Shown: one piece after another, positions 1 through 64,000 of the stretch
How the letters are laid out: each line of letters opens with the position of its first letter
Position numbering within the stretch: position 1 is the stretch's first letter
Source of the DNA: Rhynchopus sp. YZ270_cl-10
Taxonomy: Eukaryota
NCBI GenBank assembly: GCA_964035575.1
Contig: OZ037845.1
Coordinates: forward strand, 1,674,001 to 1,738,000
DNA: 64,000 nt
Direction: 5' to 3'
Notes under the pieces: generated by a model
The model's database searches: none
The model's input: the letters and a program-made list of their open reading frames with translations, nothing else
What the model was told of the DNA's origin: nothing
Made by a program: the position numbers and the translations under genes

Positions 1-1
1 A

Positions 2-1423
2 CACCTCCTCTCCACAACACCCCTCCACACACACAACATCCCCCTCGCCATTGAAGTCGTCTCCAAACTAACCCGTCTCCGCCAGCCCATACCACCGCAG
101 CTCTGGCCGCCTCTGTGCGCATTCCTCTCTGCCAACGGGCACGGCCCTATCACAGTGAAAGCACTTCGCGCAGCGTATGAGGCCAACTCCGATGCAGTCG
201 TGCCTCTCATCTCCTTATGTGGGCACCGTGATCTGAGTGACGTTGTGACCGGGTCGTTGGTTTGGCTGCTGGGTGCCTTATGCAAGATGGTGCACCCTAC
301 AGCGGCCGTGCTGCGACAGCGTGTCTCGGAAGTGTTGCTGCAGAGGGTTGCGAATGTGGGAAGAGAGGTGCCTGCGCACAAGGCCATGTCGTGGGAGCAG
401 CTGCTTGGGGTGATGGGCATACGGCATGCAGGTGAGGGGTCGCTGCATCGTGCGGCTGAGCCGGTGTGTCTGCGGCTTATAAAGGCTGCGGAAGTGGGCG
501 AGGCTGTGCGGTGTTTGTACACACTCTCGCGGTCGAGGTTGGGGGAGAGACTGGCCGTTGCGGTGCAGAGGAAAGTGTTCGCCACTGCAGGGACGCTGCC
601 CGCACAGCAGACGTACGAACTGCTGCGTGGGCTGCGTCTTGCGCATGTTGTGCACGCAGATAACGTACGTCTCTTCGCACGGCTTCACCGCAGCTGCTGT
701 ACTGCTCTCAGTTCGCCCGTCACCACGCCCACCCTTATCGTAGGCATCGCAGACGAAGCGAGTCTGCTCCCGGACAGTGCAGCTGCACTCCGCCACATCG
801 CAACCGCCGCTGTTGCACGGATGGACCTCTCACAGCTCTACACCCTCATGCGGTGCTATGTCAGGGCGCAGATGCGCAGCCCGCAGGACTCAGTCGCATG
901 CCTCGAAGCCATCAAACTGCAAAAGACCGCTCCCAGCAGTGTCGCAGACCTGAGCGGCATTGTGATGTGCATGCGGCAGCTCAACATCGTTGAGGAGGGG
1001 CGGTGTGGGAAGGCAGGCACGGCAGTGGTCAACAGACTTGCTTTGGAGGCGCGTTTGGCAGACAAGATGGACCCCCAGGTGTACGTCCGAATGTTGAAGC
1101 TGGCGGTCTTTGTGCGCAGAAGCTGTAATTTGAAGGGACTGCTGAGGTCCCTACCGGAGCACGCGAAGATGATGGGGCCACAGCAGATCTGCTCCTGTGT
1201 TGACACCCTTGCTAACGACCCTCTGGGTGGGCTTGCTGAGGGGCAGCTGGACCACCGCTGCCATGTGGAGCAGCTCATGGACACACTCGTCACGCAGCTT
1301 GAGACGCCTCTGCCTGCAGAGGTGCACAGCAGACTCCTGCAGAACCTGGCCCGTCCAAGCCTTGCAGGCGTCGCGTACGATGCCTACAGTGGTTATGTGG
1401 CTGCTACTGCGAGGGCAGCGTAG
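2..1423 (+). CDS. Hypothetical alpha-helical repeat protein, 5' end outside the window (possibly an organellar RNA-binding helical-repeat protein)
   Basis: Frame is open from base 2 to TAG at 1421-1423. Leu/Ala-rich amphipathic helical pattern and host-like codon usage. No recognisable catalytic motif. Confidence 0.7.
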   Translation, partial: HLLSTTPLHTHNIPLAIEVVSKLTRLRQPIPPQLWPPLCAFLSANGHGPITVKALRAAYEANSDAVVPLISLCGHRDLSDVVTGSLVWLLGALCKMVHPTAAVLRQRVSEVLLQRVANVGREVPAHKAMSWEQLLGVMGIRHAGEGSLHRAAEPVCLRLIKAAEVGEAVRCLYTLSRSRLGERLAVAVQRKVFATAGTLPAQQTYELLRGLRLAHVVHADNVRLFARLHRSCCTALSSPVTTPTLIVGIADEASLLPDSAAALRHIATAAVARMDLSQLYTLMRCYVRAQMRSPQDSVACLEAIKLQKTAPSSVADLSGIVMCMRQLNIVEEGRCGKAGTAVVNRLALEARLADKMDPQVYVRMLKLAVFVRRSCNLKGLLRSLPEHAKMMGPQQICSCVDTLANDPLGGLAEGQLDHRCHVEQLMDTLVTQLETPLPAEVHSRLLQNLARPSLAGVAYDAYSGYVAATARAA

Positions 1424-1523
1424 GATGGTGGTGCTGGTAGTTCATTTTTGCCCCTCCCCCATCCCACAAATGACCTACATGTTCCCAACAGGAGTGCCGT
1501 ACACAAATAATGCACTCATAACC

Positions 1524-4500
1524 ATGAGCAAGGCTAAGATACAGGCCGTGGCAAGCATCGCCTTGTCGAAGAGGGGCTCCAACGTGAACGATGCCCCAGA
1601 GCTGTCAGGGGAGGGGCGCTACCATGAGCTTACGCGGCAGCTGCAGAACCTTGTGATAGACAAGGCCGCGAAGAAGTCGCTGCCGCTGCTGGAGGAGCTG
1701 GTGGTGCTGGACAAGCATGCAAGCCCGCAGCTGATGCCGGTGCTGAAGGACATCATGCGGTGTGAGAAGGCGGGCGTGCATGAGTTCCTTCCTGTCCTGA
1801 TGTGGCGAGCGTTTTCCACACAGCGCGACGCCTTTGTGGAGGGGCGCTCCTTCGAGGCTGCGGTCAAGGCGGCAACGGAGTTTTGCTGCGACGTCGACAC
1901 GCCCGACGCACGCCGTACAGGGTTCCTCTGCGTGCTCATGCACTGCATCATGCAGCAGACATCGGAGCTGCCACTCCTCCTTGACATCCCCAACGCCTTC
2001 GTCGGTGTCCTTATGTCCTCCCTGCGCACCTTCGTTGACCACAAGATGAACGAAAAGCGCGGCTTCGCCACAAAAACCTCGTGGCACGAAGACAAAAAGT
2101 CGCGTCTCATGGCACACCTCTCTGCACTCTCGCTCTGCGCAAAGCTCTTCATGACGCACGTCTTCCCCTTCGCAAGCATGCAGACGAAGCCGCAGCACAG
2201 CGTCTCCAGTCTAGTCGATACACTCACCCTGACTGCCACGGAGTACAGCTACAAGGCAAAGGACATCCCTGCCGTGCGGCAGAGCTTGACGTGTCTCACG
2301 CAGATCGCCGAAGTTGCACCGGAGGCAGTTGTGAACTGCGTTGGCGTGCATCTGCCCTCTGACATGTCGCACGTCCTCGCGCAGGTGCCCTTTCCGAAGA
2401 AAGACTCCAAGGCAAAAGACAAGAAGGCGACCCTCCCATGCTGGGACCCGCTAGCGGCAAGCGGCATTGCGAAGCTGTGCCTTGCAGTGCTGCACAAGCA
2501 AGGGGAGGCGAGTGCCAGTAGGAGTCCGTTCATGCGGTGTCTGAACCTGCTCTGCCACCACTCGCACCACCTTGTGTTTTCGGACATTGTGATGGGGATT
2601 GTGAAGCGCAATGGGATGTACTACATCCTGCAGAGGGAGGACGCCGTGTATGGCTCCAAGGACCGTCTCGTGGACTACACTGTGGACCGTGTGCAGAGCA
2701 TGCTTAAGTCCGACCACGTGACGTGCAGCACGGGGCTCAGGCTTGCGTCTGCACTGTCGGAGCAACACCTGCGCAACGCCGCCACATCGACGTCCACAGT
2801 GCTGAGCCTGCGTCCCTCTGTGAAGGCACTCCTAGAGCGCTTCCACCACGACCCCTTCATCGTGCAGCTTGGCCTCAAGGCGCTCATCTGGCTCACCGCC
2901 GTGCAGCTGGCAAGCACCACCGACGCAGGCACAGAGAGCAAGCCTGCGGTAGTGCGCGACCTGCTGCGGGTCTTGATAGAGCTTACCGCGAATGTGCCCA
3001 TCAACTCTGAGCAGACGCTTGACTTTCTGAAGTATGTCTATTTTTGTTGTACTGTGTGTACTCTGCGTTTATGTCTGCACTATTTGTGCGTTCGCCTTTA
3101 CTCCTAACACAACCCCTGCAGATGTCTCGTACGCGCCATGAAGCTCCTCCCTGCCCATGGCGAACGTGCCCTCCTCATCCCTGCCTTCACCGGTGCAGTG
3201 GGCTACCTCACACAGCGCTGCACGCGCAAGATGAGTGTCTCCGGTCTGTACGGCCTGCTGCAGGAGTTCCTCCTGCAGGTCGACATCGTGAAGGCGCTGG
3301 AGAAGGAGGAGCGGGGTGTGCCTGTGCACGCGGCACTGGACATCGATGCTGTGCCGCATCAGCGCTCCAATGGGGGGACACATACACTGGGGTTTATGCT
3401 GGATATGCTGGACGGGTCGGTTTCGCATGAAGTGGCGGCGGCAGAACAGGTACGACACTACACTACACTACATGACTTACCCATCTCCAACACCACATAC
3501 ACACACAGGCAATGTGCCTCCAAGAAAGCGACGTCTCTGCCGACACACGTGTGAAGTACAGCAAGCTCCTCATCGAAGCCCTCCGCTTTGTAGGTGACTT
3601 CGGAAACGTCATCGTGAATGGCAAAGACAGCGACGTGCACAGCAGCATGATGCTGCTGCTGGTGCGTCTGCAGGCGTTGATGTGCAGCCAGCCGCACCAC
3701 GTTGTGTGGGAAGCTGCCCTTGCGACACTGAAGCTGTGCGGACGTTCGCACGCGGCAGTGCGGGTGAAGGTGTACGCCATCCTGTCTGGCACAATCCGCT
3801 TGCGTGAGGAGATGCACAGCATGCTGCAGCCACTGCTGTCGGTGGCAGACATGACCATGCAGCTGCACGAGGCTTTCGAGGCAGCACAGGTCAACATGGC
3901 AGAGGACAGTGCACTGAGTATGGCTCTTTTACCCCATCAGAAGAAGAAAAAATCCTTCCAAACTGCATTGCCTTGGTTCCTTGGCTGGACTACTTCGGTG
4001 TTCTTCTGAGGCTATCCTCTTTGCTAGAAATGTTTCAGTATTACAACCAAAGCTCCTGTCGTGGGTGAGCCACAGGGTTGCAGCTCCGACCTGCCTCGAT
4101 GCCCCTGGAAGGCTCAATCGCGGGTGCAAGATTTGTCACGAGCAACTTCACTGTTAAGAGTTGCCCAGCTTCGTTGCTCAAGTTCTTTCTTCCTACACAC
4201 CCCACCTTCAACCCTCGACCCTTTAACCTGTACAGTCAACGCTGACGCAGTCGCAGAGGCGTTCTACCTGCAGCACGAAGCCCTCAAGCAGCACCTCGCT
4301 GTCTACGTCAAGTTTGCTGAGTTTCGCAACATCCGTCTGCTTGGGAGTGTTGCAGAGGTATGCTAGCGTGGCCTAGAGAAGGGGGCCTTAGCAAAGAGCA
4401 CATTATTCAGACCCAATTTTATTTTTTCTTCAAAACTTCACACACAACGCTTTTGGTTTTTGGGAGACACAAGGTGCGGGGTTCTATGATGTGCACGGAA

Positions 4501-5349
4501 CCACCCTTGGAAAGACGAGCCCATCCGGTGCTCAGTCTCTTTATCACCCGATCAGCAAGAATTCTGCTCAAGCAGGATTACCCAGTATAGCTCATCCGTA
4601 TTCGTGGAACAGGAAGAAACAAAACAGCCAGCTTCGTCGGGACATCAGGCGTCCCGCCCTACACGGGGAGCTGCGGGAGAAGTCGCGCGAGCACGTCAGC
4701 CGTCACGGCTTCCACAACCCCCGCCGTCATCGCAGAACGGGTCCCACCATTCACGGCCCTCGTCCTGCAGGTCTCGGCAGTACTGCACGTAGTCAGCCTG
4801 CGGGTCCTGTGCAGGCTTCACCGAAGATCCCCGCGACCCCGCGTTCACGGCCAAGGACGCCATCGCCAGATCCAACTTCTCCCTCATCCTCGCTTCGCGC
4901 TCCTCCATCTTCGCCTCCTGCTCCGCCTACGTTCCATGGCACGCAGAGCCTGTTGGAGCTGCGCTCTAGTGCGCTTTTCCTGGCTTGGTTAGACCACCAG
5001 GCCTGGTTAGAAAAGAAGGAAAGAGGGAAAGTTTTTTGTTAAAAAATTTGCGCTACAAAAAACCAGCGCGTGTGGAAGAAAAACGGAGAGGAAAATATTT
5101 TTTTCCGATTGAAAGTGGTATTTTCGTTTTGGGTACGGGGCGGAGAATAAAATCTGTTCGAAACGCGAGCTTATTGTTTTATCTTGTTCAAAAAAAATTT
5201 TTTTTTCAAAACAGGAAATCCTGGCGAAGGGCGCAGAGGTCAACAAAAGCAAAGCAGGTACAGAGAAGAAGGCGTTGCCGCCACACCCAAGCTCGCCCGA
5301 CCACTTGCAGGCCAACTCCCCAGATGGAATAGACCTTTTGTTTGCATAA
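1524..5349 (+). CDS. Large alpha-solenoid (HEAT/adaptin-like) protein, possibly a TSET/TPLATE-complex subunit
   Basis: Inferred exons 1524-3031, 3122-3449, 3509-3917, 4236-4357, 5215-5349, joined in frame by GT-AG introns. Ends ...DGIDLLFA*. The family assignment is a weak by-eye similarity only. Confidence 0.7.
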
Positions 5350-5608
5350 ACAACTCTTAACAATTAAGCAAAATACTCTGTTTTTTGGGGTGAAAAAATA
5401 GTGGGCATGAACGAACAAACGATACCCCTTTGACAGTTCTGTTCCCAGTCATCTCATCTCCTCGTCTCTCACCCATCTCCATTGTCAGGTGTTCATACAC
5501 ACGCACTTTACACGAACCAACTCGTTCACCCTTCCCCCCCTTTTTTACCCACACAAAACACCACAAAACCCGGTTTTCAACCGTGTTGTATTTTTTTTTC
5601 TGAGTTAA

Positions 5609-7395
<1,787 letters not shown>

Positions 7396-8215
7396 GTACC
7401 GCACACCCCACACACGAGGGGTCCTGGGGGGCTTGCGGGTTGTCGTTACTTCCTCCCGAGAGAGCTTTTGTGAGTTTCGTGCTCTCAGCAACAGTAACTG
7501 ATCCTCCCCCGTGGAGGGTGTAATATTTGTACGTACTTAGGTTGCTCAGATTCCGTTCAGTCTTTTGTTTGCCTTCAGTTTTGCCGACTACCTTATGGAT
7601 TAAGTTGTAACCCTTCGAGACCAACGAAAATTGATGTTCTCACATCAGAAAAAAAAACTAAAAAAAACTAAAAAAAAGTTTACAAAAAAATGTACTGGTG
7701 TCAGAAAAAGGGACTCTCCCCTCCCCCACAGAAGATTTGCGTGTTTTTTTTGCTTTTTTGCTTAATAATATGCTAGCTTGGTAAGCAGCATTCCGTTGTC
7801 ATATCCCGACATCTTTTGGGAACCGATTTTTTTTATTTTTGGGTTCTTTTTTCCAGAGTTGGATGTATGGGCCCGCGAGTGCCCATTTTACCTTTGCAAG
7901 TAACCTCTCCGACCACTCCGAGGTACTCAGCACGAAAGACTTACGATCTGACTCAAAACTGTCTTTTCCCCTTCTTGCATCTATCTCTCTAGCATTTGCC
8001 AAGCCACCGTGAAAGACTAAAGGGGATGGAGAGGTGTGGTGGTGTTTGGCTAAAAATAACTCCCTACTCTTAACCTCCTGTGGGGGGGAGTAAGGGACTA
8101 TAATTCCATTTTCCTTTTTTTTCATATTTTTTGTTTGTGGTGAACGAAGTGGAAGTCGAGAGACATGCCATCTTCCTACCTTCCCTATGCTGGCACGGTG
8201 TCAGGGGAGGGGGTC

Positions 8216-8343
8216 CACTAATGGTGGCAGTATTGCGATGGGTGCTCATTGGAATACATCAAAATACATCAAAATACACGTGTATTTTGATGTATTTTGC
8301 GTATTCCAATGGGCTCCCATCACAATACTGTCCACCATTAGTG
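8216..8343. mobile_element. CACTA-ended fold-back MITE (128-bp near-perfect palindrome), 2-bp TSD TC
   Basis: Starts CACTAATGGTGG and ends CCACCATTAGTG. The whole element is an inverted repeat centred on ...AATACA-CG-TGTATT.... TC lies on both flanks (8214-8215 and 8344-8345). Confidence 0.8.
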
Positions 8344-8962
8344 TCTACCTTCCGTATTCGTTAAAACCCTTTTTTTTTAAATAGTGAAAGACTCTCTGAA
8401 TGGAGTCTACACTAAACAGATGATCAAATAAAAATTTAAAAAACATTCGCTTTTTAACAAATAAATAACTCAGCCCTTCAAATTGTCAAAGTACCCCGTT
8501 CCCCCCCCATCGTAGGTTCTCTGCCGTTATTCCCTTTTCAAAACAAAAAGTGGGAAACTGTCGCGACATTTTCTAATCTAAATAAAAATACAGTCAAAAA
8601 GGAAAAAAAAAACAAACATAAGTCTTTGCTACTAAGGACAATAAAACATTTTTTAACGGGCGGGGGAGGGGGGAAGGGTGGATGGGGGGGTGGGCGAAAA
8701 AAAGGCAAAATGTGGGCGCACGCTAATACAAAGGGTGGGAACGTGCCACACAGTTTAACCAAGAAAGAAAAACCCGTTTAAAAGAAAGAAGCAAATAAAA
8801 GCTCACTATTTTCTCTTATCTCCGCCAGACGCACCTTTTTCCACCAAAAAAACACCCCACCCTACAGGGAACCCAACCACTACCGTTTCCCATTTTTTAT
8901 CATACACAAATCATTTATCAAAACTCTGCTCTGATTTGTTCATTTTTGGTTATCTCTTTTCA

Positions 8963-9538
8963 ATGATACGACGAACGTGCGCACGCCTGACCCAGCAGCC
9001 GTCCCGACGCTATCAACGGCCACAGTGGGTGCAGCCTGCCAATGTCCCGGTGATCAACCATATCAGCATGACGGTTATCACACCGAATGAGCTGGAGAAG
9101 GCTGGGGTGCGTGCTGTGCCTGAGGGGTGGCTGGTGAGTGCGCAGAGGGGTGATGTGCGTGCAGTGGCAGAGGCGGTAAGGGCGAATTGGGGGAAGTGGC
9201 TTGCAGCGTGCGGTGTGGTTGGGTTGGCGTGGGTATGGCAGTCGGCTGCGCTTGCACGGTGTGAGGCATTGGTGGAGGGGCATGTGTCCAGCGCGACGTC
9301 TCTCATGATCGACACAGAAAAGTGCGTCCACTGCGCAGCCCGCAACTGGACCACACGTACCGCCCCTATTGACAGTAGAATTGCTAGCATCGAAGCAGAG
9401 AGGGGACAACAGGCCATCAAGCTTTCAATGCTCACAGCGGCACTCAGAGACTCCCTCATCGCAACGCAGCAGTGGCAGCTCAGACAAAAGCAAAATGAGG
9501 CGAGGCTGGCCCTCCAAGCTGAAGAGAAGCGCGTCTGA
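8963..9538 (+). CDS. Small hypothetical protein, probable mitochondrial presequence, one hydrophobic segment and a C-terminal coiled coil
   Basis: Intronless ORF starting MIRRTCARLT (euglenozoan-type presequence). Hydrophobic WLAACGVVGLAWVW. GC-rich island within AT-rich flanks. Confidence 0.7.
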   Translation: MIRRTCARLTQQPSRRYQRPQWVQPANVPVINHISMTVITPNELEKAGVRAVPEGWLVSAQRGDVRAVAEAVRANWGKWLAACGVVGLAWVWQSAALARCEALVEGHVSSATSLMIDTEKCVHCAARNWTTRTAPIDSRIASIEAERGQQAIKLSMLTAALRDSLIATQQWQLRQKQNEARLALQAEEKRV

Positions 9539-10513
9539 ATTATTTTTACTTCAATCATTAGACGACTCTGTACAAGAACATCAGATTTGTCGATACCAAA
9601 AAAAACCCCGTTGAGGGAGGAAAAAACTCACAAAAAATAGTGCTGTTTTTTGCGATAAAAACCAAGCATTTTTCAGGGCACATCAGGAGAGAGAGAGAGG
9701 TGGCAGATCCAGATTTTTTTTTTGATGCATGCTTTGGCATGCGTTTGAGTTTTCAACCTTCTATTTAAAGATGTGTGGGCACATAAGGTACGCACATCTT
9801 ACAAGTTTTCCTTTTATTTTTGTCATTATCAGATCCCTCTTTAGTCATAAGAGGAGGATTCCCTGGGAGGGAGGGAGGGAGGGGAGGGAAGAACAACACA
9901 GAGAGGCGCGTGACTTTCCTTAGAGTCGTATTTGTCTCTGTTGTGCAAGGTGTGTTGAAAAGAAAGATTCTTTTGCAGGGAAGAATGGTGATACTATCTG
10001 GTATCACTACAAATTATCAAAAAAAAGGGGGTGAAATATAGTGTAAGACTGTCCAAATGACAGCTAAAAAACACTAAACAGAATATCAAAAAAACTTCCC
10101 TCTTTGGTGTACTGACACCACACTAAATCAATCATATGTGCTGTTTTGTTTAATTTACTTCAACGTCGTGCACCAGTGGGTAGGGGGAGGGGCCCGGGGA
10201 GGGGGGGACAGGATTATCCCACAACTTTATATTAAAAGGTGTCGCGGATGTGTGGGGATGTGATGAGGGTGGTGATGTGTTTGTTTAAAGATGTATCGTT
10301 TTTGAACGTCCTTTGTGTGGTTTCTCTTTGAATGTAACGTAGATGAAAATGATAAGGTGACTAAGCACAAGAGGTGAGCTACGATCATCCGAAAATATAA
10401 AACAAGTTTTTTTTGAACATGATCCACTTTTATTTTTGCAATTTTGATTTTTTCATTCTTTTACAATGTAGGTTTCGAAAACTGTCTGGGCCTTGAGCGA
10501 CAGCGGAACACTA

Positions 10514-10604
10514 ACTACAAGTCCACAGAGGGTCATGCACTGATGAAGTCCACCTCTGTTTACAACTAATGTATGCGTTTAGGACTGAAACATGGACTTG
10601 TGGT
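10514..10604 (+). ncRNA. Candidate hammerhead ribozyme with non-circularly permuted (pseudoknotted) topology
   Basis: CTGATGA 10540-10546; stem II AGTCC 10547-10551/GGACT 10582-10586; GAAA 10587-10590; stem III ATGT 10569-10572/ACAT 10590-10593; GUA cleavage triplet 10571-10573; stem I ATGCA 10535-10539/TGCGT 10574-10578. Extra helices 10525-10531/10553-10559 and 10514-10524/10594-10604. Confidence 0.7.
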
Positions 10605-11254
10605 ACAGATGTACCACCCTACAAAAACTTTTGAATATGCATATTTACAAAAAAACAAAAACAAAACAAAAAGGATCCAAAAATACAACAAAAAAGATTG
10701 ATGAATAACCAATGTTCAAAACATTAAGTAATCTAATCAGACTAAGCACAAGAGGCTTAGGTTCATCTCATAAACCATTTTTTTATTTTTTTTTTTGATT
10801 TGACTGAAACAGCGTTCCACAAGGTTCCTGTGTGACGTTGTGTATTGTTATTTTTTTTTTTGTTGATTTTTTTTTTTTTTTGTATAATCTCAACCATTTC
10901 CCCTCTGCAATTCAGAGGGTGAGTTAAGTGTACCGAATATCGAACACATCAATATGGTGGGTTGCTGTCGACTACGGGAAGTTTTTCTTTTTTTTCTTTT
11001 CTTTCGAATAATTCGTGTGGTGGCAACGGTGCCGTGTTGTATCAGCACTGCACTGTTCCTTTTTGGGTTTGAACCCAATACCAATACCGGGATGTAGGAC
11101 TGCATGGTTGGGTATCCACCCCCCCGGTATAGCCGGTCATACCAAGGTACACTGTTCACGAGAGGGCTTTGTATTGCAGGTCAACTTCTTTTCCCTTTTC
11201 CCCTTCCCCCCATTGTATAAACAGGCGTCTTTTGTGTGCACGACAGTTTTTTTT

Positions 11255-11288
11255 AGGTGACTAAGTACGTGAGGCTTAGGTTCATCTT
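11255..11288 (+). repeat. Dispersed GNRA hairpin, family A (AGGTGA-CTAAG(C/T)-A-C[GNRA]G-GCTTAG-GT-TCATCTT)
   Basis: Representative copy with GTGA loop. Related copies near 10354, 10740, 11859, 21046, 21674, 21981, 22247, 25746, 25851, 25910, 27308, 27596, 35549. Confidence 0.85.
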
Positions 11289-12957
11289 ACGTTTTCATTG
11301 TGGAGAGTCATAATTGAGCTTGAGGACCGCCGGCATCTTTCAGACCACAACCCCGCATGTTGTTCATGTGTAAGCTATTTGACATTGCAGTCAGGCCTTT
11401 TGGCAAGTCTGAGACAGTCTCGCTTCACCAAAGGGATGTGTTCTGTGCAAAGAAAACAAGGCGATATTCTCCTTCAAAAGCGTTTTTCAGCACTTTCAAG
11501 CTTGTACTCTCTCAACAGGCGCCACATGTTTTCTTTCCCCTTTTTTTTCGTTTTGGTATTCCGTTTTTTCCGTTTTGTTGGGTCATATTCATAGGGGATA
11601 TGGAGGTGTTTTTTTTGTAACTCAGGCAGCATTCGCTCGTTACCTACCTGTCCAAGATGGGAACTGCTGCCAGGTGTTTTATCACATTCGAACGTTTATT
11701 TTTTTTTTTTTTTGAAGGTGTTATGCGAAACCCTTGCGAAATTCATTCGACACTTAACGTTTTCATTTTTTTCAACTGAAATGCGTTTTAGCACGTTTCA
11801 ATTGTCTAACTTCACTTATTTTGGTGCATTTTTTTAGGGAACACTTCAGAACCCCTTCAAGGTGACTAAGCACACGAGGCTGAGGCTCATCTTACAAACT
11901 ATTCTCTTCATCAAAGGGAACTCTGAAGAAATGAATAAACACATGTGGATGTGTGGGGAACGTTCGTCTTCGCAGTCCAGCCATACCGTCAGGCTATTAC
12001 GCCTGGGCTTGGAAAGGACACAATGGGCACTTTGAACCAGAAAACCGATTTTTTTTTTTTTTCAGAAAGTGGCTGAGCACAGGATGCTTAGACAACTTTC
12101 CTTTGTTTCCTTTTAAACGTCATAAAGGTGCCCTTTATGTGGAGAGATCATCTAGCCAGGGTGCACCGGTTTTATTCCTATTGAGAGAGAAAACCTTTTT
12201 TAGATGTGCACACGAGAGGCACACTTCATCATTCCAAGTTTCCTTTTGTGCGCAATCATCCCTTTTAGATGGGACACCCTTTTCCACCAGTGTCCAAGCA
12301 TGAGGCTGGTTCATCTTATCAACCCCTTTCGGCACAAAAAATGATGTGTTTCCCCTGTACAATTCCTCATTTTCACTTAGCCATCTGTCTTCCCACCATC
12401 CCTACCCACCCCACCCTCCTCGCCTTCCCAGCAAAACAGTGCGGGGGGGTTGATTACGTCGTGTTTGGGAGAGAGATTGTACCTTATTAGGGCATTTTGC
12501 TGTAACACCTATGTTTTCATTGTATTCATAGCTACCAAAAAAAAAGGAAAAAATGTGCACCTGAATGCATAAACAAATAAAAGCTACTTTCCAGAGTTTG
12601 AGGACGCATATCTGTTAAGTGCAATAGCCTTCGGGCGATATTGAGTACAGATCCTGTTATTAGCAGCTGATTGTCGACACAACAACAAATGGGGACCAAA
12701 CAGTCGGTGCTCGGAGTGTCAGTGCCCTGCGTCCCAGAGGCGTTTTGCACTGACTCAACTTCACCTTTTTTTTCATTGGTCTGATTGTGTGCTCACCATC
12801 TAAACGTCAATGAAGTGATTTTGTTTTTGGGATTACTTTTTTTGGGTGTATTTTTACAGTCCTTTCAAACTGATATCATTTTTGTTGGGACTACATTTTT
12901 TTTTTTTTTTGCCAAATCTGTTGATTTAGCGAGTCTTCTTTCGCTTTTTTCCCCCCA

Positions 12958-13636
12958 CACCATGGACTCGTAATGACATTACGCGCGTCATGACGAGGTA
13001 ATTACGAGTGCCTTGACGAGGGCACCCCCTCGTAATTACGAGGGGGTGCCCTCGTCATGACGAGGTAATTACGAGGGCACCCCCTCGTAATTACCACGTC
13101 ACGACGTCGTCATGACGTGGGCACCCACGACAAGGCGATTTTTGACCAATAAAAAAAAATTTTTTTTTTCAAAAATCGGGCGTGGTAGGTCATAAAGTGG
13201 CCCAAAAAATCCAAAGAAAACCTCAGATTGACCAAATGGTGAAAAAAAATGTCAAGTCAAATTTCAGCCAAAATACGGTCATTAGACCCCCACAGATGCT
13301 TAAAAGTGCCAAATTTTGCTTTTAATGGCCTCAAATCGTCGAAATTAGCCCTATATAGGGGCCAAAAAAAAAAATTCGAGAGTCCCTTTCCCTGGGAGGC
13401 AATAGCCAGACAATGACCACGGGAGCACCCCTCGTAATTACGAGGGGTGCCCTCGTAATTACGAGGGCACCCCTCGTCATGACGTCGTAATGCCGTCGTC
13501 GTGACGAGGGAAACCTCACGTCATGACGTCGTCATTACGAGGGGGTGCCCGCGTCGTGACGACGTCATTGCGCGCGTAATTTCCCACGTAATTTCCCTCG
13601 TCCCTCGTCACGTAATGTCATTACGAGTCCATGGTG
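12958..13636. mobile_element. Non-autonomous TIR element with CAC termini (CMC/CACTA-like), 2-bp TSD CA, dense subterminal repeats
   Basis: 26-bp TIR CACCATGGACTCGTAATGACATTACG and its reverse complement at 13611-13636. Many TAATTACGAGGG/CCCTCGTAATTA and TCATGACG subterminal repeats. CA lies on both flanks. Confidence 0.85.
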
Positions 13637-14454
13637 CATCTGAGGTGTCCACTAACAACGTCCTCCTTTTTTTCTTTCGAATGCAGGAAGTTTCCCGCTA
13701 GGTTCATCTTTCAAAGACACTTTTGTGAGCATCTGTGTCCAGGTGGTTTTCATTTTTAAAAATCCACCTTTTACCCGCACCGACAACCAGAATATGATCC
13801 TTCAGGGTCCCTAGGGTAGAGCCTATAGGCTTAATGTCACCCCCTGTTGTGGGGTCCTTCCATCAGAAACGCTTTTTCAGCGCTTTTCAAAACTTTTTTA
13901 TTTCTTTTCCCGCATTACGACCGCCTTTTGTTATAAAAATCAAACGTACCCTGAAGTAATTTCTCTTTTTTTTTTTTTGTCTTTCCAAACAGTTTCTCTT
14001 GAAAAACTTGACACGATGTATTTGTGTCTACGCAAGACCCTTTCATCGTTCCTGTTTTCTCCCTTCCTTGCCTCTTTTATGGTCATGGGGACAAAAACGC
14101 AATAAAAAAACGACGCTGCACACTCAGCACCCTCTCTCTCTCTCTCTCTCTCTCCCATCCAACTCGAACGTTCAAAAGTTAAAAGAAAGCCCTTCCCCCA
14201 CCTCACCCTTTCTTCCGAAGGACACCACTCAATCTGAGTCGTCTTCATTTTCAACTCTCGATTGGCCACCTGCATGCTCGACGGAGCTTATCTAATGTAG
14301 GTTGGGTTTGCTGGCTTTGGATCTTATAAGCGTTTCTCACCCAACCCTACCCCCACCTACAGGACACCCTCTGTGCAGGCGTTTGTGAACGCGCCTACAC
14401 AGGGGTGATTTCACTTTGCCGTTCTGTCCTCCGGCAAGCACACACCACACCACG

Positions 14455-17400
14455 ATGCCTACTGGCGGTTCTCTCCGAGACCGCTCCCCTCTGCGTCTTC
14501 GCGACCGTGATAAGGAACGCGACCGTGTCAGGGGGCGCACGTTCATCTCTCCGCCACGTGTTGCGGGCACTCCTGCGGTGGGGACACCGACTGCAGGGAT
14601 GATGTCGCCGTTGGCAACACACCCGCTGCCGTCTGAGGTGTACGCCTCTGCGGCATTGCGTGCAGTGGAGGACAACCTTGCGCCGGTTGTCGATGCCTTG
14701 GCCATCGCAGAGGGGGAGAACCTGCGTCTCGAAGGGGAACTGATTCGTACACGAGAGTCGACCAGGAGACAGAGGAATGGTGACTTAGCAGTGGCGGCAG
14801 AGAGAGCAGAGCGGATACACGCGTCCACAGTGCATGCGACAGAGATGGCTGCCCTGCGGCGTGAGGTGGAGGAGGGCAACGGTACGATCCGTAGGCTGCA
14901 GCTCGACCTGCTGGACAAAGGCAAGCAGGAGGACCACATCACAGTGGGGCGCCTCAAGGTGCGTATCGGTGAGTTGGAGCATGAGACAGAGTCCCTGAGG
15001 CAGCAGCTTGTGTCCACCACACAGCACGTTTCTGGGCTGACTGCCGACTGTGCAGACCTGACCGACGCAAACACACAGCTACGCTTGGAGGTGGAGCGCT
15101 CTGCAGCGAGTGCAGAGGAGATGGCGGCACGGAACAGCACCCTGAGGGATTCGCTTGCGTTGACGGTGGCAGAGCTGAATGCGCATATGCACCAGTCTGC
15201 GGATGGGTGTGCGTTGCTGGAGCAGAAGATTAAAGGCATGGAGATGGACCTCGAGGGGAAGCTTGCCCAGGCGCAGGAGCTGCTCCGCGTGCAGCAGCAG
15301 CTGGACGAGGCACAGCACCACATCCACGACTACGACAGCATCAACCACAACCTCTCTGCGAACGCGGTGCGCCTCCTCTCGCAGCGTGCGTTGGCGATGA
15401 ACGGCTGCGGGCGGACTGCGCAAAGCACAGTGATGCGGCGTGCCTTCTGGAAGCTGCTGCTGCACTGGCTCAACAGACAGCTCTTCCGCCTAGGCGAGGC
15501 CCACGACGCTGTCAACAGAAACGCCCTGCAGTACGCAGCAGACGCAGAGGAGTACATGCGTGCAGCGGCACAGGAGACACTGCGCGACATCATGGCAATG
15601 CAGGACGATGTGAGCGCACATATGCTGCGACTGCAGGAGGCGCATGCACGCGAGGGTGCTGACAGCGCACACTTGGCACGCGAGCTGGAGGCGGAACGCG
15701 CACGGCGTCAGCTTGCGGAACAGGACTCTGGTGCACTGCATGGCGACATCCAGCAGCTCACGGCGCAGAATGCAAAGCTGGCACGCGAGCTGGCACAGCT
15801 GCAACGCTTTGTGGACACAGAGCTGGGCGACTTGCGTGAGGATGTAACGAGTGGGCACCAACGCTTGAGCGACGACCTGCTGATGATGTGGAAGAAGTTG
15901 AAGCAGGACGTGGGCTCGCAGATGAAGAAGATGTCCTCCTCCGACCGCCTCGACAAAAGCGATGTGTCGCGCCAGGAGGAGCTGTCCCAAAGCCTCGAAG
16001 ACCTCCTGCACAAGCTGGGCCTCAAGGAACGTGAGGCGGCCGACTGGAAGCGCAAGGCAACCGAGGGCATGGACCTGCTCCTGCAGGAGCAGGCCGACAG
16101 CAACATGCGGCTGCTTGACGAGAACAACGCTGCACTGCGGAAGATGCGGAAGGAGCTCATAGACGAGGTATGGCTCAAAACACACACACACACACAAATT
16201 GGGGCCATATTCTGAGCAAGAATTACCCCTACTAGTTATCAAACACACACACAAATGAAAGCCGCCAGTTCCTGTTCACCACATTAGGATACGGCCCGTC
16301 AAGAAGTCGTTTCCAGCCCTTCAGGCGACTATTTAGTACAAAACCTCAAGTGAAGTAGATAACAACAAATACACACAACAGGCCTCCAGAAACAACATGC
16401 AGAGCTGGCAACTCGAAGAGCTTGAAGCGAAGCTGGCGCAGGCGGAGACAGACATGGAGCAGGTACGCACCTCTGCCCCCTATCTCCCTCCACCCTCCAC
16501 CTCCACCTCCTCACCCCTGCCCTATCCACAACGTATTACAGCTGCAAAAGCGTCTCTCAGAGGAGCGTGCGGAGAAGGGCCGTCTGACGGTGATCGTGGA
16601 GAAAGCGGGCCGCACAGAGGAGGAGCTTGACAGCGCGCTGACGGAGCTGGAACGCAACCATCGTCGCAAGGAGGAGGAGCTGCAGCGGAAGATTGCAGCC
16701 CTGAAAGAGGAGCTGGCAGGGCAGATGGATGCTCAGGCGTTGCAGGAGGATCTGCAGATGGCGCAGCAGGAGAACGCGAGGCTGACACAGGAGAAGGAGA
16801 AGCTGCGGAAGGAGATTGAGGATGCACGCAAGCGGTTGCATGCACGCGACCGTGAGGCTGCGCAGGTGGAGGAGGATCTGGAGGCTGCGAACCATGACAA
16901 AGGGCGCTTGCAGAAGGAGCTGGCGAAGCTTGAGAAGGACAGACGCGCTGCCGAGGACACACTGAAACACGAGCTGTCGCTTGCACAGGATGCTGCGTCT
17001 GCGGCTGAGGAGCAGTGCATGGTGGTGCAGCGCAAGGCTGACGAGGCGGCACGTCTGCTCAAGGATGCGCAGGCCGACGCACGCCGCATGAAGGAGAAGC
17101 ATGAGGACGCGCTGGCAGAGCTCAACGGCGAGCTGCTTGCGGCACAGGCGCAGCTGGCAGACGCACAGCGCACCCGGCAGGAGCTTGTCCAGACGAAGAC
17201 GACAGTGACAACACTGCACACAGAGCTTGAAGACGCGCGCATCGCAGCAGACGAAGCAGACGACGTCGTCGCCAAGATGAAGCGCGACCTTGAGGCTGAG
17301 CGGCAGCGTCACAATGCTCTCAAGTCAGCACAAAGCAGACTCGAAAACGACCTGCAGTCTGCCATCCAGCGTATGGAGGCTGCCGAGCAGGAGGTGGAGT

Positions 17401-20400
17401 CTACTAAGCGGAGCATGGAGCGCGAGAAGAAGGAGAAGGAGCGGAGACAGCGCCAGATGGACGACTTGCAGACACGTGTCACGCACCTGGAGGAGGAGGC
17501 GCATGCAGCACACACTGAGTTGCTCAAGGCACAGGAGGCGCAGGAGGGACTGCGCAGGGAGCGCGACCGTGTCGTGAAGGACAAATCCAAGGTAGAGGAC
17601 ACATTGGCGTCTGCCGAGCAGCGCATAGCCGACATGCAGGCGGAGCTGGACCAAGGCCTCAAGAGTGATGCCCTCAAGCGCGAGCTGGAGGCCCTGCGAA
17701 GGGAAGCGGACCGCGACAAGCGTCGTGCAGAGGAGCAGATCTCTGAGCTGGAGAGCCAGTTCAGCACCGCCTTCGAAGAGGCGGAGGGTGCGAAGATGGA
17801 CCTCGAGGATATGCGCAAGGAGCGCGACCGCCTGCGTGCGGCGCACAGCAAGGACATCGACCGTCTCAACACAACCATCGCTGACCTGCAGGACGAGAGT
17901 GGCCAGCTCGCAGCAAAGCTGCGTGACCTCACGACGCTCGAAGCAGCCCTGCGTGACCAGCTTACACGCGCAAAGAACTCAGAGGCAGAAGAGGCACAGC
18001 GTGCCAACGAAGAGGCCGACAAACGCCACGCAGACGCAGACGCACACCGCAAAGAGCTGAACGAAATCAAACGCCAGCTCCACCAGGAGCAGATGGCGAA
18101 GAACGAACTCAGCTCGCAGATTGTCATGCACGAAGAGGTATGGTGTTTGTTGATCTGCATAAAATGATTCTTTTGCTTTTCAGGAAATTGTTACCTTAGA
18201 AGAAGCTGCACGACGCCTGCGTGAGAACATGCAGCAGTTTGAGGAGGACAAGGTATGCATCGCACCGCTTCACACCCATACCGCACCCCATCACACCACA
18301 GGCAGCCATGCGTGCCAGCGAGCTTGCAATGCGCTCCTCCCTTGCTGAGGAGCAGGAGCGCGCCAACGAGGAGAATATGCGTGCCGAGCGTGAGCGCACC
18401 CGTGCTGAGCAGGAGCGCAAGAACGCAGAGCGTGAGCGTCTTCGTGCTCAGAAGATCCAGGAGGAGCTGGACCAGTACAGCGTGCACACACCGCGCAACG
18501 AGGAGGCACGTCACAAGCTTGTTGCTGCAGAGGCGGAGATCGAGCGTCTGCGCCGCCAGCTTGCCGAGAGCGCAGACCAGCTGCAGATCTCTGCAGACGC
18601 GAAGTCCGAAAGCGACGCAAACGCAGCACGCCTGCGTCGCGAGCTGTCCGACATCCAGAATGCGCTGCAGGCACAGCAGACCGCAGAGAAGGACCTGCAG
18701 CGTGCACTCACCACAGAGCGTGAGGAGCGTGTCGAAGAGGAGACACGCAACGCACGTCTGCGCAAGGAGCTTGCCGATGCTAAGCGCAAGGAGGAGGCCG
18801 AGTCCGAGCGTGCCAACGAGCTGGACGCACAGCTCAAGATCGCACGTCGTGAGATCGAAGCCCTGCAAGAGGAGGCCGAGCGCTCTGAGGCTCTTGTGGC
18901 GCGTCTGCGTCGTGGTGCACAGGACGGTGCTGGCGACTCGGAGAAGCTTCAAGAGGCGGAGCGGCAGCTGGCGAAGCTGCGTCGCGACAACGACGCACTC
19001 AAGACAGAGGGCGAGCGTGCGGACCAGCTTGCGCAGGAAGTGGCACGCCTCAAGCGTGAGCTGCAGGGACGCATGCTGGACGAGGAGCGCGAGATGCTCG
19101 AGCAGGCGAAGCAAGATGCTGTGCAGAAGCTTAACGTGTCGCTGCAGGAGAACATGCGTCTGGAGGCGGAGCTGGACCAGCTGCGTCGTGAGCTGGAGAA
19201 GGCACGGCGTGCGAAGGATGAGGACCTGGATGAGGCGCAGGAGCGTGCGGACAAGCTTGAGCGCAAGCTGAACGACACGCAGCACCTGCTCACGCTTGCG
19301 GAGGCCGACCTCCAGGGCTGGAAGGATATGTGCGACAAGGCGAACCGCGACCTCGAGCAGGCACGTGCCGCTGTCGACGAGCAGACGGAACGTGCCGAAC
19401 GTCTCGAGCGCAAGGTGGCTGAGTTGCAACGTGCGCTGGATGAGCTTGAGGATGAAGTGCAGCGTGCGAAGGCACTCTCGGGCGACCTTGTGGACAACCT
19501 CAACAAAGCGAACACAGGCGCGGAGACGAAGAAGTCTGAGTTGGCGCGCCTGAAGAAGCAGCTGAAGCAGAGCAGCGACGACATCGAGCAGGAGAAGAAG
19601 GACCTCGAGGCCAAGCTGCTTGCCATGGAACGCAAGAACGCTGAGCTGCAGCGCAAGAACGACGCGCTTGCGGAGGACATGCGTGACCATGCCAAGCGTG
19701 CCAACGAGGAGCGCAAGGAGCTGCGCGACCGCATCCGCGAGCTCGAGGAGCTTATTGCACAGCGCGAACGCGAGCTCTCTGCTGGGGACAAGGAGGCATT
19801 CAAACAGGTGCAGGACAGCCAGAAGCGTGTTGCTGCACTGCTTGAGACAGAACGTGCCTTGCGCGACAAGATCCTGCTCCTTGAGCAGGAGGTCTTCGAC
19901 ATGCGCCAGGAGCGCGAGGAGAAGGAGGAGAAGCTGAAGGACTTCGAGGAGCAGTACGAGAAGCACCAGTTCGTTATCCAGTCGCGCTCACAGCTGATCA
20001 AGCAGCTGTACGACATCTTCATGGCTGCGAAGCAGGTGGAGAAGGCGTACCGCCACCTGCGCGCAGAGAAGAAGGGTCTTGACTTTGATGAGCTGGGCTT
20101 GGGTGTCCGGAAGACTGTCGGCATTGGACGGGTGCTCATCTGCGACTTCTTCACGGGACCGGAGAAGCTGCACCTTGGACTCTCGCCGTCTCAGTTCCCA
20201 CCTAGCCTGGGGTCTGTGGAGGCAGGCAGCCAGGCGCTCATCCTTCCGGGCGACGCGGTATGTAACCATCCTCAGTGGATAAGCAACGCAGTGTCTCCTA
20301 AATAACAAACACACCACAACACCACAGAACATCGTCTCAAGCATCAAAGCCGTCGAAGGCATTGCCGCAGAAAGCCCCTCCGGCCCAGCCAGCCCCTTTG

Positions 20401-20510
20401 ACTCGCGTCGTGGTGCAGAGGTGTCGCCTCCACTCTCGCATGAGAGGGACGACCCTGTCTCGCCTATGGCACGCGGGTCTTCAGGGAAGTTCCGTCTGCA
20501 GGTATGTTGA
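14455..20510 (+). CDS. Giant (~1800 aa) coiled-coil cytoskeletal protein
   Basis: Exons 14455-16167, 16382-16462, 16542-18137, 18184-18252, 18302-20257, 20328-~20510. Continuous E/K/R/Q/L heptads. The 3' end is uncertain: a further intron from 20502 could extend the CDS to 20642. Confidence 0.85.
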
Positions 20511-21045
20511 GTGGGTGAGGTGTAACGTCGGTTGCGTGGCGCAGGAGGAGGGGTAGCAAAGGTGAACGATGTGTTCGTGGACACTCCGTTCATCTCTCTG
20601 TCTGCCCTTTTTGATGAGATGGAGACTGCTTTGCGCATGTAGGGCAACCTCAGTCGCAATTTAGAAGAGTTTTCCGGCGACGCCTTTTGCAATACGCTCT
20701 GTTGGTGACTGAGGTGCGGATCACCAACGTTGTACAAAAAAGCAAAACAGTGGGAAAATGTTCAAAGAAAGAGATAAAACAGTTAAAACAGAAATATATG
20801 TCGCATTTTAGGAACGTAAGGAACACAACACAACTCTTCCCACAGGGCGCTGCCTCTGCAGCTGGCGGAGTATCAAAAGCAGTGGGGCGCTTCAAAGGAA
20901 GCGGTGCAAAAGGGAAAGGTGGCAAGCCGAAGGAGTACCCAACGGCGACCAAGGTTTCGGTATGCATAAAAACCCCCCCTTTATTTTCCAATAGACGAAT
21001 ACGGACAGTGCGCACAAAAGCATTTGTGCCGTACTTCCTTTTTTA

Positions 21046-21072
21046 TTGACTAAGCACGCGAGGCTTAGTCAA
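21046..21072 (+). repeat. Dispersed GNRA hairpin, family A variant with perfect 10-bp stem
   Basis: TTGACTAAGC-A-C[GCGA]G-GCTTAGTCAA. Confidence 0.8.
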
Positions 21073-22598
21073 GAGAATTTGGGGGGTCCATCTCATGTAC
21101 CAAAGGTACACTGTCACAAGAGAGGGCTTTATGTATTTCAAGTCAAACCTTTTTTAAAGCACAACAACTACCATTTTTCTCTCTACAGCTCGTACGCCCC
21201 GTCTCGCCGAAGTAGAAGATATTTTTTGTCAAAAAAATACAGCAAAAATAAAACGTAGAACGATCGGTGTTTAGCGATCGGTTTGGGCTGGTGAAGATAA
21301 CTAAGCGTTGCGAGGACACCTTGCAAAGCCCCCTTCTTTTTTGCTCTTTTGTATTAGATTTTTTATTTTAGTGTAATGTGCATTCATTTTTTTAGAAACC
21401 CCGTGTACAACTGTGCAGCTTTCTTTTTTATCTTTTCCCGCAAACCTTCCAAAATGCAAAAATAGCGTATTGAAGGAATTATGGAAAAAAAAAAGCAAAA
21501 CATTCAATGAATCTCGGAAACTTCCTTGAGCCACACACCCCTCCAAACATTTCGCAAAAAAACCCCCTTTATTATTCCACCTTTTTCGTTTTTTTTATTT
21601 GCTTTTTTTGTATAAACGGCTTTCCTTCCACAAATGTGTTTCCCCCCATCTCCCCCTTTTATTGAGTAAAATTACTAAGCACGAGAGGCTTAGGGTCGAT
21701 CTATAAACTTTTCTTTTCTTGGGTTGTTGTTGTTGTTTTTTATACACTTCCCTAATGCTTTCAAATTTTATTTGAAAGTATATGAATTTGTTTCTTGGCA
21801 CTTTTCTCTCTATTCTCTTCTCTTCTCTTGTCGTCACAGCAATGTCCAAATAGAACTATCGTTGCTTTTTTTGAGTCCCCCCTTATAGATAGGATATCCA
21901 AGCCCCCTGAGAATCCCCCCTAGGCCCAAGTGTTCCACACAAGATATGTGGATTGAGACAACGGGTGTTTTTCCCCCTCTAGGTGACTAAAGCACTATTG
22001 CTAAAAGGATCATCTTTACAAAAAAAAAAAAAATTATTTTTCGACGACGTTTTGCGCAGAGTGTATTTGTCTCTTGCGAAGTCCTTCCCGTCCCTGCCCG
22101 CTTCTTTGATAACAAAGAAGGGATTGGTATATGTTAAACGGTTTGTTCTGTTGTTTTTTTTCTCTTTCTTTTTCGCTCCTTTCTCTTTGCATTCTTTTTG
22201 TTTCGCTAAGAAAAGAATGTCTATGAATTAACCCTTTCTGAGTTTCAAGGTGACTAAGCAGGGGCTTAGGATAATTTTTATTTTACTGTTGAGGGGGGTT
22301 TGATCCTGACGTCAATTATGACACAAAGAGAAAAGAAAAGAAAGCAGCTGCGCACCATACCTTCACACTCCCCGCGCCCCCCCGCAGTTCTTTGCAATTA
22401 ATGTACTCTGCCTGGCAGCCAATTCCAGTCTTTTCATAGCCCATTTCTTCCCCCTCTATGTTTATATGTTTTATTTGTTAAATCGGGGGGGTATATTTGT
22501 TCTCCCAACCCAATCCACACAAAAAAAAAAACTCCCAAAAAAAAAACCAACCATTTGTTCTAGAACTAACAAAAAACCAAAAAAATAGTACATGACCT

Positions 22599-22690
22599 GG
22601 GTCATCTGAAAAGGGGGAGACGGATTTTTTGTTACACAGCGTCTCACAGCGTCTCCCCCCCATATCAGGTAGACCTTGATCAGATGACCC
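22599..22690. repeat. Small fold-back element (nested inverted repeats)
   Basis: Outer arms GGGTCATCTGA/TCAGATGACCC and inner arms GGGGGAGACG/CGTCTCCCCC. Confidence 0.5.
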
Positions 22691-22792
22691 TATCCCAGTT
22701 TTACGTTCTTCCTCCTCTCCACCCCTCCTTCGTGTCTTTCGCCCTTGCTGTACTGTAGCAGAGCAGATTTTGCTTATTATGCATTCCTACCC

Positions 22793-22821
22793 GATGTGTG
22801 CACGAGAGGCACATTCATCTT
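22793..22821 (+). repeat. Dispersed GNRA hairpin, family B ((AA)GATG-TGTGC-A-C[GAGA]G-GCACA-TT-CATCTT)
   Basis: Near-identical copies at 12202, 57217 and 60472. Degenerate copies near 9768, 25953, 28187, 35325, 56190, 61105, 61441. Confidence 0.85.
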
Positions 22822-22984
22822 AAAAGTCTTCTTTTGACACATCCTTCTCTCCCTTCATCGCACCACAAACAACAACAGCCAAAACACACAACACATTTCC
22901 ACAAACTCCCCTTTGTTAACCCCCTCCCTCCATCCCCTGCATTCCTTGACAACCCCACTACCCAAGGGTGCAGGTCACCTTGCA

Positions 22985-24691
22985 ATGACCATGATGAAGA
23001 CGCCCCTCCGCAAACGGCGTGCCGTTGTGTTGACCGGCACAGAGTACGGACGACTTGACCTGGAGGCGTTGGCGCTGCCCACAAGGATTGGCGTGGCGCA
23101 TGAACGGCTGTGCGCTTTGTGGGACGCAATGCACGTTCCGCATGAGAGTCGGGGGCGGTTTGTGTCCAAAACTATGACACAATTTGGGGAAAGTGTTGCA
23201 ATTGATTTGGAACGTGAGGCACGTACTTTGGAGAGAATTCGCGACCGTTTTGACGATGTGCGTAACACAATGGAGGACCGTGCACGTCTTGTAGGACGTA
23301 TGATCATGATTGCAGGCAAGGTGTCCGCTGCACAGAACGAAACTGCCTGCAGAAACGAACTCCGCCTCCTGGCAGGCCTCGTCCGCAGCAAGAGCCTCGA
23401 CGTGCTTGATATGTGCACTGCGCTTGCGACGGCCACCACCCAGGCAGAGTCCATGCGCCTCTCCCCCTCTGCTGGCGTCGGGCTTCTCTCAGACGGCACC
23501 CTAGAAACGCAGGAATGCACACACCACCTTGCACCCCTCCTTGGCTTCTCTTTGATTGACAATCCGTTGATCCACCCGGGGGCGTCGCCGCAGTACAATG
23601 ATGGCATGGGGGTCGAGCTCTCGTTGAGCGACACACAGAGGATTGAGGCCGTCATGCGCACCTGTGGCAAGACCGAGCCACATGGCATGCAGTGGGGACG
23701 CAGCTACCCTGCATTGGTGATGGCCACGGCAGCGGCGGTTGTGGTGGCGGTGGGTGGACAGCGGGTGGTGTCACCTTCGTTGCGGCGGTCGTCTCTCGCG
23801 AGGACTGTGATGGTGTCACCTGCACACAGAAGGGACACAGACCATGCTGCACCAGCTGCAGCTATCGCAGCAGGTCTGACCATTCTCTCCACCGCATGCG
23901 CCACCCGCAACAGAGTACGCAGCCAAAGCGTCGGCATCCTCCGCAGACTCGACAGCGACACCAGCAACAGCAACAGAGTGCGCTACACAGGCTCCGCACC
24001 CACCTCAGGAGAACGCACCCGCCGCGTCTCCATCCAAGGTGACGACAGAAGGTTAGTAGTGAACATCGGAAAGAGCCTTGAAGATGGCACCACGACCACG
24101 ACCCAAAGCAATAAAACCCGGGTAGGGAAAACCTTTGCGCAGCGGCCAAACTCTGCGCCGGCGAAGAAGTCTGCTTTTATTGTCGAACCGGCGAAGACGA
24201 GTCCACAAGAGAAGCACATCCCACCGGAGAACGGCCCGTTTACACGCGTTGTCAGCGACAACGAAATGTCGATGTCTGCGTACAGCAATGCGACACCTTC
24301 GCCGACACCGTCGCTGTCACCGACACCAGGCGACAAGGATTTGTCGTTACGGTCTATGGAGGCGCCGGTCTCTGCGTTGAGTCTTCTGCGCGAGGCGATA
24401 GGGGCAAGGGCAGGGACAGGCGACGCAGGGGAGCACCATGAGCGCGTGTGCAACACATTAGACTACATGCTCATCGCAGAAGGCTCACCCTTAGGCTGCT
24501 CCCGCTCAACAAGCTCACTCCGGGAAGGGAAAAACGTAGGTGTCCTCCTCAAGGCGCTCTCGCTGCCGCAAGCAGAGCACCCAGAAAGGACAAAGAACGT
24601 CCGTGTCTGCAACGCCCTCAAGCGTGTCCTCCAGGTGCAGCAAGAAGGCTCCCCTTCGATTCTCCCACCCTTAGAGAAAAGGACGTTTTGA
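22985..24691 (+). CDS. Hypothetical protein: N-terminal helical/coiled-coil domain plus Ser/Thr/Pro-rich disordered C-terminus
   Basis: Intronless ~568-codon ORF in a GC-rich island. LCALWDAMHVPHESR weakly recalls MAP65/Ase1-type helical repeats (unverified). Confidence 0.75.
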   Translation: MTMMKTPLRKRRAVVLTGTEYGRLDLEALALPTRIGVAHERLCALWDAMHVPHESRGRFVSKTMTQFGESVAIDLEREARTLERIRDRFDDVRNTMEDRARLVGRMIMIAGKVSAAQNETACRNELRLLAGLVRSKSLDVLDMCTALATATTQAESMRLSPSAGVGLLSDGTLETQECTHHLAPLLGFSLIDNPLIHPGASPQYNDGMGVELSLSDTQRIEAVMRTCGKTEPHGMQWGRSYPALVMATAAAVVVAVGGQRVVSPSLRRSSLARTVMVSPAHRRDTDHAAPAAAIAAGLTILSTACATRNRVRSQSVGILRRLDSDTSNSNRVRYTGSAPTSGERTRRVSIQGDDRRLVVNIGKSLEDGTTTTTQSNKTRVGKTFAQRPNSAPAKKSAFIVEPAKTSPQEKHIPPENGPFTRVVSDNEMSMSAYSNATPSPTPSLSPTPGDKDLSLRSMEAPVSALSLLREAIGARAGTGDAGEHHERVCNTLDYMLIAEGSPLGCSRSTSSLREGKNVGVLLKALSLPQAEHPERTKNVRVCNALKRVLQVQQEGSPSILPPLEKRTF

Positions 24692-26654
24692 GAAAAGAAA
24701 GGGTCGTTCTTTAAGGGGGTAATGGGGGGTTAAGAATTTGTGGTAAAAAGAAAAGGGGTTTGGTGTCTATGTATCAAGTGTTTTTCCCCCTCTCGTTTTT
24801 TACACCGTTGTTCTAACTTCGGGGTCTACGTTATTTTATGTGTTCTGTGAATATTGTTTTGGTTTTCTGTTTTTTGTGTTATTTCCATCAGACATACCTT
24901 CAGACAAGCAGCATGTTGTAGAACACGTGTGTTCTGTCTGTGTTTCGTATGTGCTCCAAAGTAAAGTCTTTCCCGAACAAGTTTCTTTTCTTTCTTTTCT
25001 TTTAAGGCTAAAGGGTATAAAGAGGCCACGTGGCTTGCCGAGTGGTTTGTGAACCGCCTCCGTTCTCTTACGGTACGGACCACTCATGTCTCACCCTTTG
25101 AATGAGCTCGACTGAGATGCGTTTTAGCACGTTTCAACCACTCTTTCTTTTCAGTTTTTCTATTGTACCATCTATTCAGTAGAATAGTTGGTACATGAAA
25201 CAAGTTTTTCTTTTCTGATGTTGTCACCGTACAAATGAAGAGACAACACAAGAAACGAAGAAAAAAATATATAGCGGACTTATGGGGTTTTGAGCATTCA
25301 GGCAAAGGGACGCAAGCTCCGGCTGCTACAAGCCACCTCATGTGCATATGACAATTATTCCTCCCCCCTAGGACCCCCTATCCCGCTATCCCGCTATCCC
25401 CCTCTCCCCGAACATATCTTTTTCTGTATTTTTTGTCCGCACAAAAAGCCGTCTTTTTTGAGGCGGTTTTGTTAAACAATACGTTGTCAAAAAAAGTGAG
25501 CTGTATGGCTCACGACCGGGCATAGGGTGAAATAATGGCTTGTTCCAAAATTGGTAGTAACCATTTACGAAAATTTTATTACCCCTAAAAAACCGAAAAA
25601 TAGGGTCAAAAGCAACACCCCCTTCGGCGCTCGCTGGCATTTTTCCCCCTCCCTCGGGTGCTCCCGCACCCCCCTCACCCGAAAAACCTCCAATTTATTT
25701 CGTTGTGGTGCTGAACACAATTCAACCCGTTTCTTGGATACGTTTAAGGTGGTCAAGCATGCAATGATTAGGTTCATCTATCAATTCTCCCTTTTTGTTT
25801 TTGGGCTTTCAAAAAGACCCATACCCCCGCAGTGATGCCCTGCCCCCTTTAAGGTGACTGAGCAGGGTCATCTTAGTAATACATACTTTCTTTTTTAATC
25901 AATCCAATCAAGGTGACTAAGCAGGCTTAGATTCATCTATTATTCCGTTCTAAAGATGTGTGTGTGCATCTGACATCTGACACATTCATCTCACAAAGTT
26001 TCTTCTTTTTAATTGGAGTGTTTTGCACAGGCCGTAGTTGAAAAGGTTTGCATTTATTATCACTTTTCGATTTTTCTTTTTTTGCATTGATTTCCCCCTC
26101 TTTTTGTGCGATCGCCAGTATTTTTTTTTTGGTCAAAAAACAAGCTTCCCTGCAAAGGACGTTAAGAGCATCTGCAGTGCACCTATATTGCTTATGCCTT
26201 AGAAAAAAAAGCATATTGTAGTTCCCAATGAGACCACATGGCCTTTCTCTACCTTATTGCCTTTTTTTTCCCTTTGCAAAAAGGCGGGCTGCCTACACAG
26301 TTTGATCATACATTCGTGTGCGCCCACACAGCAACGTTGCCTTGGGTGTGTGCAGGAGGGTGGGTAGAGATTAATGCTTTAGCGTGCACGGCCTTCCTTC
26401 TGTTTCGCATTGTGTAGTTCACATGCCAGAGGGTTGTATCCCCTGCTATCTGCTTATTGCTTGCAGTTCGTTCCGTCGCAAAGGTCATTACCATTGGCAC
26501 ATTGCGTGGGATTTAGCAAGCCTGATCGCCCACATAAGCTTCATAGGTGCCACCCCGAAGGAAGATGGTGTTTATGTACATGATTTTTGTTAAACATATT
26601 GTGTCATTTTGTAACAAAAATATGATAGACAAGTGCGGTATGGTAAGAAAAAAA

Positions 26655-26710
26655 GGAGAGTGGAGATTGCACAACTGTGGCAACACAACCGAGGCAAACT
26701 GCACTACTCC
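26655..26710 (+). repeat. 56-nt structured repeat capped by a GCAA tetraloop, copy 1
   Basis: Differs from 32948-33003 at only two positions. Helices GGAG/CTCC, AGTG/CACT, TTGC/GCAA, TGTG[GCAA]CACA. Confidence 0.75.
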
Positions 26711-27366
26711 AACAGCTTATCAAAGAAAAAAAAGAAAAACGACCCTTCATACGTAGGTGTTGAAAAACCATTACCAATCTGACCTCATTTCACATAACGA
26801 AAAAAAAGGTTCTTGCCCTTTGGGCACAAAACAAATATTTTTTGTTTTTTTTGCATATCAACTTCCTGACAGGAAATAGAAAGTGACAGAGAAGAGGTGA
26901 GTTCTTACAAGTTTGTCTGCTTGTTTGTTTTTAATCTGCTTCAGAAAAAAACGCAGCAACTTGTAGAGCATAAAACAACCCCTGTTTTCATCCTTTTTAT
27001 TTCCTCCAACTCAGTACTTTTCGGTTCGCTTAGACTGCAAAGTATATGAATCAGTCTGAATGTCAGGCTCAATATTATTTTTTTGTACACAACAATTCAG
27101 CGCAACACCAGCAACGCAATATACGAACTGAAATTGTTACCCCCCCTGCCACCCTACCCCCACCCAACCCTGCATTATCTTTTTCCATGTTTCTGTGTCG
27201 CACTGTGGGCTTCAAAGGGAAGGCATCTCTTGCCCCTTGGCAGTTCCTAGCCTCTCATCTCAAATGACATTCTCTGGGTTGATCATCTTACAGGTTTGCG
27301 TTCTTTCAAGGTGACTCAGTGCAAAGTGTAGTTGAGGCTTAGGTTCATCTTACTGAACAATTCTTT

Positions 27367-27408
27367 AGGTACACTGTCACGAGAGGGCTTTGTATTTGAA
27401 ATCAACTT
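27367..27408 (+). repeat. Dispersed GNRA hairpin, family C (GGTACA-CT-GTC-A-C[GAGA]G-GGC-TT-TGTATT...TCAACTT)
   Basis: Related copies at 11144-11187 and 21103-21150. Same loop as families A and B. Confidence 0.75.
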
Positions 27409-28491
27409 TCTTCTTTTTAAGGCAGTTTTTCTGATACCTGCATCCGCGAGAGGCATTTGCAATTTGCAACATTCTTCTTGTGGGTCTACACGAATCCGAA
27501 TGGACTGGCAAACGTGACACTTCTCAGATCATCATTGTTCCGAAGGGTTCACGCCGTATGGCCAGCACCTACGGGTTTGCAGGGATATTTCTTCCAAGGT
27601 GGCCAAGCAAGAGGCCTAGGTGCATCTTACAAACATTTCTCTTTCTGGAACAACACAACAGTTCGTGTCATGACTCTAAAAGGTCGCAATGGGGAGGAAG
27701 TATCTGCACAGCGTGTAGGGAATGCTGGTGTATTAAAGTTCCCCCCTTTTTTTTTTGGCTGAACCATGACCCTAAGTCCCCGTGAACACCATACCATCAG
27801 TTATCACAAAATTCGGTGCTCTTCACGTTCGCAAATGGAGAGTGTGCTTTTGCAACGAAGCTAAGGTGCAATTTATTCTGGAAAAAGAAGATACAATTAA
27901 AGGACTGAACTTGTTTCCCTTTTTTGTATATTTTTTTCAACCAGCGATCTCGTATTGAGCGCCTCGATACAGATTCCTTTAATACAGCAAACGTGACGCG
28001 GATGGGATTACACTGCCACCTGCAAGCCAAGCTGCCATTACGGGGCTCAAAGAAGCCCATTGCCCTTGCAATCAATTCGGCCCAGAAGAAAGGACAATTT
28101 TGTCACCATTTTACTTTTGTGATGACTTTTTATGTGCAAAAACCCAGTGGATTTTTTAGGTGTTAGTTTAGCTCTTTATCAGGTTTAGATGTGCGTGTAG
28201 GTTCATCTTTCGTTTTTTTTTTTTAGTTTGTGGGGGGTATGTAACTTTGTGTATTAGTGTGTAAAATTTGACCGGCCCTTTGGGTGAAAAAAAAAGAGTG
28301 AGGGGAGTTGGGTCCAGTCATAGGGGGTATAGCATATTTTTTGGAAAATTCTTCAAAAAAACAAGAATTTTTGCTGGGCACAATGAAATTTTCAGAAAAA
28401 TCCCAATTTTCGGCCAAATTTGGAGCAAATTATGGCCCACCCACCCCGATTTTGGGTCAAAAACCGACTTCATTTTTGCACAGGAGTGCCT

Positions 28492-31021
28492 TAGGCCTCC
28501 CCAAAATCGTCTACCCCAAAAATAAAAGACATAAAAGACATAAAAGACGTATAAAAGACATAAAAGACATATAAAAGACGTAAAAGACATATAAAAGACC
28601 ATGGTGGTATACATGCACTCGTAGAGGTCACTGGCTGGAGGGGAACAGTGGAGAAGGGTACAAATGGGTTTTTCTGACGTTTTTGATATTTTTGCTTCTG
28701 ATCTTGATTTTTTGGTTTTTTTTTTTCCCTTGTAGAGAGGGTAAACAGTGGCTATTTTTGCCTGCTCTTTATCTTGTCATGCAAACACGTGCTTACAGCA
28801 CTCATCTTGTGCAAACGCTGGATATCCAGGCACTCGCGGCCGTCACTGATTCTTCCCATCATGGAGAAGAACCTCTCCTGGTTGGCCGAGTGCGGAACTA
28901 TGCGACAGTATTTCACTCCCAGCGCTGGAAGTGACGTGCCTCTCATCAGCTTAGCTGCAATTCTCCACCAATCTTCAGGCTGTCGTGAGGAAAATAGAAG
29001 GAAGTGTTTATTTTTGATCACATACGTTCTTCTGTTTGGCATTAGCCCACATGCTGGTGCTCTGGTACTTGCCCTCTTTGGTCATGAAGTCGACCAGCTC
29101 CTGCTCCGCTTGCTCTCCCCCAAGGGTCTTCACTGCTTTCTCAGCTTTGTTCAGGTACTCAGCAGGGTCGAAGAGTTTCAAGAAGGGGGTCAGCAACGAC
29201 GGTTCTTTCACTTCTTGTTCGATGTAGAGGCTGGGGTGGAGAATCATGGCGGTCAGGCAGACGGGGCAGTTCTCGTAGCGGGTTTTGCGTTTGTCAAGTG
29301 ACTCTACTACCGTGTCGAACTTCTCTTGCAACGTGGGGGGCACCGTCAGTGTGTTGAAGTACTTCTTCATCGCCCACCAGCACGGAATCACCTGTCCCAG
29401 CCTTGCCTCATCGCCCTCTAGCATCAGGATTAGCGCATTCACAGGCTTCAACAGTTTTAGGGTAAAATGGAATTCCTGGAAGAACCCCATGTCGTCGAAA
29501 AGCCTCGTGATTTGAGGATATTGCCTCTTGAGGGATGCCTCCTCGGGGTCGTCGTTGATGGCGCGCAACACCTCGATGTTCCCTGCAATGTCCTCGAACG
29601 CGGTGCAGGTCGTCAACCAGCGGACATCCATGGGTGCATGGGGAAGTCCCTTGTTGGTGGAGTTCAACTCCACTTGTTTCTTCAGGTACGTTTTACGAAA
29701 TGATTCCGTATTCCTGATAGCGGAGATCATTGCGTGTACCCACTCCGACACGTGTGTAAAGGGCATCTTTACAGGCTTTTTGTTCTTCTGCCTGAACCCG
29801 ATTGTGTCGTTTAAAAAACGATTGGCACAATGACACACGCACAAAATACACACAATCCCGTTCGCCTCGGCCCACTGTTTCGCTGCTGACCACACATTCG
29901 AGCCCCCATCAACCACCACAGCCACCCATTTGACCCCTGTCCTCTCCGACCCTACTTTCTGGAAGTATGTAAGCAGGATGGCGGCGGTGAAGCTCTTCTC
30001 CTCCATTGTCGCCGTCTCAAGGTTGAGGCGCCACGGAGCTGTTGCGGTAAACGAGATCACATGGTCTTTGTTGTGCCGTGACAACCAAGCATCGGCGTGG
30101 AGGACGACGTATTCCTCCTTTTCGAGCTGCTGAATGAGGGGGGTGACTTCTTCGTCGTACACGGCATTCAGCAACGAGTCTCGCAACATGTCATCGGTCG
30201 CAATGTGTCTCACCGTCCCCCGCAATTCACGGACAAAATCTTTAAAAAAAGGGTTGCGGGTTTGGTTGAACGGAATATTTCCGGAGAACCACCAGCGCGC
30301 TTGCGCCATGTCGATGCGCGTCTGCTGTGTGGCGGTTGTTGCAGGAGAGACGTGAAGCAACGACTGACGCTGTCTTTTGGGAAGAGGAGGAGCGGGAACT
30401 AAATCGGAGGTCTGAGTTCTTGGGGGTTCTGTGAGGTTGGATGAAGGCAGCACTGGCTCATCCGCATCGATCACGGTAGGTGGTGCTGGTGGTTCTTCCC
30501 CTGGCACTGGGTTGGCAGCTGTGACTTCGTTCCCCTGCGCTGGAGCAGCTTCCTCGTCGTCGTCGTCGTCCTCTGCGTCGGCTTCATCCCTCTTCCTCTT
30601 CCTCTTCCTCTCCAGTGCCGCAAGCTCGTCCTTCGCTCTCTTCTTCTGCGCGTCCGTAGCTTGCTCGCAATGCAAAATGTGACCTTTCCTGCGTTCAGCG
30701 TTTGAAGATTTACCCATAGTGTCTCCGCACTCGCACTCTAGCTTCCCCGAGACAATCTTCAACAGATCCCCAGTCCAACATTTTGCCTTCGGCATCTTTT
30801 TTTCTTTTTTTTATTTAATGTTCCTCAATAAACCTTCTGTGGTGTGAAATGAAGTGTGGGGTTGGGGTTGGGGTTAGGGTGGTGTTCTGCAGCTTACGTC
30901 AAAACAATGTCTTTTATGTCTTTTATGTCTTTTATCCCCAAAAACCCAGATTTTAAAAGACATTAAAAGACGTAAAAGACGTAAAAGACGTCTTTTATAT
31001 AAAAGACGTTGGGGAGGCCTA
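28492..31021 (-). mobile_element. Autonomous hAT DNA transposon, 2530 bp
   Basis: 13-bp perfect TIR TAGGCCTCCCCAA. 8-bp TSD GAGTGCCT at 28484-28491 and 31022-31029. Arrays of TAAAAGAC(A/G) subterminal repeats at both ends. Encodes a transposase. Confidence 0.95.
28752..30795 (-). CDS. hAT transposase (665 aa after splicing)
   Basis: Exons 30795-29026 and 28979-28752 with a 46-nt GTATG...ACAG intron. N-terminal C2HC finger, VLHADAW (D), VVVDGGSN (D), CVCH, RW, WW, SANQERFFS (E) hAT motifs. Confidence 0.92.
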
Positions 31022-31404
31022 GAGTGCCTACGATTTCGTAAACCAGAGGTCCTCTGGATGCATGCATTGATAAACACAACACTGGAAATTGCAAGGAACG
31101 GGTCTGCATGTGCGTGTTCTCTAGCCACTACAGTCACAGGGTATGCACAAAATGACCGTATTGTGGCTGAATTTTGACTTGCGAATTTTTTTCGCGAACA
31201 TCTATTTCTGAGGTTTTCTTTGGATTCTTTGGGCCATTTTATGACCTACCACGCCCGATTTTGGGCGATAAAACAAAATTTTGTCAGGTCAAAAACCGCC
31301 TAGTACTTGTGCACCCCCAGATCTTCAAAACACCCGATTTTTGCGTTTTTTTTGCACTTTTTGGTGCCCAAAAACCCAACTCAGGGGTCGAAATTTTCCC
31401 GAAA

Positions 31405-31845
31405 AAAAAAATTTTTTTTTTTTTTTTGAGATTTTTCGATTTTTTGACAAGGCGCTGGCCCATACAAAATGCACTGGTGGTACAGAAAAATGGCCGGGGA
31501 ATAAACTCTAGATGCTCAAAACAGCTCAATTCTTGCTTTTTTTGACTTTTTGGTCCCAGAAGGGTACATAGGGTGTAGTGAGCAGGCCTCAAAAACACTT
31601 GTGAAAAAAATTTGGGATTTTTTTTTTTTTGAGATTTTTCAATTTTTCGACAAGGCGCTGGCCCGTACAAAATGCACTGGTGGTACAGAAAATGGCTGGG
31701 GAATAAACTCTAGATGCTCAAAACAGCCCAATTCTTGCTTTTTTTGACTTTTTGGTCCCAGAAGGGTACCTAGGGTGTAGTGAGCAGGCCTCAAAAACAC
31801 TTGTGAAAAAAAAAATTTGGGATTTTTTTTTTTGAGATTTTTGAA
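31405..31845. repeat. Tandem duplication, period ~203 bp, ~2.1 copies
   Basis: GAGATTTTT..GACAAGGCGCTGGCCC...GCAGGCCTCAAAAACACTTGTG repeated at 31428 and 31631, with a third start at 31834. Confidence 0.85.
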
Positions 31846-31920
31846 AAATCGGCCGATTTTGCGACCAATTTTGGCTGGGAAATTTCGACGACCAAAGGGT
31901 CCCCCCTGTGGTTTTTTTCA

Positions 31921-32045
31921 AAAAATCGGGTTTTTTTGTGTATAAATAGTACCCGGTCAAAATGCCGGTCAAAATGGGGTGCCGGTCAAATTACATACCC
32001 TATTTTGACCGGGTACTATTTGTACACAAAAATACCCGATTTTTT
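31921..32045. repeat. 43-bp near-perfect inverted repeat in the subterminal region
   Basis: AAAAATCGGGTTTTTTTGTGTATAAATAGTACCCGGTCAAAAT at 31921-31963 versus its reverse complement at ~32002-32045. Confidence 0.8.
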
Positions 32046-32947
32046 CGGGAATTTTTGACAACACACTGGTTAAGTGACCGGTCAGAACCGGTCAAATTAC
32101 ATACCCCCCTGTCGGTAAGTTCTTCCACATTCTTCCAAAGACACGGTGTCGTACCCCTCCCAATCTTAACCCGCATACCTCTGCTGACACATCACTGTTG
32201 GTGGTTTTTCTTTCTATATGTTCCCCCCCCCCCGCAGCTATCCTTTTGTGCTCATGTTGCCTGTTGTGTTGCCCACATTCGTTTCCGAACTGTGGACAAG
32301 AAGTAGGTGGACAAACCACCCTTATGTAGCAAGATTGTACAGAGTATTGAATACCTCCCCTCTTCAGTGTCCCCTAAAAAAAGGTTGGCTGTATGTACCA
32401 AAAAAAGTGCATACAATTTTTGTCAGACCAGAGCTTTAACATTGAAGTACTTTGTCTTGCCAGTAACTGCTACCCACTGTGCACGTAAAGTGTGAAAAAT
32501 TTGTACAGTCCTACAACAAACACCGTGTAGGGTAACAACTAAGGTGTTTTGGGGTTTTCAAAAAACTCTGAGGGTTTTTACCCCCGATGATTTGTTGTGT
32601 GACTGTAGATGGGGTACCCGCAAACCGGCATTGCAACTTAGTTCAGAGTTGTGCACAGGAGAGAAGATGTTTGTCAAAAAGATGCTTACACGAATTTGAA
32701 GGATACGTGGTCATCCCTTTGTATGGTGATTGAATGTTTTCAGCTTATAAATGAACGAAAGAAAGTACAGATTGCACCATTGCGCTGACTACACTTTTTT
32801 CCATAGTATTTCTCTGGTACTGATGTCCGTACGGCGTGTGTTTTCATTGCAACCTTCAATTCCCAACCTTACCCTTCTTTCACTTCACACCAACGTGGGT
32901 ACTTTATGCCGAGGATGTTGTATTGCCCAATTTCCAAAGTAAAAAAA

Positions 32948-33003
32948 GGAGAGTGGTGATTGCACAACTGTGGCAACACAACCGAGGCAAACTACACTAC
33001 TCC
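32948..33003 (+). repeat. 56-nt structured repeat capped by a GCAA tetraloop, copy 2
   Basis: Near-identical to 26655-26710. Confidence 0.75.
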
Positions 33004-33485
33004 AGCAATTTATCAAAAATTAAAGTAGTAAATGTCTGTATGGAAGCTGCACAATTCTCAAAACTCCAATTCCCGTAAAAATAACCCAGTTTTTTTTTCA
33101 CAAAAAAAATGAACCAAAAATAAGAATCTATGAAAAAAAACCCCTCCTGCGCTAAGCCCATCTCTGGATACCCTCCCCTCCCGAATTGAGGGGGTAAAAA
33201 AATAGACAAAAAAAATGGAAGATGCGAAAAACGGTGCGCAAACCACAATACAAAAGAAAACCACTCCCTTATCACGGTCTCCTCTCCTACCACCTACTAC
33301 CTACCACTAGCCTACCTATCACCTGACAAAAGCTTTTCTGAGCCATTTCGTTGCTTTTCTTTCACACTTTCACATAACCCACACCACATAACGTATACCC
33401 TCCACAGCCACACACCCCTTTCTCTTCCCCTCTCTTCCCTCCTCCATCACCACCTTGCTGCAGAGCACAGAGCAGAGCACCGCCA

Positions 33486-35058
33486 ATGGGGTGTTGCGAG
33501 AGCAGTACAAAGGGCCGCCCCAAGCAGGCGGTAGACAGCACAGAGGTGCACGGGAAGGATGACGACAATGTGGATGAGCACCACATGCATCAGACAGATA
33601 CGTCGTACCCAAGCGGCAAGGTGAAGTGCGCCAAGGCCCCAGAGACGTGGCCGTGGACGCGCCCGAAGCTTGACGAGAAGAAGGTAGGCGGACGCTGCAA
33701 GCGTGCAGGGGACTACTTCTACACAAAGGAGTACCTCAACTCCTTCCGCATCCTCAGTGCTGTAGAGGCGCAGGCGTACGAGGCCTACCAGAACAACGAC
33801 GAGCCACTCGCACGGCGCATCCTCAACAGCCAGAAGACGGACATCGGCGCTTCGAACGGCCTCCTGTACTCGCCCAACACAGACGCAACGTTGTCCCCAG
33901 AGGACATCGTGCTGTCGCCCGTCAACAAGAAGGAGGTCGAGCGTGTGCGTGGCGGATCGCTTGCAGGCAACGTAGTCAAGTCGCATGCCCTGGAGGACAA
34001 AGACGCGGACAAGCCAGAGAGCGCACCCAAGTCACCCCGCACAACACAGCGTCTCCTGTACGCAGTCAAGAAGTGCCCGCTGTTCTCCCACCTTAGCATC
34101 AACTTCCTCGAGCATGAGGTTGTTGTGGCGGTATGTTCTTTGTGGAGTTTTGGGGTGGAAGAGGCGTGTTTTGGATACCATGTGTCATCGTTTAAGGTTT
34201 CTTTACTTTGCCTTTGCCTTTGTGCTCATTGCTCACAACACACCACACAGGGAATGGAGCGTGTGGAGTTCAAACGCAGGGAGGTGATCCTCCGTGCAGG
34301 CGAGTTCCCTCCGGAGCATCGCCGTGGGTGGTATGTTGTTGCCGAGGGCAAAGTGAAGTGGACGTCGCAGGTGGTATGTGCCCCCAGACCTCCAGACCCT
34401 GCCACTCCTACCGTCACCCCACCCACAGGGTTCGGACGTGCGCTCGCCAGGAGAAAGCTTTGGAGAGCTCCTTGTGACGAACGTGACAACGAAGAGTGCG
34501 ATCGACGTGGAGACAGACCCGACACAGCCCACGGTGTGCTACTACCTGTCGCACGCGTCGTACTCAACGATGCTGTCGCGCATTGCACACCGCCGCCGCC
34601 AGACGTACAAGAAGGAGCTCAAGAAGGTCAAGGTCGGGAACACCTCGCCTTTCGGGAACATGAAGAGCCGCGAGTTGGCACAGCTTGCGGACTGCCTCAC
34701 AGAGCGGCTCTTCCCACCTGGGGAGATGCTGCTGAACTATGGCGAACAGGGCACATGCGCGTACTTCATCCTGAAGGGCACCGTGGAGGTCATTGGACGC
34801 GACAAGAACGGAAACCCCTTCCGTGTGTGCGAGTTCTCGCAGGGCGAAGATCCTGTGGGCTTCCTGGAGTTCTTCGATGGCACCGTCGCCAACAACATTG
34901 CTGATGTGCGGGCAAAGTCGAACGGACGCGGCGTTGTGACAGCGTGCATCACACGCGAACACTTCGAACGTTGCATGGGCCCCGCTAAGGACCTCCTCAA
35001 GAACGCCGCCGACACCAGCCATGTTTACGACTACTACAGGAACAAGAAGAAGACGTGA
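33486..35058 (+). CDS. PKA regulatory subunit-like protein (two cNMP-binding folds, euglenozoan type) with N-terminal dual-acylation motif
   Basis: MGCC start; RVRGGS inhibitor-like site; CPLFSHL; FGEL; GFLEFFDGTVANNIADVRA; HFERCMGP; DYY. Exons 33486-34130, 34251-34373, 34429-35058. Confidence 0.85.
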
Positions 35059-35863
35059 CATAAAGGATAGAACGACAATAAAACAAAGCCAAAAATAAAA
35101 TGAAAACAACACGCCCCGTCGACCCCCTTTGGAAGCAGAGGAGAAAAGGTCGCATTTTGTACACTATTCAGGTTGTGGGGACACGCTTTCCCAACTAATT
35201 TTTTTTTTTTTTTTTTTCACTATGTTTTTTTTTGGGGAGAATTTTGACCTATCACTAGATGCAACGGGAATGGACCCTTTCTTGACCATGTTGTTGACAC
35301 AAATGAAAAAGCCGTTGTTGGCAGTAGGCACATTCATCTTTCAAGGTTTCTTTGACAAACTAAATGATTTGTCTGTACCACAAGAACTACACCCCAGCTA
35401 TTTTTTATAGGTAACTAGGTGACTCTGCAGGCATAGGTTCAAACTACCAACTTTTCTCTTTCCCCCCCTCCCTTGCACTTCTCCCTTTCCTTTCGCCCCG
35501 TTTACACGTGGCGAAGGTGTATAGTCTTACGCTTACTTTCTTTTACATAAGGTGACTAAGCACGAGACTCGTTTGGTTCACTTTCAAACTTCCCTTCTCT
35601 CTTATTCTCACCAACAGAACGGTTTGTGTTTTACAAAAACCAAACCTTTGTAAAAAATACCCAATTTGAAGCAAATCTCATGAGGAAAAAATAAACACTA
35701 CCACAACTACGGGGGGAGACAACGTCTTTATTTCCCCCCCCCCCCCCCCCACAACACACAATGACTCCCCTCTCAAAAAAAATGCAAAAGCCTCTCCACT
35801 CTGTTTCATTATCCCCTACCTCCTCCTCCTCCTTCTTCTCTTCACGACATTACCCGCAGAAGA

Positions 35864-37876
35864 ATGGGCCTGACCATGAAGGGGGCCGCACGAAGGGGTG
35901 TGCTTCTGAGGGGGAAGCGAAGTGCTGCGTCACGTGCAGCACGAGATGCAGAGACGCCGAGTGAAACGTACTACCCGCGGGAGTGGTTCAGCCAGAAGGA
36001 GACGACGGAGCTGAGTTTGTTTGAGAATGTGAAGGAGTGGCGTGGAGAGAAGGGGAAGCATGCGCCGGGCATGCGCACAACAGACGCCGCCCGGCATGCG
36101 TTGTACTGGCGCATGGAGCAAATGATGCGACAGCAGGAGAAGCACCGCAACGAGGAAGTCGGCATGTTCTTCCTCCCCTACCTCGATTGGGGCGTGCGAG
36201 ACGGCTGCAAGCCCTTCCTCTCCCCCACGCACGCACACCGCCTTTACACAGACCTCCACCGCTTCCACGTCGACGAGCTCACACGCCTCACCAGCGGCAC
36301 CAACGCGGAGGCAGCGCCACTGGACGTCCTTGTGGACGCCACCTCCTTCGATGCAACACAGTATCTCGTCAACTTCCACGCCTCCATGCACTGGAACATG
36401 CTGTTCTGCTGGAAAAGCATTGTCCCGTATGGTTCAGTTGGTATGTACTATATAGTGGCCCCTTGAAGGGTGTTGTTCCTATCTAAACACCCCACAGATA
36501 TGCCTGTACGGACGCGGCGTGAGATTTGGAAGTACTGCCACAAGGAGGCAGACGTGGATGCGATTGAACAGCTAAAGGCAGACTTTGAAGAGACTGCGAT
36601 GAACCTGGTGGGGAACGGATTTGTGTGGCTTGTGTGGAACACAACGCAGCAGGTTCTGGAGGTGCGCACCACAGACCACCACACGTGCCCCACTGTGCTG
36701 AAGCTCATTCCCGTGCTCGGGTTGAACCTTTGGGACAACGCTATCTCACCTGGATACGGCATGAACAAGCTGGACTACGTGAAGCGCTTCTGGCACTGCA
36801 TCGACTGGACCTGGGCCGACTACTGCATTGGCCTCATCCAGGAGGATAAGGTGTGACACAAACGCTGAAACACAAAACCCCACCACCCACACCCACAGGA
36901 GCTTTTGTACGAGGCGGACATCTCTGACGACCAGGCCTTCCCCACACAAGTGTCGCAAAGGGAGGATCAGATGATCAAAAGCTTCGCCCGACGGACACGC
37001 GAGGAGCCTCTTGCGCGGGTATGGACATGCTTCAACAAGAAAGACATGACTTTTTTTTCTTGGGGGGGGGTTGCGGAACAATCGGTAGTCCTTCTTGGAC
37101 GGCGTTACCAGCAGTGCTGGGTTATGTGGTTGGGGGCACCTCTTGCTGTCCCTCTTCCTCTGTCCCTCTGTCTCTGTATCAAACATCGATATCTGCATTT
37201 CATTTCATTTACAGGCGACTCGCGACTGGGAGTCATGGCGGAGGATGAGAATCCAGCAGGACCCAGGCATCTTCGGCCCAGGCACACACATGGCCTCCCG
37301 CCAGGACCAGGAGACTGAGCTGCTTTGGCGTGCGGGCCAGCAGTACCACATCGTCCATGCACACTGCCACTTCTCGCGCCCACCGCCGCCCACACATCTC
37401 GCGTCGTGGACAATGACACGCCGATGGTTCAACCAGCTTCAGGCAAAGGTATGCACCTTCTTTGGGAGGCTTTCAGCATCAACAAACACCTCTACAGCAC
37501 ATCTTGGAGAGCACAGCAGTCTTCCCACCTGCATCAGGTATTCTGTGGCCGGAAGAGGCCCACGAGCAGTTGGTCCAGGGCGAGGTATGCAGCTTTGGTC
37601 TCTTTACGTTCCGTCTATTCAATTCAACCAACAATCTTTGTTGAGCATTCCGGCAGAAATTCTCCAACTTCCACATACACCCTACCACCACAGACCGAAG
37701 ACCAGGACGAGGTGCCTGAGTGGGAGGAGGAGTCACCCCAGCCGTGGCGCGAGATGCGCGAGCGCTGGTTCCACACGAACACCCACAAGAAGGAGCTTGA
37801 CTTCTGGCGTGAGCGTTACAACATCACCTGGCAGAAGCACGGTCTCTACTACGGCGTCAAGATCAGCGAGGGCTAG
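35864..37876 (+). CDS. Fe/Mn-SOD-fold protein lacking metal ligands, with C-terminal extension (candidate mitoribosomal mS42/mS43-like protein)
   Basis: GNGFVWLV and PVLGLNLWDNA...Y...KLDYVKRFW..IDW. Arg-rich presequence. Exons 35864-36440, 36498-36850, 36899-37018, 37215-37448, 37498-37584, 37694-37876. Confidence 0.75.
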
Positions 37877-38028
37877 ACGCACGACGCATCCAACCCCATT
37901 CCCCCCAAGCCCCACACCGAACCGAACTTCGACTCTATCCATTCCTGGTTTTATTTAGCACTCTTTTGCACCCATGCTCTGACCTCACCCACCCAGGCAT
38001 AGATGTCTTTCGAGACAACTGAATTAAT

Positions 38029-38894
38029 ATGATTTCTGGTTTGGTGCAGTATGACTTTGCACCGCAGCAGGCGGGGCAGCTGCGGCTGCAGGCGGGCGCT
38101 GTCGTGACGCTGCTGCAGAACCCACCGGGGGAGGGGTGGTGGCGGGGGCGCAGCGAGACTGGGGAGGAGGGGTGGTTCCCTGCGACGTACGTGGTGCCGC
38201 AGGTGGGGGGTGCGGGTGTGGCAGCTCCGCCACCGCCGCCACCGCAGGACACTGGCTACCACCAGCCACATGCACATGCTCATGCACATCATGCACACAC
38301 CCATCATACCCCCGCCCCGCCTGTAGTGCACCCCCCAGCAGGACGTGGTCGTGGCCGTGGTCGAGGTGCCCCCGTCCACGCACCCATGAAAGGCAAAGTG
38401 AAGATCCCCGCCCAACGTCGTGAGGAGTTCAAGCCCAACCAGTTCCGCTCAGGCGTAGCCGTCACACCAGAAACGATACGTTTATACGAAGAGGTTGCAC
38501 GGCAGGTGCGGTACGAGACTGCGGCGAAGGCGTACATCGAGCTTCTCAAGGAGCGGGGGTATGGTTTTGTACACATCTTCGTTTTTGCAGTTTCCTTTTC
38601 TTGCAGAGCGCTCCTGTTTTAAACGGAAGAGGAATGTCCACATACAAGGTCTAACACCGCACAGATGGGGTGCAAGACCTTGTATCTTGGGTTTTTACCC
38701 CCATGTTTCACTCCAACAAAACGCTTCAACACATCCACAGGGCGATCCTCAACTACGAAGCGCTTCTCCCCACGCTATGCGAGGAGCCCCGTTTCCTCGC
38801 ACTCGCGGAGCTGTCCTCGAAGGCTGGCCGCGACCTTGCACAACTTGCACGCGAACAGCACGCGAGGCAAGCGCCCTTTTCCTTGGAGGCGTGA
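38029..38894 (+). CDS. SH3-domain protein with Pro/His-rich linker and GRG repeat
   Basis: YDF...QL...GWWRG...EGWFPATYV SH3 motif. Exons 38029-38558 and 38741-38894. Confidence 0.85.
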
Positions 38895-39387
38895 CGCACC
38901 ACCCCGTACAGGTCGCTCTCCAGGGTTTATTATTAACCCCTTGGGAGTGCTCTGGGACGGCATATTGCTACCTAACCCTTACCCCCCCTCCACGGTGGGC
39001 CGGTCAGGTGTGATGGTTATTTTGACCAGTCGGCTAGGCTGTGTCACAGCTGAGTTGTGCATGCCTGTGTCCTACCGTGCCACCCCTCCCTTAGAACGAA
39101 GGGTCCACTGGGTGCGCTCCTCGATAGCGCAGAATAAAAACTGAAAACGAAGTATCTTGGTCCACCAAGAGCTCTCCCCTCTCGCTCTCTTACTCCCCTC
39201 TTCCACCCTCATTTCCCCTCACTCCTCCACTCCCTCACAAATCACCACAAGGTACGTTTCTGTTGCCTGTTTCTTGCACACAGAGAGGGTCGCAGCCTTC
39301 ATAAACATAGTGCGCCCTTGGGCAGACACCTTCAGTCAAATCGTACACGGAAGACAACGTTGATAGCTCAAAGCGACTTTGTCTCTC

Positions 39388-41624
39388 ATGCCTGTCCTGC
39401 AGAGGCCGGACAGCGCAGCCCGCCGCCTGCAACAGTGCAGGCAAGGGCTCTCCGCATCGCTGACAGAGATGCGCCACGAGCTGGAGGCCCTCGAGAGACA
39501 GGCCCCGCCCCTCAAGCCGTCCCGTGCAGCCTCTGCGAACGCCACCACCCCTACCACCCCGTCCTCAGCACTCATACGGCGAAACTCTCTTGAACCAGTC
39601 GGAAAGCTTGAGTCCAGCAACAACATCACCGCTTGGGACAAGGAACGCCCCCCACAGCTGCCCCCCGTGCAGCGTGGTGGTGATCCCACCCCTGTGGAGA
39701 GTCCGAAGGAGGCCCCCGTGGTGACGAAGGTGGAGACGGACCGGGTGAACTCATTGGAAAGCAACCGCCTCATGGAGGAGCAGTGCCACGGCACAGTGCG
39801 GAGCATGGAGCAGGAGCTGCCTGCGTTGTGTGCGCTGTCTGCACAGCTGGCGCGCGTGGTCGGGAAGGAGTGCAGCAACACCGGGCTGCTGCTGATGGAG
39901 CACTACGACCTGTGCGAGTGGATGCGGCCGGTGCCTAACTACGTCGCAGTGCCACGTCTCATCAGCTCCATGGGGATGGCCATCTCGCGCGAGCTGCTGT
40001 GGGATCTGCAAGCAACGTTGCCGCCTCATCCGCCGCCACAGTCGAAGCTAGACGAGGCTGCCAGGGCCATGAAGCAGATATTCTCAAACAAACGCGACAC
40101 GCGAGGTGCGGAAAGCAAGAAGGCGCGTCTCCTCACCTCCCTCAAGCCGTTTGAGGCGATGATGGCGCAGGCAGACCTGGCAGGCGATGGACATGGCGAC
40201 GCTGCCAGCGGCACTGCGTCAGGTCTTGTCAAGACGCCACCACAGCTGCCTGGACATGTAGTGCAGCTGAGCGCGCTCATAGGGAGCGACCCCGTCTCAC
40301 GCATGACTACAGAGCTGGTGGCGTCGAACTCTCAGTTGCGCACCTTCACCTCTGTCAGCGCAAAGCTAACCCGCAGGCTGAAGAAGTTGCATGAACGTGG
40401 CGAGCACGACAAGGCAAGCGAGCTGAGCACAGAGATCGGTGAGCTGTACGACGGTGCGATGGAGCTACACAAGCGGCGTCTCAACGACGGTGTGATGTAC
40501 GCACAGACGGAGACTGATATGCTGCGAGCACAGGTTGACGAGTGGGCTGCTGCTGCCGTGCCTCAGGTAGGTGCCTTCATGGACTACCACGAGCGTCTGA
40601 CGAAGGTGTGCCAAGGCGACCTGCCCCTGGTGGCAGACCGCATGAACGAAGAGAAGCAGAACACGAAGCGCATCAACGAAGCACTTCTGCACGACACGCG
40701 CAGCATACAAAGCAGCCTCGATGCGAACGCGACGGACCTGGATAAGTGCTGCATGCAGCTCGATGACCTCCTCACCAACGCACAGACGCTCCTCGACAAG
40801 CGCCGTAAGCTCACAAAGCAACACATCGCCGCAGTCGAGAAGGCACGTCTCGAGACCGCCACCATCACAAAGAGCCTCGAGGTGTGCCAGCGGCACGCAG
40901 ACTCCATCAAGCAGGTCAAACAGCACAGCAGCAAATGCCTCGCGTTGGGTGCTGTGTGCAGCACCATCATCAACCAAGGGTATGACAACTATTTACTGCC
41001 TATGCGACCTTTCAAGGGTTATTTCATTTTATACCTCAACAAACCTTACCTCACAGGGCTGCAGAGCTGAAGGAACGTCTTGCCTCCTTTACAGCAGCAA
41101 CGTTCGAGGCTGAGAAGCAGGAACGCACCACGTACAACACATGCATGCAGACATGGGCGGAGCTCAAAGGTGAGTCGATGGGGCGCAAGGAGAACCTGCG
41201 GCAGGAGATTGTGAAGGAGCTGCCGCTGCTGACATTCAAGCTGGAGACACAGCAGTTTACACATGGCGAGGACGAGCTGTCGGAGCTCACAGCACGGTTG
41301 GTATGCTCCAACCCCAACCCCCACTACCACCACCACCACCACCTCCACACTTCACGTACCCAAGCCCACCATCCTCCCTCAACACTCCTCACATCCTCAC
41401 AGAAAGAACTGACCGACTACCGGCAGATGCTCGACGACTCATGCGACGTTCTCCAAGCAGAGATGATGGCACGTGACGCACGCAACAAGCCCAACGACGT
41501 TATCCTCTGCGAGAAGTTCGGAAGCAGACATAAATACGCCCTAGACGCCTTTGCAGAGCGCCGTCGAGCTATGCACGATGAATACATAGTTGCGCAGGGC
41601 GACTTCGATCCGTCCGTTCAATAG
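39388..41624 (+). CDS. Paraflagellar rod (PFR) family protein, divergent
   Basis: C-terminal half follows the PFR1/2 pattern (SLEVCQRH, TIINQG, KGESMGRKENLRQEI, FKLE, KELTDYRQML). Exons 39388-40979, 41057-41300, 41403-41624. Confidence 0.75.
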
Positions 41625-41966
41625 AACAATTGACGCACAAAAAAATATTCCGGATATGGCATTTCCGTGCCACCCCCCCGTCCTTCTCTTTCGCAATGTG
41701 TGTGTTCCCACACCCCGCGAGAACGTTTCTCTCGATCGCCCCTTCTCAAAAAAGAATGCCACAAAATGCTTTGGTTTCCTCATCTCTGCCTCATATTCAC
41801 ACACCGCAAGAAACCACAGAAACACAGCAACACAAAGCATACACACACCCCTCCTTCCCCCATCACTATACACCAGAGGAGGAACCCTGGCGCGGTAGCA
41901 GAGAGGCGGGCCAGTCGCGGGCTCCGTCCTTTTCCCCTTCCCCCCCTTCTCACCTCCTTCTGAAGG

Positions 41967-44900
41967 ATGTCTGCAGACCGGAGGAAGCGGGAGGGACACA
42001 CCAGTGATGATAGAGGGTTCAACCGGTATCGGGCACGTGGGCACAGGGAGAAGGAGGACGACCGGGGGCGGGATAGGGTGGACCGTGGTGACAAGCGGAG
42101 GCGGCGGCGTCGGGAGAGCAGCGAGAGCAGGGAACGTGACGCGTCGCGTAGCAGGCGCACAAAGGGCGAGCGTGAGCGCGATGGTGATGACGACCGAGGA
42201 GGCGGTGGCGGTGGTGGCTTCCGCCCAGCCCCATGGATGAACAACGCAGGGCAACGCCCAGGCGAGAACGCAGCAGCTCCCGTAGACAACACAACACGCC
42301 CCGAGATCCAGATCTGTTCCATGCGCTGGGACGACAAGCAGGTCATGGACGCTCGTGTAGGCGGCCTCGTGCCCCATATCACAGAGTCCTCCCTCAGCAA
42401 TCGCTTTGGCCAGAAGAACGAAGAGCGCGACGAGGAGACCGGCAAGCTGCAGCACCTCGCCACCCTGCAGGAGCTGGGTGTCCCCGTCCGCATACTGTAC
42501 CCGCAGCTGGACGAGCTGTGGACGGAATACGACATCAAGGTCGTCATGCCTGAGGCGCTCTACACCATAGAAGAGTCTGCACAACGGCAGTACCCTGAAC
42601 GCGACCGTGAACGCGAACAGATAATAGAAAACAAATGGCCCGAACTCCCGAACTGGACCTGGGGCAAGCCGCTCTCACAAGAGCACATGAACAACACAGC
42701 GTCGCAGGTGCTTCTCCTTGCGTTGGTGCCTGCCTCGCTCAACAACGAGGAGGCGCTCAAGGGGCACTTCCAGAAGTTCGGTGCCGTGTCTCAGGTATGT
42801 CTCGCATGCGGTACCCATGTGGCATGTGGCATGTGGCGTCGCATATGCATGAGATGAGTGTTTACTATCTTTACTCTTCACAGGTTATCACACGGATCAA
42901 CTTCCGTCCCGCACCAAAGTACGAAAAGCAAGGACTCGCCATAGTGGAAATGGGAAACACCTCAGCAGCTACTCTGGTATGATTTTGAGATTGTTTTGCT
43001 CACAATATGTCGCAACCCTTTCCCTCCACAGGCACATCGCAGCCACGCCCCTGTTTGCGGGAACCGATTTGTCAAAGTGTTCTTCGCACCCGAGGAGGTG
43101 AAGAAGAAGGTGGTGAAGATCGGACTCAATTTAGTGATGCAGGTATCTCAACACCCGAACACTTCCCCACCCTTCACCCATCACCAAAAAGGGGAGAAAG
43201 AGTGTTTGGAAATAAAGGGAAACCACTGGAAGAGAGGGTGGGGATGGAGGCCCTTTTTTTGAATAATGTACCCGCAGTTGTTTTTTATCTTCCCAGTCAC
43301 ACTTCTTGTTTTCTTCGGTGGTTGAAACTGATCAGTGAAGCGAAGGGTCCTGCCGTTTCTGTTGTTCAGAGGTGCAGTGGGGTCGCCTCAACAGCAGGCG
43401 CACGCTTACTCTCCCTATGTGTAGAGGTAGGAGGAGATCCGAAGGCCGGTTGGAGCGGCAGAGTTTCGAGAGCTTGTGGCTGAGGCTGTGGCTGTGGCTC
43501 ACGTTCCCCAGTTACGCGGTTATGGTGGTGAGTAGCTGTTACAGATGTATTTCTTTGGAGCGTACACGGGTACCTTCCTTATGATGCGCATACTGCGTTG
43601 ATCCCCGGGCATTGCTGGCATTTATTGTTGTACGACAGAATCGGTTTCTTGTTTTGCCGTTCGCAGTTGTATTCATTTGGAACACATTCCTGTTCACCTC
43701 GTCGCTTCCTGCCTTTGTTCTCCCCGAGGTCTAAAAGGCACGTGGCGCATGCCTTTCACCACCGGAAGCACGTAACGGGAGTCGGTAGATCATTCACGAC
43801 GTACAGCCCAGTATTCGTTGTAACACGATATCTTCTGATCACTTTTCACCTTTGTGCAGTTAGGAGGGGGATGTTGAATGTTGAGTTGGGGAGGGTCGCG
43901 TAACAGTGAGGATTTCCGGGATTGCACAATATCTAGAAATGCGCAGAAATCAAAAATTCAGCACAAAAAACGGAAAATAGTCCCCGTGAATTGATTGTTA
44001 CATTTTTCCATTTCCCCCTTCACTTCTCCACAATCCACAGGCGCGCCAAGCACAACTCGCAAAGCTGGAAGAGAAAGAGAGCAAACGGAAGGCAGACGTC
44101 GAGACGCTGACCGCAGTGAAGACTCGTGTGCAGGACCTGAAAGATATGGAGGAAATGCTGAAGGAGCAGCTGAAGACTGCGGGCGAGGAGCAGGCTGTAG
44201 TGGTATGCACCCATCCCATCATACTTGGCATGCCCCACTTAACCCCCTCACTCAAGTGTCCTGCCAACCACACCACACACACCATTCTTCTGTAACCCGT
44301 TTCCCGCCCACAGTTCAGAAAACAAATCGAGTCCACAAAGAAGCTCTACCACGAGGCCCTTGCAGAGCAGCTCGAGCTCATGGAGCAGGCAAAGTCGAAC
44401 CTTGTCAAGCCAGGCTACCGTCCGAAGTCCTTCTTCCCCGGCGCCAATACATATGACGCGAGAACAGCGTATGGACAACACCCTTTTGAGACGTGCTTAG
44501 GGTCGTCTTCACTACTCTGAGCCACGTTCATCTTGTGTTTTCGATTTCACCTTTCACCTTTATCCCATCTTGAGAGTGTGCAAGGTGTTAGGTTGTACTT
44601 CGTTTACGATGCAACTCAACACCTCGCCGTTTTGTGACCCACCCTTCGTTTCCCCCCACCCTCCTCACCCTCCTCACCCACAGTGTGTTCCGCCTCCCGA
44701 TGCTCCCACTCCCATGGCAAAAATCCCCCGCCAAGCTGCGCAAGGCAATGGAACGCTACGGAGAGGTGCTTGCGTGCTGTGTGGGGAAGAAGCCACTGCA
44801 GGGCTACGTGCGGTTCAAGCAGAGACGCCAGGCACAATGTGCTGTCAGTGCGCTGCAGGAACGTGAACATAGACCCTTTTGGCTGGACAAATGGGAGACA

Positions 44901-45250
44901 GAATGGCCACAGGTATGTACCTACCCCCCCCTGCCCCTTCGATCCGTACAGATATTCATTACCAAAGATCGGCACTTCTTTTCGCCCCCCTTTTACATAA
45001 ACCAACACAGAGCGACAACATCGTTGAGGAGATGCCAGATGAAGAGCCCCCAAGGCCTCCAGTCGCCACTGGCCCGCCCAAGGACGACGACGAGGCATTA
45101 ATCGATGAGGAATTAGGGTATGCCAACCAACACTGCAATGCCAAAACACCAACAACAACAACACCAACAACATTCCTTCACAGCCTGCAAGAGATAAACC
45201 AAGAGATGATTCCTGTTGCTAAGGAGGACGAAATGGGCGAGGAAGAATAG
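41967..45250 (+). CDS. RBM26/RBM27-like RNA-binding protein (RD/RS-rich N-terminus, two RRMs, coiled coil)
   Basis: VPASLNNEEALKGHFQKFG...VCGNRFVKVF matches the RBM26/27 RRM1 pattern. Exons 41967-42794, 42884-42976, 43032-43142, 44041-44202, 44314-44468, 44684-44912, 45011-45117, 45184-45250. Confidence 0.8.
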
Positions 45251-46138
45251 CCTTTGGGGGTCGGGAGAAGGGGGTTTTTTTGTGTGTAACAAAAATGGCA
45301 AACAAATGAATGGGGTTTTTGGTGATCCCGAAGAAAGTCTTTCCTCTTATGGGGGTAATCGAGAGAGACGCAAATAGGCAATAGTTAAATGTGTTGCATC
45401 TCTCTGTTCTCATGGGAGAAGGAGGGTATTTGTTAAAACCCGTTCTGTTTTTTTTTTAAAAGGCAATTTTCCTTTAAGGTAACAGCGTTTTTGGACAGAG
45501 CCAACGGAGTTTTTTGGGAATTGCAAAAAAAGAACTGAAAACGATAATTTTGCAACAATTTTTATGTCCCTCCTTTTTTCCACAACCTGAAGGTGTGTGT
45601 CTGTGTTCGGGAGGCTAAAGTATTCACTTTTTTTTTTTTTGGTGATTTTTTTTTTTTGCGTTGGGGGTCTGAACAAAAATGAACAAAATAAGCGACAATA
45701 AAAAGAGGTATCCTTCTAACATTAATGCGGAGTAAACAGCGGACACTGCAGTCGGCAGTCGTAAAAAAAAAGAAATAAAACGGAGTGAGCAAAAGAGGGT
45801 TACGGGAAGGGGGGGTGTTTTGGGTGGTTTGGTCGGCTAGCATTTTGAAGAGGGGCGAAAAATGTGATTCTTTTTTCCTTCTTTTTTCCCTCTTCTTTTC
45901 CTTTGTTTTGCTTCTTGCCGTTTTTTTTCTTCTTCTCTTTTTCCCGTCTTCCTTGCCAGAGGTTGCGTTAGAAAATTGCCAAATTTACCCGAAAATAATG
46001 AATCTACGTCTGATTTTAACTCACCCCCTCAAACCCCCTACCCGTCACCCCTTCTTAATGCAATACTCCCAGAAACTTGATTCTTTGAAATCAAGCAACC
46101 ACACAGTTCCTTTTTCCCCTTTTTCTTTTTCTCGCGAA

Positions 46139-47785
46139 ATGATACCCCGATCTGTGTTGTTTGTGTTGGTGTTGTGTGTGTTTCCCTATGAAGCGCGCTT
46201 TTTAGAAAAGCTTGTGGAGTGGCATGCACCAGGGGCAGAGACGATCATTGAGGTGAAGCGTATCTTGTGCATACCACGTGGTGCAGACGGTGTTTGGCTT
46301 GTCACTATTGCAGACCCATTTCAGCCACAGCCGTTGGTGATTGGGGAGATAAAGGAGACTGCGGAGGCGACGATGCTTGTGGTCGATGGGAGCTCGCTTG
46401 CCTATGTTGCTGATGGCTTTGGGGGTGTGCTGGTGTACGACATGACGAACCCTAAGGTGCCCACCCGCCTGAGCAGCCTGCTCATGACAGAGGGCCACCA
46501 TGTGGACCTGCTGGTGCACTGTGCTGACTACCTGTACATCTTCTGCAGCAGTGCGCACTCAGGCAACTCGATCGTCGTAGCAGAGGTGCACGAAGAGGAG
46601 GCTGTCAGTGTCGGCAGGCATGCGCTCAAAGGACGTGTCGCCGCCGCAGCGCAGGTGGACGACACGCTCCTCTTTGTGGCCACGTCAAACCGCTTCTTCC
46701 TCGTAATGGACGGACGCAAAGGTGCGCACTTCAAAATGCTTTCTATCACACCACTGGACCACCCCGCAACCAGCATCTGTGCCTTTAAAGAGTTTGCCTT
46801 CATCAGCGTGAAAAACGAGGTGCGTGTGTACTTCGTGTCGAACCCCGAGGAGCTTGAGCTTGCCATTACAGTACCCTTAGCATTCAACGTGAACGCGCTG
46901 AAGTGGTTTGGCGGCTACGTCTTTGCGGCCACAGAAGGTGGTCTGTCCGTCATAGATGTGAGGGACCCGAGACGTCCGTTTGAAACAGGGTTCCTCGCAA
47001 CGCCTGCGCTCAAGAAGGTGGAGGTGATGGAGTTCGTTGCCTACGTGCTGACGGAGGACGACTTGATGCTTGCAGTGGACTGCCGCAACACTGCAGGTGT
47101 GGTGCATGCGAACCGCACTGACGCGCCCTTCGCAGAGCCTGTAGCCGCCACAGCGCAGCGGACCAGTGTCGAGACGTTCCCGCCACTAGGCTTTGATGAG
47201 CTCACGCTCGCAGAGGGCTCGCTTGCGTGGCGTGACCTGCGTGAGAGTGTCTTCCTCAGCATCCCTACACCGCTTCTCGGTGCGCAGGTGTTCCTTGCGA
47301 CGTCGCTGGTGAAGCGCGGGTTTCAGTTCAAATTCCGTTGTGCAGACCTTGTGTGCAACGCGTTTGCCTTTCTTGAGCACTGCGTCCCGTGCAGTACGCG
47401 CACGGACGGGGGTCTCCCGAACATCCTTCAGGCACTGGGGTGGATGCCTTCGCCGTGCAGCTTCAAGTTCCAGCTGCTTACAGGTGGCGTGGTGCACAAC
47501 ACCGTGGTGTTCCACAAGCAGCTGCGCAGGGGTGAGGTGGCCTTCGTCTCGCACCTCACAAAGGACGCAATGTTCGTTGGTCTCGGCTCCACAGCAGGCG
47601 ATACCATGTGCTCGGATATCAAAGACTCTGCCACCTGTGCAGAGGACAAGACATGTGCCTGGCATGCGTTAGCAGAGGTCTGCGTACCCAACTTCTCCTG
47701 CAACGCAGCAAAGCAGAGCCGCAAACAATGCCAAACCTGCGGCACAAACGAACTGTCTGTGATAACACAAAAGGATAAGTTGTGA
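46139..47785 (+). CDS. Secreted LVIVD-like beta-propeller protein with C-terminal Cys-rich domain (paralog A)
   Basis: Signal peptide MIPRSVLFVLVLCVF. LAYVADGFGGVLVYDMTNP and GLSVIDVRDP repeats. HCVPCS..DGGLP..L..LGW..C motif. Intronless. Confidence 0.8.
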   Translation: MIPRSVLFVLVLCVFPYEARFLEKLVEWHAPGAETIIEVKRILCIPRGADGVWLVTIADPFQPQPLVIGEIKETAEATMLVVDGSSLAYVADGFGGVLVYDMTNPKVPTRLSSLLMTEGHHVDLLVHCADYLYIFCSSAHSGNSIVVAEVHEEEAVSVGRHALKGRVAAAAQVDDTLLFVATSNRFFLVMDGRKGAHFKMLSITPLDHPATSICAFKEFAFISVKNEVRVYFVSNPEELELAITVPLAFNVNALKWFGGYVFAATEGGLSVIDVRDPRRPFETGFLATPALKKVEVMEFVAYVLTEDDLMLAVDCRNTAGVVHANRTDAPFAEPVAATAQRTSVETFPPLGFDELTLAEGSLAWRDLRESVFLSIPTPLLGAQVFLATSLVKRGFQFKFRCADLVCNAFAFLEHCVPCSTRTDGGLPNILQALGWMPSPCSFKFQLLTGGVVHNTVVFHKQLRRGEVAFVSHLTKDAMFVGLGSTAGDTMCSDIKDSATCAEDKTCAWHALAEVCVPNFSCNAAKQSRKQCQTCGTNELSVITQKDKL

Positions 47786-48068
47786 TGTGAGTGTGTGAGA
47801 GTTTATGCGACATATTAGCTTCTTTCCATCTGTTTTCCCTAACTTTTTACAAAAAGGCAAAAAACTGCTCAGGCAGGGTTTTGCAAGAAATATTACGGGT
47901 TGCCTTGCCCACAAAGACACCACCCATTCCCATGCGAACAACCGCACCACCAGCAACTTGTTCACCCCGCTTCATAAAGCCCCGCCGAAATGACTTTCCC
48001 CACATTGCCTTTTCCCTCTACCGTTCCACCCTCCATGCCTCTCGGCGTTTACTTCACTACAGGTGCAG

Positions 48069-49901
48069 ATGTGGGTGTTGCGCACCCTATATGTGCTGTG
48101 CAGTCTGTGCACAGCGTACGGGAAGCATGGCTTCCTTCAGGTGTCGAGCCTGACTGAGGTGGAGGCAGAGCGGATTACGACTGCGAACGGCCATCTGTAT
48201 CTCACCTCTGAGACTGCACGGGTGAAGGTGCTGAATGCGGGCCCCAAGTATAAGACGAAGCCGAACCCGCGCATTGTGGCGCACCTGAACACGACGGAGG
48301 GTGCGCTGCATGTGCACCATACACAGTACCACACATACGTGACGCAGGACTATGGCGTCGCGATCTACAGCGCGAAGCGCCCCTTCAAGAAGAAGGCGTA
48401 CCTGAGTGTTGCCAACGCAGTGCTTGCGGCCTCCGTCGATGATAAGTACCTCTACGTCTTCTGCACAACGGGGAACCCTGTCGAGACGCTTGCGATCCTC
48501 TTCGACACCGAGGCAATCACAGCGCCGGAGGAGACGGAGCGCCTGATCCTGAAGAAGGGCCGTGTCGTGCAGGCGACCGTGACGCGTGGTGCTGTGTTTG
48601 CAGGCACTAGCGAGGCGTACATCATGGTGCTCGACCCTTCGAACAAGGAGGCTAAGTACCAACTGCGCTCGTCCACGTCTACTGCGCGTGTGCCGTCCGC
48701 CATCACGTCCTTCCTCGAGTTCCTCTACGTCGGCATCGGGAACACCATGCGCGTCTACCTCTGTGCCATGTCCGAGATGGTGCAGGAGATGGCCAAGGTA
48801 AAGTTCGACTACCCCGTGGTGGACCTGCAGTGGTTCGGTGGGAACATCTACGTCGTCACCGAACGCCGCCTGCACGTCATCTGCGTGATGGACCCAGTCA
48901 AGCCCTTCCAGATCGGCGTGACGGACCTCGACAGCCAGCCCAAGAGCATCGCCGTCCTGAACGACACTGCGTGGATCGTCAACACCGCAGACGAGCTCTT
49001 CTCCATGCCTGCCGTCCCGCCGCCTTTAGAGGACGCAGATGCAAAGGACTCCATGACAGTCTACACCCCTACCCCGAAGTTGGAGCGTTCCAGCATCATC
49101 GCATTCCCACATGCAGAGTTCGAACCTGTTGAGACGCGTTCAGGCATGCCGGCGTGGCAGTACATCCTTGGAAGTCGTTTCAGCCACATCCCCGACTTCA
49201 TGATCTCAAGCACCATCCTCACTGCAGGGCGCAGCTTGACATTTGTCCCAAAGCACCGCTTCAAGGCAGGCACGCAGCTCAAGGTGAAGTGCAAGGATAG
49301 GATGTGCAACGTCTTCGTCCACGTCGAGCACTGCACCCCCTGCTCCACACAGACCAACGGCGGCCTGCCGGGTCTGCTCATTGCTGAGGGCTGGCACACA
49401 ACGACGTGCGCACCGACCTTCACGCTGTCCCCTACGGGTACCGAACACAAGATGCTTACGTTCCGTAAACAGTTCCGTGTCAACGAGACGAAGGAGATTG
49501 CGACGTTGACACACGACGGTGTGTTTGTTGGGGTGACCGTGGCAGAGGGGCGTGAGATGTGTGAGGAGATCACGAAGCAGAATGAGTGCGATGTGGGGAG
49601 TGTGATGTGTGCGTGGGACTACACGACGGGGGCGTGCATGCCACACATCCCTGACGAGGTGTGCAGGGACGACGTTGCCAAGTACAACGCAGGCCAGTGC
49701 CGCACCTGTGCACGCCACGAGCTAGCGGATATCGTGCAACGTGCCGAAGCTGACCTCGCACTCGAACGCGAGCTTGCCGAAGAAGAGGAAAAGGAACGCA
49801 AGGTCGGCGACACCACAGCCATGCGGCGCACCAAAAAGAAACTCAAAGCCCTCCGCGAACGCCGCGAGGAACAGCTACGCGAGCTTGAGGGCGCCGAGTA
49901 G
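48069..49901 (+). CDS. Secreted LVIVD-like beta-propeller protein with C-terminal Cys-rich domain (paralog B)
   Basis: Signal peptide MWVLRTLYVLCSLC. Shares WFGG, DP..PF..G, HCTPCS..NGGLP..L..EGW..C and the terminal Cys cluster with paralog A. Charged tail. Confidence 0.8.
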   Translation: MWVLRTLYVLCSLCTAYGKHGFLQVSSLTEVEAERITTANGHLYLTSETARVKVLNAGPKYKTKPNPRIVAHLNTTEGALHVHHTQYHTYVTQDYGVAIYSAKRPFKKKAYLSVANAVLAASVDDKYLYVFCTTGNPVETLAILFDTEAITAPEETERLILKKGRVVQATVTRGAVFAGTSEAYIMVLDPSNKEAKYQLRSSTSTARVPSAITSFLEFLYVGIGNTMRVYLCAMSEMVQEMAKVKFDYPVVDLQWFGGNIYVVTERRLHVICVMDPVKPFQIGVTDLDSQPKSIAVLNDTAWIVNTADELFSMPAVPPPLEDADAKDSMTVYTPTPKLERSSIIAFPHAEFEPVETRSGMPAWQYILGSRFSHIPDFMISSTILTAGRSLTFVPKHRFKAGTQLKVKCKDRMCNVFVHVEHCTPCSTQTNGGLPGLLIAEGWHTTTCAPTFTLSPTGTEHKMLTFRKQFRVNETKEIATLTHDGVFVGVTVAEGREMCEEITKQNECDVGSVMCAWDYTTGACMPHIPDEVCRDDVAKYNAGQCRTCARHELADIVQRAEADLALERELAEEEEKERKVGDTTAMRRTKKKLKALRERREEQLRELEGAE

Positions 49902-50186
49902 TGGGTAATGGGGGTGGGGATGGGGCTTTCAAACAAAGTTCGATTACACCAGAACGAACATCTATTTTTTTCCCTAGTAGAAAATGGGGTACCAGAGAGA
50001 GATCCCATATTTGTTTTGCTTTTGAGTTGACCAATTCCGAAGCATTCTGAGAAACACACACAGTAGCTTTTTTGCGATAACACACAGCGTCTCCCCTGCT
50101 CCATTTGTTCAAACCCTTCCCTCCTCACCACCACCAAACCCACCACCCTGCCAACAGTGGCCAACACATCGCCACAAAACGAACAT

Positions 50187-52862
50187 ATGTCAGACCCGCC
50201 TGTGGGGGTGCGTCAGGCGCAGATAGAGGATGAGTTGCTTCAGCTGCGTCGTGCGAGGGGGCTGCAGCAGCATGAGGTGAACACAATTGATGTTGACAGC
50301 ATTCGTGAGAAGGGTGAACGGCAGCTGCAGAGGGCACGCATGATGAAGGACAGAACGCGGGCCACACCTGCAGCCATGGGCAGGCAGGATGCCAGGCAGG
50401 AGCCTGCTGCCATCCCGTCGCTGCTGAAGCCGCAGCACGTCGAGCCTCTCTGCCTGGGCGACACCGAGATGACGGAAGGCCTTGTCGTGTACGTGCGCGA
50501 CAACGCAGCACTCATTCAAAGCACCGCCACGTCGTCCATCGCAGACCGCACAAAGGACCTCTACTGCGGCGAGAAGGGGCGTGTCGTCAACTCCTACCCC
50601 ATGCTTGCAGAGGGGCAGCGAGGTGTCGACCTCAAGTTTCTTGACGGGGAGACGTATGTTTTTGCAATTGTTACAAAGTACATCTCACCAACCTTTGGTG
50701 AAGCATGCGGGACAATATGCTCATATTACCAACTTTTTTGTGGAGATGCGGGAGCTCCATCTTTCAAAAAATACCTCAATATTGCAGGCGTTTCTTCACG
50801 ATAGCGTGTCTAGAGCTGAAGCCCACGAAGCAAGAACCACAGCAGCGCGGCCCTCCACGTGTCGCAATGCTGAAGCCGAAGACGGCAAGCAAAACAGAGG
50901 ACAGAGAAGGTGCACCTGCCCACGCACCCAAGGCACGCATCGAGGTGCCTGAGAAGGAGGCGAAGGAGCGCACCGAGAAGGGTCCCCTCAAGCCTGCACG
51001 CGATGCAGCAAAGTCGCGTTCGAAGTCGGCCATCACACCGTCGAGTGCGAACACAGCACCCCTGCTGGCAGCCCCAGTTGCCCCTCCTGTGGTTGGGCAG
51101 AAGCTGAAGATCAGCCTCAATGGGAAGACCGTGCAGGTGACAGTGCAGTTCATCGGCACCACCGAGTTTGCTCCTGGCGAGTGGGTAGGGCTTGTTCTCA
51201 GCACACCGGACGGCAAGGTATGACGCAGCACCTTTCATGTTCACTTACTACTCAAGTATCCCTACTTCTTTCACACACCTGTTTTTTTTTCAGAACGACG
51301 GTTCCGTCAACGGCATTCCGTACTTCACCTGCCAAGCTGGACACGGTCTGTTCCGTCGTGTTGCAGAGCTGACGGGGAGTCTGACGCCTACCAAGAAGAC
51401 GGAGACACCTCTGCCCAAGGTGGCAACGCAGGGGTCACGTGCACGACCGGCACCACGCCCTGTCATGTCCAGTACAACGCGTACCATCCGCCTCTGGGAG
51501 AACGGGCAGTACGGCTCCACGATCGATACAATCCCGTTCAAGAGCTTTGTGATCCGGCAGGTGCACAAAACACTGAAGAGTGTACTCATCTCGGCAACGC
51601 GCGAGCTGGGGTGGCACCAGATGAAGCGCAGTGTAGACTGCCTCTTCACGGAGGATGGAACGGAGGTGACGGACATTGCGGAGATCAAGGACGGGGTATG
51701 CCACCACCACATCACCACACCACCACCACACACTACATACCACACCACCACGACAGGAGAACCTCATCGCCTCCTGGGGCGACTCGTACATGGCACCCGG
51801 CGCACCGCTCCCAAAGATGGTCTGCAAAGAACGCCCAAAATGCGACACTGCAGAACCCACTGCCACGTCCCCCCTCGAGGCGACACCCACGAAAACGCCC
51901 ACCTCTGCCGCACGCAGGCCTGTGCCACGCTCGCCAGTGGCGTCGACACGCAGCGCAACCACTGCGGGTGGAGGGAACCGCCTAGTGAAGGTCTTCGAAA
52001 ACGATGTGTACGGGAGTCTCTGGAGCGACTCGGTCCCGTGCACAACAGTTACCATCCGGCCTACCTTCAAGACAGTGATGTCTGTGAAGACGATGCTCGC
52101 ACGGGAGCTGAAGTGGAACCAGTGCAGCAGGAAGGTCGACTTCATCTACAACACCTTGGGCCAGGAGATCACCGACGTAGGCAGCATCAGCAATGGCGAC
52201 GTTATCATTGCAAGTGCAGGCGATAGGTTTGTGAAGCCACACAGTGACCTTGCCGAACGCTTCCCACCGCCGAAGGTGTCGGTCCTCGAGCACAAGGCGG
52301 GGTGGGCCTCCAGCGATGTCGGGCCCACAGCAACCACAAGCGCACCTGAGGATACACTACCACCGTCGCCTGAGGCACAGGGTGCAAACCCGCCACTCAA
52401 CCTTGCACAGCTCAGACAGCAGCGTCGTGCGCCAGCAGCACGTGTTGCGTCGGGAGGTGCACGTACAGTGCCGTCACGTGGTGTACGTGTGCCCTCTGAG
52501 CCGCGCTTCACCGAAGAGGAGGAGGCAGAGATTGCTGCGGCAAGCCGTCCTGCCGTGCAGCCGGTTGTGGACATGGACACTGCTACGTCTGCTGAACTTG
52601 CAGAGATGGTGCGTGCCGATGCTGAGGAGACGCGTGCCTTCCTCGCAGGACAACGGGAACGCGAACGGCAGACAGAAGTGCAGTACGATGAGCCGCTTCA
52701 CGATGAGCCTGCTGTCGAAGAGCCCCCGAAGAATGAGACGCGTGCCGAAAGAATTGCGCGCCTAATGGTATGTGGTTGCATAAGGGCCAAATCATTTCGT
52801 TATTTACAAATCAAACAAAACACCACAAAACACAGGCTGAGATTGAGGAGCTTGACAAATGA
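50187..52862 (+). CDS. Microtubule-binding protein: CAP-Gly domain plus two doublecortin (DCX)-like domains
   Basis: FIGTTEFAPGEWVG...GKNDGSV...YF.C...GLF (the GKNDG motif is restored across the intron). Two RLWENG...LFTEDG..VTD..EI.DG-type repeats. Exons 50187-50653, 50788-51217, 51294-51695, 51757-52767, 52836-52862. Confidence 0.85.
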
Positions 52863-53470
52863 AAGAGCGCCAGACACCCCCCTTGATGGTCCCATCCCTA
52901 CACATATAGATAGAATACCCTTGTTCCTTCACCAGGGAGGGTCGTCTGTGCCGTTGTTGATATGTTATTAGATCTGTTATTTTGATTCTTTTTACGTGCC
53001 TACACCCAAGAGGTGTCTGCATGTTATCAAACTTTACTTTGTTTATGTACACCGAAGTTGTCAATAGTGTCAAGTGTCACATGCAACGAAGCCCCTGTTA
53101 AGTCAGGGGTGAGATGACAGGAGTTGTTTGCAATGTATAAAATATGGGGTGTCTTGTGCTCAAGTGCACATGCAAACAAAAAAAAAGCAAACCACAACAA
53201 AACCGATCCAACGATTTGAGTGAAAACCTTACGCACAACCAACAAAACAAAAAGAGGGCAGGCCAGAAACTTCTTATGTCGCTGATCTTCACAATCTTTG
53301 ATGGGGGCGGCCGTTTTTTTCTCTCTCCCTTACAAAGCATTTCTAGCCCTTTTTTCGGATCACAAATACGTGATCCTTGACAATCTGCCACAAGAAAAAC
53401 GAATATCATTTATTTGCTCCACCCCAATGCCCCCCCACCACCCCATACCCCCATACCACCCTACCAAAGT

Positions 53471-55773
53471 ATGAACCTAACAAGGCTACTCACCCGCCCC
53501 GTTAAGAGTGGGTCGCTTCTGCAGTTCAGGAGAAGCTCTGAAATGGGGTTTAATTACCCGAAGGCGACGCGAACGGATTTCGCGGAGGAGCTTCATGGGA
53601 AGACACATGCGGACCCGTACCGATGGATGGAGGACCCCGAGTCCGCAGAGCTGAAGCAGTGGGTGCGTGCGGAGAACGACGTGGCCGATGAGTACATCAA
53701 CAGATGCGATTTCAAGCCCGCCATGAAGGAGAAGATCACCGAACAGCTCGACTACTCCAAGCACAGCACGCCCTTCAAGCAGGGTGACTACTGGTACTAC
53801 TTCTACAACAGCGGTCTCCAGAACCAGTCCGTTCTCTACCAAAAAAAGGACATCTTCAGTAAAACCGAAGAGGCACGTGTCCTGATAGACCCGAATGAGC
53901 TGTCCTCAGAAGGCACTTCCTCCATCGCAGCGCTGTCGTGGTCGGACTCAGGTAAGTACCTCGCCTACAGCATCAGCAAGAAGGGCAGTGATTGGTCCAT
54001 TGGGTACGTCAAGAACTGCGAGACGCTTGAGGACACTGCAGACAAGGTCGAGTGGATCAAGTACAGCGGGCTCTCGTGGACGAAGGATGAGAAGGGTTTC
54101 TTCTACGGGCGCTTCCCCGTGCCCAAGATGGCGGAGGGCAACGCAGACGCCGACCTCGGCAGTGAGGCGGAGAAGTCTGAGGATCAGCGTCTCTGCTACC
54201 ACTTCATCGGCGACAGCCAGGACAAGGACACCGTCATCTACACCGACAAAAGCCAGCCCGACTTCATGTACAGCGCCTCTGTCACAGAGGACGGGAACTA
54301 CGTCGGCATCAGCGTCTCGGACGGCTGCAAGGCTGAGAACAAGCTGTGGTACATCGAAGTCGCCACAACAGACTTCCGCAACTTCGACCAAACAAGAGAC
54401 ATCAAGAAGCTCGTGGACGAGTTTGTGTGGTCCTACAGCATGGTCTGCAACGTCGGGTCACGCTTCTACTTCATAACCACAGAAAATGCGGGCAACAAGA
54501 AGGTCATCTCCATCGACCTCAACAAGCCAGATGAGAAGAAGGTTGAGATCCCCGAAGAGGATTCTGTCTTGGAGTGGTGTGAGCTTGGGTACAAGGGTAC
54601 GTTCTTCGTGGCGTACCTGAAGGATGTGAAGGATGTTGTGTACGTCAGCAACGTGAGCGACCTCTCGCAACGGAAGCAGCTTGACATCGACATGGGGTCG
54701 TGCCATATCTCCTGCAGCGAGCACCACCCCGACGTCTTCTACGCGATGTCGTCGTTCGGCTACCCAAAGAAGATCTTCCACTACAACCAGGACACGCAGT
54801 CACCCAACGACGCGACGCTCTGGCACGAGGACAAGATCAAAGGGTTCGACTCATCCCTCTTCACTGTTGACCAGGTCTTCTTCAACTCCAAGGACGGTAC
54901 CAGAATACCCATGTTTCTTGTACACAAGAAGGACATGAAGCGTGATGGCAACAACGTCACACTCATGTACGGGTACGGGGGGTTCCGTGTGAACGAAAGC
55001 ATTCGGTTCAGTGCGTCGCGTCTTGTGTTCCTGAACAACTTGAACGGTGTGTACGCGCAGGTGAACATCAGAGGTGGCTCTGAGTACGGAGAGAAGTGGT
55101 GGAAGGGCGGCTCCCTGAGGAACAAGATGAACTGCTACGATGACTTCATTGCGGCAGCAGACTGGCTCACCGAGAACAAGGTATGCTTTCCTTAATTTCC
55201 ATCCTTCCCAACCATATTCCCCCTTTTTTTTGCAACAGATTTCGTGCCCCGCAAAGATCGCGATGCACGGTGGATCCAACGGAGGCACCTTGGTAGCGGC
55301 GTGTGCGAATATTGCACCAGAGAAGTTTGGCTGCGGTGTTGCTGCTGTCGGTGTGATGGACATCCTCCGCTTCCACAAGTTCACCATTGGCGCAGCGTGG
55401 CGTTCTGACTTTGGTGATCCAGGTTTGTATTTTTTGTTGCCATGCCCATTCACCACACACGAATACAGATGTGAAGGACGACTTCGACTACATGATCCAG
55501 TACTCGCCGCTCCACAACATCAGCAGCTCGCGTAAGTACCCCGCAATGTTGTGCCAGACAGGTGATCACGACGACCGTGTCGCACCCCTCCACACCTTCA
55601 AGTACATCGCCGAGCTGCAGCACCAGTGTGGTGACCAGGACCGCCCACTCCTGACCAAGGTCGACATCGACGCAGGGCACGGAGGTGGCAAGCCCATCAG
55701 CAAAAGCATTGACGAGATTGTTGACCGTCTTTGCTTCATCGCAAATGCCTGCGACGCGACATGGACCGCTTAG
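53471..55773 (+). CDS. PREP: Prolyl oligopeptidase (S9A)
   Basis: [29 protein letters not shown] (Ser), DHDDRV (Asp), AGHG (His). Exons 53471-55180, 55239-55422, 55469-55773. Second in-frame ATG at 53543. Confidence 0.95.
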
Positions 55774-57343
55774 AACAGTGAAGAAGAAAAAAAACCAACC
55801 CTTCCCCCCCTGCCAGCGTTCCCCATCCATGTTATTTTTTTTTGTTCAACAAAAAAATAACGCAAAATAGTAATGGGGGAAAAACGGCGGCATCTACAAA
55901 ATGGCTGGGGTACTCTTATTAGATTTGTTGGGGGAGAGCACCCTTAGTATGAAGAAAGTATAAAAAAAAAGGTGGCACCTGCCAATCACAGTTTGGAAGA
56001 TGAGTTGGCAGAAAAACACAGAACCTAATCAGAACAAATAAAACGAACACAACGGGGCCTTCGGGGTTGCAGGCAGGAAAGGAACCCACCTTACGGAGCA
56101 AACCAATTGGTATTGCTGCACTTTTTATTTTTTATTTTTATTTTTTGCTTGCGCCGTTTCCAACCTATATTTTCCCTTGAACTTTTGAGAGATGTGTTCA
56201 TGGGCTCGTTCACCTTTCAAGTTTTCTTCCTTATTGCGAAGAAGGTTCTTGCTGCGAGTCTTATTCATCTTTTGGGGTTTTTTGAGTCTGCGCTTGAAAG
56301 CAATAACCTGACTGCAAGCGACAGTTTCGTGTGACGTATCTCCTCAAGGGTGTCTGCACGTCTTCCAAGTATTTTCTTTTGGTTTGTTTTTGTTGTTCGA
56401 TGGGTGTCGCATCCATCAAACAAAGGCCCCCTGAAAGGTACCCCAGGATGGCCCCCCTTTTTTTTCTCGTTTTTGCATTTTTGCCTTCGAAACAAGAACC
56501 CGAACATGACAAAACACCCCGTGTCTAACATTGAAACTTCAGAACTCATTTTGAACGTTACACTATTGTGAAAATAAGCTACACAGCCAAACAAAAAAAA
56601 GCAAAAAAAAATAAAAAACGGTGAAAAAAGAGCATCCCAACGGGGGGTGTCAAACGCTAACATACTACTTTTTTCGAAAGGGGGGAATGGAGGGGGGAAC
56701 CTGCTGACAGTCTAGCCTCTTTCGGGGTGACATTTTGTTCACATAACCTCTTTTTTGACAATGATTTTGACAAGATGATCTGATACTAAAAAAAAAGACT
56801 AAAAAAAAACAAATGGATAGTGCACAGTCAGTACGTGCAATGTTATCTATCGATGCTTCAAAAAGAAGCAAATAAGGTAATAGCGGAGGTTGTGAACATT
56901 GGTTGCAAAAATCTTCCTATTCCCTCTCTCTCTCTCGTACAAAAAAAAATTCATTTTAAAGGGGGAAAACATGAACCTATGAAGACCACATGTTTTCGCC
57001 CCCTCCTAGCAATGTGTTCCATAGGCCTCCTCCCACCCCCACCCCGAACCGGGTAATGATGTGTCTGGGGTATGTTTGCGATCTCATGACATCCCCCTTG
57101 CGGGGGAGGTCGACGTCGTTTGTCTAATTTAAAAATAAAGTGAATGTACCCCTTTTGTCCTTTACAAACCCCTCCCTTCAAAAGTGTATCAGCTGCGCAC
57201 CAGACGTTTTGATGTGGATGTGTGCACGAGAGGCACATTCGTTTTTTTTTTTTCAAGTTTTCTTTTATTTCGGATGAGAGTTTGTTGCCTATGCTCTGAG
57301 GGCGTGTATGACACTTCACCACATCCAGAAAACACTGCATACA

Positions 57344-60020
57344 ATGATGCTTCGGAGAGTAGCGAGGGCTGCTGCCACACAGGGGGCACGCCGCCATGTG
57401 GCCAACACCTCTGTATGTACCTCTGTCTGGTAGCTTGAACACTGCCTGCCATTTGCTTGTTATTCACCCCATTTTTACGACAGTCGCTGTTCCGTGCACC
57501 GCACGTCCGCGAAGTGCCTGAGAGAGGCGAGTCGGGAGGTCCCTCCGAAGTGTGGGAGACGTCCGCACCGATCTCCATTGAGGAGAGGAAGTCGCTTGAT
57601 GAGTTGCCGCACATCCAGGTATGACCGACACCGTACCACCACGCCACCACACACAACGCAGGAGCACGAGAACGACAAGGCAGCGTTCGTGATGCTCCAC
57701 GTGCCCGGACAGGAGATCGTGATGGGGTCGTACCACCCCTGTGGTGCACTGTTTGAGTGCACCATCAGTCTGAACCGTGCACGGGACTGCATCAGGCGGT
57801 TAAGGGAGCTCCTCGAGTCCGAGGGTGTGCCCGTGCGCAGTCTGGGAGAGGTCATGCGCATGGGACACTTCAGTGAGGACCGTGACCACCTCAAGCAGAT
57901 GGCCTCGAACTCCCTCACCTACTCCGTGCAGGAGAAGGATGAGCCCCACCTACAGGGCGAGGAGCTCCGCCTCACCAGCGAGGAGTACAAGAACGACGTT
58001 GTCGGAGGACTTGACGTCCGCGATTTGGTATGGAACAAAATAGGGGGTTGCCACACAATGCGTATTACAGGTTGACGTGGTCGTGACGCAGCCCACCGTC
58101 TACCTTGCAAAGAGCGGGAACAACACACCCCTTCAGTCGACTGGATACCGTTTCGAGCCGCTCTCCAACTTGGTATGTAGTCGGCATTTCCCTCCCCATT
58201 ACTTTTTTACTACCTTTTTACTAATTCTTCCCACAAAAATCACAGATCTTTACACGTGACCAGATGATTGTCACCGGACGTGGTGCCGTTCTGGCGAACC
58301 TCAACTCTGCACAGCGTGCACCTGAGGTCAACGTTGTGGAGTTCTGCCTGAAGAAGCTTGGCATCGAGGTCATTGGACACATCGAAGCGCCGGGCACGCT
58401 GGAAGGTGGTGACTTCTTCCCTGCGGGACGCGACCTGTGCTTCATTGGCATGGGCATCCGCACGAACGACTTCGCCATCCAGCACATGATGAAGAAGGAT
58501 ATGTTCGGGACCCGTCGTGTTGCCGTTGTGGCAGACTTGTTCGACAGAAACCAGGCACGCATGCACCTCGACTGCGTCGCCAACATTGCAAGCGACAACT
58601 GCTTCGTTGTGCGTGAGTCCATCCTCGGAAGGCTCAACCCCAAGCGTCGTGTTGTGACTGAGTACACAAAGACCGAAACCGGCAGCTACGAGATCAGTGT
58701 CGACGGCATGGAGTTTGGTGAGTACCTTGCGCTGAACGGGTGGAACGTGATCCCCGCCTCTGAGCAGATGGCAGACGACCTGGGCATCAACTTCATCAAC
58801 ATGGGTGAGGGACAGCTCATCTGCACTGACTCGGCCATGGCAGAGACCATTGAATCGTCCCCGCACTTCGAAGGCAAGGTGCACGTTCTTGACTACCGTG
58901 AGATCTGCAAGATGTACGGTGCCATCCACTGCACCACACAGGTGTTCAGAAAGGCACGCGCAAACTCGGACCAGCCCTCCACAGGTGTTATGCCTGCATA
59001 CAAGGCGCTGGTTGACACGACACACGTGAACGTGCACCACATCCCCGACGAGCACTCGCAGACGACGAACAACGTCCTCCTTGTTGCCCCGACGCAGTTC
59101 GGGCAGAACAACGAGACACTCTCCGACAACGACTTCATGAGCAGAGACAAGCGCTTTGCCCGCCACACCGACATCGACATCATCACCGCCGCCTGCGAGG
59201 AGTTCGAAGGTCTCTACAGCGGCCTCATCCGTGCGGGTGTCGGCATCAAGCTGTACCACCACGAACCCTACCACGGCACACCGGACGCATGCTTCCCCAA
59301 CAACTGGTTCTCCACACACAAGACTGAGAACGGGTCGGACCTTGTTCTGTACCCCATGGCACACCAGAGCAGAAGGAGGGAGAGACGCCCCGACATCCTG
59401 AAGTTCCTGAAGAGCCGCACCGACAACGTGTGCGACCTGACTGACCACGAGGACGACTACCGCTACCTGGAGGGCACAGGGAGCATGGTGCTCGACAGGA
59501 CACACCGCATCGCGTACGCAATCATCTCGTCGCGCACGAACCTTGAGGTGCTGAACAACTTCTGCACACGCATGGGATACACCGCACACCCGCTGTACAC
59601 GAAGGAGGGTGTCAACATGTACCACACGAACGTTATGATGAGTGTTGGAACCCACTTCGCGGTTATCTGCTTCGAATACCTGAGGAGTGCAGAGGACGTT
59701 ATGAAGCTGCAGAAGACCCTCAAGTCGACAGGAAAGAGCGTTGTGCCGATCTCTGCAGCACAGTGCGCGGACATGTGCGGAAACGTGCTCGAGCTGCGCG
59801 GCTCTGAGGACTCCTTCATTGCAATGTCCGACCGCGCATACAGAAACTACCGCCCCGAGCAGCTGTACACCCTCCTTCAGACGGTGGACCACATTGTGCA
59901 CCCCCAGTACGACACGATTGAAACGGTATGCAGCAAAAGCAACAACCCAAAAATAAAATATCCACACACACACAGCTTGCTGGTGGGAGCATCCGTTGCT
60001 CCATCGCTGAGCTCTTCTGA
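57344..60020 (+). CDS. Mitochondrion-targeted arginine deiminase fused to a CtlX-like (citrulline hydrolase/amidinotransferase) domain
   Basis: MMLRRVARAAA presequence. ADI motifs NLIFTRD, LEGGD, MHLD, YGAIHC. Second domain PDACFPNNWFS, LEGTGS, YHTNV, GGSIRC. Exons 57344-57412, 57484-57618, 57662-58027, 58071-58172, 58246-59925, 59976-60020. Confidence 0.88.
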
Positions 60021-60471
60021 ACGTAAAAGACGACCCCCTTTTTTTTGTTGCGCCGTTCTGTGCAAATAGACATGTAATTGTGGCCTTTGAAAAAAGATTA
60101 CCGATTCCCGCAGTCATGCTGTCAACAGCAGTGCTGGGGAGAGGTAGTATGTCCAGAACTGTGCGCGAGCTAAGAGAGCTTTTTATTCACGCCTCGCAGG
60201 GGCTGTTTCAGCAGCCTTGCGATATTTGTTGTTGTGATGTGGCACGTAGGGTGTATTTGAAAATGGGTGTGTATGTGTTCGTTATCATCTCTTTTGTGTC
60301 CTTTATTTTCCAACCGTTTTTATTATCAGCGGCCAACGGCCGTCACCCCCTTCCCCCCCTTCCCTTGTCACTCTAAATGCACACAAACAAACAAAAGTTA
60401 TCACAAAGGCGGATTGTCGCCATACAATTTATCAATGCATCTTGTACTTCAGGGTGAAGGCGCAGGTATTA

Positions 60472-60502
60472 AAGATGTGTGCACGAGAGGCACATTCATC
60501 TT
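60472..60502 (+). repeat. Dispersed GNRA hairpin, family B, perfect copy
   Basis: AAGATG-TGTGC-A-C[GAGA]G-GCACA-TT-CATCTT. Confidence 0.85.
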
Positions 60503-62213
60503 ATACGTTTTCTTATTTTCGTAGGGTCTTCCAATGACATGCAAAAAAAGTGAAGGGAAACGTGGCAACACAACGACTAACAGGAGCCAATAAGAGCGAT
60601 GGGGGGGGATTTTTTTTTGTACTCGGGCACCTCACCCGATGTACCTTATGACAAAATGAAAGGTTGTTCCCCTTTATTTTATGATCAATTCCAATTTGTT
60701 TGTTGGGAATAGTTTATTACCCTCCTGCTGTCTGTGTTGTTCCCGAGCTTTGACCTTTTTGTTTGTTATCGGAAGTGGTTGCGACTCTGTGGCACCTGTT
60801 GGTTCTTGTTGTCTGAACCTCATGGGCAGCCAGCATATCAGAATCACAGGTGTTAACGTGGGTCCTTTCCTTACATCTAATTTGAAGTCAACAAAGTTGG
60901 GTCTTGATCATATACTGTATGGAAGGCCCTTTTCCCGTATCCCCCCGTCCCCCCCGCCCATAACTCAGGAACTTCCTTCTCTGTTTTAAGAAAGAGCTGT
61001 GTTTCGCGCCGTTTTTTCCTTCTCTTTCTCTGTACATTGAGGGTTTTCCTGTCATGCCCGTGTGAGCGTGTCAGTTCCGCGGGGCACCTTTAAAACGCGT
61101 TTTCAGATGCATGTCTCTGCGAAGCACATTCATCTCACAGCAGAGCACCGTTATCAGGCACATAGTGCAGAGGGAGGACCCCCCCCGTTTTCTCAGACTA
61201 CCCCCCCCGCCCCTCTTTTATTTTTGAAAATGAAACGTCCTTTCAAAATTCATTTTCCACCCCTGCTGTCGTTTTTTATTTTACCTTTTTTTTTTTTGCT
61301 CTGACACAACAGAGCATCCACTCTCTTGTAGTTCATTTTTTTTTATTTTTTGTGCACCTTTTCAAGGGAAAAAGTTTCTTTTTTTTTGAATAAAAACGCT
61401 CTGGCGACTGTGATGACGTTAGTACTCTGTGAATCAGAAGAGATGTGAAAATGTGCATTCATCTCGCAAGATTTCTCACAAAAAAGACTTAGCGAATACA
61501 GCGCAGGGTTGTGTGCAACGTATCCTGGTATGGGGGTGGAGTGCAGCGGAGAAAACGATGAGAGGGGGCAACCTTCTCCCCTGGTTTTACTTTTTTTTCT
61601 TAAAATTGCGGAGTACGTTCTTGGATGTCTCCACGTGACAAACATTTTAGAATGGGCAATCGGCGCACTTTTCCCGACCAAAAAAAGAATTCTCTCTTTA
61701 GCCCTTTTTTGGTGACATTTGAGTACAGAACCCACGGGGTGATTATTGATACAACAAAAAAAAGCAACTGCAATTCATTCGCTTATGCATAGACAAAGAC
61801 AATAAAATAACACCCGAAATAATTTGCCAACTGCCCCCCCCTCCACTCGGGTTAGTGTTTACTACTTACGTTTTCTTCTGATGCTTTGTTGACAAAAAAA
61901 ATACGTGATTGGTACGTCTTCACAATATATGGGTTTTTGAATTGTTATCTCTTGCTCTCTCTCTCACTCCTCATCTGTATTTTTTTTTTGTGGCCTTTTG
62001 TTTGCCCTGTCTTTCCCGCATTTTTGTGTGAACCAAAAAAGAAGCCATTTTTTTTGAATGCCCCCCTCTCTCGTTCACCCCTCCACAACTACCTACAAAG
62101 GGGGGAGCATCGTATCGTGTACTCTCTTTCTCTCCCTCTCTCCCTTTTGGGGATTTACACAAAGCCCCCCTTTTTTTCACTTTTTTGGTTTTTATTTTGC
62201 AGCGAATGTGACG

Positions 62214-64000
62214 ATGGAAAAGAATGCTACCAATGTTCAGGTTTTGGTGCGATGTCGGCCACGGCTGCCGCACGAGGAGGACGCTGCGTGCGGCTTGGTG
62301 AACTGTGAGGACAAAGCAGTTCGTGTGCAGTACGGGACGGGTACAGACAAGGTCTTCTCGTTCGACCGCGTTGTGGACGGCCATGCAGCACAGGAAGATG
62401 TGTTCGAGTTTTCATCGCCCCTGATCGACCACTCGCTTGACGGGCTGCACGCAACCATATTCGCATACGGCCAGACCGGTGCAGGCAAGACTTTCACTAT
62501 GGAGGGCTTCGACTACCACGGTGGCAGCGTCGAGGCCAGCCAGCGCCTCCGCCCCGTCATGTCCACAGCAAAACACAAGCACGGTGTCATCCCCCGTGCT
62601 ATCGAAGCCGTCTTCGACAGGTCCGTGCAGAGGATGCAGCGCAACCCACGCGTCAAGTATAAGGTATGCGGTAGGATGTAGATCTAAAAATTATGCAACA
62701 AACAACAGATCAAAATCTCATACTACCAAATCTACAATGAGCGTGTAACGGACCTTCTGAATGTGCAGTGGAAGAAAGACAAGACGGACAAAGGAGGGCT
62801 CCGTATCCGTTGGCATAAGGTATGTGTGTTTCCAAAGTTCACTCTATTTCTCTGTTTTTTCTTCTATGTGACACAATACAGAATAATACGTTTTACGTCG
62901 AAAATTTGTTTATTTTTGAGGTAGAATCTGCGGCGCAGGCTCGCGAGCTGTTCTCCACAGGGGTGAAGAGCAAGGCAATGGGGAGCCACCAGATGAACCT
63001 CCAGTCGAGCCGATCGCATTCCGTGTTTACTATTTACATTGAGAGCTGGGACACACAGGTATGTCTTCTGTTTTGTGAGTTGTTTCCCACCTCCCTCCTC
63101 AGGCACCCGAATGTCTCATCAAGAGCGAGCTCACGTTGGTCGATCTCGCAGGATCAGAAAAGCTGACGCTGATGTCGAAGAACCCTTCGCAAAAGCTGCT
63201 GCAGGAGAGCATCGATATCAACGCGTCGCTGCTTGCCTTGGGTAAGGTCATCAGTGCCTTGGGAGAGAAATCCTCGAAGCAGCACATCCCGTACAGAGAC
63301 TCGAAGCTCACAAAGCTGCTGAAGCATGCGCTGGGAGGGAACAGTCTGACCCTCATGATCGCCTGCATCAACCCGTGCGACGCTTATGTGGAGGAGACCG
63401 TGTCGACGCTGTTCTACTCAGGGCGTGCACGCAACATCCGAAACGACCCGCGTGTGAATGAGGACAGCAAGACGTCGCTCATAAAAGCATTGCGCGCAGA
63501 GATCGCATCGCTCAAGATGGAGCTCAGCCACTTCCGCAAGATAGCAATGGACGGCACTGCCGCCACAGCGCCACAGAGCGGCAGTGCCGTCGCAGGGTCG
63601 GGCACTGCACCCACACGGCCAGCGCAGGACCCGATATCCTTTGAAGGGCGCCCGCACACAGCAGGCGACCTGGACCAGTCGCGGGAGGTGGTCTTCCTGG
63701 GCGAGAAGCTTGTCGACAGTGTCAAGATGCTGAAAGAGATCATCATGGTGAACGGACAGCTGCGCGAGGCTGTGGATGAGATGGGTTACAAAGGGGCGGA
63801 CACTGACGTGAATCTTTCGCAACTCAATGAAGAGAACATCCAGCTGCGTGAGCGCATTGAGCTGCTGGAGTCGATTGTGATGCAGGACGACGAGGCTGGT
63901 GGCGGTGGCGGTGGCGGTGGCAGTGGTGCAGCTGCCAAGCAAGCAGCCCAAGCGAAGAAGCGCCCCCTTCAGAGCAGCACCCACAAACCTGTCGAGGCTG
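62214..64000 (+). CDS. Kinesin motor protein (KIF12/kinesin-16-like), 3' end outside the window
   Basis: VLVRCRP, YGQTGAGKT, SSRSH, DLAGSE, HIPYRDSKLT. IRW...FYVENL resembles KIF12. Exons 62214-62663, 62709-62819, 62882-63058, 63103->64000. Confidence 0.93.

Follow-up and report, generated by a model that had tools for sequence, protein, structure and literature searches.

Bacterial REP, BIME and REPIN elements, which are moved by RAYT (HUH) transposases, are extragenic imperfect palindromes of approximately 35 nt that occur in many copies and in clusters, and their subfamilies keep the pairing. In stringent-type LINEs and SINEs, a hairpin with a conserved loop and variable stems lies at the 3′ end of elements of hundreds to thousands of nt, with A tails or short repeats behind it. 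Helitrons carry a hairpin near one end and insert strand-specifically without target-site duplication, with T-rich insertion sites in those of the Helentron type. SIDER1 and SIDER2 of Leishmania (short interspersed degenerate retroposons) belong to a genome of the euglenozoan type, in which genes form one-strand arrays. Their degenerate copies, hundreds to thousands in number, are nearly confined to non-coding DNA downstream of genes and have a T-rich motif on the upstream side, and no active parent element is visible. The elements measure 450 to 790 bp, are GC-rich, and have a 79-bp start signature and an A-rich end (Bringaud et al. 2007; PMC2323293). That study assigns nearly all LmSIDER elements to 3′ UTRs and describes an action of LmSIDER2 on mRNA. 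For D. papillatum, the genome paper describes unusually long 3′ UTRs (median approximately 800 bp), proposed as platforms for regulatory proteins.

Here, a window of 64,000 nt from Rhynchopus sp. YZ270_cl-10 (contig OZ037845.1, positions 1,674,001 to 1,738,000) was analyzed, in which an initial annotation had listed about 30 sense-oriented intergenic hairpins in three stem families (A, B, and C) with a common bulged-A GNRA loop. We propose, with moderate confidence, that the three families, together with a variant of A that lacks the apex, are subfamilies of one non-autonomous interspersed element predicted to be mobile and to target T tracts of the sense strand. The suggested analogy to SIDERs holds for location and abundance, whereas size, ends, and composition differ: the units consist of 50 to 60 nt with a hairpin and a pyrimidine-rich tail, and are thus shorter than the SIDER signature itself. 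With shared blocks of at most ~55 nt and T/C-rich tails, the units show neither the length nor the A-rich 3′ end of SIDERs.

Like REPs, the units are extragenic imperfect palindromes of ~35 nt in many copies, and strand-specific recognition on single-stranded DNA would be common to both. REPs, however, are prokaryotic and form pairs in both orientations; the units have one orientation and a tail. We know of no RAYT-like gene for these elements, and no RAYT (HUH Y1) transposase was found among 21 window ORFs scanned against Pfam. A conserved loop on variable stems is also seen in the units studied here, as in stringent-type LINEs and SINEs, but no longer element and no A tail is visible on the strand of the hairpin. 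The conserved hairpin of those elements is reported to be the handle of the copying enzyme (PMC5135761). The marks of a SINE or other LINE-dependent retroposon were not seen, as the + strand has no A tail and target-site duplications are missing; in other copies the upstream T run could be an A tail on a minus-strand reading, but the fold is worse there. Helitrons resemble the units in the features given above, but their 5′-TC and CTRR-3′ ends were not readable in the copies, known Helitrons are much longer, and no Rep/helicase gene was present in the window. Unlike MITEs, the units have no fixed-length target-site duplication and no mixed orientation, since 22 of 22 matches at E < 1 in the window lie on the + strand. 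One might take the two arms of the hairpin for inverted repeats, although the conserved tail is not enclosed by them, and the units show no likeness to the terminal inverted repeats of a hAT-like element in the window.

Results

Number, orientation, and placement of the copies

All copies cited previously were found at their places (family A at 11253, 21042, and 21667; family B at 12200, 22790, 57214, and 60471; family C at 11143, 21102, and 27365; Table 1). A covariance model of the hairpin only, seeded with nine A and B copies and run with filters off, gave the 22 + strand matches mentioned above, i.e., the 9 seeds and 13 new copies; the best minus-strand match in the window had E = 3.9. This A+B model did not detect the C copies. 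Sequence profiles (nhmmer) added weak copies, all of them on the + strand at E < 1 in the window. The 22 model matches, three C copies, and weaker profile matches amount to approximately 33, so the earlier figure of about 30 was right, with several of the listed copies being weak (E 0.3 to 2). The core CACGAGAGG occurred seven times in the window, always on the + strand, versus 0.44 expected (0/100 shuffles reached 7). The relaxed core CACGNRAGG gave 14 matches versus 5.14 expected, six of which were unrelated sites within ORFs (5868, 15647, 34817, 36996, 38859, and 40098).

As described for SIDERs, the copies lie outside coding sequence within a one-strand gene array; they are also on the gene strand. 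None of the 25 best copies overlapped an ORF, with ORFs making up 46.5% of the window, and every copy in the window was on the + strand, in agreement with the initial annotation. Seven of the 13 spacers contained no copy at all, and elsewhere several copies piled up within a few hundred nt, with four in one 250-nt stretch (25745–25994). The distance to stop or start codons was variable, with no fixed value.

Table 1. Hairpin copies in the window. CM, covariance model; MFE, minimum free energy; X1, public DNA runs.
Feature	Position	Strand	Evidence
B, variant apex, uninterrupted 8-bp lower stem	9767–9802	+	CM 14.3 bits, E 0.31; nhmmer B seed; MFE −14.0, z −4.1
A, degenerate 3′ arm	10353–10390	+	CM 14.1 bits, E 0.34; nhmmer A E 8.8e-4
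A, loop AAGA, 5′ lower arm lost	10734–10771	+	CM 46.9 bits (seed)
C	11143–11175	+	nhmmer C E 1.5e-16 (seed); core CACGAGAGG
A, loop GTGA, complete	11253–11290	+	CM 51.1 bits (seed); fold + −9.7 vs reverse complement −3.7
A, loop ACGA, full tail ACAAACTATTCTCTT	11858–11895	+	CM 48.7 bits (seed)
A, degenerate	12066–12111	+	nhmmer A E 0.0018 only
B	12200–12234	+	CM 34.2 bits (seed); core CACGAGAGG
A, degenerate	12288–12319	+	CM 14.1 bits, E 0.35; nhmmer A E 4.6e-4
A, 3′ half only (TAGGTTCATCTT + tail)	13699–13727	+	nhmmer A E 0.064; sequence
B-like, weak	14017–14059	+	nhmmer B E 0.45; repeat family D14
A, loop GCGA, continuous 10-bp stem, without TCATCTT arm; then C copy	21042–21077	+	CM 24.2 bits, E 5e-4; MFE −18.0, z −4.0
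C, two small insertions vs copies elsewhere in genome	21102–21138	+	nhmmer C E 3.3e-13
A, loop GAGA, lower stem lost	21667–21704	+	CM 44.3 bits (seed); summed word depth 27,665 at 21698 (X1; single-copy contigs ~100)
A-like, weak, apex replaced	21979–22018	+	CM 14.5 bits, E 0.26
A, apex-less (CTAAG-CAGGGG-CTTAG)	22246–22280	+	CM 19.5 bits, E 0.011; sequence
B, complete, 195 nt upstream of ATG at 22985	22790–22823	+	CM 40.0 bits (seed); 93% identity to 60474–60514
A, degenerate, first in array of four	25745–25782	+	nhmmer A seed E 3.2e-11; CM only 9.8 bits, E 5.6
A, apex-less	25850–25876	+	CM 21.5 bits, E 0.003
A, apex-less (CTAAG-CAGG-CTTAG)	25909–25941	+	CM 26.9 bits, E 8.9e-5
B, enlarged apex, adjoins preceding A copy	25952–25994	+	CM 18.2 bits, E 0.025; nhmmer B E 0.002
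A, insertion in apex; 13-nt tail, then C copy	27307–27353	+	CM 27.0 bits, E 8.3e-5
C, complete	27365–27396	+	nhmmer C E 1.2e-15; fold + −6.5 vs reverse complement −0.9; summed word depth 77,357 at 27367 (X1)
A, loop AAGA, full tail	27595–27630	+	CM 40.8 bits (seed)
Weak hybrid, 5′ arm B-like, 3′ arm A-like, then T12	28185–28211	+	CM 11.4 bits, E 1.9; sequence
B, degenerate 5′ arm	35306–35355	+	nhmmer B seed E 6.6e-10
A, apex-less	35415–35447	+	CM 13.1 bits, E 0.64
A, degenerate 3′ arm	35548–35586	+	CM 13.5 bits, E 0.49; nhmmer A E 4.9e-5
Doubtful A/B-like hairpin just past ORF end at 52971	52992–53027	+	CM 14.0 bits, E 0.37
B, degenerate, 420 nt past prolyl oligopeptidase stop	56188–56228	+	nhmmer B E 0.017; gene end 55767 by tblastn
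B, T12 in place of 3′ lower arm	57214–57247	+	CM 35.9 bits (seed)
B, complete	60471–60504	+	CM 45.3 bits (seed); MFE −11.8, z −3.1
B-like, weak, apex lost	61441–61476	+	nhmmer B E 1.5; sequence
Family D, different hairpin (loop AGUA), same kind of tail	7214–7268	+	87% identity to 25160–25213
Family D, hairpin + ATGAAACAAGTTTTTCTTTT tail	25160–25213	+	MFE −16.4; bin 25178–25448 summed depth 47,642 (X1)

Structure of the hairpin and its strand

The loops GAGA (seven copies), GTGA (11253), and GCGA (21042) were confirmed as GNRA with a standard closing pair. The non-GNRA loops ACGA (11858) and AAGA (10734 and 27595) were present too, and in other copies the apex was lost. Pairing was kept between the families, with changes in both arms at 10 of 14 pairs. 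Cells with a change on both sides numbered 22, versus 6.9 ± 2.1 in shuffles (0/500 reached the observed value). The covariation is real, but it comprises few events and stems mainly from the family split, since it derives mostly from the A/B split (two pairs) and the alignment was fitted to the model.

Both the G-U pairs and the folding energies assign the structure to the + (gene) strand, as had been claimed. On this strand, G-U pairs occupied 24 cells versus 8 for A-C, or 13 versus 8 without one inherited G-U column, which is a weak excess. The mean fold was −9.0 kcal/mol versus −7.1 kcal/mol for the reverse complement (Wilcoxon p = 0.02), and the difference was larger for family C (energies in kcal/mol in Table 1). 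Stability was moderate, with z values from +1.1 to −4.1, most of them between −2 and +1 and 3 of 20 at z ≤ −3. No match of the hairpins to Rfam was found, consistent with the view that no described family fits them.

One repeat unit with subfamilies in decay

A, B, and C form one 50- to 60-nt repeat of a hairpin and a conserved pyrimidine-rich tail. In a self-comparison of the window, the longest shared block around any hairpin was ~55 nt, and no longer repeat contained the hairpins. Common to the three families are the start AAG(G/A)T, the apex CAC-GAGA-GG, which is identical across differing stems, and the tail, in which ~4 nt, largely A and C, precede ~15 pyrimidine-rich nt with T at 0.4 to 0.7 per position from +5 to +20.

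Many window copies have lost an arm or the apex. In place, the apex is the least conserved part: its identity to consensus was 0.62 across 16 A copies, whose stems reached 0.75 to 0.83, and 0.28 in two non-seed B copies. In an apex-less A subfamily (22246, 25850, 25909, and 35415), CAGG or a close variant such as CAGGGG replaces the core; since four copies share the shortened apex, this form also appears to have multiplied. The left boundary of the unit is sharp, and on the right some copies end early (10353, 21042, and 22246); in 13699, 27270, and 35306 only the right half is kept.

Copies elsewhere in the genome

In public DNA runs, 6,177 records matched over 8.1 kb of the window. The same units were found in many other contigs, mostly with T runs on both sides, and X1 records with the unit in other flanks numbered 58 for A, 73 for B, and 66 for C. 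X1 bins with hairpins had summed word depths of 19,223 to 124,488 versus ~95 to 109 for single-copy contigs, where summed contig depth is not copy number. Contigs of the DNA runs broke at B and C cores, among them the B copy at 22790. Compared with the C copy at 21102, other contigs have G at 21118 and no counterpart of the bases at 21123 and 21131. In the flank consensus of the other copies, AAGGTG or ATAGATG was immediately preceded by a T run, with ~18 T against AAGGTG, and T runs followed B and C. At other loci, B is joined to C by 13 nt; in the window, A is followed by C. T runs of at least 12 nt were almost confined to the sense strand of the window (13 on the + strand versus one A run). 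The window spacers contain 30% T, and the window copies are mostly without long T runs directly adjoining them.

Discussion

Two readings had been offered, a hairpin by which a small repeat or retroposon is recognized and a protein-bound cis element at each site. The former is favored over the latter because the units recur in large numbers elsewhere in the genome, many copies have decayed, the apex is the least conserved part, and an apex-less subfamily exists. Most window copies are probably decaying relics and not working RNA signals. The repeat would have spread as a small non-autonomous element into the T-rich spacers between genes, with the C-A-C[GAGA]G-G hairpin of the best copies as a putative handle for the copying machinery. 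The copier may be a reverse transcriptase, with priming on the U-rich tail after it has paired with a nicked A tract, or an HUH-type enzyme acting on single-strand DNA. Entry into T tracts with fixed polarity would yield the sense orientation without selection on the host mRNA; since long T runs lie almost only on the sense strand, the orientation would be one-sided. Some copies may have been co-opted as RNA signals, although the data do not require it.

Several observations weigh against this spread. Target-site duplications, which would also mark a simple MITE, were not seen: the longest flank match averaged 4.56 nt versus 3.77 nt at controls, and matches of at least 7 nt occurred at 2 of 25 copies versus 10.8% of controls. 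Neither a partner element with the same hairpin nor a reverse transcriptase or HUH gene was found in the window (21 ORFs scanned against Pfam), nor was any empty site observed. The units could alternatively have spread by local duplication or gene conversion, since four copies stand in one array, and the T-rich flanks may merely reflect the T-rich spacers.

The sense-only orientation and the conserved GNRA apex of the best copies fit a selected RNA signal equally well. Tenable, if rather doubtful, is the view that the bulged-A hairpin with its GNRA loop and the U-rich tract form a protein-bound signal in long 3′ untranslated or inter-cistronic RNA that controls processing, stability, or translation, with the repeat-like spread being secondary, as proposed for Leishmania SIDER2. 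It would account for the location outside ORFs, the better structure on the RNA-sense strand, and one apex on three stems with compensating changes, and the long 3′ UTRs of D. papillatum and the LmSIDER precedent lend it plausibility. Poor conservation of just the apex, the many broken or apex-less copies, their piling up beside empty spacers, the variable distance to codons, the modest stability, and the missing Rfam match all speak against such a signal.

An origin as 3′ ends of ordinary poly(A) retroposons antisense to genes is improbable. The T run before AAGGTG would then be the complement of an A tail, the short length would result from 5′ truncation, and the 'sense' orientation would be the antisense bias common for retroposons in transcribed DNA. 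The ~18 T against AAGGTG, the sharp left boundary with early right ends, and the reported recognition of a 3′ stem-loop by stringent-type LINE reverse transcriptase (PMC5135761) agree with this origin. On the minus strand, however, each G-U pair turns into an A-C mismatch and the fold weakens (−0.9 versus −6.5 for C, −3.7 versus −9.7 for A at 11253); T runs also follow the element, target-site duplications are missing, and truncation is not one-sided since right-half-only copies also exist.

It is very unlikely that the units represent very small introns or elements that generate introns, such as introners or the base-paired nonconventional introns reported in hemistasiid diplonemids. A and C start with AAG-GT, an outer stem joins the ends, a pyrimidine-rich tail with AG follows within 20 to 60 nt, and real introns of the window measure 45 to 62 nt. 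Family B, however, starts with AAGAT and has no GT, the real 5′ splice sites of the window are GTATG and not GTGAC or GTACA, the hairpin was present in none of five introns examined (three in a kinesin gene, two in a peptidase gene), and none of 25 copies lies in an ORF, where spliced-out elements should be tolerated.

An origin of the hairpins from dispersed and decayed fragments of the large-subunit rRNA gene, from the region of the sarcin-ricin loop (core AGUACGAGAGGA), is scarcely credible. The loop's GAGA tetraloop closed by C-G and the 8 nt ACGAGAGG are shared with the hairpin apex (copy 11253, AGTACGTGAGGC), but the units have plain Watson–Crick stems in place of the bulged-G motif, the best window matches to the 12-mer have two mismatches, in a number hardly exceeding chance (7 matches versus 2.96 expected; 5/100 shuffles reached 7), and no Rfam rRNA model matched, either at the gathering threshold or, for small stretches, with E values up to 10. 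The approximately 3,600 scattered pieces of the 28S rRNA gene in D. papillatum, given in its genome paper, would be the precedent for such an origin.

For the preferred reading of one mobile repeat, a farther-reaching form appears somewhat improbable at present. The unit would be a new eukaryotic mini-element of 50 to 60 nt, consisting of an RNA-strand hairpin and a U-rich tail. It would insert its own copies into the polypyrimidine tracts driving mRNA processing in a diplonemid-like protist and hence always land in sense orientation. The transcriptome would thereby be seeded with hundreds of identical bulged-A GNRA hairpins, which a host protein might read as a post-transcriptional code.

Identification of sense-oriented hairpin repeats

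The core CACGAGAGG occurred seven times in the window, each time on the + strand, versus 0.44 occurrences expected, and a repeat finder independently recovered families A (8 copies) and B (6 copies) of the hairpin repeats. A covariance model was built from nine A and B hairpins with their tails left out (38 positions, 14 pairs) and searched against both strands of the window with filters off. It returned 22 matches at E<1, 13 of which lay outside the model seeds; all 22 were on the + strand, and the best minus-strand match had an E value of 3.9. Sequence profiles that included the tails yielded 20 A-type matches at E<0.2, eight B-type matches at E<0.02, and three C-type matches, again exclusively on the + strand. 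Core count, repeat finder, covariance model, and profiles agree that the hairpins described in the initial annotation are real. Its estimate of about 30 copies compares with 33 A, B, and C copies listed between 9767 and 61476, weak ones included. The claim that every orientable copy lies on the + (gene) strand was borne out within the window, the stretch over which the covariance model it had proposed was scanned. None of the 25 best copies overlapped an ORF, in agreement with the reported absence from coding exons, at an ORF content of the window of 46.5% (chance probability 1.6e-7). The copies were clumped: three long spacers held 8, 6, and 6 of them, and 7 of the 13 spacers had none.

Anatomy of the repeat unit

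Families A, B, and C are variants of a single unit. Hairpins of family A read AAGGTGA-CTAAG-C-A-C[GAGA]G-G-CTTAG-GT-TCATCTT, those of family B AAGATG-TGTG-C-A-C[GAGA]G-G-CACA-TT-CATCTT, and those of family C AGGTACA-CT-GTC-A-C[GAGA]G-GGC-TT-TGTATTT. In all three, the hairpin is followed by a tail of approximately 4 nt, predominantly A and C, that runs on into approximately 15 nt of pyrimidines (e.g. TTAC-AAAC-ATTTCTCTT and TTAC-AAG-TTTTCTTTT). Directly 5′ of the unit stands Y-AAG or Y-TAG, itself preceded by a T-enriched stretch. Because the conserved tail and start extend beyond the hairpin, the size of the unit is 50-60 nt; comparison of the window with itself revealed no longer common block around any copy. 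Units often adjoin: four lie within 250 nt (25745-25994), and an A copy at 27307 is followed, after a gap of 13 nt, by a C copy at 27365, the order A then C being found also at 21042/21102. The model of A and B did not detect family C, and the link of C to A/B therefore rests on apex, start, tail, and architecture as read by eye. The tail motif ACAAGTTTYY gave four exact matches, all on the + strand, and was not enriched when one mismatch was allowed (28 matches versus 25 expected). Family D (7214 and 25160, loop AGUA) is a different hairpin with a tail of like kind, AACAAG followed by T-rich sequence. A further small hairpin, TGCA-TC-CGC[GAGA]GGC-ATT-TGCA, with G at the position where A bulges, was observed at 27440-27465, 45 nt past the C copy at 27365; it lies outside the copy count.

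Base pairing and the structured strand

The stability of the hairpins was only moderate (-3 to -18 kcal/mol), with z ≤ -3 in 3 of 20. Covariation was evaluated in an alignment of the 22 covariance-model matches, which was fitted to the model and hence leans towards it; here, 86.5% of the cells were paired versus 78.0% in shuffles. Double-sided changes were found in 10 of the 14 pairs, and 22 cells carried such a change versus 6.9 ± 2.1 in shuffles, none of 500 reaching the observed value. Shifting the partner by 1-3 columns reduced pairing to 24-49%. These data support the earlier claim that the upper stems differ with pairing kept. Most of the covariation separates A from B: at two neighbouring pairs, A-U is replaced by G-C in six cases and by U-A in five. 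The number of independent covariation events is therefore small. When C was compared with A by eye, two more lower-stem pairs differed on both sides, one from G-C to A-U and the other from A-U to C-G.

G-U cells numbered 24 versus 8 A-C cells, or 13 versus 8 with one inherited column excluded. The mean fold was -9.0 for the + strand versus -7.1 for the reverse complement (p=0.02); family C, with three G-U pairs, showed the largest strand difference (-6.5 versus -0.9). The structured strand is the + strand.

Decay and insertion signatures

Many copies in the window have lost an arm or the apex, or contain insertions. Those at 22246, 25850, 25909, and 35415 have, instead of CACGAGAGG, a shorter apex that reads CAGG or nearly so (e.g. 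CAGGGG); two of these four are neighbours, and the shortened copies suggest that the apex-less form also multiplied. With gaps scored as differences and copies ascertained by model score, identity to the family consensus in 16 A copies was lowest in the apex (0.62 versus 0.75-0.83 in the stems), and the apex identity in two nonseed B copies was 0.28. Thus, the bulged-A GNRA apex that the initial annotation took to be shared marks the best copies and is not preserved site by site.

Target-site duplications, which had been named as an observation speaking against selection at the RNA level, were not found: the longest flank match averaged 4.56 nt in 25 copies versus 3.77 nt at 2,000 control sites, and flank matches of at least 7 nt occurred in 2 of the 25 copies versus 10.8% of the controls. 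The hairpin strand carried no A tail. T runs of at least 12 nt numbered 13 on the + strand of the window versus a single A run.

Abundance outside the window

Contigs of four public DNA sequencing runs were compared with window positions 20300-28400 (6,177 records on 8.1 kb). In one of these runs, X1, contigs of the locus itself had a depth of 95-109, and the bins containing hairpins reached summed word depths, a measure not equal to copy number, of 46,261 (A at 21667), 19,223 (B at 22790), and 124,488 (C at 27365 plus A at 27595). The locus contigs break off at the B and C cores, and the unit was carried in other flanks by at least 58 (A), 73 (B), and 66 (C) X1 records. The flank consensus of other copies showed approximately 18 T abutting AAGGTG and T runs 5′ of ATAGATG and of C as well as 3′ of B and C, with an agreement of 0.41-0.55 that represents a majority, not a rule. 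At 21118, 21123, 21131, and 21698, where the window deviates, many other copies had the canonical letters. Joints at other loci included B, 13 letters, and then C. Given the other flanks and varying joints, the units constitute a repeat interspersed throughout the genome, in varying company. In a second run, X6, depth was confined to repeat-holding bins (18 of 30) and was zero on single-copy parts, for which low coverage or another organism may account.

Genomic setting

The window is eukaryotic, and its + strand carries all large ORFs but one. Genes recognizable with Pfam include those for a TIP49 ATPase, a prolyl oligopeptidase, a DDAH/arginine deiminase-like protein, and a kinesin, together with a weak paraflagellar-rod match; a protein search with the paraflagellar-rod-like ORF returned only itself. 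Nearest relatives of the peptidase in a protein search were unnamed transcriptome proteins (≤63% identity). The genes are interrupted by very short GT-AG introns, three of them in the kinesin gene. At least in kinesin intron 1, the acceptor is preceded by an A-rich, not a pyrimidine-rich, stretch. Gene calls in the protein database end at the first intron, the peptidase being entered as 550 amino acids versus approximately 700 in relatives. A spliced-leader motif had no match in the window with up to three mismatches allowed, and no tRNA genes were found.

For a Diplonema species, Thakur et al. 2025 (PMC12621601) report one-strand gene arrays, GTATG donors, and introns of approximately 41 nt, with an A-rich tract preceding the acceptor; for D. 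papillatum, the genome paper (PMC10161547) describes unidirectional gene clusters, long spacers, and long 3′ UTRs. As the traits of the window match what these papers report, we infer that the source organism is diplonemid-like.

Positions of gene parts and neighbouring repeats in the window
Feature	Positions	Remarks
Peptidase exons	53543-55192, 55239-55421, 55468-55767	
Very short introns	62654-62709, 62821-62881, 63059-63102, 55193-55238, 55422-55467	~45-62 nt, GTATG donors, including those of kinesin
hAT-like DNA transposon	28492-31021	Apparently intact; terminal inverted repeats TAGGCCTCCCCAA / TTGGGGAGGCCTA; subterminal 9-10-nt repeat AAAAGAC(A/G)T arrayed at both ends; flanked by a perfect 8-bp duplication (GAGTGCCT)
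hAT-like ORF	29008-30795	Minus strand, 595 aa; weak DUF659 (hAT-type) match; sole large ORF antisense to gene array
Partial inverted copy of transposon flank	13130-13283	80% identical to 31151-31304
Nested palindromes	12958-13636	Dense; ACGAGGG(C/T)ACCCCCTCGTAATTACGAGGGGGTGCCCTCGT-type units; two blocks, mutually inverted copies
Tandem repeat	31319-31845	Period ~202 nt, 98% between two units
Long perfect-ish palindromes	8216-8343, 31920-32045	~127-130 nt, in spacers

Neighbouring repeats

A relationship of the hairpins to the hAT-like transposon was rejected, the inverted repeats of the latter being unrelated to them. An extremely abundant short repeat (26648-26731 and 32941-33024, 90% identical) has A runs alongside on the + strand and a summed word depth of approximately 1.3 million at 26672 versus approximately 100 for single-copy contigs of the same run. 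It is hairpin-like in appearance and, relative to A/T runs, is oriented the opposite way from the hairpin families. The high-copy repeat at 25016-25150, whose start resembles a tRNA D-arm/A-box (GCCGAGTGGTT), may be a tRNA-derived SINE; ARAGORN called no tRNA there. It is directly followed by a family D hairpin.

Comparison with known systems

The initial annotation knew of no described family matching the hairpins, and the searches agree. Rfam gave no match in the whole window at gathering thresholds, and at E up to 10 the sole match in 9700-12400 and 27290-27660 was a spurious CrcZ in an A/T run. The open-access literature searched contained no description of diplonemid hairpins of this kind, the main D. 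papillatum supplement (repeats, UTRs) apart. No such hairpins are described in passages of the two diplonemid genome papers (PMC10161547, PMC12621601), and the supplementary spreadsheets for D. papillatum contained no relevant term. Four metagenome loci matching GCACGAGAGGC-N4-6-TCATCTTA were rejected as chance matches, because three of them align over a protein-coding region, with changes at third codon positions, and all four lacked Rfam matches and had unpaired lower stems (15.6-25.3 bits to the model).

The units are like SIDER in location and abundance but have neither its length nor its A-rich end. Bacterial REPs are similar in size, palindromic form, and clustering, and stringent LINE/SINE 3′ stem-loops would have in common with the units a hairpin as copying handle. 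The duplications and two orientations of MITEs (orientation within the window), the A tail and duplications of SINEs, and a match to the rRNA model of the sarcin-ricin loop are all absent. As the tested defining features fail and the literature is silent, the units rate as a variant of short interspersed hairpin repeats, a known kind; for these particular units no prior description was found.

Origin of the units

We see an even chance that the units are a non-autonomous interspersed element whose hairpin would serve as a handle for the copying machinery and which would enter T tracts with fixed polarity. As T tracts are nearly confined to the sense strand, such entry alone would yield the sense-only orientation. 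It would also account for the T runs flanking young copies on both sides, for the way copies cluster in long spacers rich in T and differ in their neighbours, and for their decay. We infer its mobility, its target preference, and the part played by the apex. If copying goes through RNA, the U-rich tail would pair with a nicked A tract, the mirror image of LINE/SINE A-tail priming; if it goes through single-stranded DNA, the enzyme would be of the HUH type, as in bacterial REPs or Helitron-like elements. Copying may take either route.

A host RNA signal in untranslated regions would explain strand and conserved apex equally well, and it is compatible with a later take-over of some copies, as has been proposed for Leishmania SIDER2 (Bringaud et al. 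2007, PMC2323293). However, apex decay and the pile-ups of copies fit such a signal poorly, and we regard it as a serious but rather unlikely candidate. That the T run is the poly(A) tail of a retroposon lying antisense is improbable: the upstream run fits, but the fold is weaker on the minus strand and T runs also occur downstream. A tiny intron or introner, which would account for the initial AAG|GT and for the pairing between the ends, is very improbable, as B has no GT, the true donor sites are GTATG, and genes contain no copy. A decayed sarcin-ricin-loop piece of an rRNA gene has eight letters in common with the units, but the 12-mer of that loop is barely above chance in the window and Rfam gives no support, which makes this origin scarcely credible.

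Significance

In kinetoplastids and diplonemids, which transcribe long one-strand gene arrays, gene control is almost wholly post-transcriptional, and we know of no signals identified within the very long untranslated regions of diplonemids. A high-copy, strictly sense, structured unit in such regions could amount to a collection of candidate protein-binding sites already in place. Alternatively, the target choice of a mobile element, not selection on mRNA, may yield a strand bias that looks functional. Either answer bears on the annotation of repeats in such genomes and on the use of strand bias and covariation as evidence for function. If the unit is mobile, so small an element without end duplications would point to an insertion mechanism so far undescribed in eukaryotes.

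Follow-up and report, generated by a model that had tools for sequence, protein, structure and literature searches.

A type-CSG hammerhead motif in a multi-copy, variably truncated diplonemid repeat, the probable 3' end of a Penelope-like retroelement of the Naiad/Chlamys type

The window, by which we mean the whole 64-kb stretch of DNA that was analysed, holds intron-split genes, a paraflagellar-rod domain and an arginine deiminase. The deiminase gene piece at 58264-60069 has ADI and DDAH-like domains, and its identity is 82% to Rhynchopus euleeides, 72% to Diplonema japonicum and 69% to D. papillatum, which identifies the host, a marine flagellate, as a diplonemid near Rhynchopus. A 680-nt element at 12958-13636 is bounded by terminal inverted repeats of 44 nt, has palindromic repeats of 21-22 nt in its subterminal parts and looks MITE-like, and a 128-nt near-perfect palindrome at 8216-8343 is also MITE-like. 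On the - strand, opposite the gene cluster, lies a 595-aa ORF (29008-30795) with a weak match to DUF659, as in hAT-like transposases. A 35-nt hairpin repeat of very high depth recurs at 10356, 10737, 11256, 11861, 14779, 21047, 21674, 22249, 25853, 25912, 27310-27353 and 35551; strict matches to it number eight in the window, all on the + strand, against 0.16 expected, and the related copy at 11256-90 folds as a hairpin with a z of -1.37. This hairpin may loosely resemble the region of 28S rRNA that is used by R2 elements. A second short repeat of very high depth, at 11090-11200 and with related pieces at 21090-21150 and 27367-27400, is often joined to the hairpin repeat in other contigs.

The motif studied here lies on the + strand at 10514-10604, its closing helix included. 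The original prediction had placed a complete hammerhead core, five helices and a short linker at this site, and when the sequence and the fold were rechecked every coordinate agreed. The core (CUGAnGA, UH and GAAA) is complete, with CTGATGA at 10540-46, the GUA triplet at 10571-73 and GAAA at 10587-90. From 5' to 3', the 5' strand of an outer helix, P0 (10514-10524), is followed by the 5' strand of the stem I-II interaction helix (10525-10531), by block C (10535-10551), which consists of a stem I strand, the CUGAUGA core and a stem II strand, by the 3' strand of the interaction helix (10553-10559), by block S (10569-10578), which consists of a stem III strand, the GUA triplet with the predicted cut at 10573/10574 and a stem I strand, and then, across a 3-nt linker (10579-81) that separates stems I and II, by block G (10582-10593), with a stem II strand, the GAAA core and a stem III strand, and by the 3' strand of P0 (10594-10604). 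Stem I (10535-39/10574-78) has 5 bp including one U-G, stem II (10547-51/10582-86) has 5 bp and opens with an A-U pair, stem III (10569-72/10590-93) has 4 bp including A15.1-U16.1, the interaction helix has 7 bp, and P0 has 11 bp, one of them U-G, and directly continues stem III. A ribozyme active only as a dimer was considered but need not be assumed, since stems I, II and III can each pair in cis. From the computed pairing, the interaction helix would close block C into one loop and stem III would close blocks S and G into a second; the two loops would be joined through stems I and II, which the 3-nt linker would hold next to each other, while P0 would stack on the short stem III and support it.

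When the motif was folded, P0 had a mean pair probability of 0.97 in the 91-nt fold and 0.49 in the whole element, and the interaction helix had one of 0.84. Stems I and III are weak, and the MFE and the ensemble, computed with a program that cannot score pseudoknots such as stems I and II, do not favour stems I-III. The scaffold that includes stem III costs 3.9 kcal/mol relative to the nested minimum, a cost that stems I and II, as pseudoknots, have to recover, and the stability of the nested fold is modest by itself (z of -2.16, with 7 of 200 shuffles equally good). An 8-mer at 10519-26 is repeated at 10546-53 and gives rise to an alternative, off-state helix, 10546-52/10593-99, whose probability is 0.91 when the upstream strands are left out and 0.23 in the whole element. 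These folding results agree with a ribozyme that is slow or gated.

Six orders of the hammerhead blocks were defined by Eckert et al. 2023 (PMC10085705), where C-S-G is named type-CSG, and the non-circular permutation claimed in the original prediction has precisely this published order. Type-CSG comprises only two unique sequences, from soil DNA metagenomes, CSG-1 and CSG-2, for which no host organism is given; both cut in vitro at the predicted site, at 0.004 and 0.026 per min, and the evidence for the type was judged by its discoverers to be weaker than that for type-SGC. The present motif shares with CSG-1/2 the block order, the full core, a short linker that connects stems I and II, the enclosure of blocks S and G by stem III, as in the published alignment, and an interaction helix around block C, equivalent to helix 'I' there, which has 8 bp in CSG-1/2 and 7 bp here. 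The size is also alike, the cut being 48-49 nt from the construct start in CSG-1/2 and 49 nt from 10525 here. The differences are that here a 4-bp stem III is combined with the 11-bp P0, which is not drawn in CSG-1/2, that stem II opens with A-U and not with G-C, that there is a GUA triplet and no relation between the stem sequences, and that no host or element is known for CSG-1/2 whereas here the host lineage can be identified and the insertion is present in tens of copies. Type-SGC (HRIMA-1), also in PMC10085705, likewise has a non-circular order, typically a 3-nt linker between stems I and II and an interaction helix, but its order is S-G-C and it comes from circular-RNA-like contigs of metatranscriptomes. 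By analogy with CSG-1/2 the cut is predicted to fall after A10573, and we think it quite likely that the motif cleaves in vitro.

A structural descriptor that covered all six block orders, with stems I and II of at least 4 bp, stem III of at least 4 bp and the two extra helices not required, matched the 64 kb, both strands included, at the motif site only. Among 300 block-wise dinucleotide shuffles there were 3 matches in any order, 1 in any non-circular order and 0 in the order CSG, and as a control the descriptor, run on 150 viral loci, picked up ordinary hammerheads of types I and III in 6 of them. Rfam gave no match at gathering score within the window, and no ribozyme or snoRNA match at E<=10 in 10200-11400. 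The motif falls outside types I, II and III, with their circular order and three-way junction, its order being CSG and Rfam giving no match. C- and D-like boxes do occur in it (TGATGA at 10541-46 and CTGA at 10585-88), as they would in a box C/D snoRNA, but these boxes are only 48 nt apart, there is no convincing inner C'/D' pair and, as noted, no Rfam snoRNA match. A snoRNA, just as a chance arrangement, would leave the three hammerhead stems and the insertion footprint described below unexplained, and with the absence of CSG from all the shuffles either reading is scarcely credible.

Only one copy of the motif was visible to the original prediction, and this holds for the 64-kb window, in which neither a second nor an inverted copy of the element was found; contig depth in assembled public runs, however, shows a multi-copy repeat. 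In run X1 the contig over 10501-10623 has zero differences and a depth of 4413 compared to 79 in the unique flank, and in run X4 the depth is 7800 over the motif contig and 119 in the flank. The motif contig is thus about 55-65 times deeper than flanking DNA, single-copy contigs having depths of about 65-120, but depth does not equal copy number and we read it only as tens of near-identical copies. The depth grows toward the right end, the values from left to right being 1883, 3243, 3477, 3959, 4413 and 4376 in X1 and 1807, 3393, 3949, 4308 and 4413 in X2. Among the 24 of 44 loose ends that were listed, those from X1 number six, all of them left ends and all different (10405, 10406, 10448, 10474, 10579 and 10594), and all six run 12-15 nt into one motif, GGTGACTAA, of the 35-nt target hairpin; one X4 left end, which is from a diverged copy, is without the target motif. 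Joints from 10374 to 10709 and from 10374 to 10720 resemble still shorter copies. In X6 a 661-nt contig continues beyond the left end.

From the contig depth, the variable left ends and the joints, 10375-10739 on the + strand is read as a 365-nt multi-copy insertion that would be the 3' end of a 5'-truncated retroelement, with an A-rich tract at 10641-10700 in its 3' part. It is preceded by a 16-nt direct repeat at 10359-10374, likely a target-site duplication, which is identical to 10740-55, and is followed at 10740-10768 by this right direct repeat and the remainder of the 35-nt hairpin repeat, which may be target or could alternatively be a Penelope-type tail encoded by the element. Both 16-mers carry A where most contigs read G (10750). 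Both flanks were observed for the window copy alone, and the right end is placed from this copy and the joints. The hammerhead has the sense of the element RNA and is 166 nt from the fixed right end. The traces of target-primed reverse transcription are left ends that differ from copy to copy, a single right end and, at a constant target, a short duplication. The many copies with ragged left ends beside one hairpin, a fixed right end and a likely duplication look like such a footprint of retrotransposition. The 35-nt hairpin repeat is probably the insertion target of the element. That the carrier is a retroelement we regard as very highly probable, and the earlier suggestion that the motif marks one is well supported, since the motif is multi-copy, 5'-truncated, target-specific and between direct repeats. 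Upstream of the element, a multi-copy stretch at about 10290-10358 (depth about 4900 at 10320) stops at the target motif and is possibly a further insertion at the same target. It could also be thought that the host has domesticated the motif for RNA processing, with cleavage of the polycistronic pre-mRNA beyond the ORF that ends at 9538, since it is on the coding strand about 1 kb past the stop codon and each of the window's eight matches to the target motif is on the + strand too. However, it belongs to a set of tens of young, nearly identical insertions whose left ends are ragged, and we consider such a role very unlikely.

The majority copies are identical over 10501-10623, and between 10560 and 10594 the depth is increased by a further set of copies that has diverged. 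Changes are seen in one loose end at 10535, 10544, 10547 and 10552, with the pairing partners outside the displayed part; 10544 is N7, a free core position, and 10552 is unpaired, so that the interaction helix would gain a G-C pair from its change. A different variant copy is changed at 10536, again with the partner outside the displayed part, and one copy seems to lack six core bases. The public runs match the unique flanks almost unchanged (X7 as a small share) and so look like one species, and for this reason they give no cross-species covariation. The helices are kept with other sequences in the metagenome locus L122 and in six Naiad tails, both described below, and there the similarity is in the fold and not in the sequence.

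For most copies a single contig runs across the cut site, where no clear depth step is seen, the step being -1% in X1, +2% in X2, +10% in X4 and +25% in X6, which has low depth. The listed X1 left ends show no surplus of 5' ends at the cut, two of the six lying 5 and 20 nt past it. Since the copies span the cut with little depth step, the template would usually have been uncut. This would also be expected if the motif were inactive or vestigial, carried along by a young repeat while alternative hairpins hold the fold off, and the MFE and the ensemble, which disfavour stems I-III, and the short 4-bp stem III point the same way, while near-identical copies cannot reveal selection. What speaks against a vestigial motif is that the majority sequence keeps all the core bases and the five helices, that the free N7 (10544) and the unpaired 10552 are among the positions seen to change, and that an active Penelope hammerhead likewise has uncut templates as a rule. 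We think it improbable that the motif is vestigial.

The metagenomes were scanned with a pattern of the core plus GTCC/GGAC in stem II, which other CSG members would escape, and among 60 matches the full fold was present in one, L122, and absent from 59. In L122 the stems have 6, 5 and 5 bp, the linker has 3 nt, the interaction helix has 8 bp and an outer helix abuts the short stem III; when the free positions of all 60 matches were shuffled, such a fold was obtained in 8 of 2000 rounds. This hammerhead, at 798-843 on the - strand, is 763 nt downstream of an apparently intact, Naiad-type ORF of 930 aa on the same strand (1606-4398), which has a GIY-YIG-like N-terminal segment, DKA and RT motifs. 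No significant Pfam domain was found in the ORF itself, but its relatives carry GIY-YIG and RVT_1, and near-identical proteins are known from five database sequences. Judged by motifs and similarity, the ORF appears to match the description of Naiads in Craig et al. 2021 (PMC8557442). That paper reports no canonical hammerhead in Naiads and eight 'half-core' cases in which the second half is 35-50 nt away.

When the last ~600 nt of 12 of the 54 consensi in File S5 were inspected by eye, with names assigned from the file order and a choice biased to half-core and nematode families, a complete CSG was seen in six of the 12 tails, namely Parc, 1_Nbra, 2_Nbra, 3_Nbra, Hpol and Smim. In these six, which cover four of the eight half-core families and have different stem sequences, the interaction helix has 9-16 bp, stem I has 5-6, stem II 4-5 and stem III 6-12 bp, and the linker is about 3-5 nt. 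By the same inspection the CSG fold was absent from the Ppac, Asuum, 3_Dst, 4_Dst, Ovul and Esco tails, and the 4_Dst and Ovul tails look like another wiring. The fold was found in none of eight Naiad-like loci from genome contigs, several of which are without the 3' end. Naiad-like retroelement contigs occur in bacterial genome bins (L182-L189), several of them from animal symbionts, and are probably host contamination. Viral scans gave at least 120, 1 and 29 pattern matches, with CSG in 0 of 150, and no Naiad-like locus was found in the viral contigs. The viral loci L190, L192 and L195-L198 have ordinary type I and type III hammerheads with a long loop II.

The repeat is like the Naiads, as described in PMC8557442, in its heavy 5' truncation and its ribozyme-like motif near the 3' end, and it may share their tail features of 30-40 bp if the 35-nt hairpin after its 3' end is a tail and not a target. 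It is unlike them in that Naiads were described from animals and often have (TA)n insertion, whereas here a diplonemid is the host, insertion is at a specific hairpin repeat and no ORF is seen, and in that stem III has 6-12 bp in the Naiad CSG tails and 4 bp here. As with Penelope pLTR hammerheads and animal non-LTR retrozymes in PMC11167929 and bioRxiv 10.64898/2026.07.22.740005, a Penelope-type enzyme would move the repeat and uncut RNA would be inserted. The hammerheads in those elements, however, are of the circular type I, often minimal and in tandem, whereas the one here is non-circular, complete and solitary.

A remnant of RT or GIY-YIG was not found in the 64-kb window or in the truncated copy, and no diplonemid-named protein is among the Naiad-like matches, almost all of which are unnamed. 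The words 'Penelope' and 'GIY-YIG' are absent from the seven supplements of the D. papillatum paper. No sequence homology to L122 or to Naiads was found past the core and stem II, and convergence is therefore possible. An alternative is that the ribozyme is real but its carrier is a site-specific LINE of the RLE clade (R2/SLACS/CRE-like) or the SINE of such a LINE, with CSG gained independently. The strict target motif, the clean duplication of 12-16 nt and the lack of any inverted or tandem copy here would suit such a LINE; many ORFs of D. papillatum are annotated as SLACS, R2 or LINE, and hammerheads may arise repeatedly. Against this, such site-specific LINEs usually carry an HDV-like ribozyme, placed at their 5' end, every retroelement-linked CSG fold found here is in a Naiad 3' region, and site specificity is also known among the Penelope-like elements of spike mosses. 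We think a LINE carrier unlikely, and that a Penelope-type enzyme mobilises the repeat is fairly probable. Taken as a whole, the explanation that we favour, with somewhat less assurance, is that a type-CSG hammerhead predicted to cut after A10573 lies in a multi-copy, variably truncated repeat which probably represents the 3' end of a Penelope-like retroelement of the Naiad/Chlamys type or of a non-autonomous dependant.

If the repeat is of this Penelope-like kind, an endonuclease would nick the 35-nt hairpin target between GGT and GACTAA, and reverse transcription would begin at the fixed 3' end, often stop early and leave the duplication of 12-16 nt. The element RNA would be copied mostly uncut, in which case the ribozyme must be slow or protein-gated. 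It has been reported for a Penelope-like element of Anolis that uncut RNA is used and that the hammerhead cuts only with the element protein and is dispensable for insertion in vitro. The likeliest function is that already proposed for Penelope hammerheads, namely to cut the element RNA from long precursors. In the diplonemid the ribozyme may act where a truncated copy sits upstream of another copy, and the element RNA may be cut out of a host polycistronic read-through transcript; this trimming role is the least supported step, and we would give it a little short of an even chance. A bolder proposal, which we put forward tentatively as a possibility, is that type-CSG is the standard 3' ribozyme of one branch of the Naiad-type Penelope-like elements, from nematodes and a spider to diplonemids, that the repeat is the first Penelope-like element of Euglenozoa and is site-specific for the 35-nt hairpin, and that the motif is a switch in which loss of the upstream strand lets 10593-99 capture the stem II strand and so turns the core off.

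The CSG topology has already been published, and what we have not found in print is its eukaryotic host, its retroelement setting, the outer helix and the link of CSG to Naiads. In the mainly open-access literature that was covered, nothing links CSG to Naiads, retroelements or diplonemids, and CSG is not mentioned in passages of two recent ribozyme papers. A copy in an identifiable eukaryote, a copy in a Naiad-type element and six Naiad consensi would together give type-CSG a biological home, and the 3' end of Naiad-type elements is likely where it normally lives. This would explain why hammerheads are apparently absent from Naiads, as the descriptors that were used assumed a circular order. 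The short stem III with its outer helix would be a new natural scaffold for structural work on ribozymes. The repeat is possibly the first Penelope-like element in Euglenozoa, and one with a defined DNA target, and the function of Penelope hammerheads becomes testable in diplonemids, whose model species, D. papillatum, accepts gene replacement.
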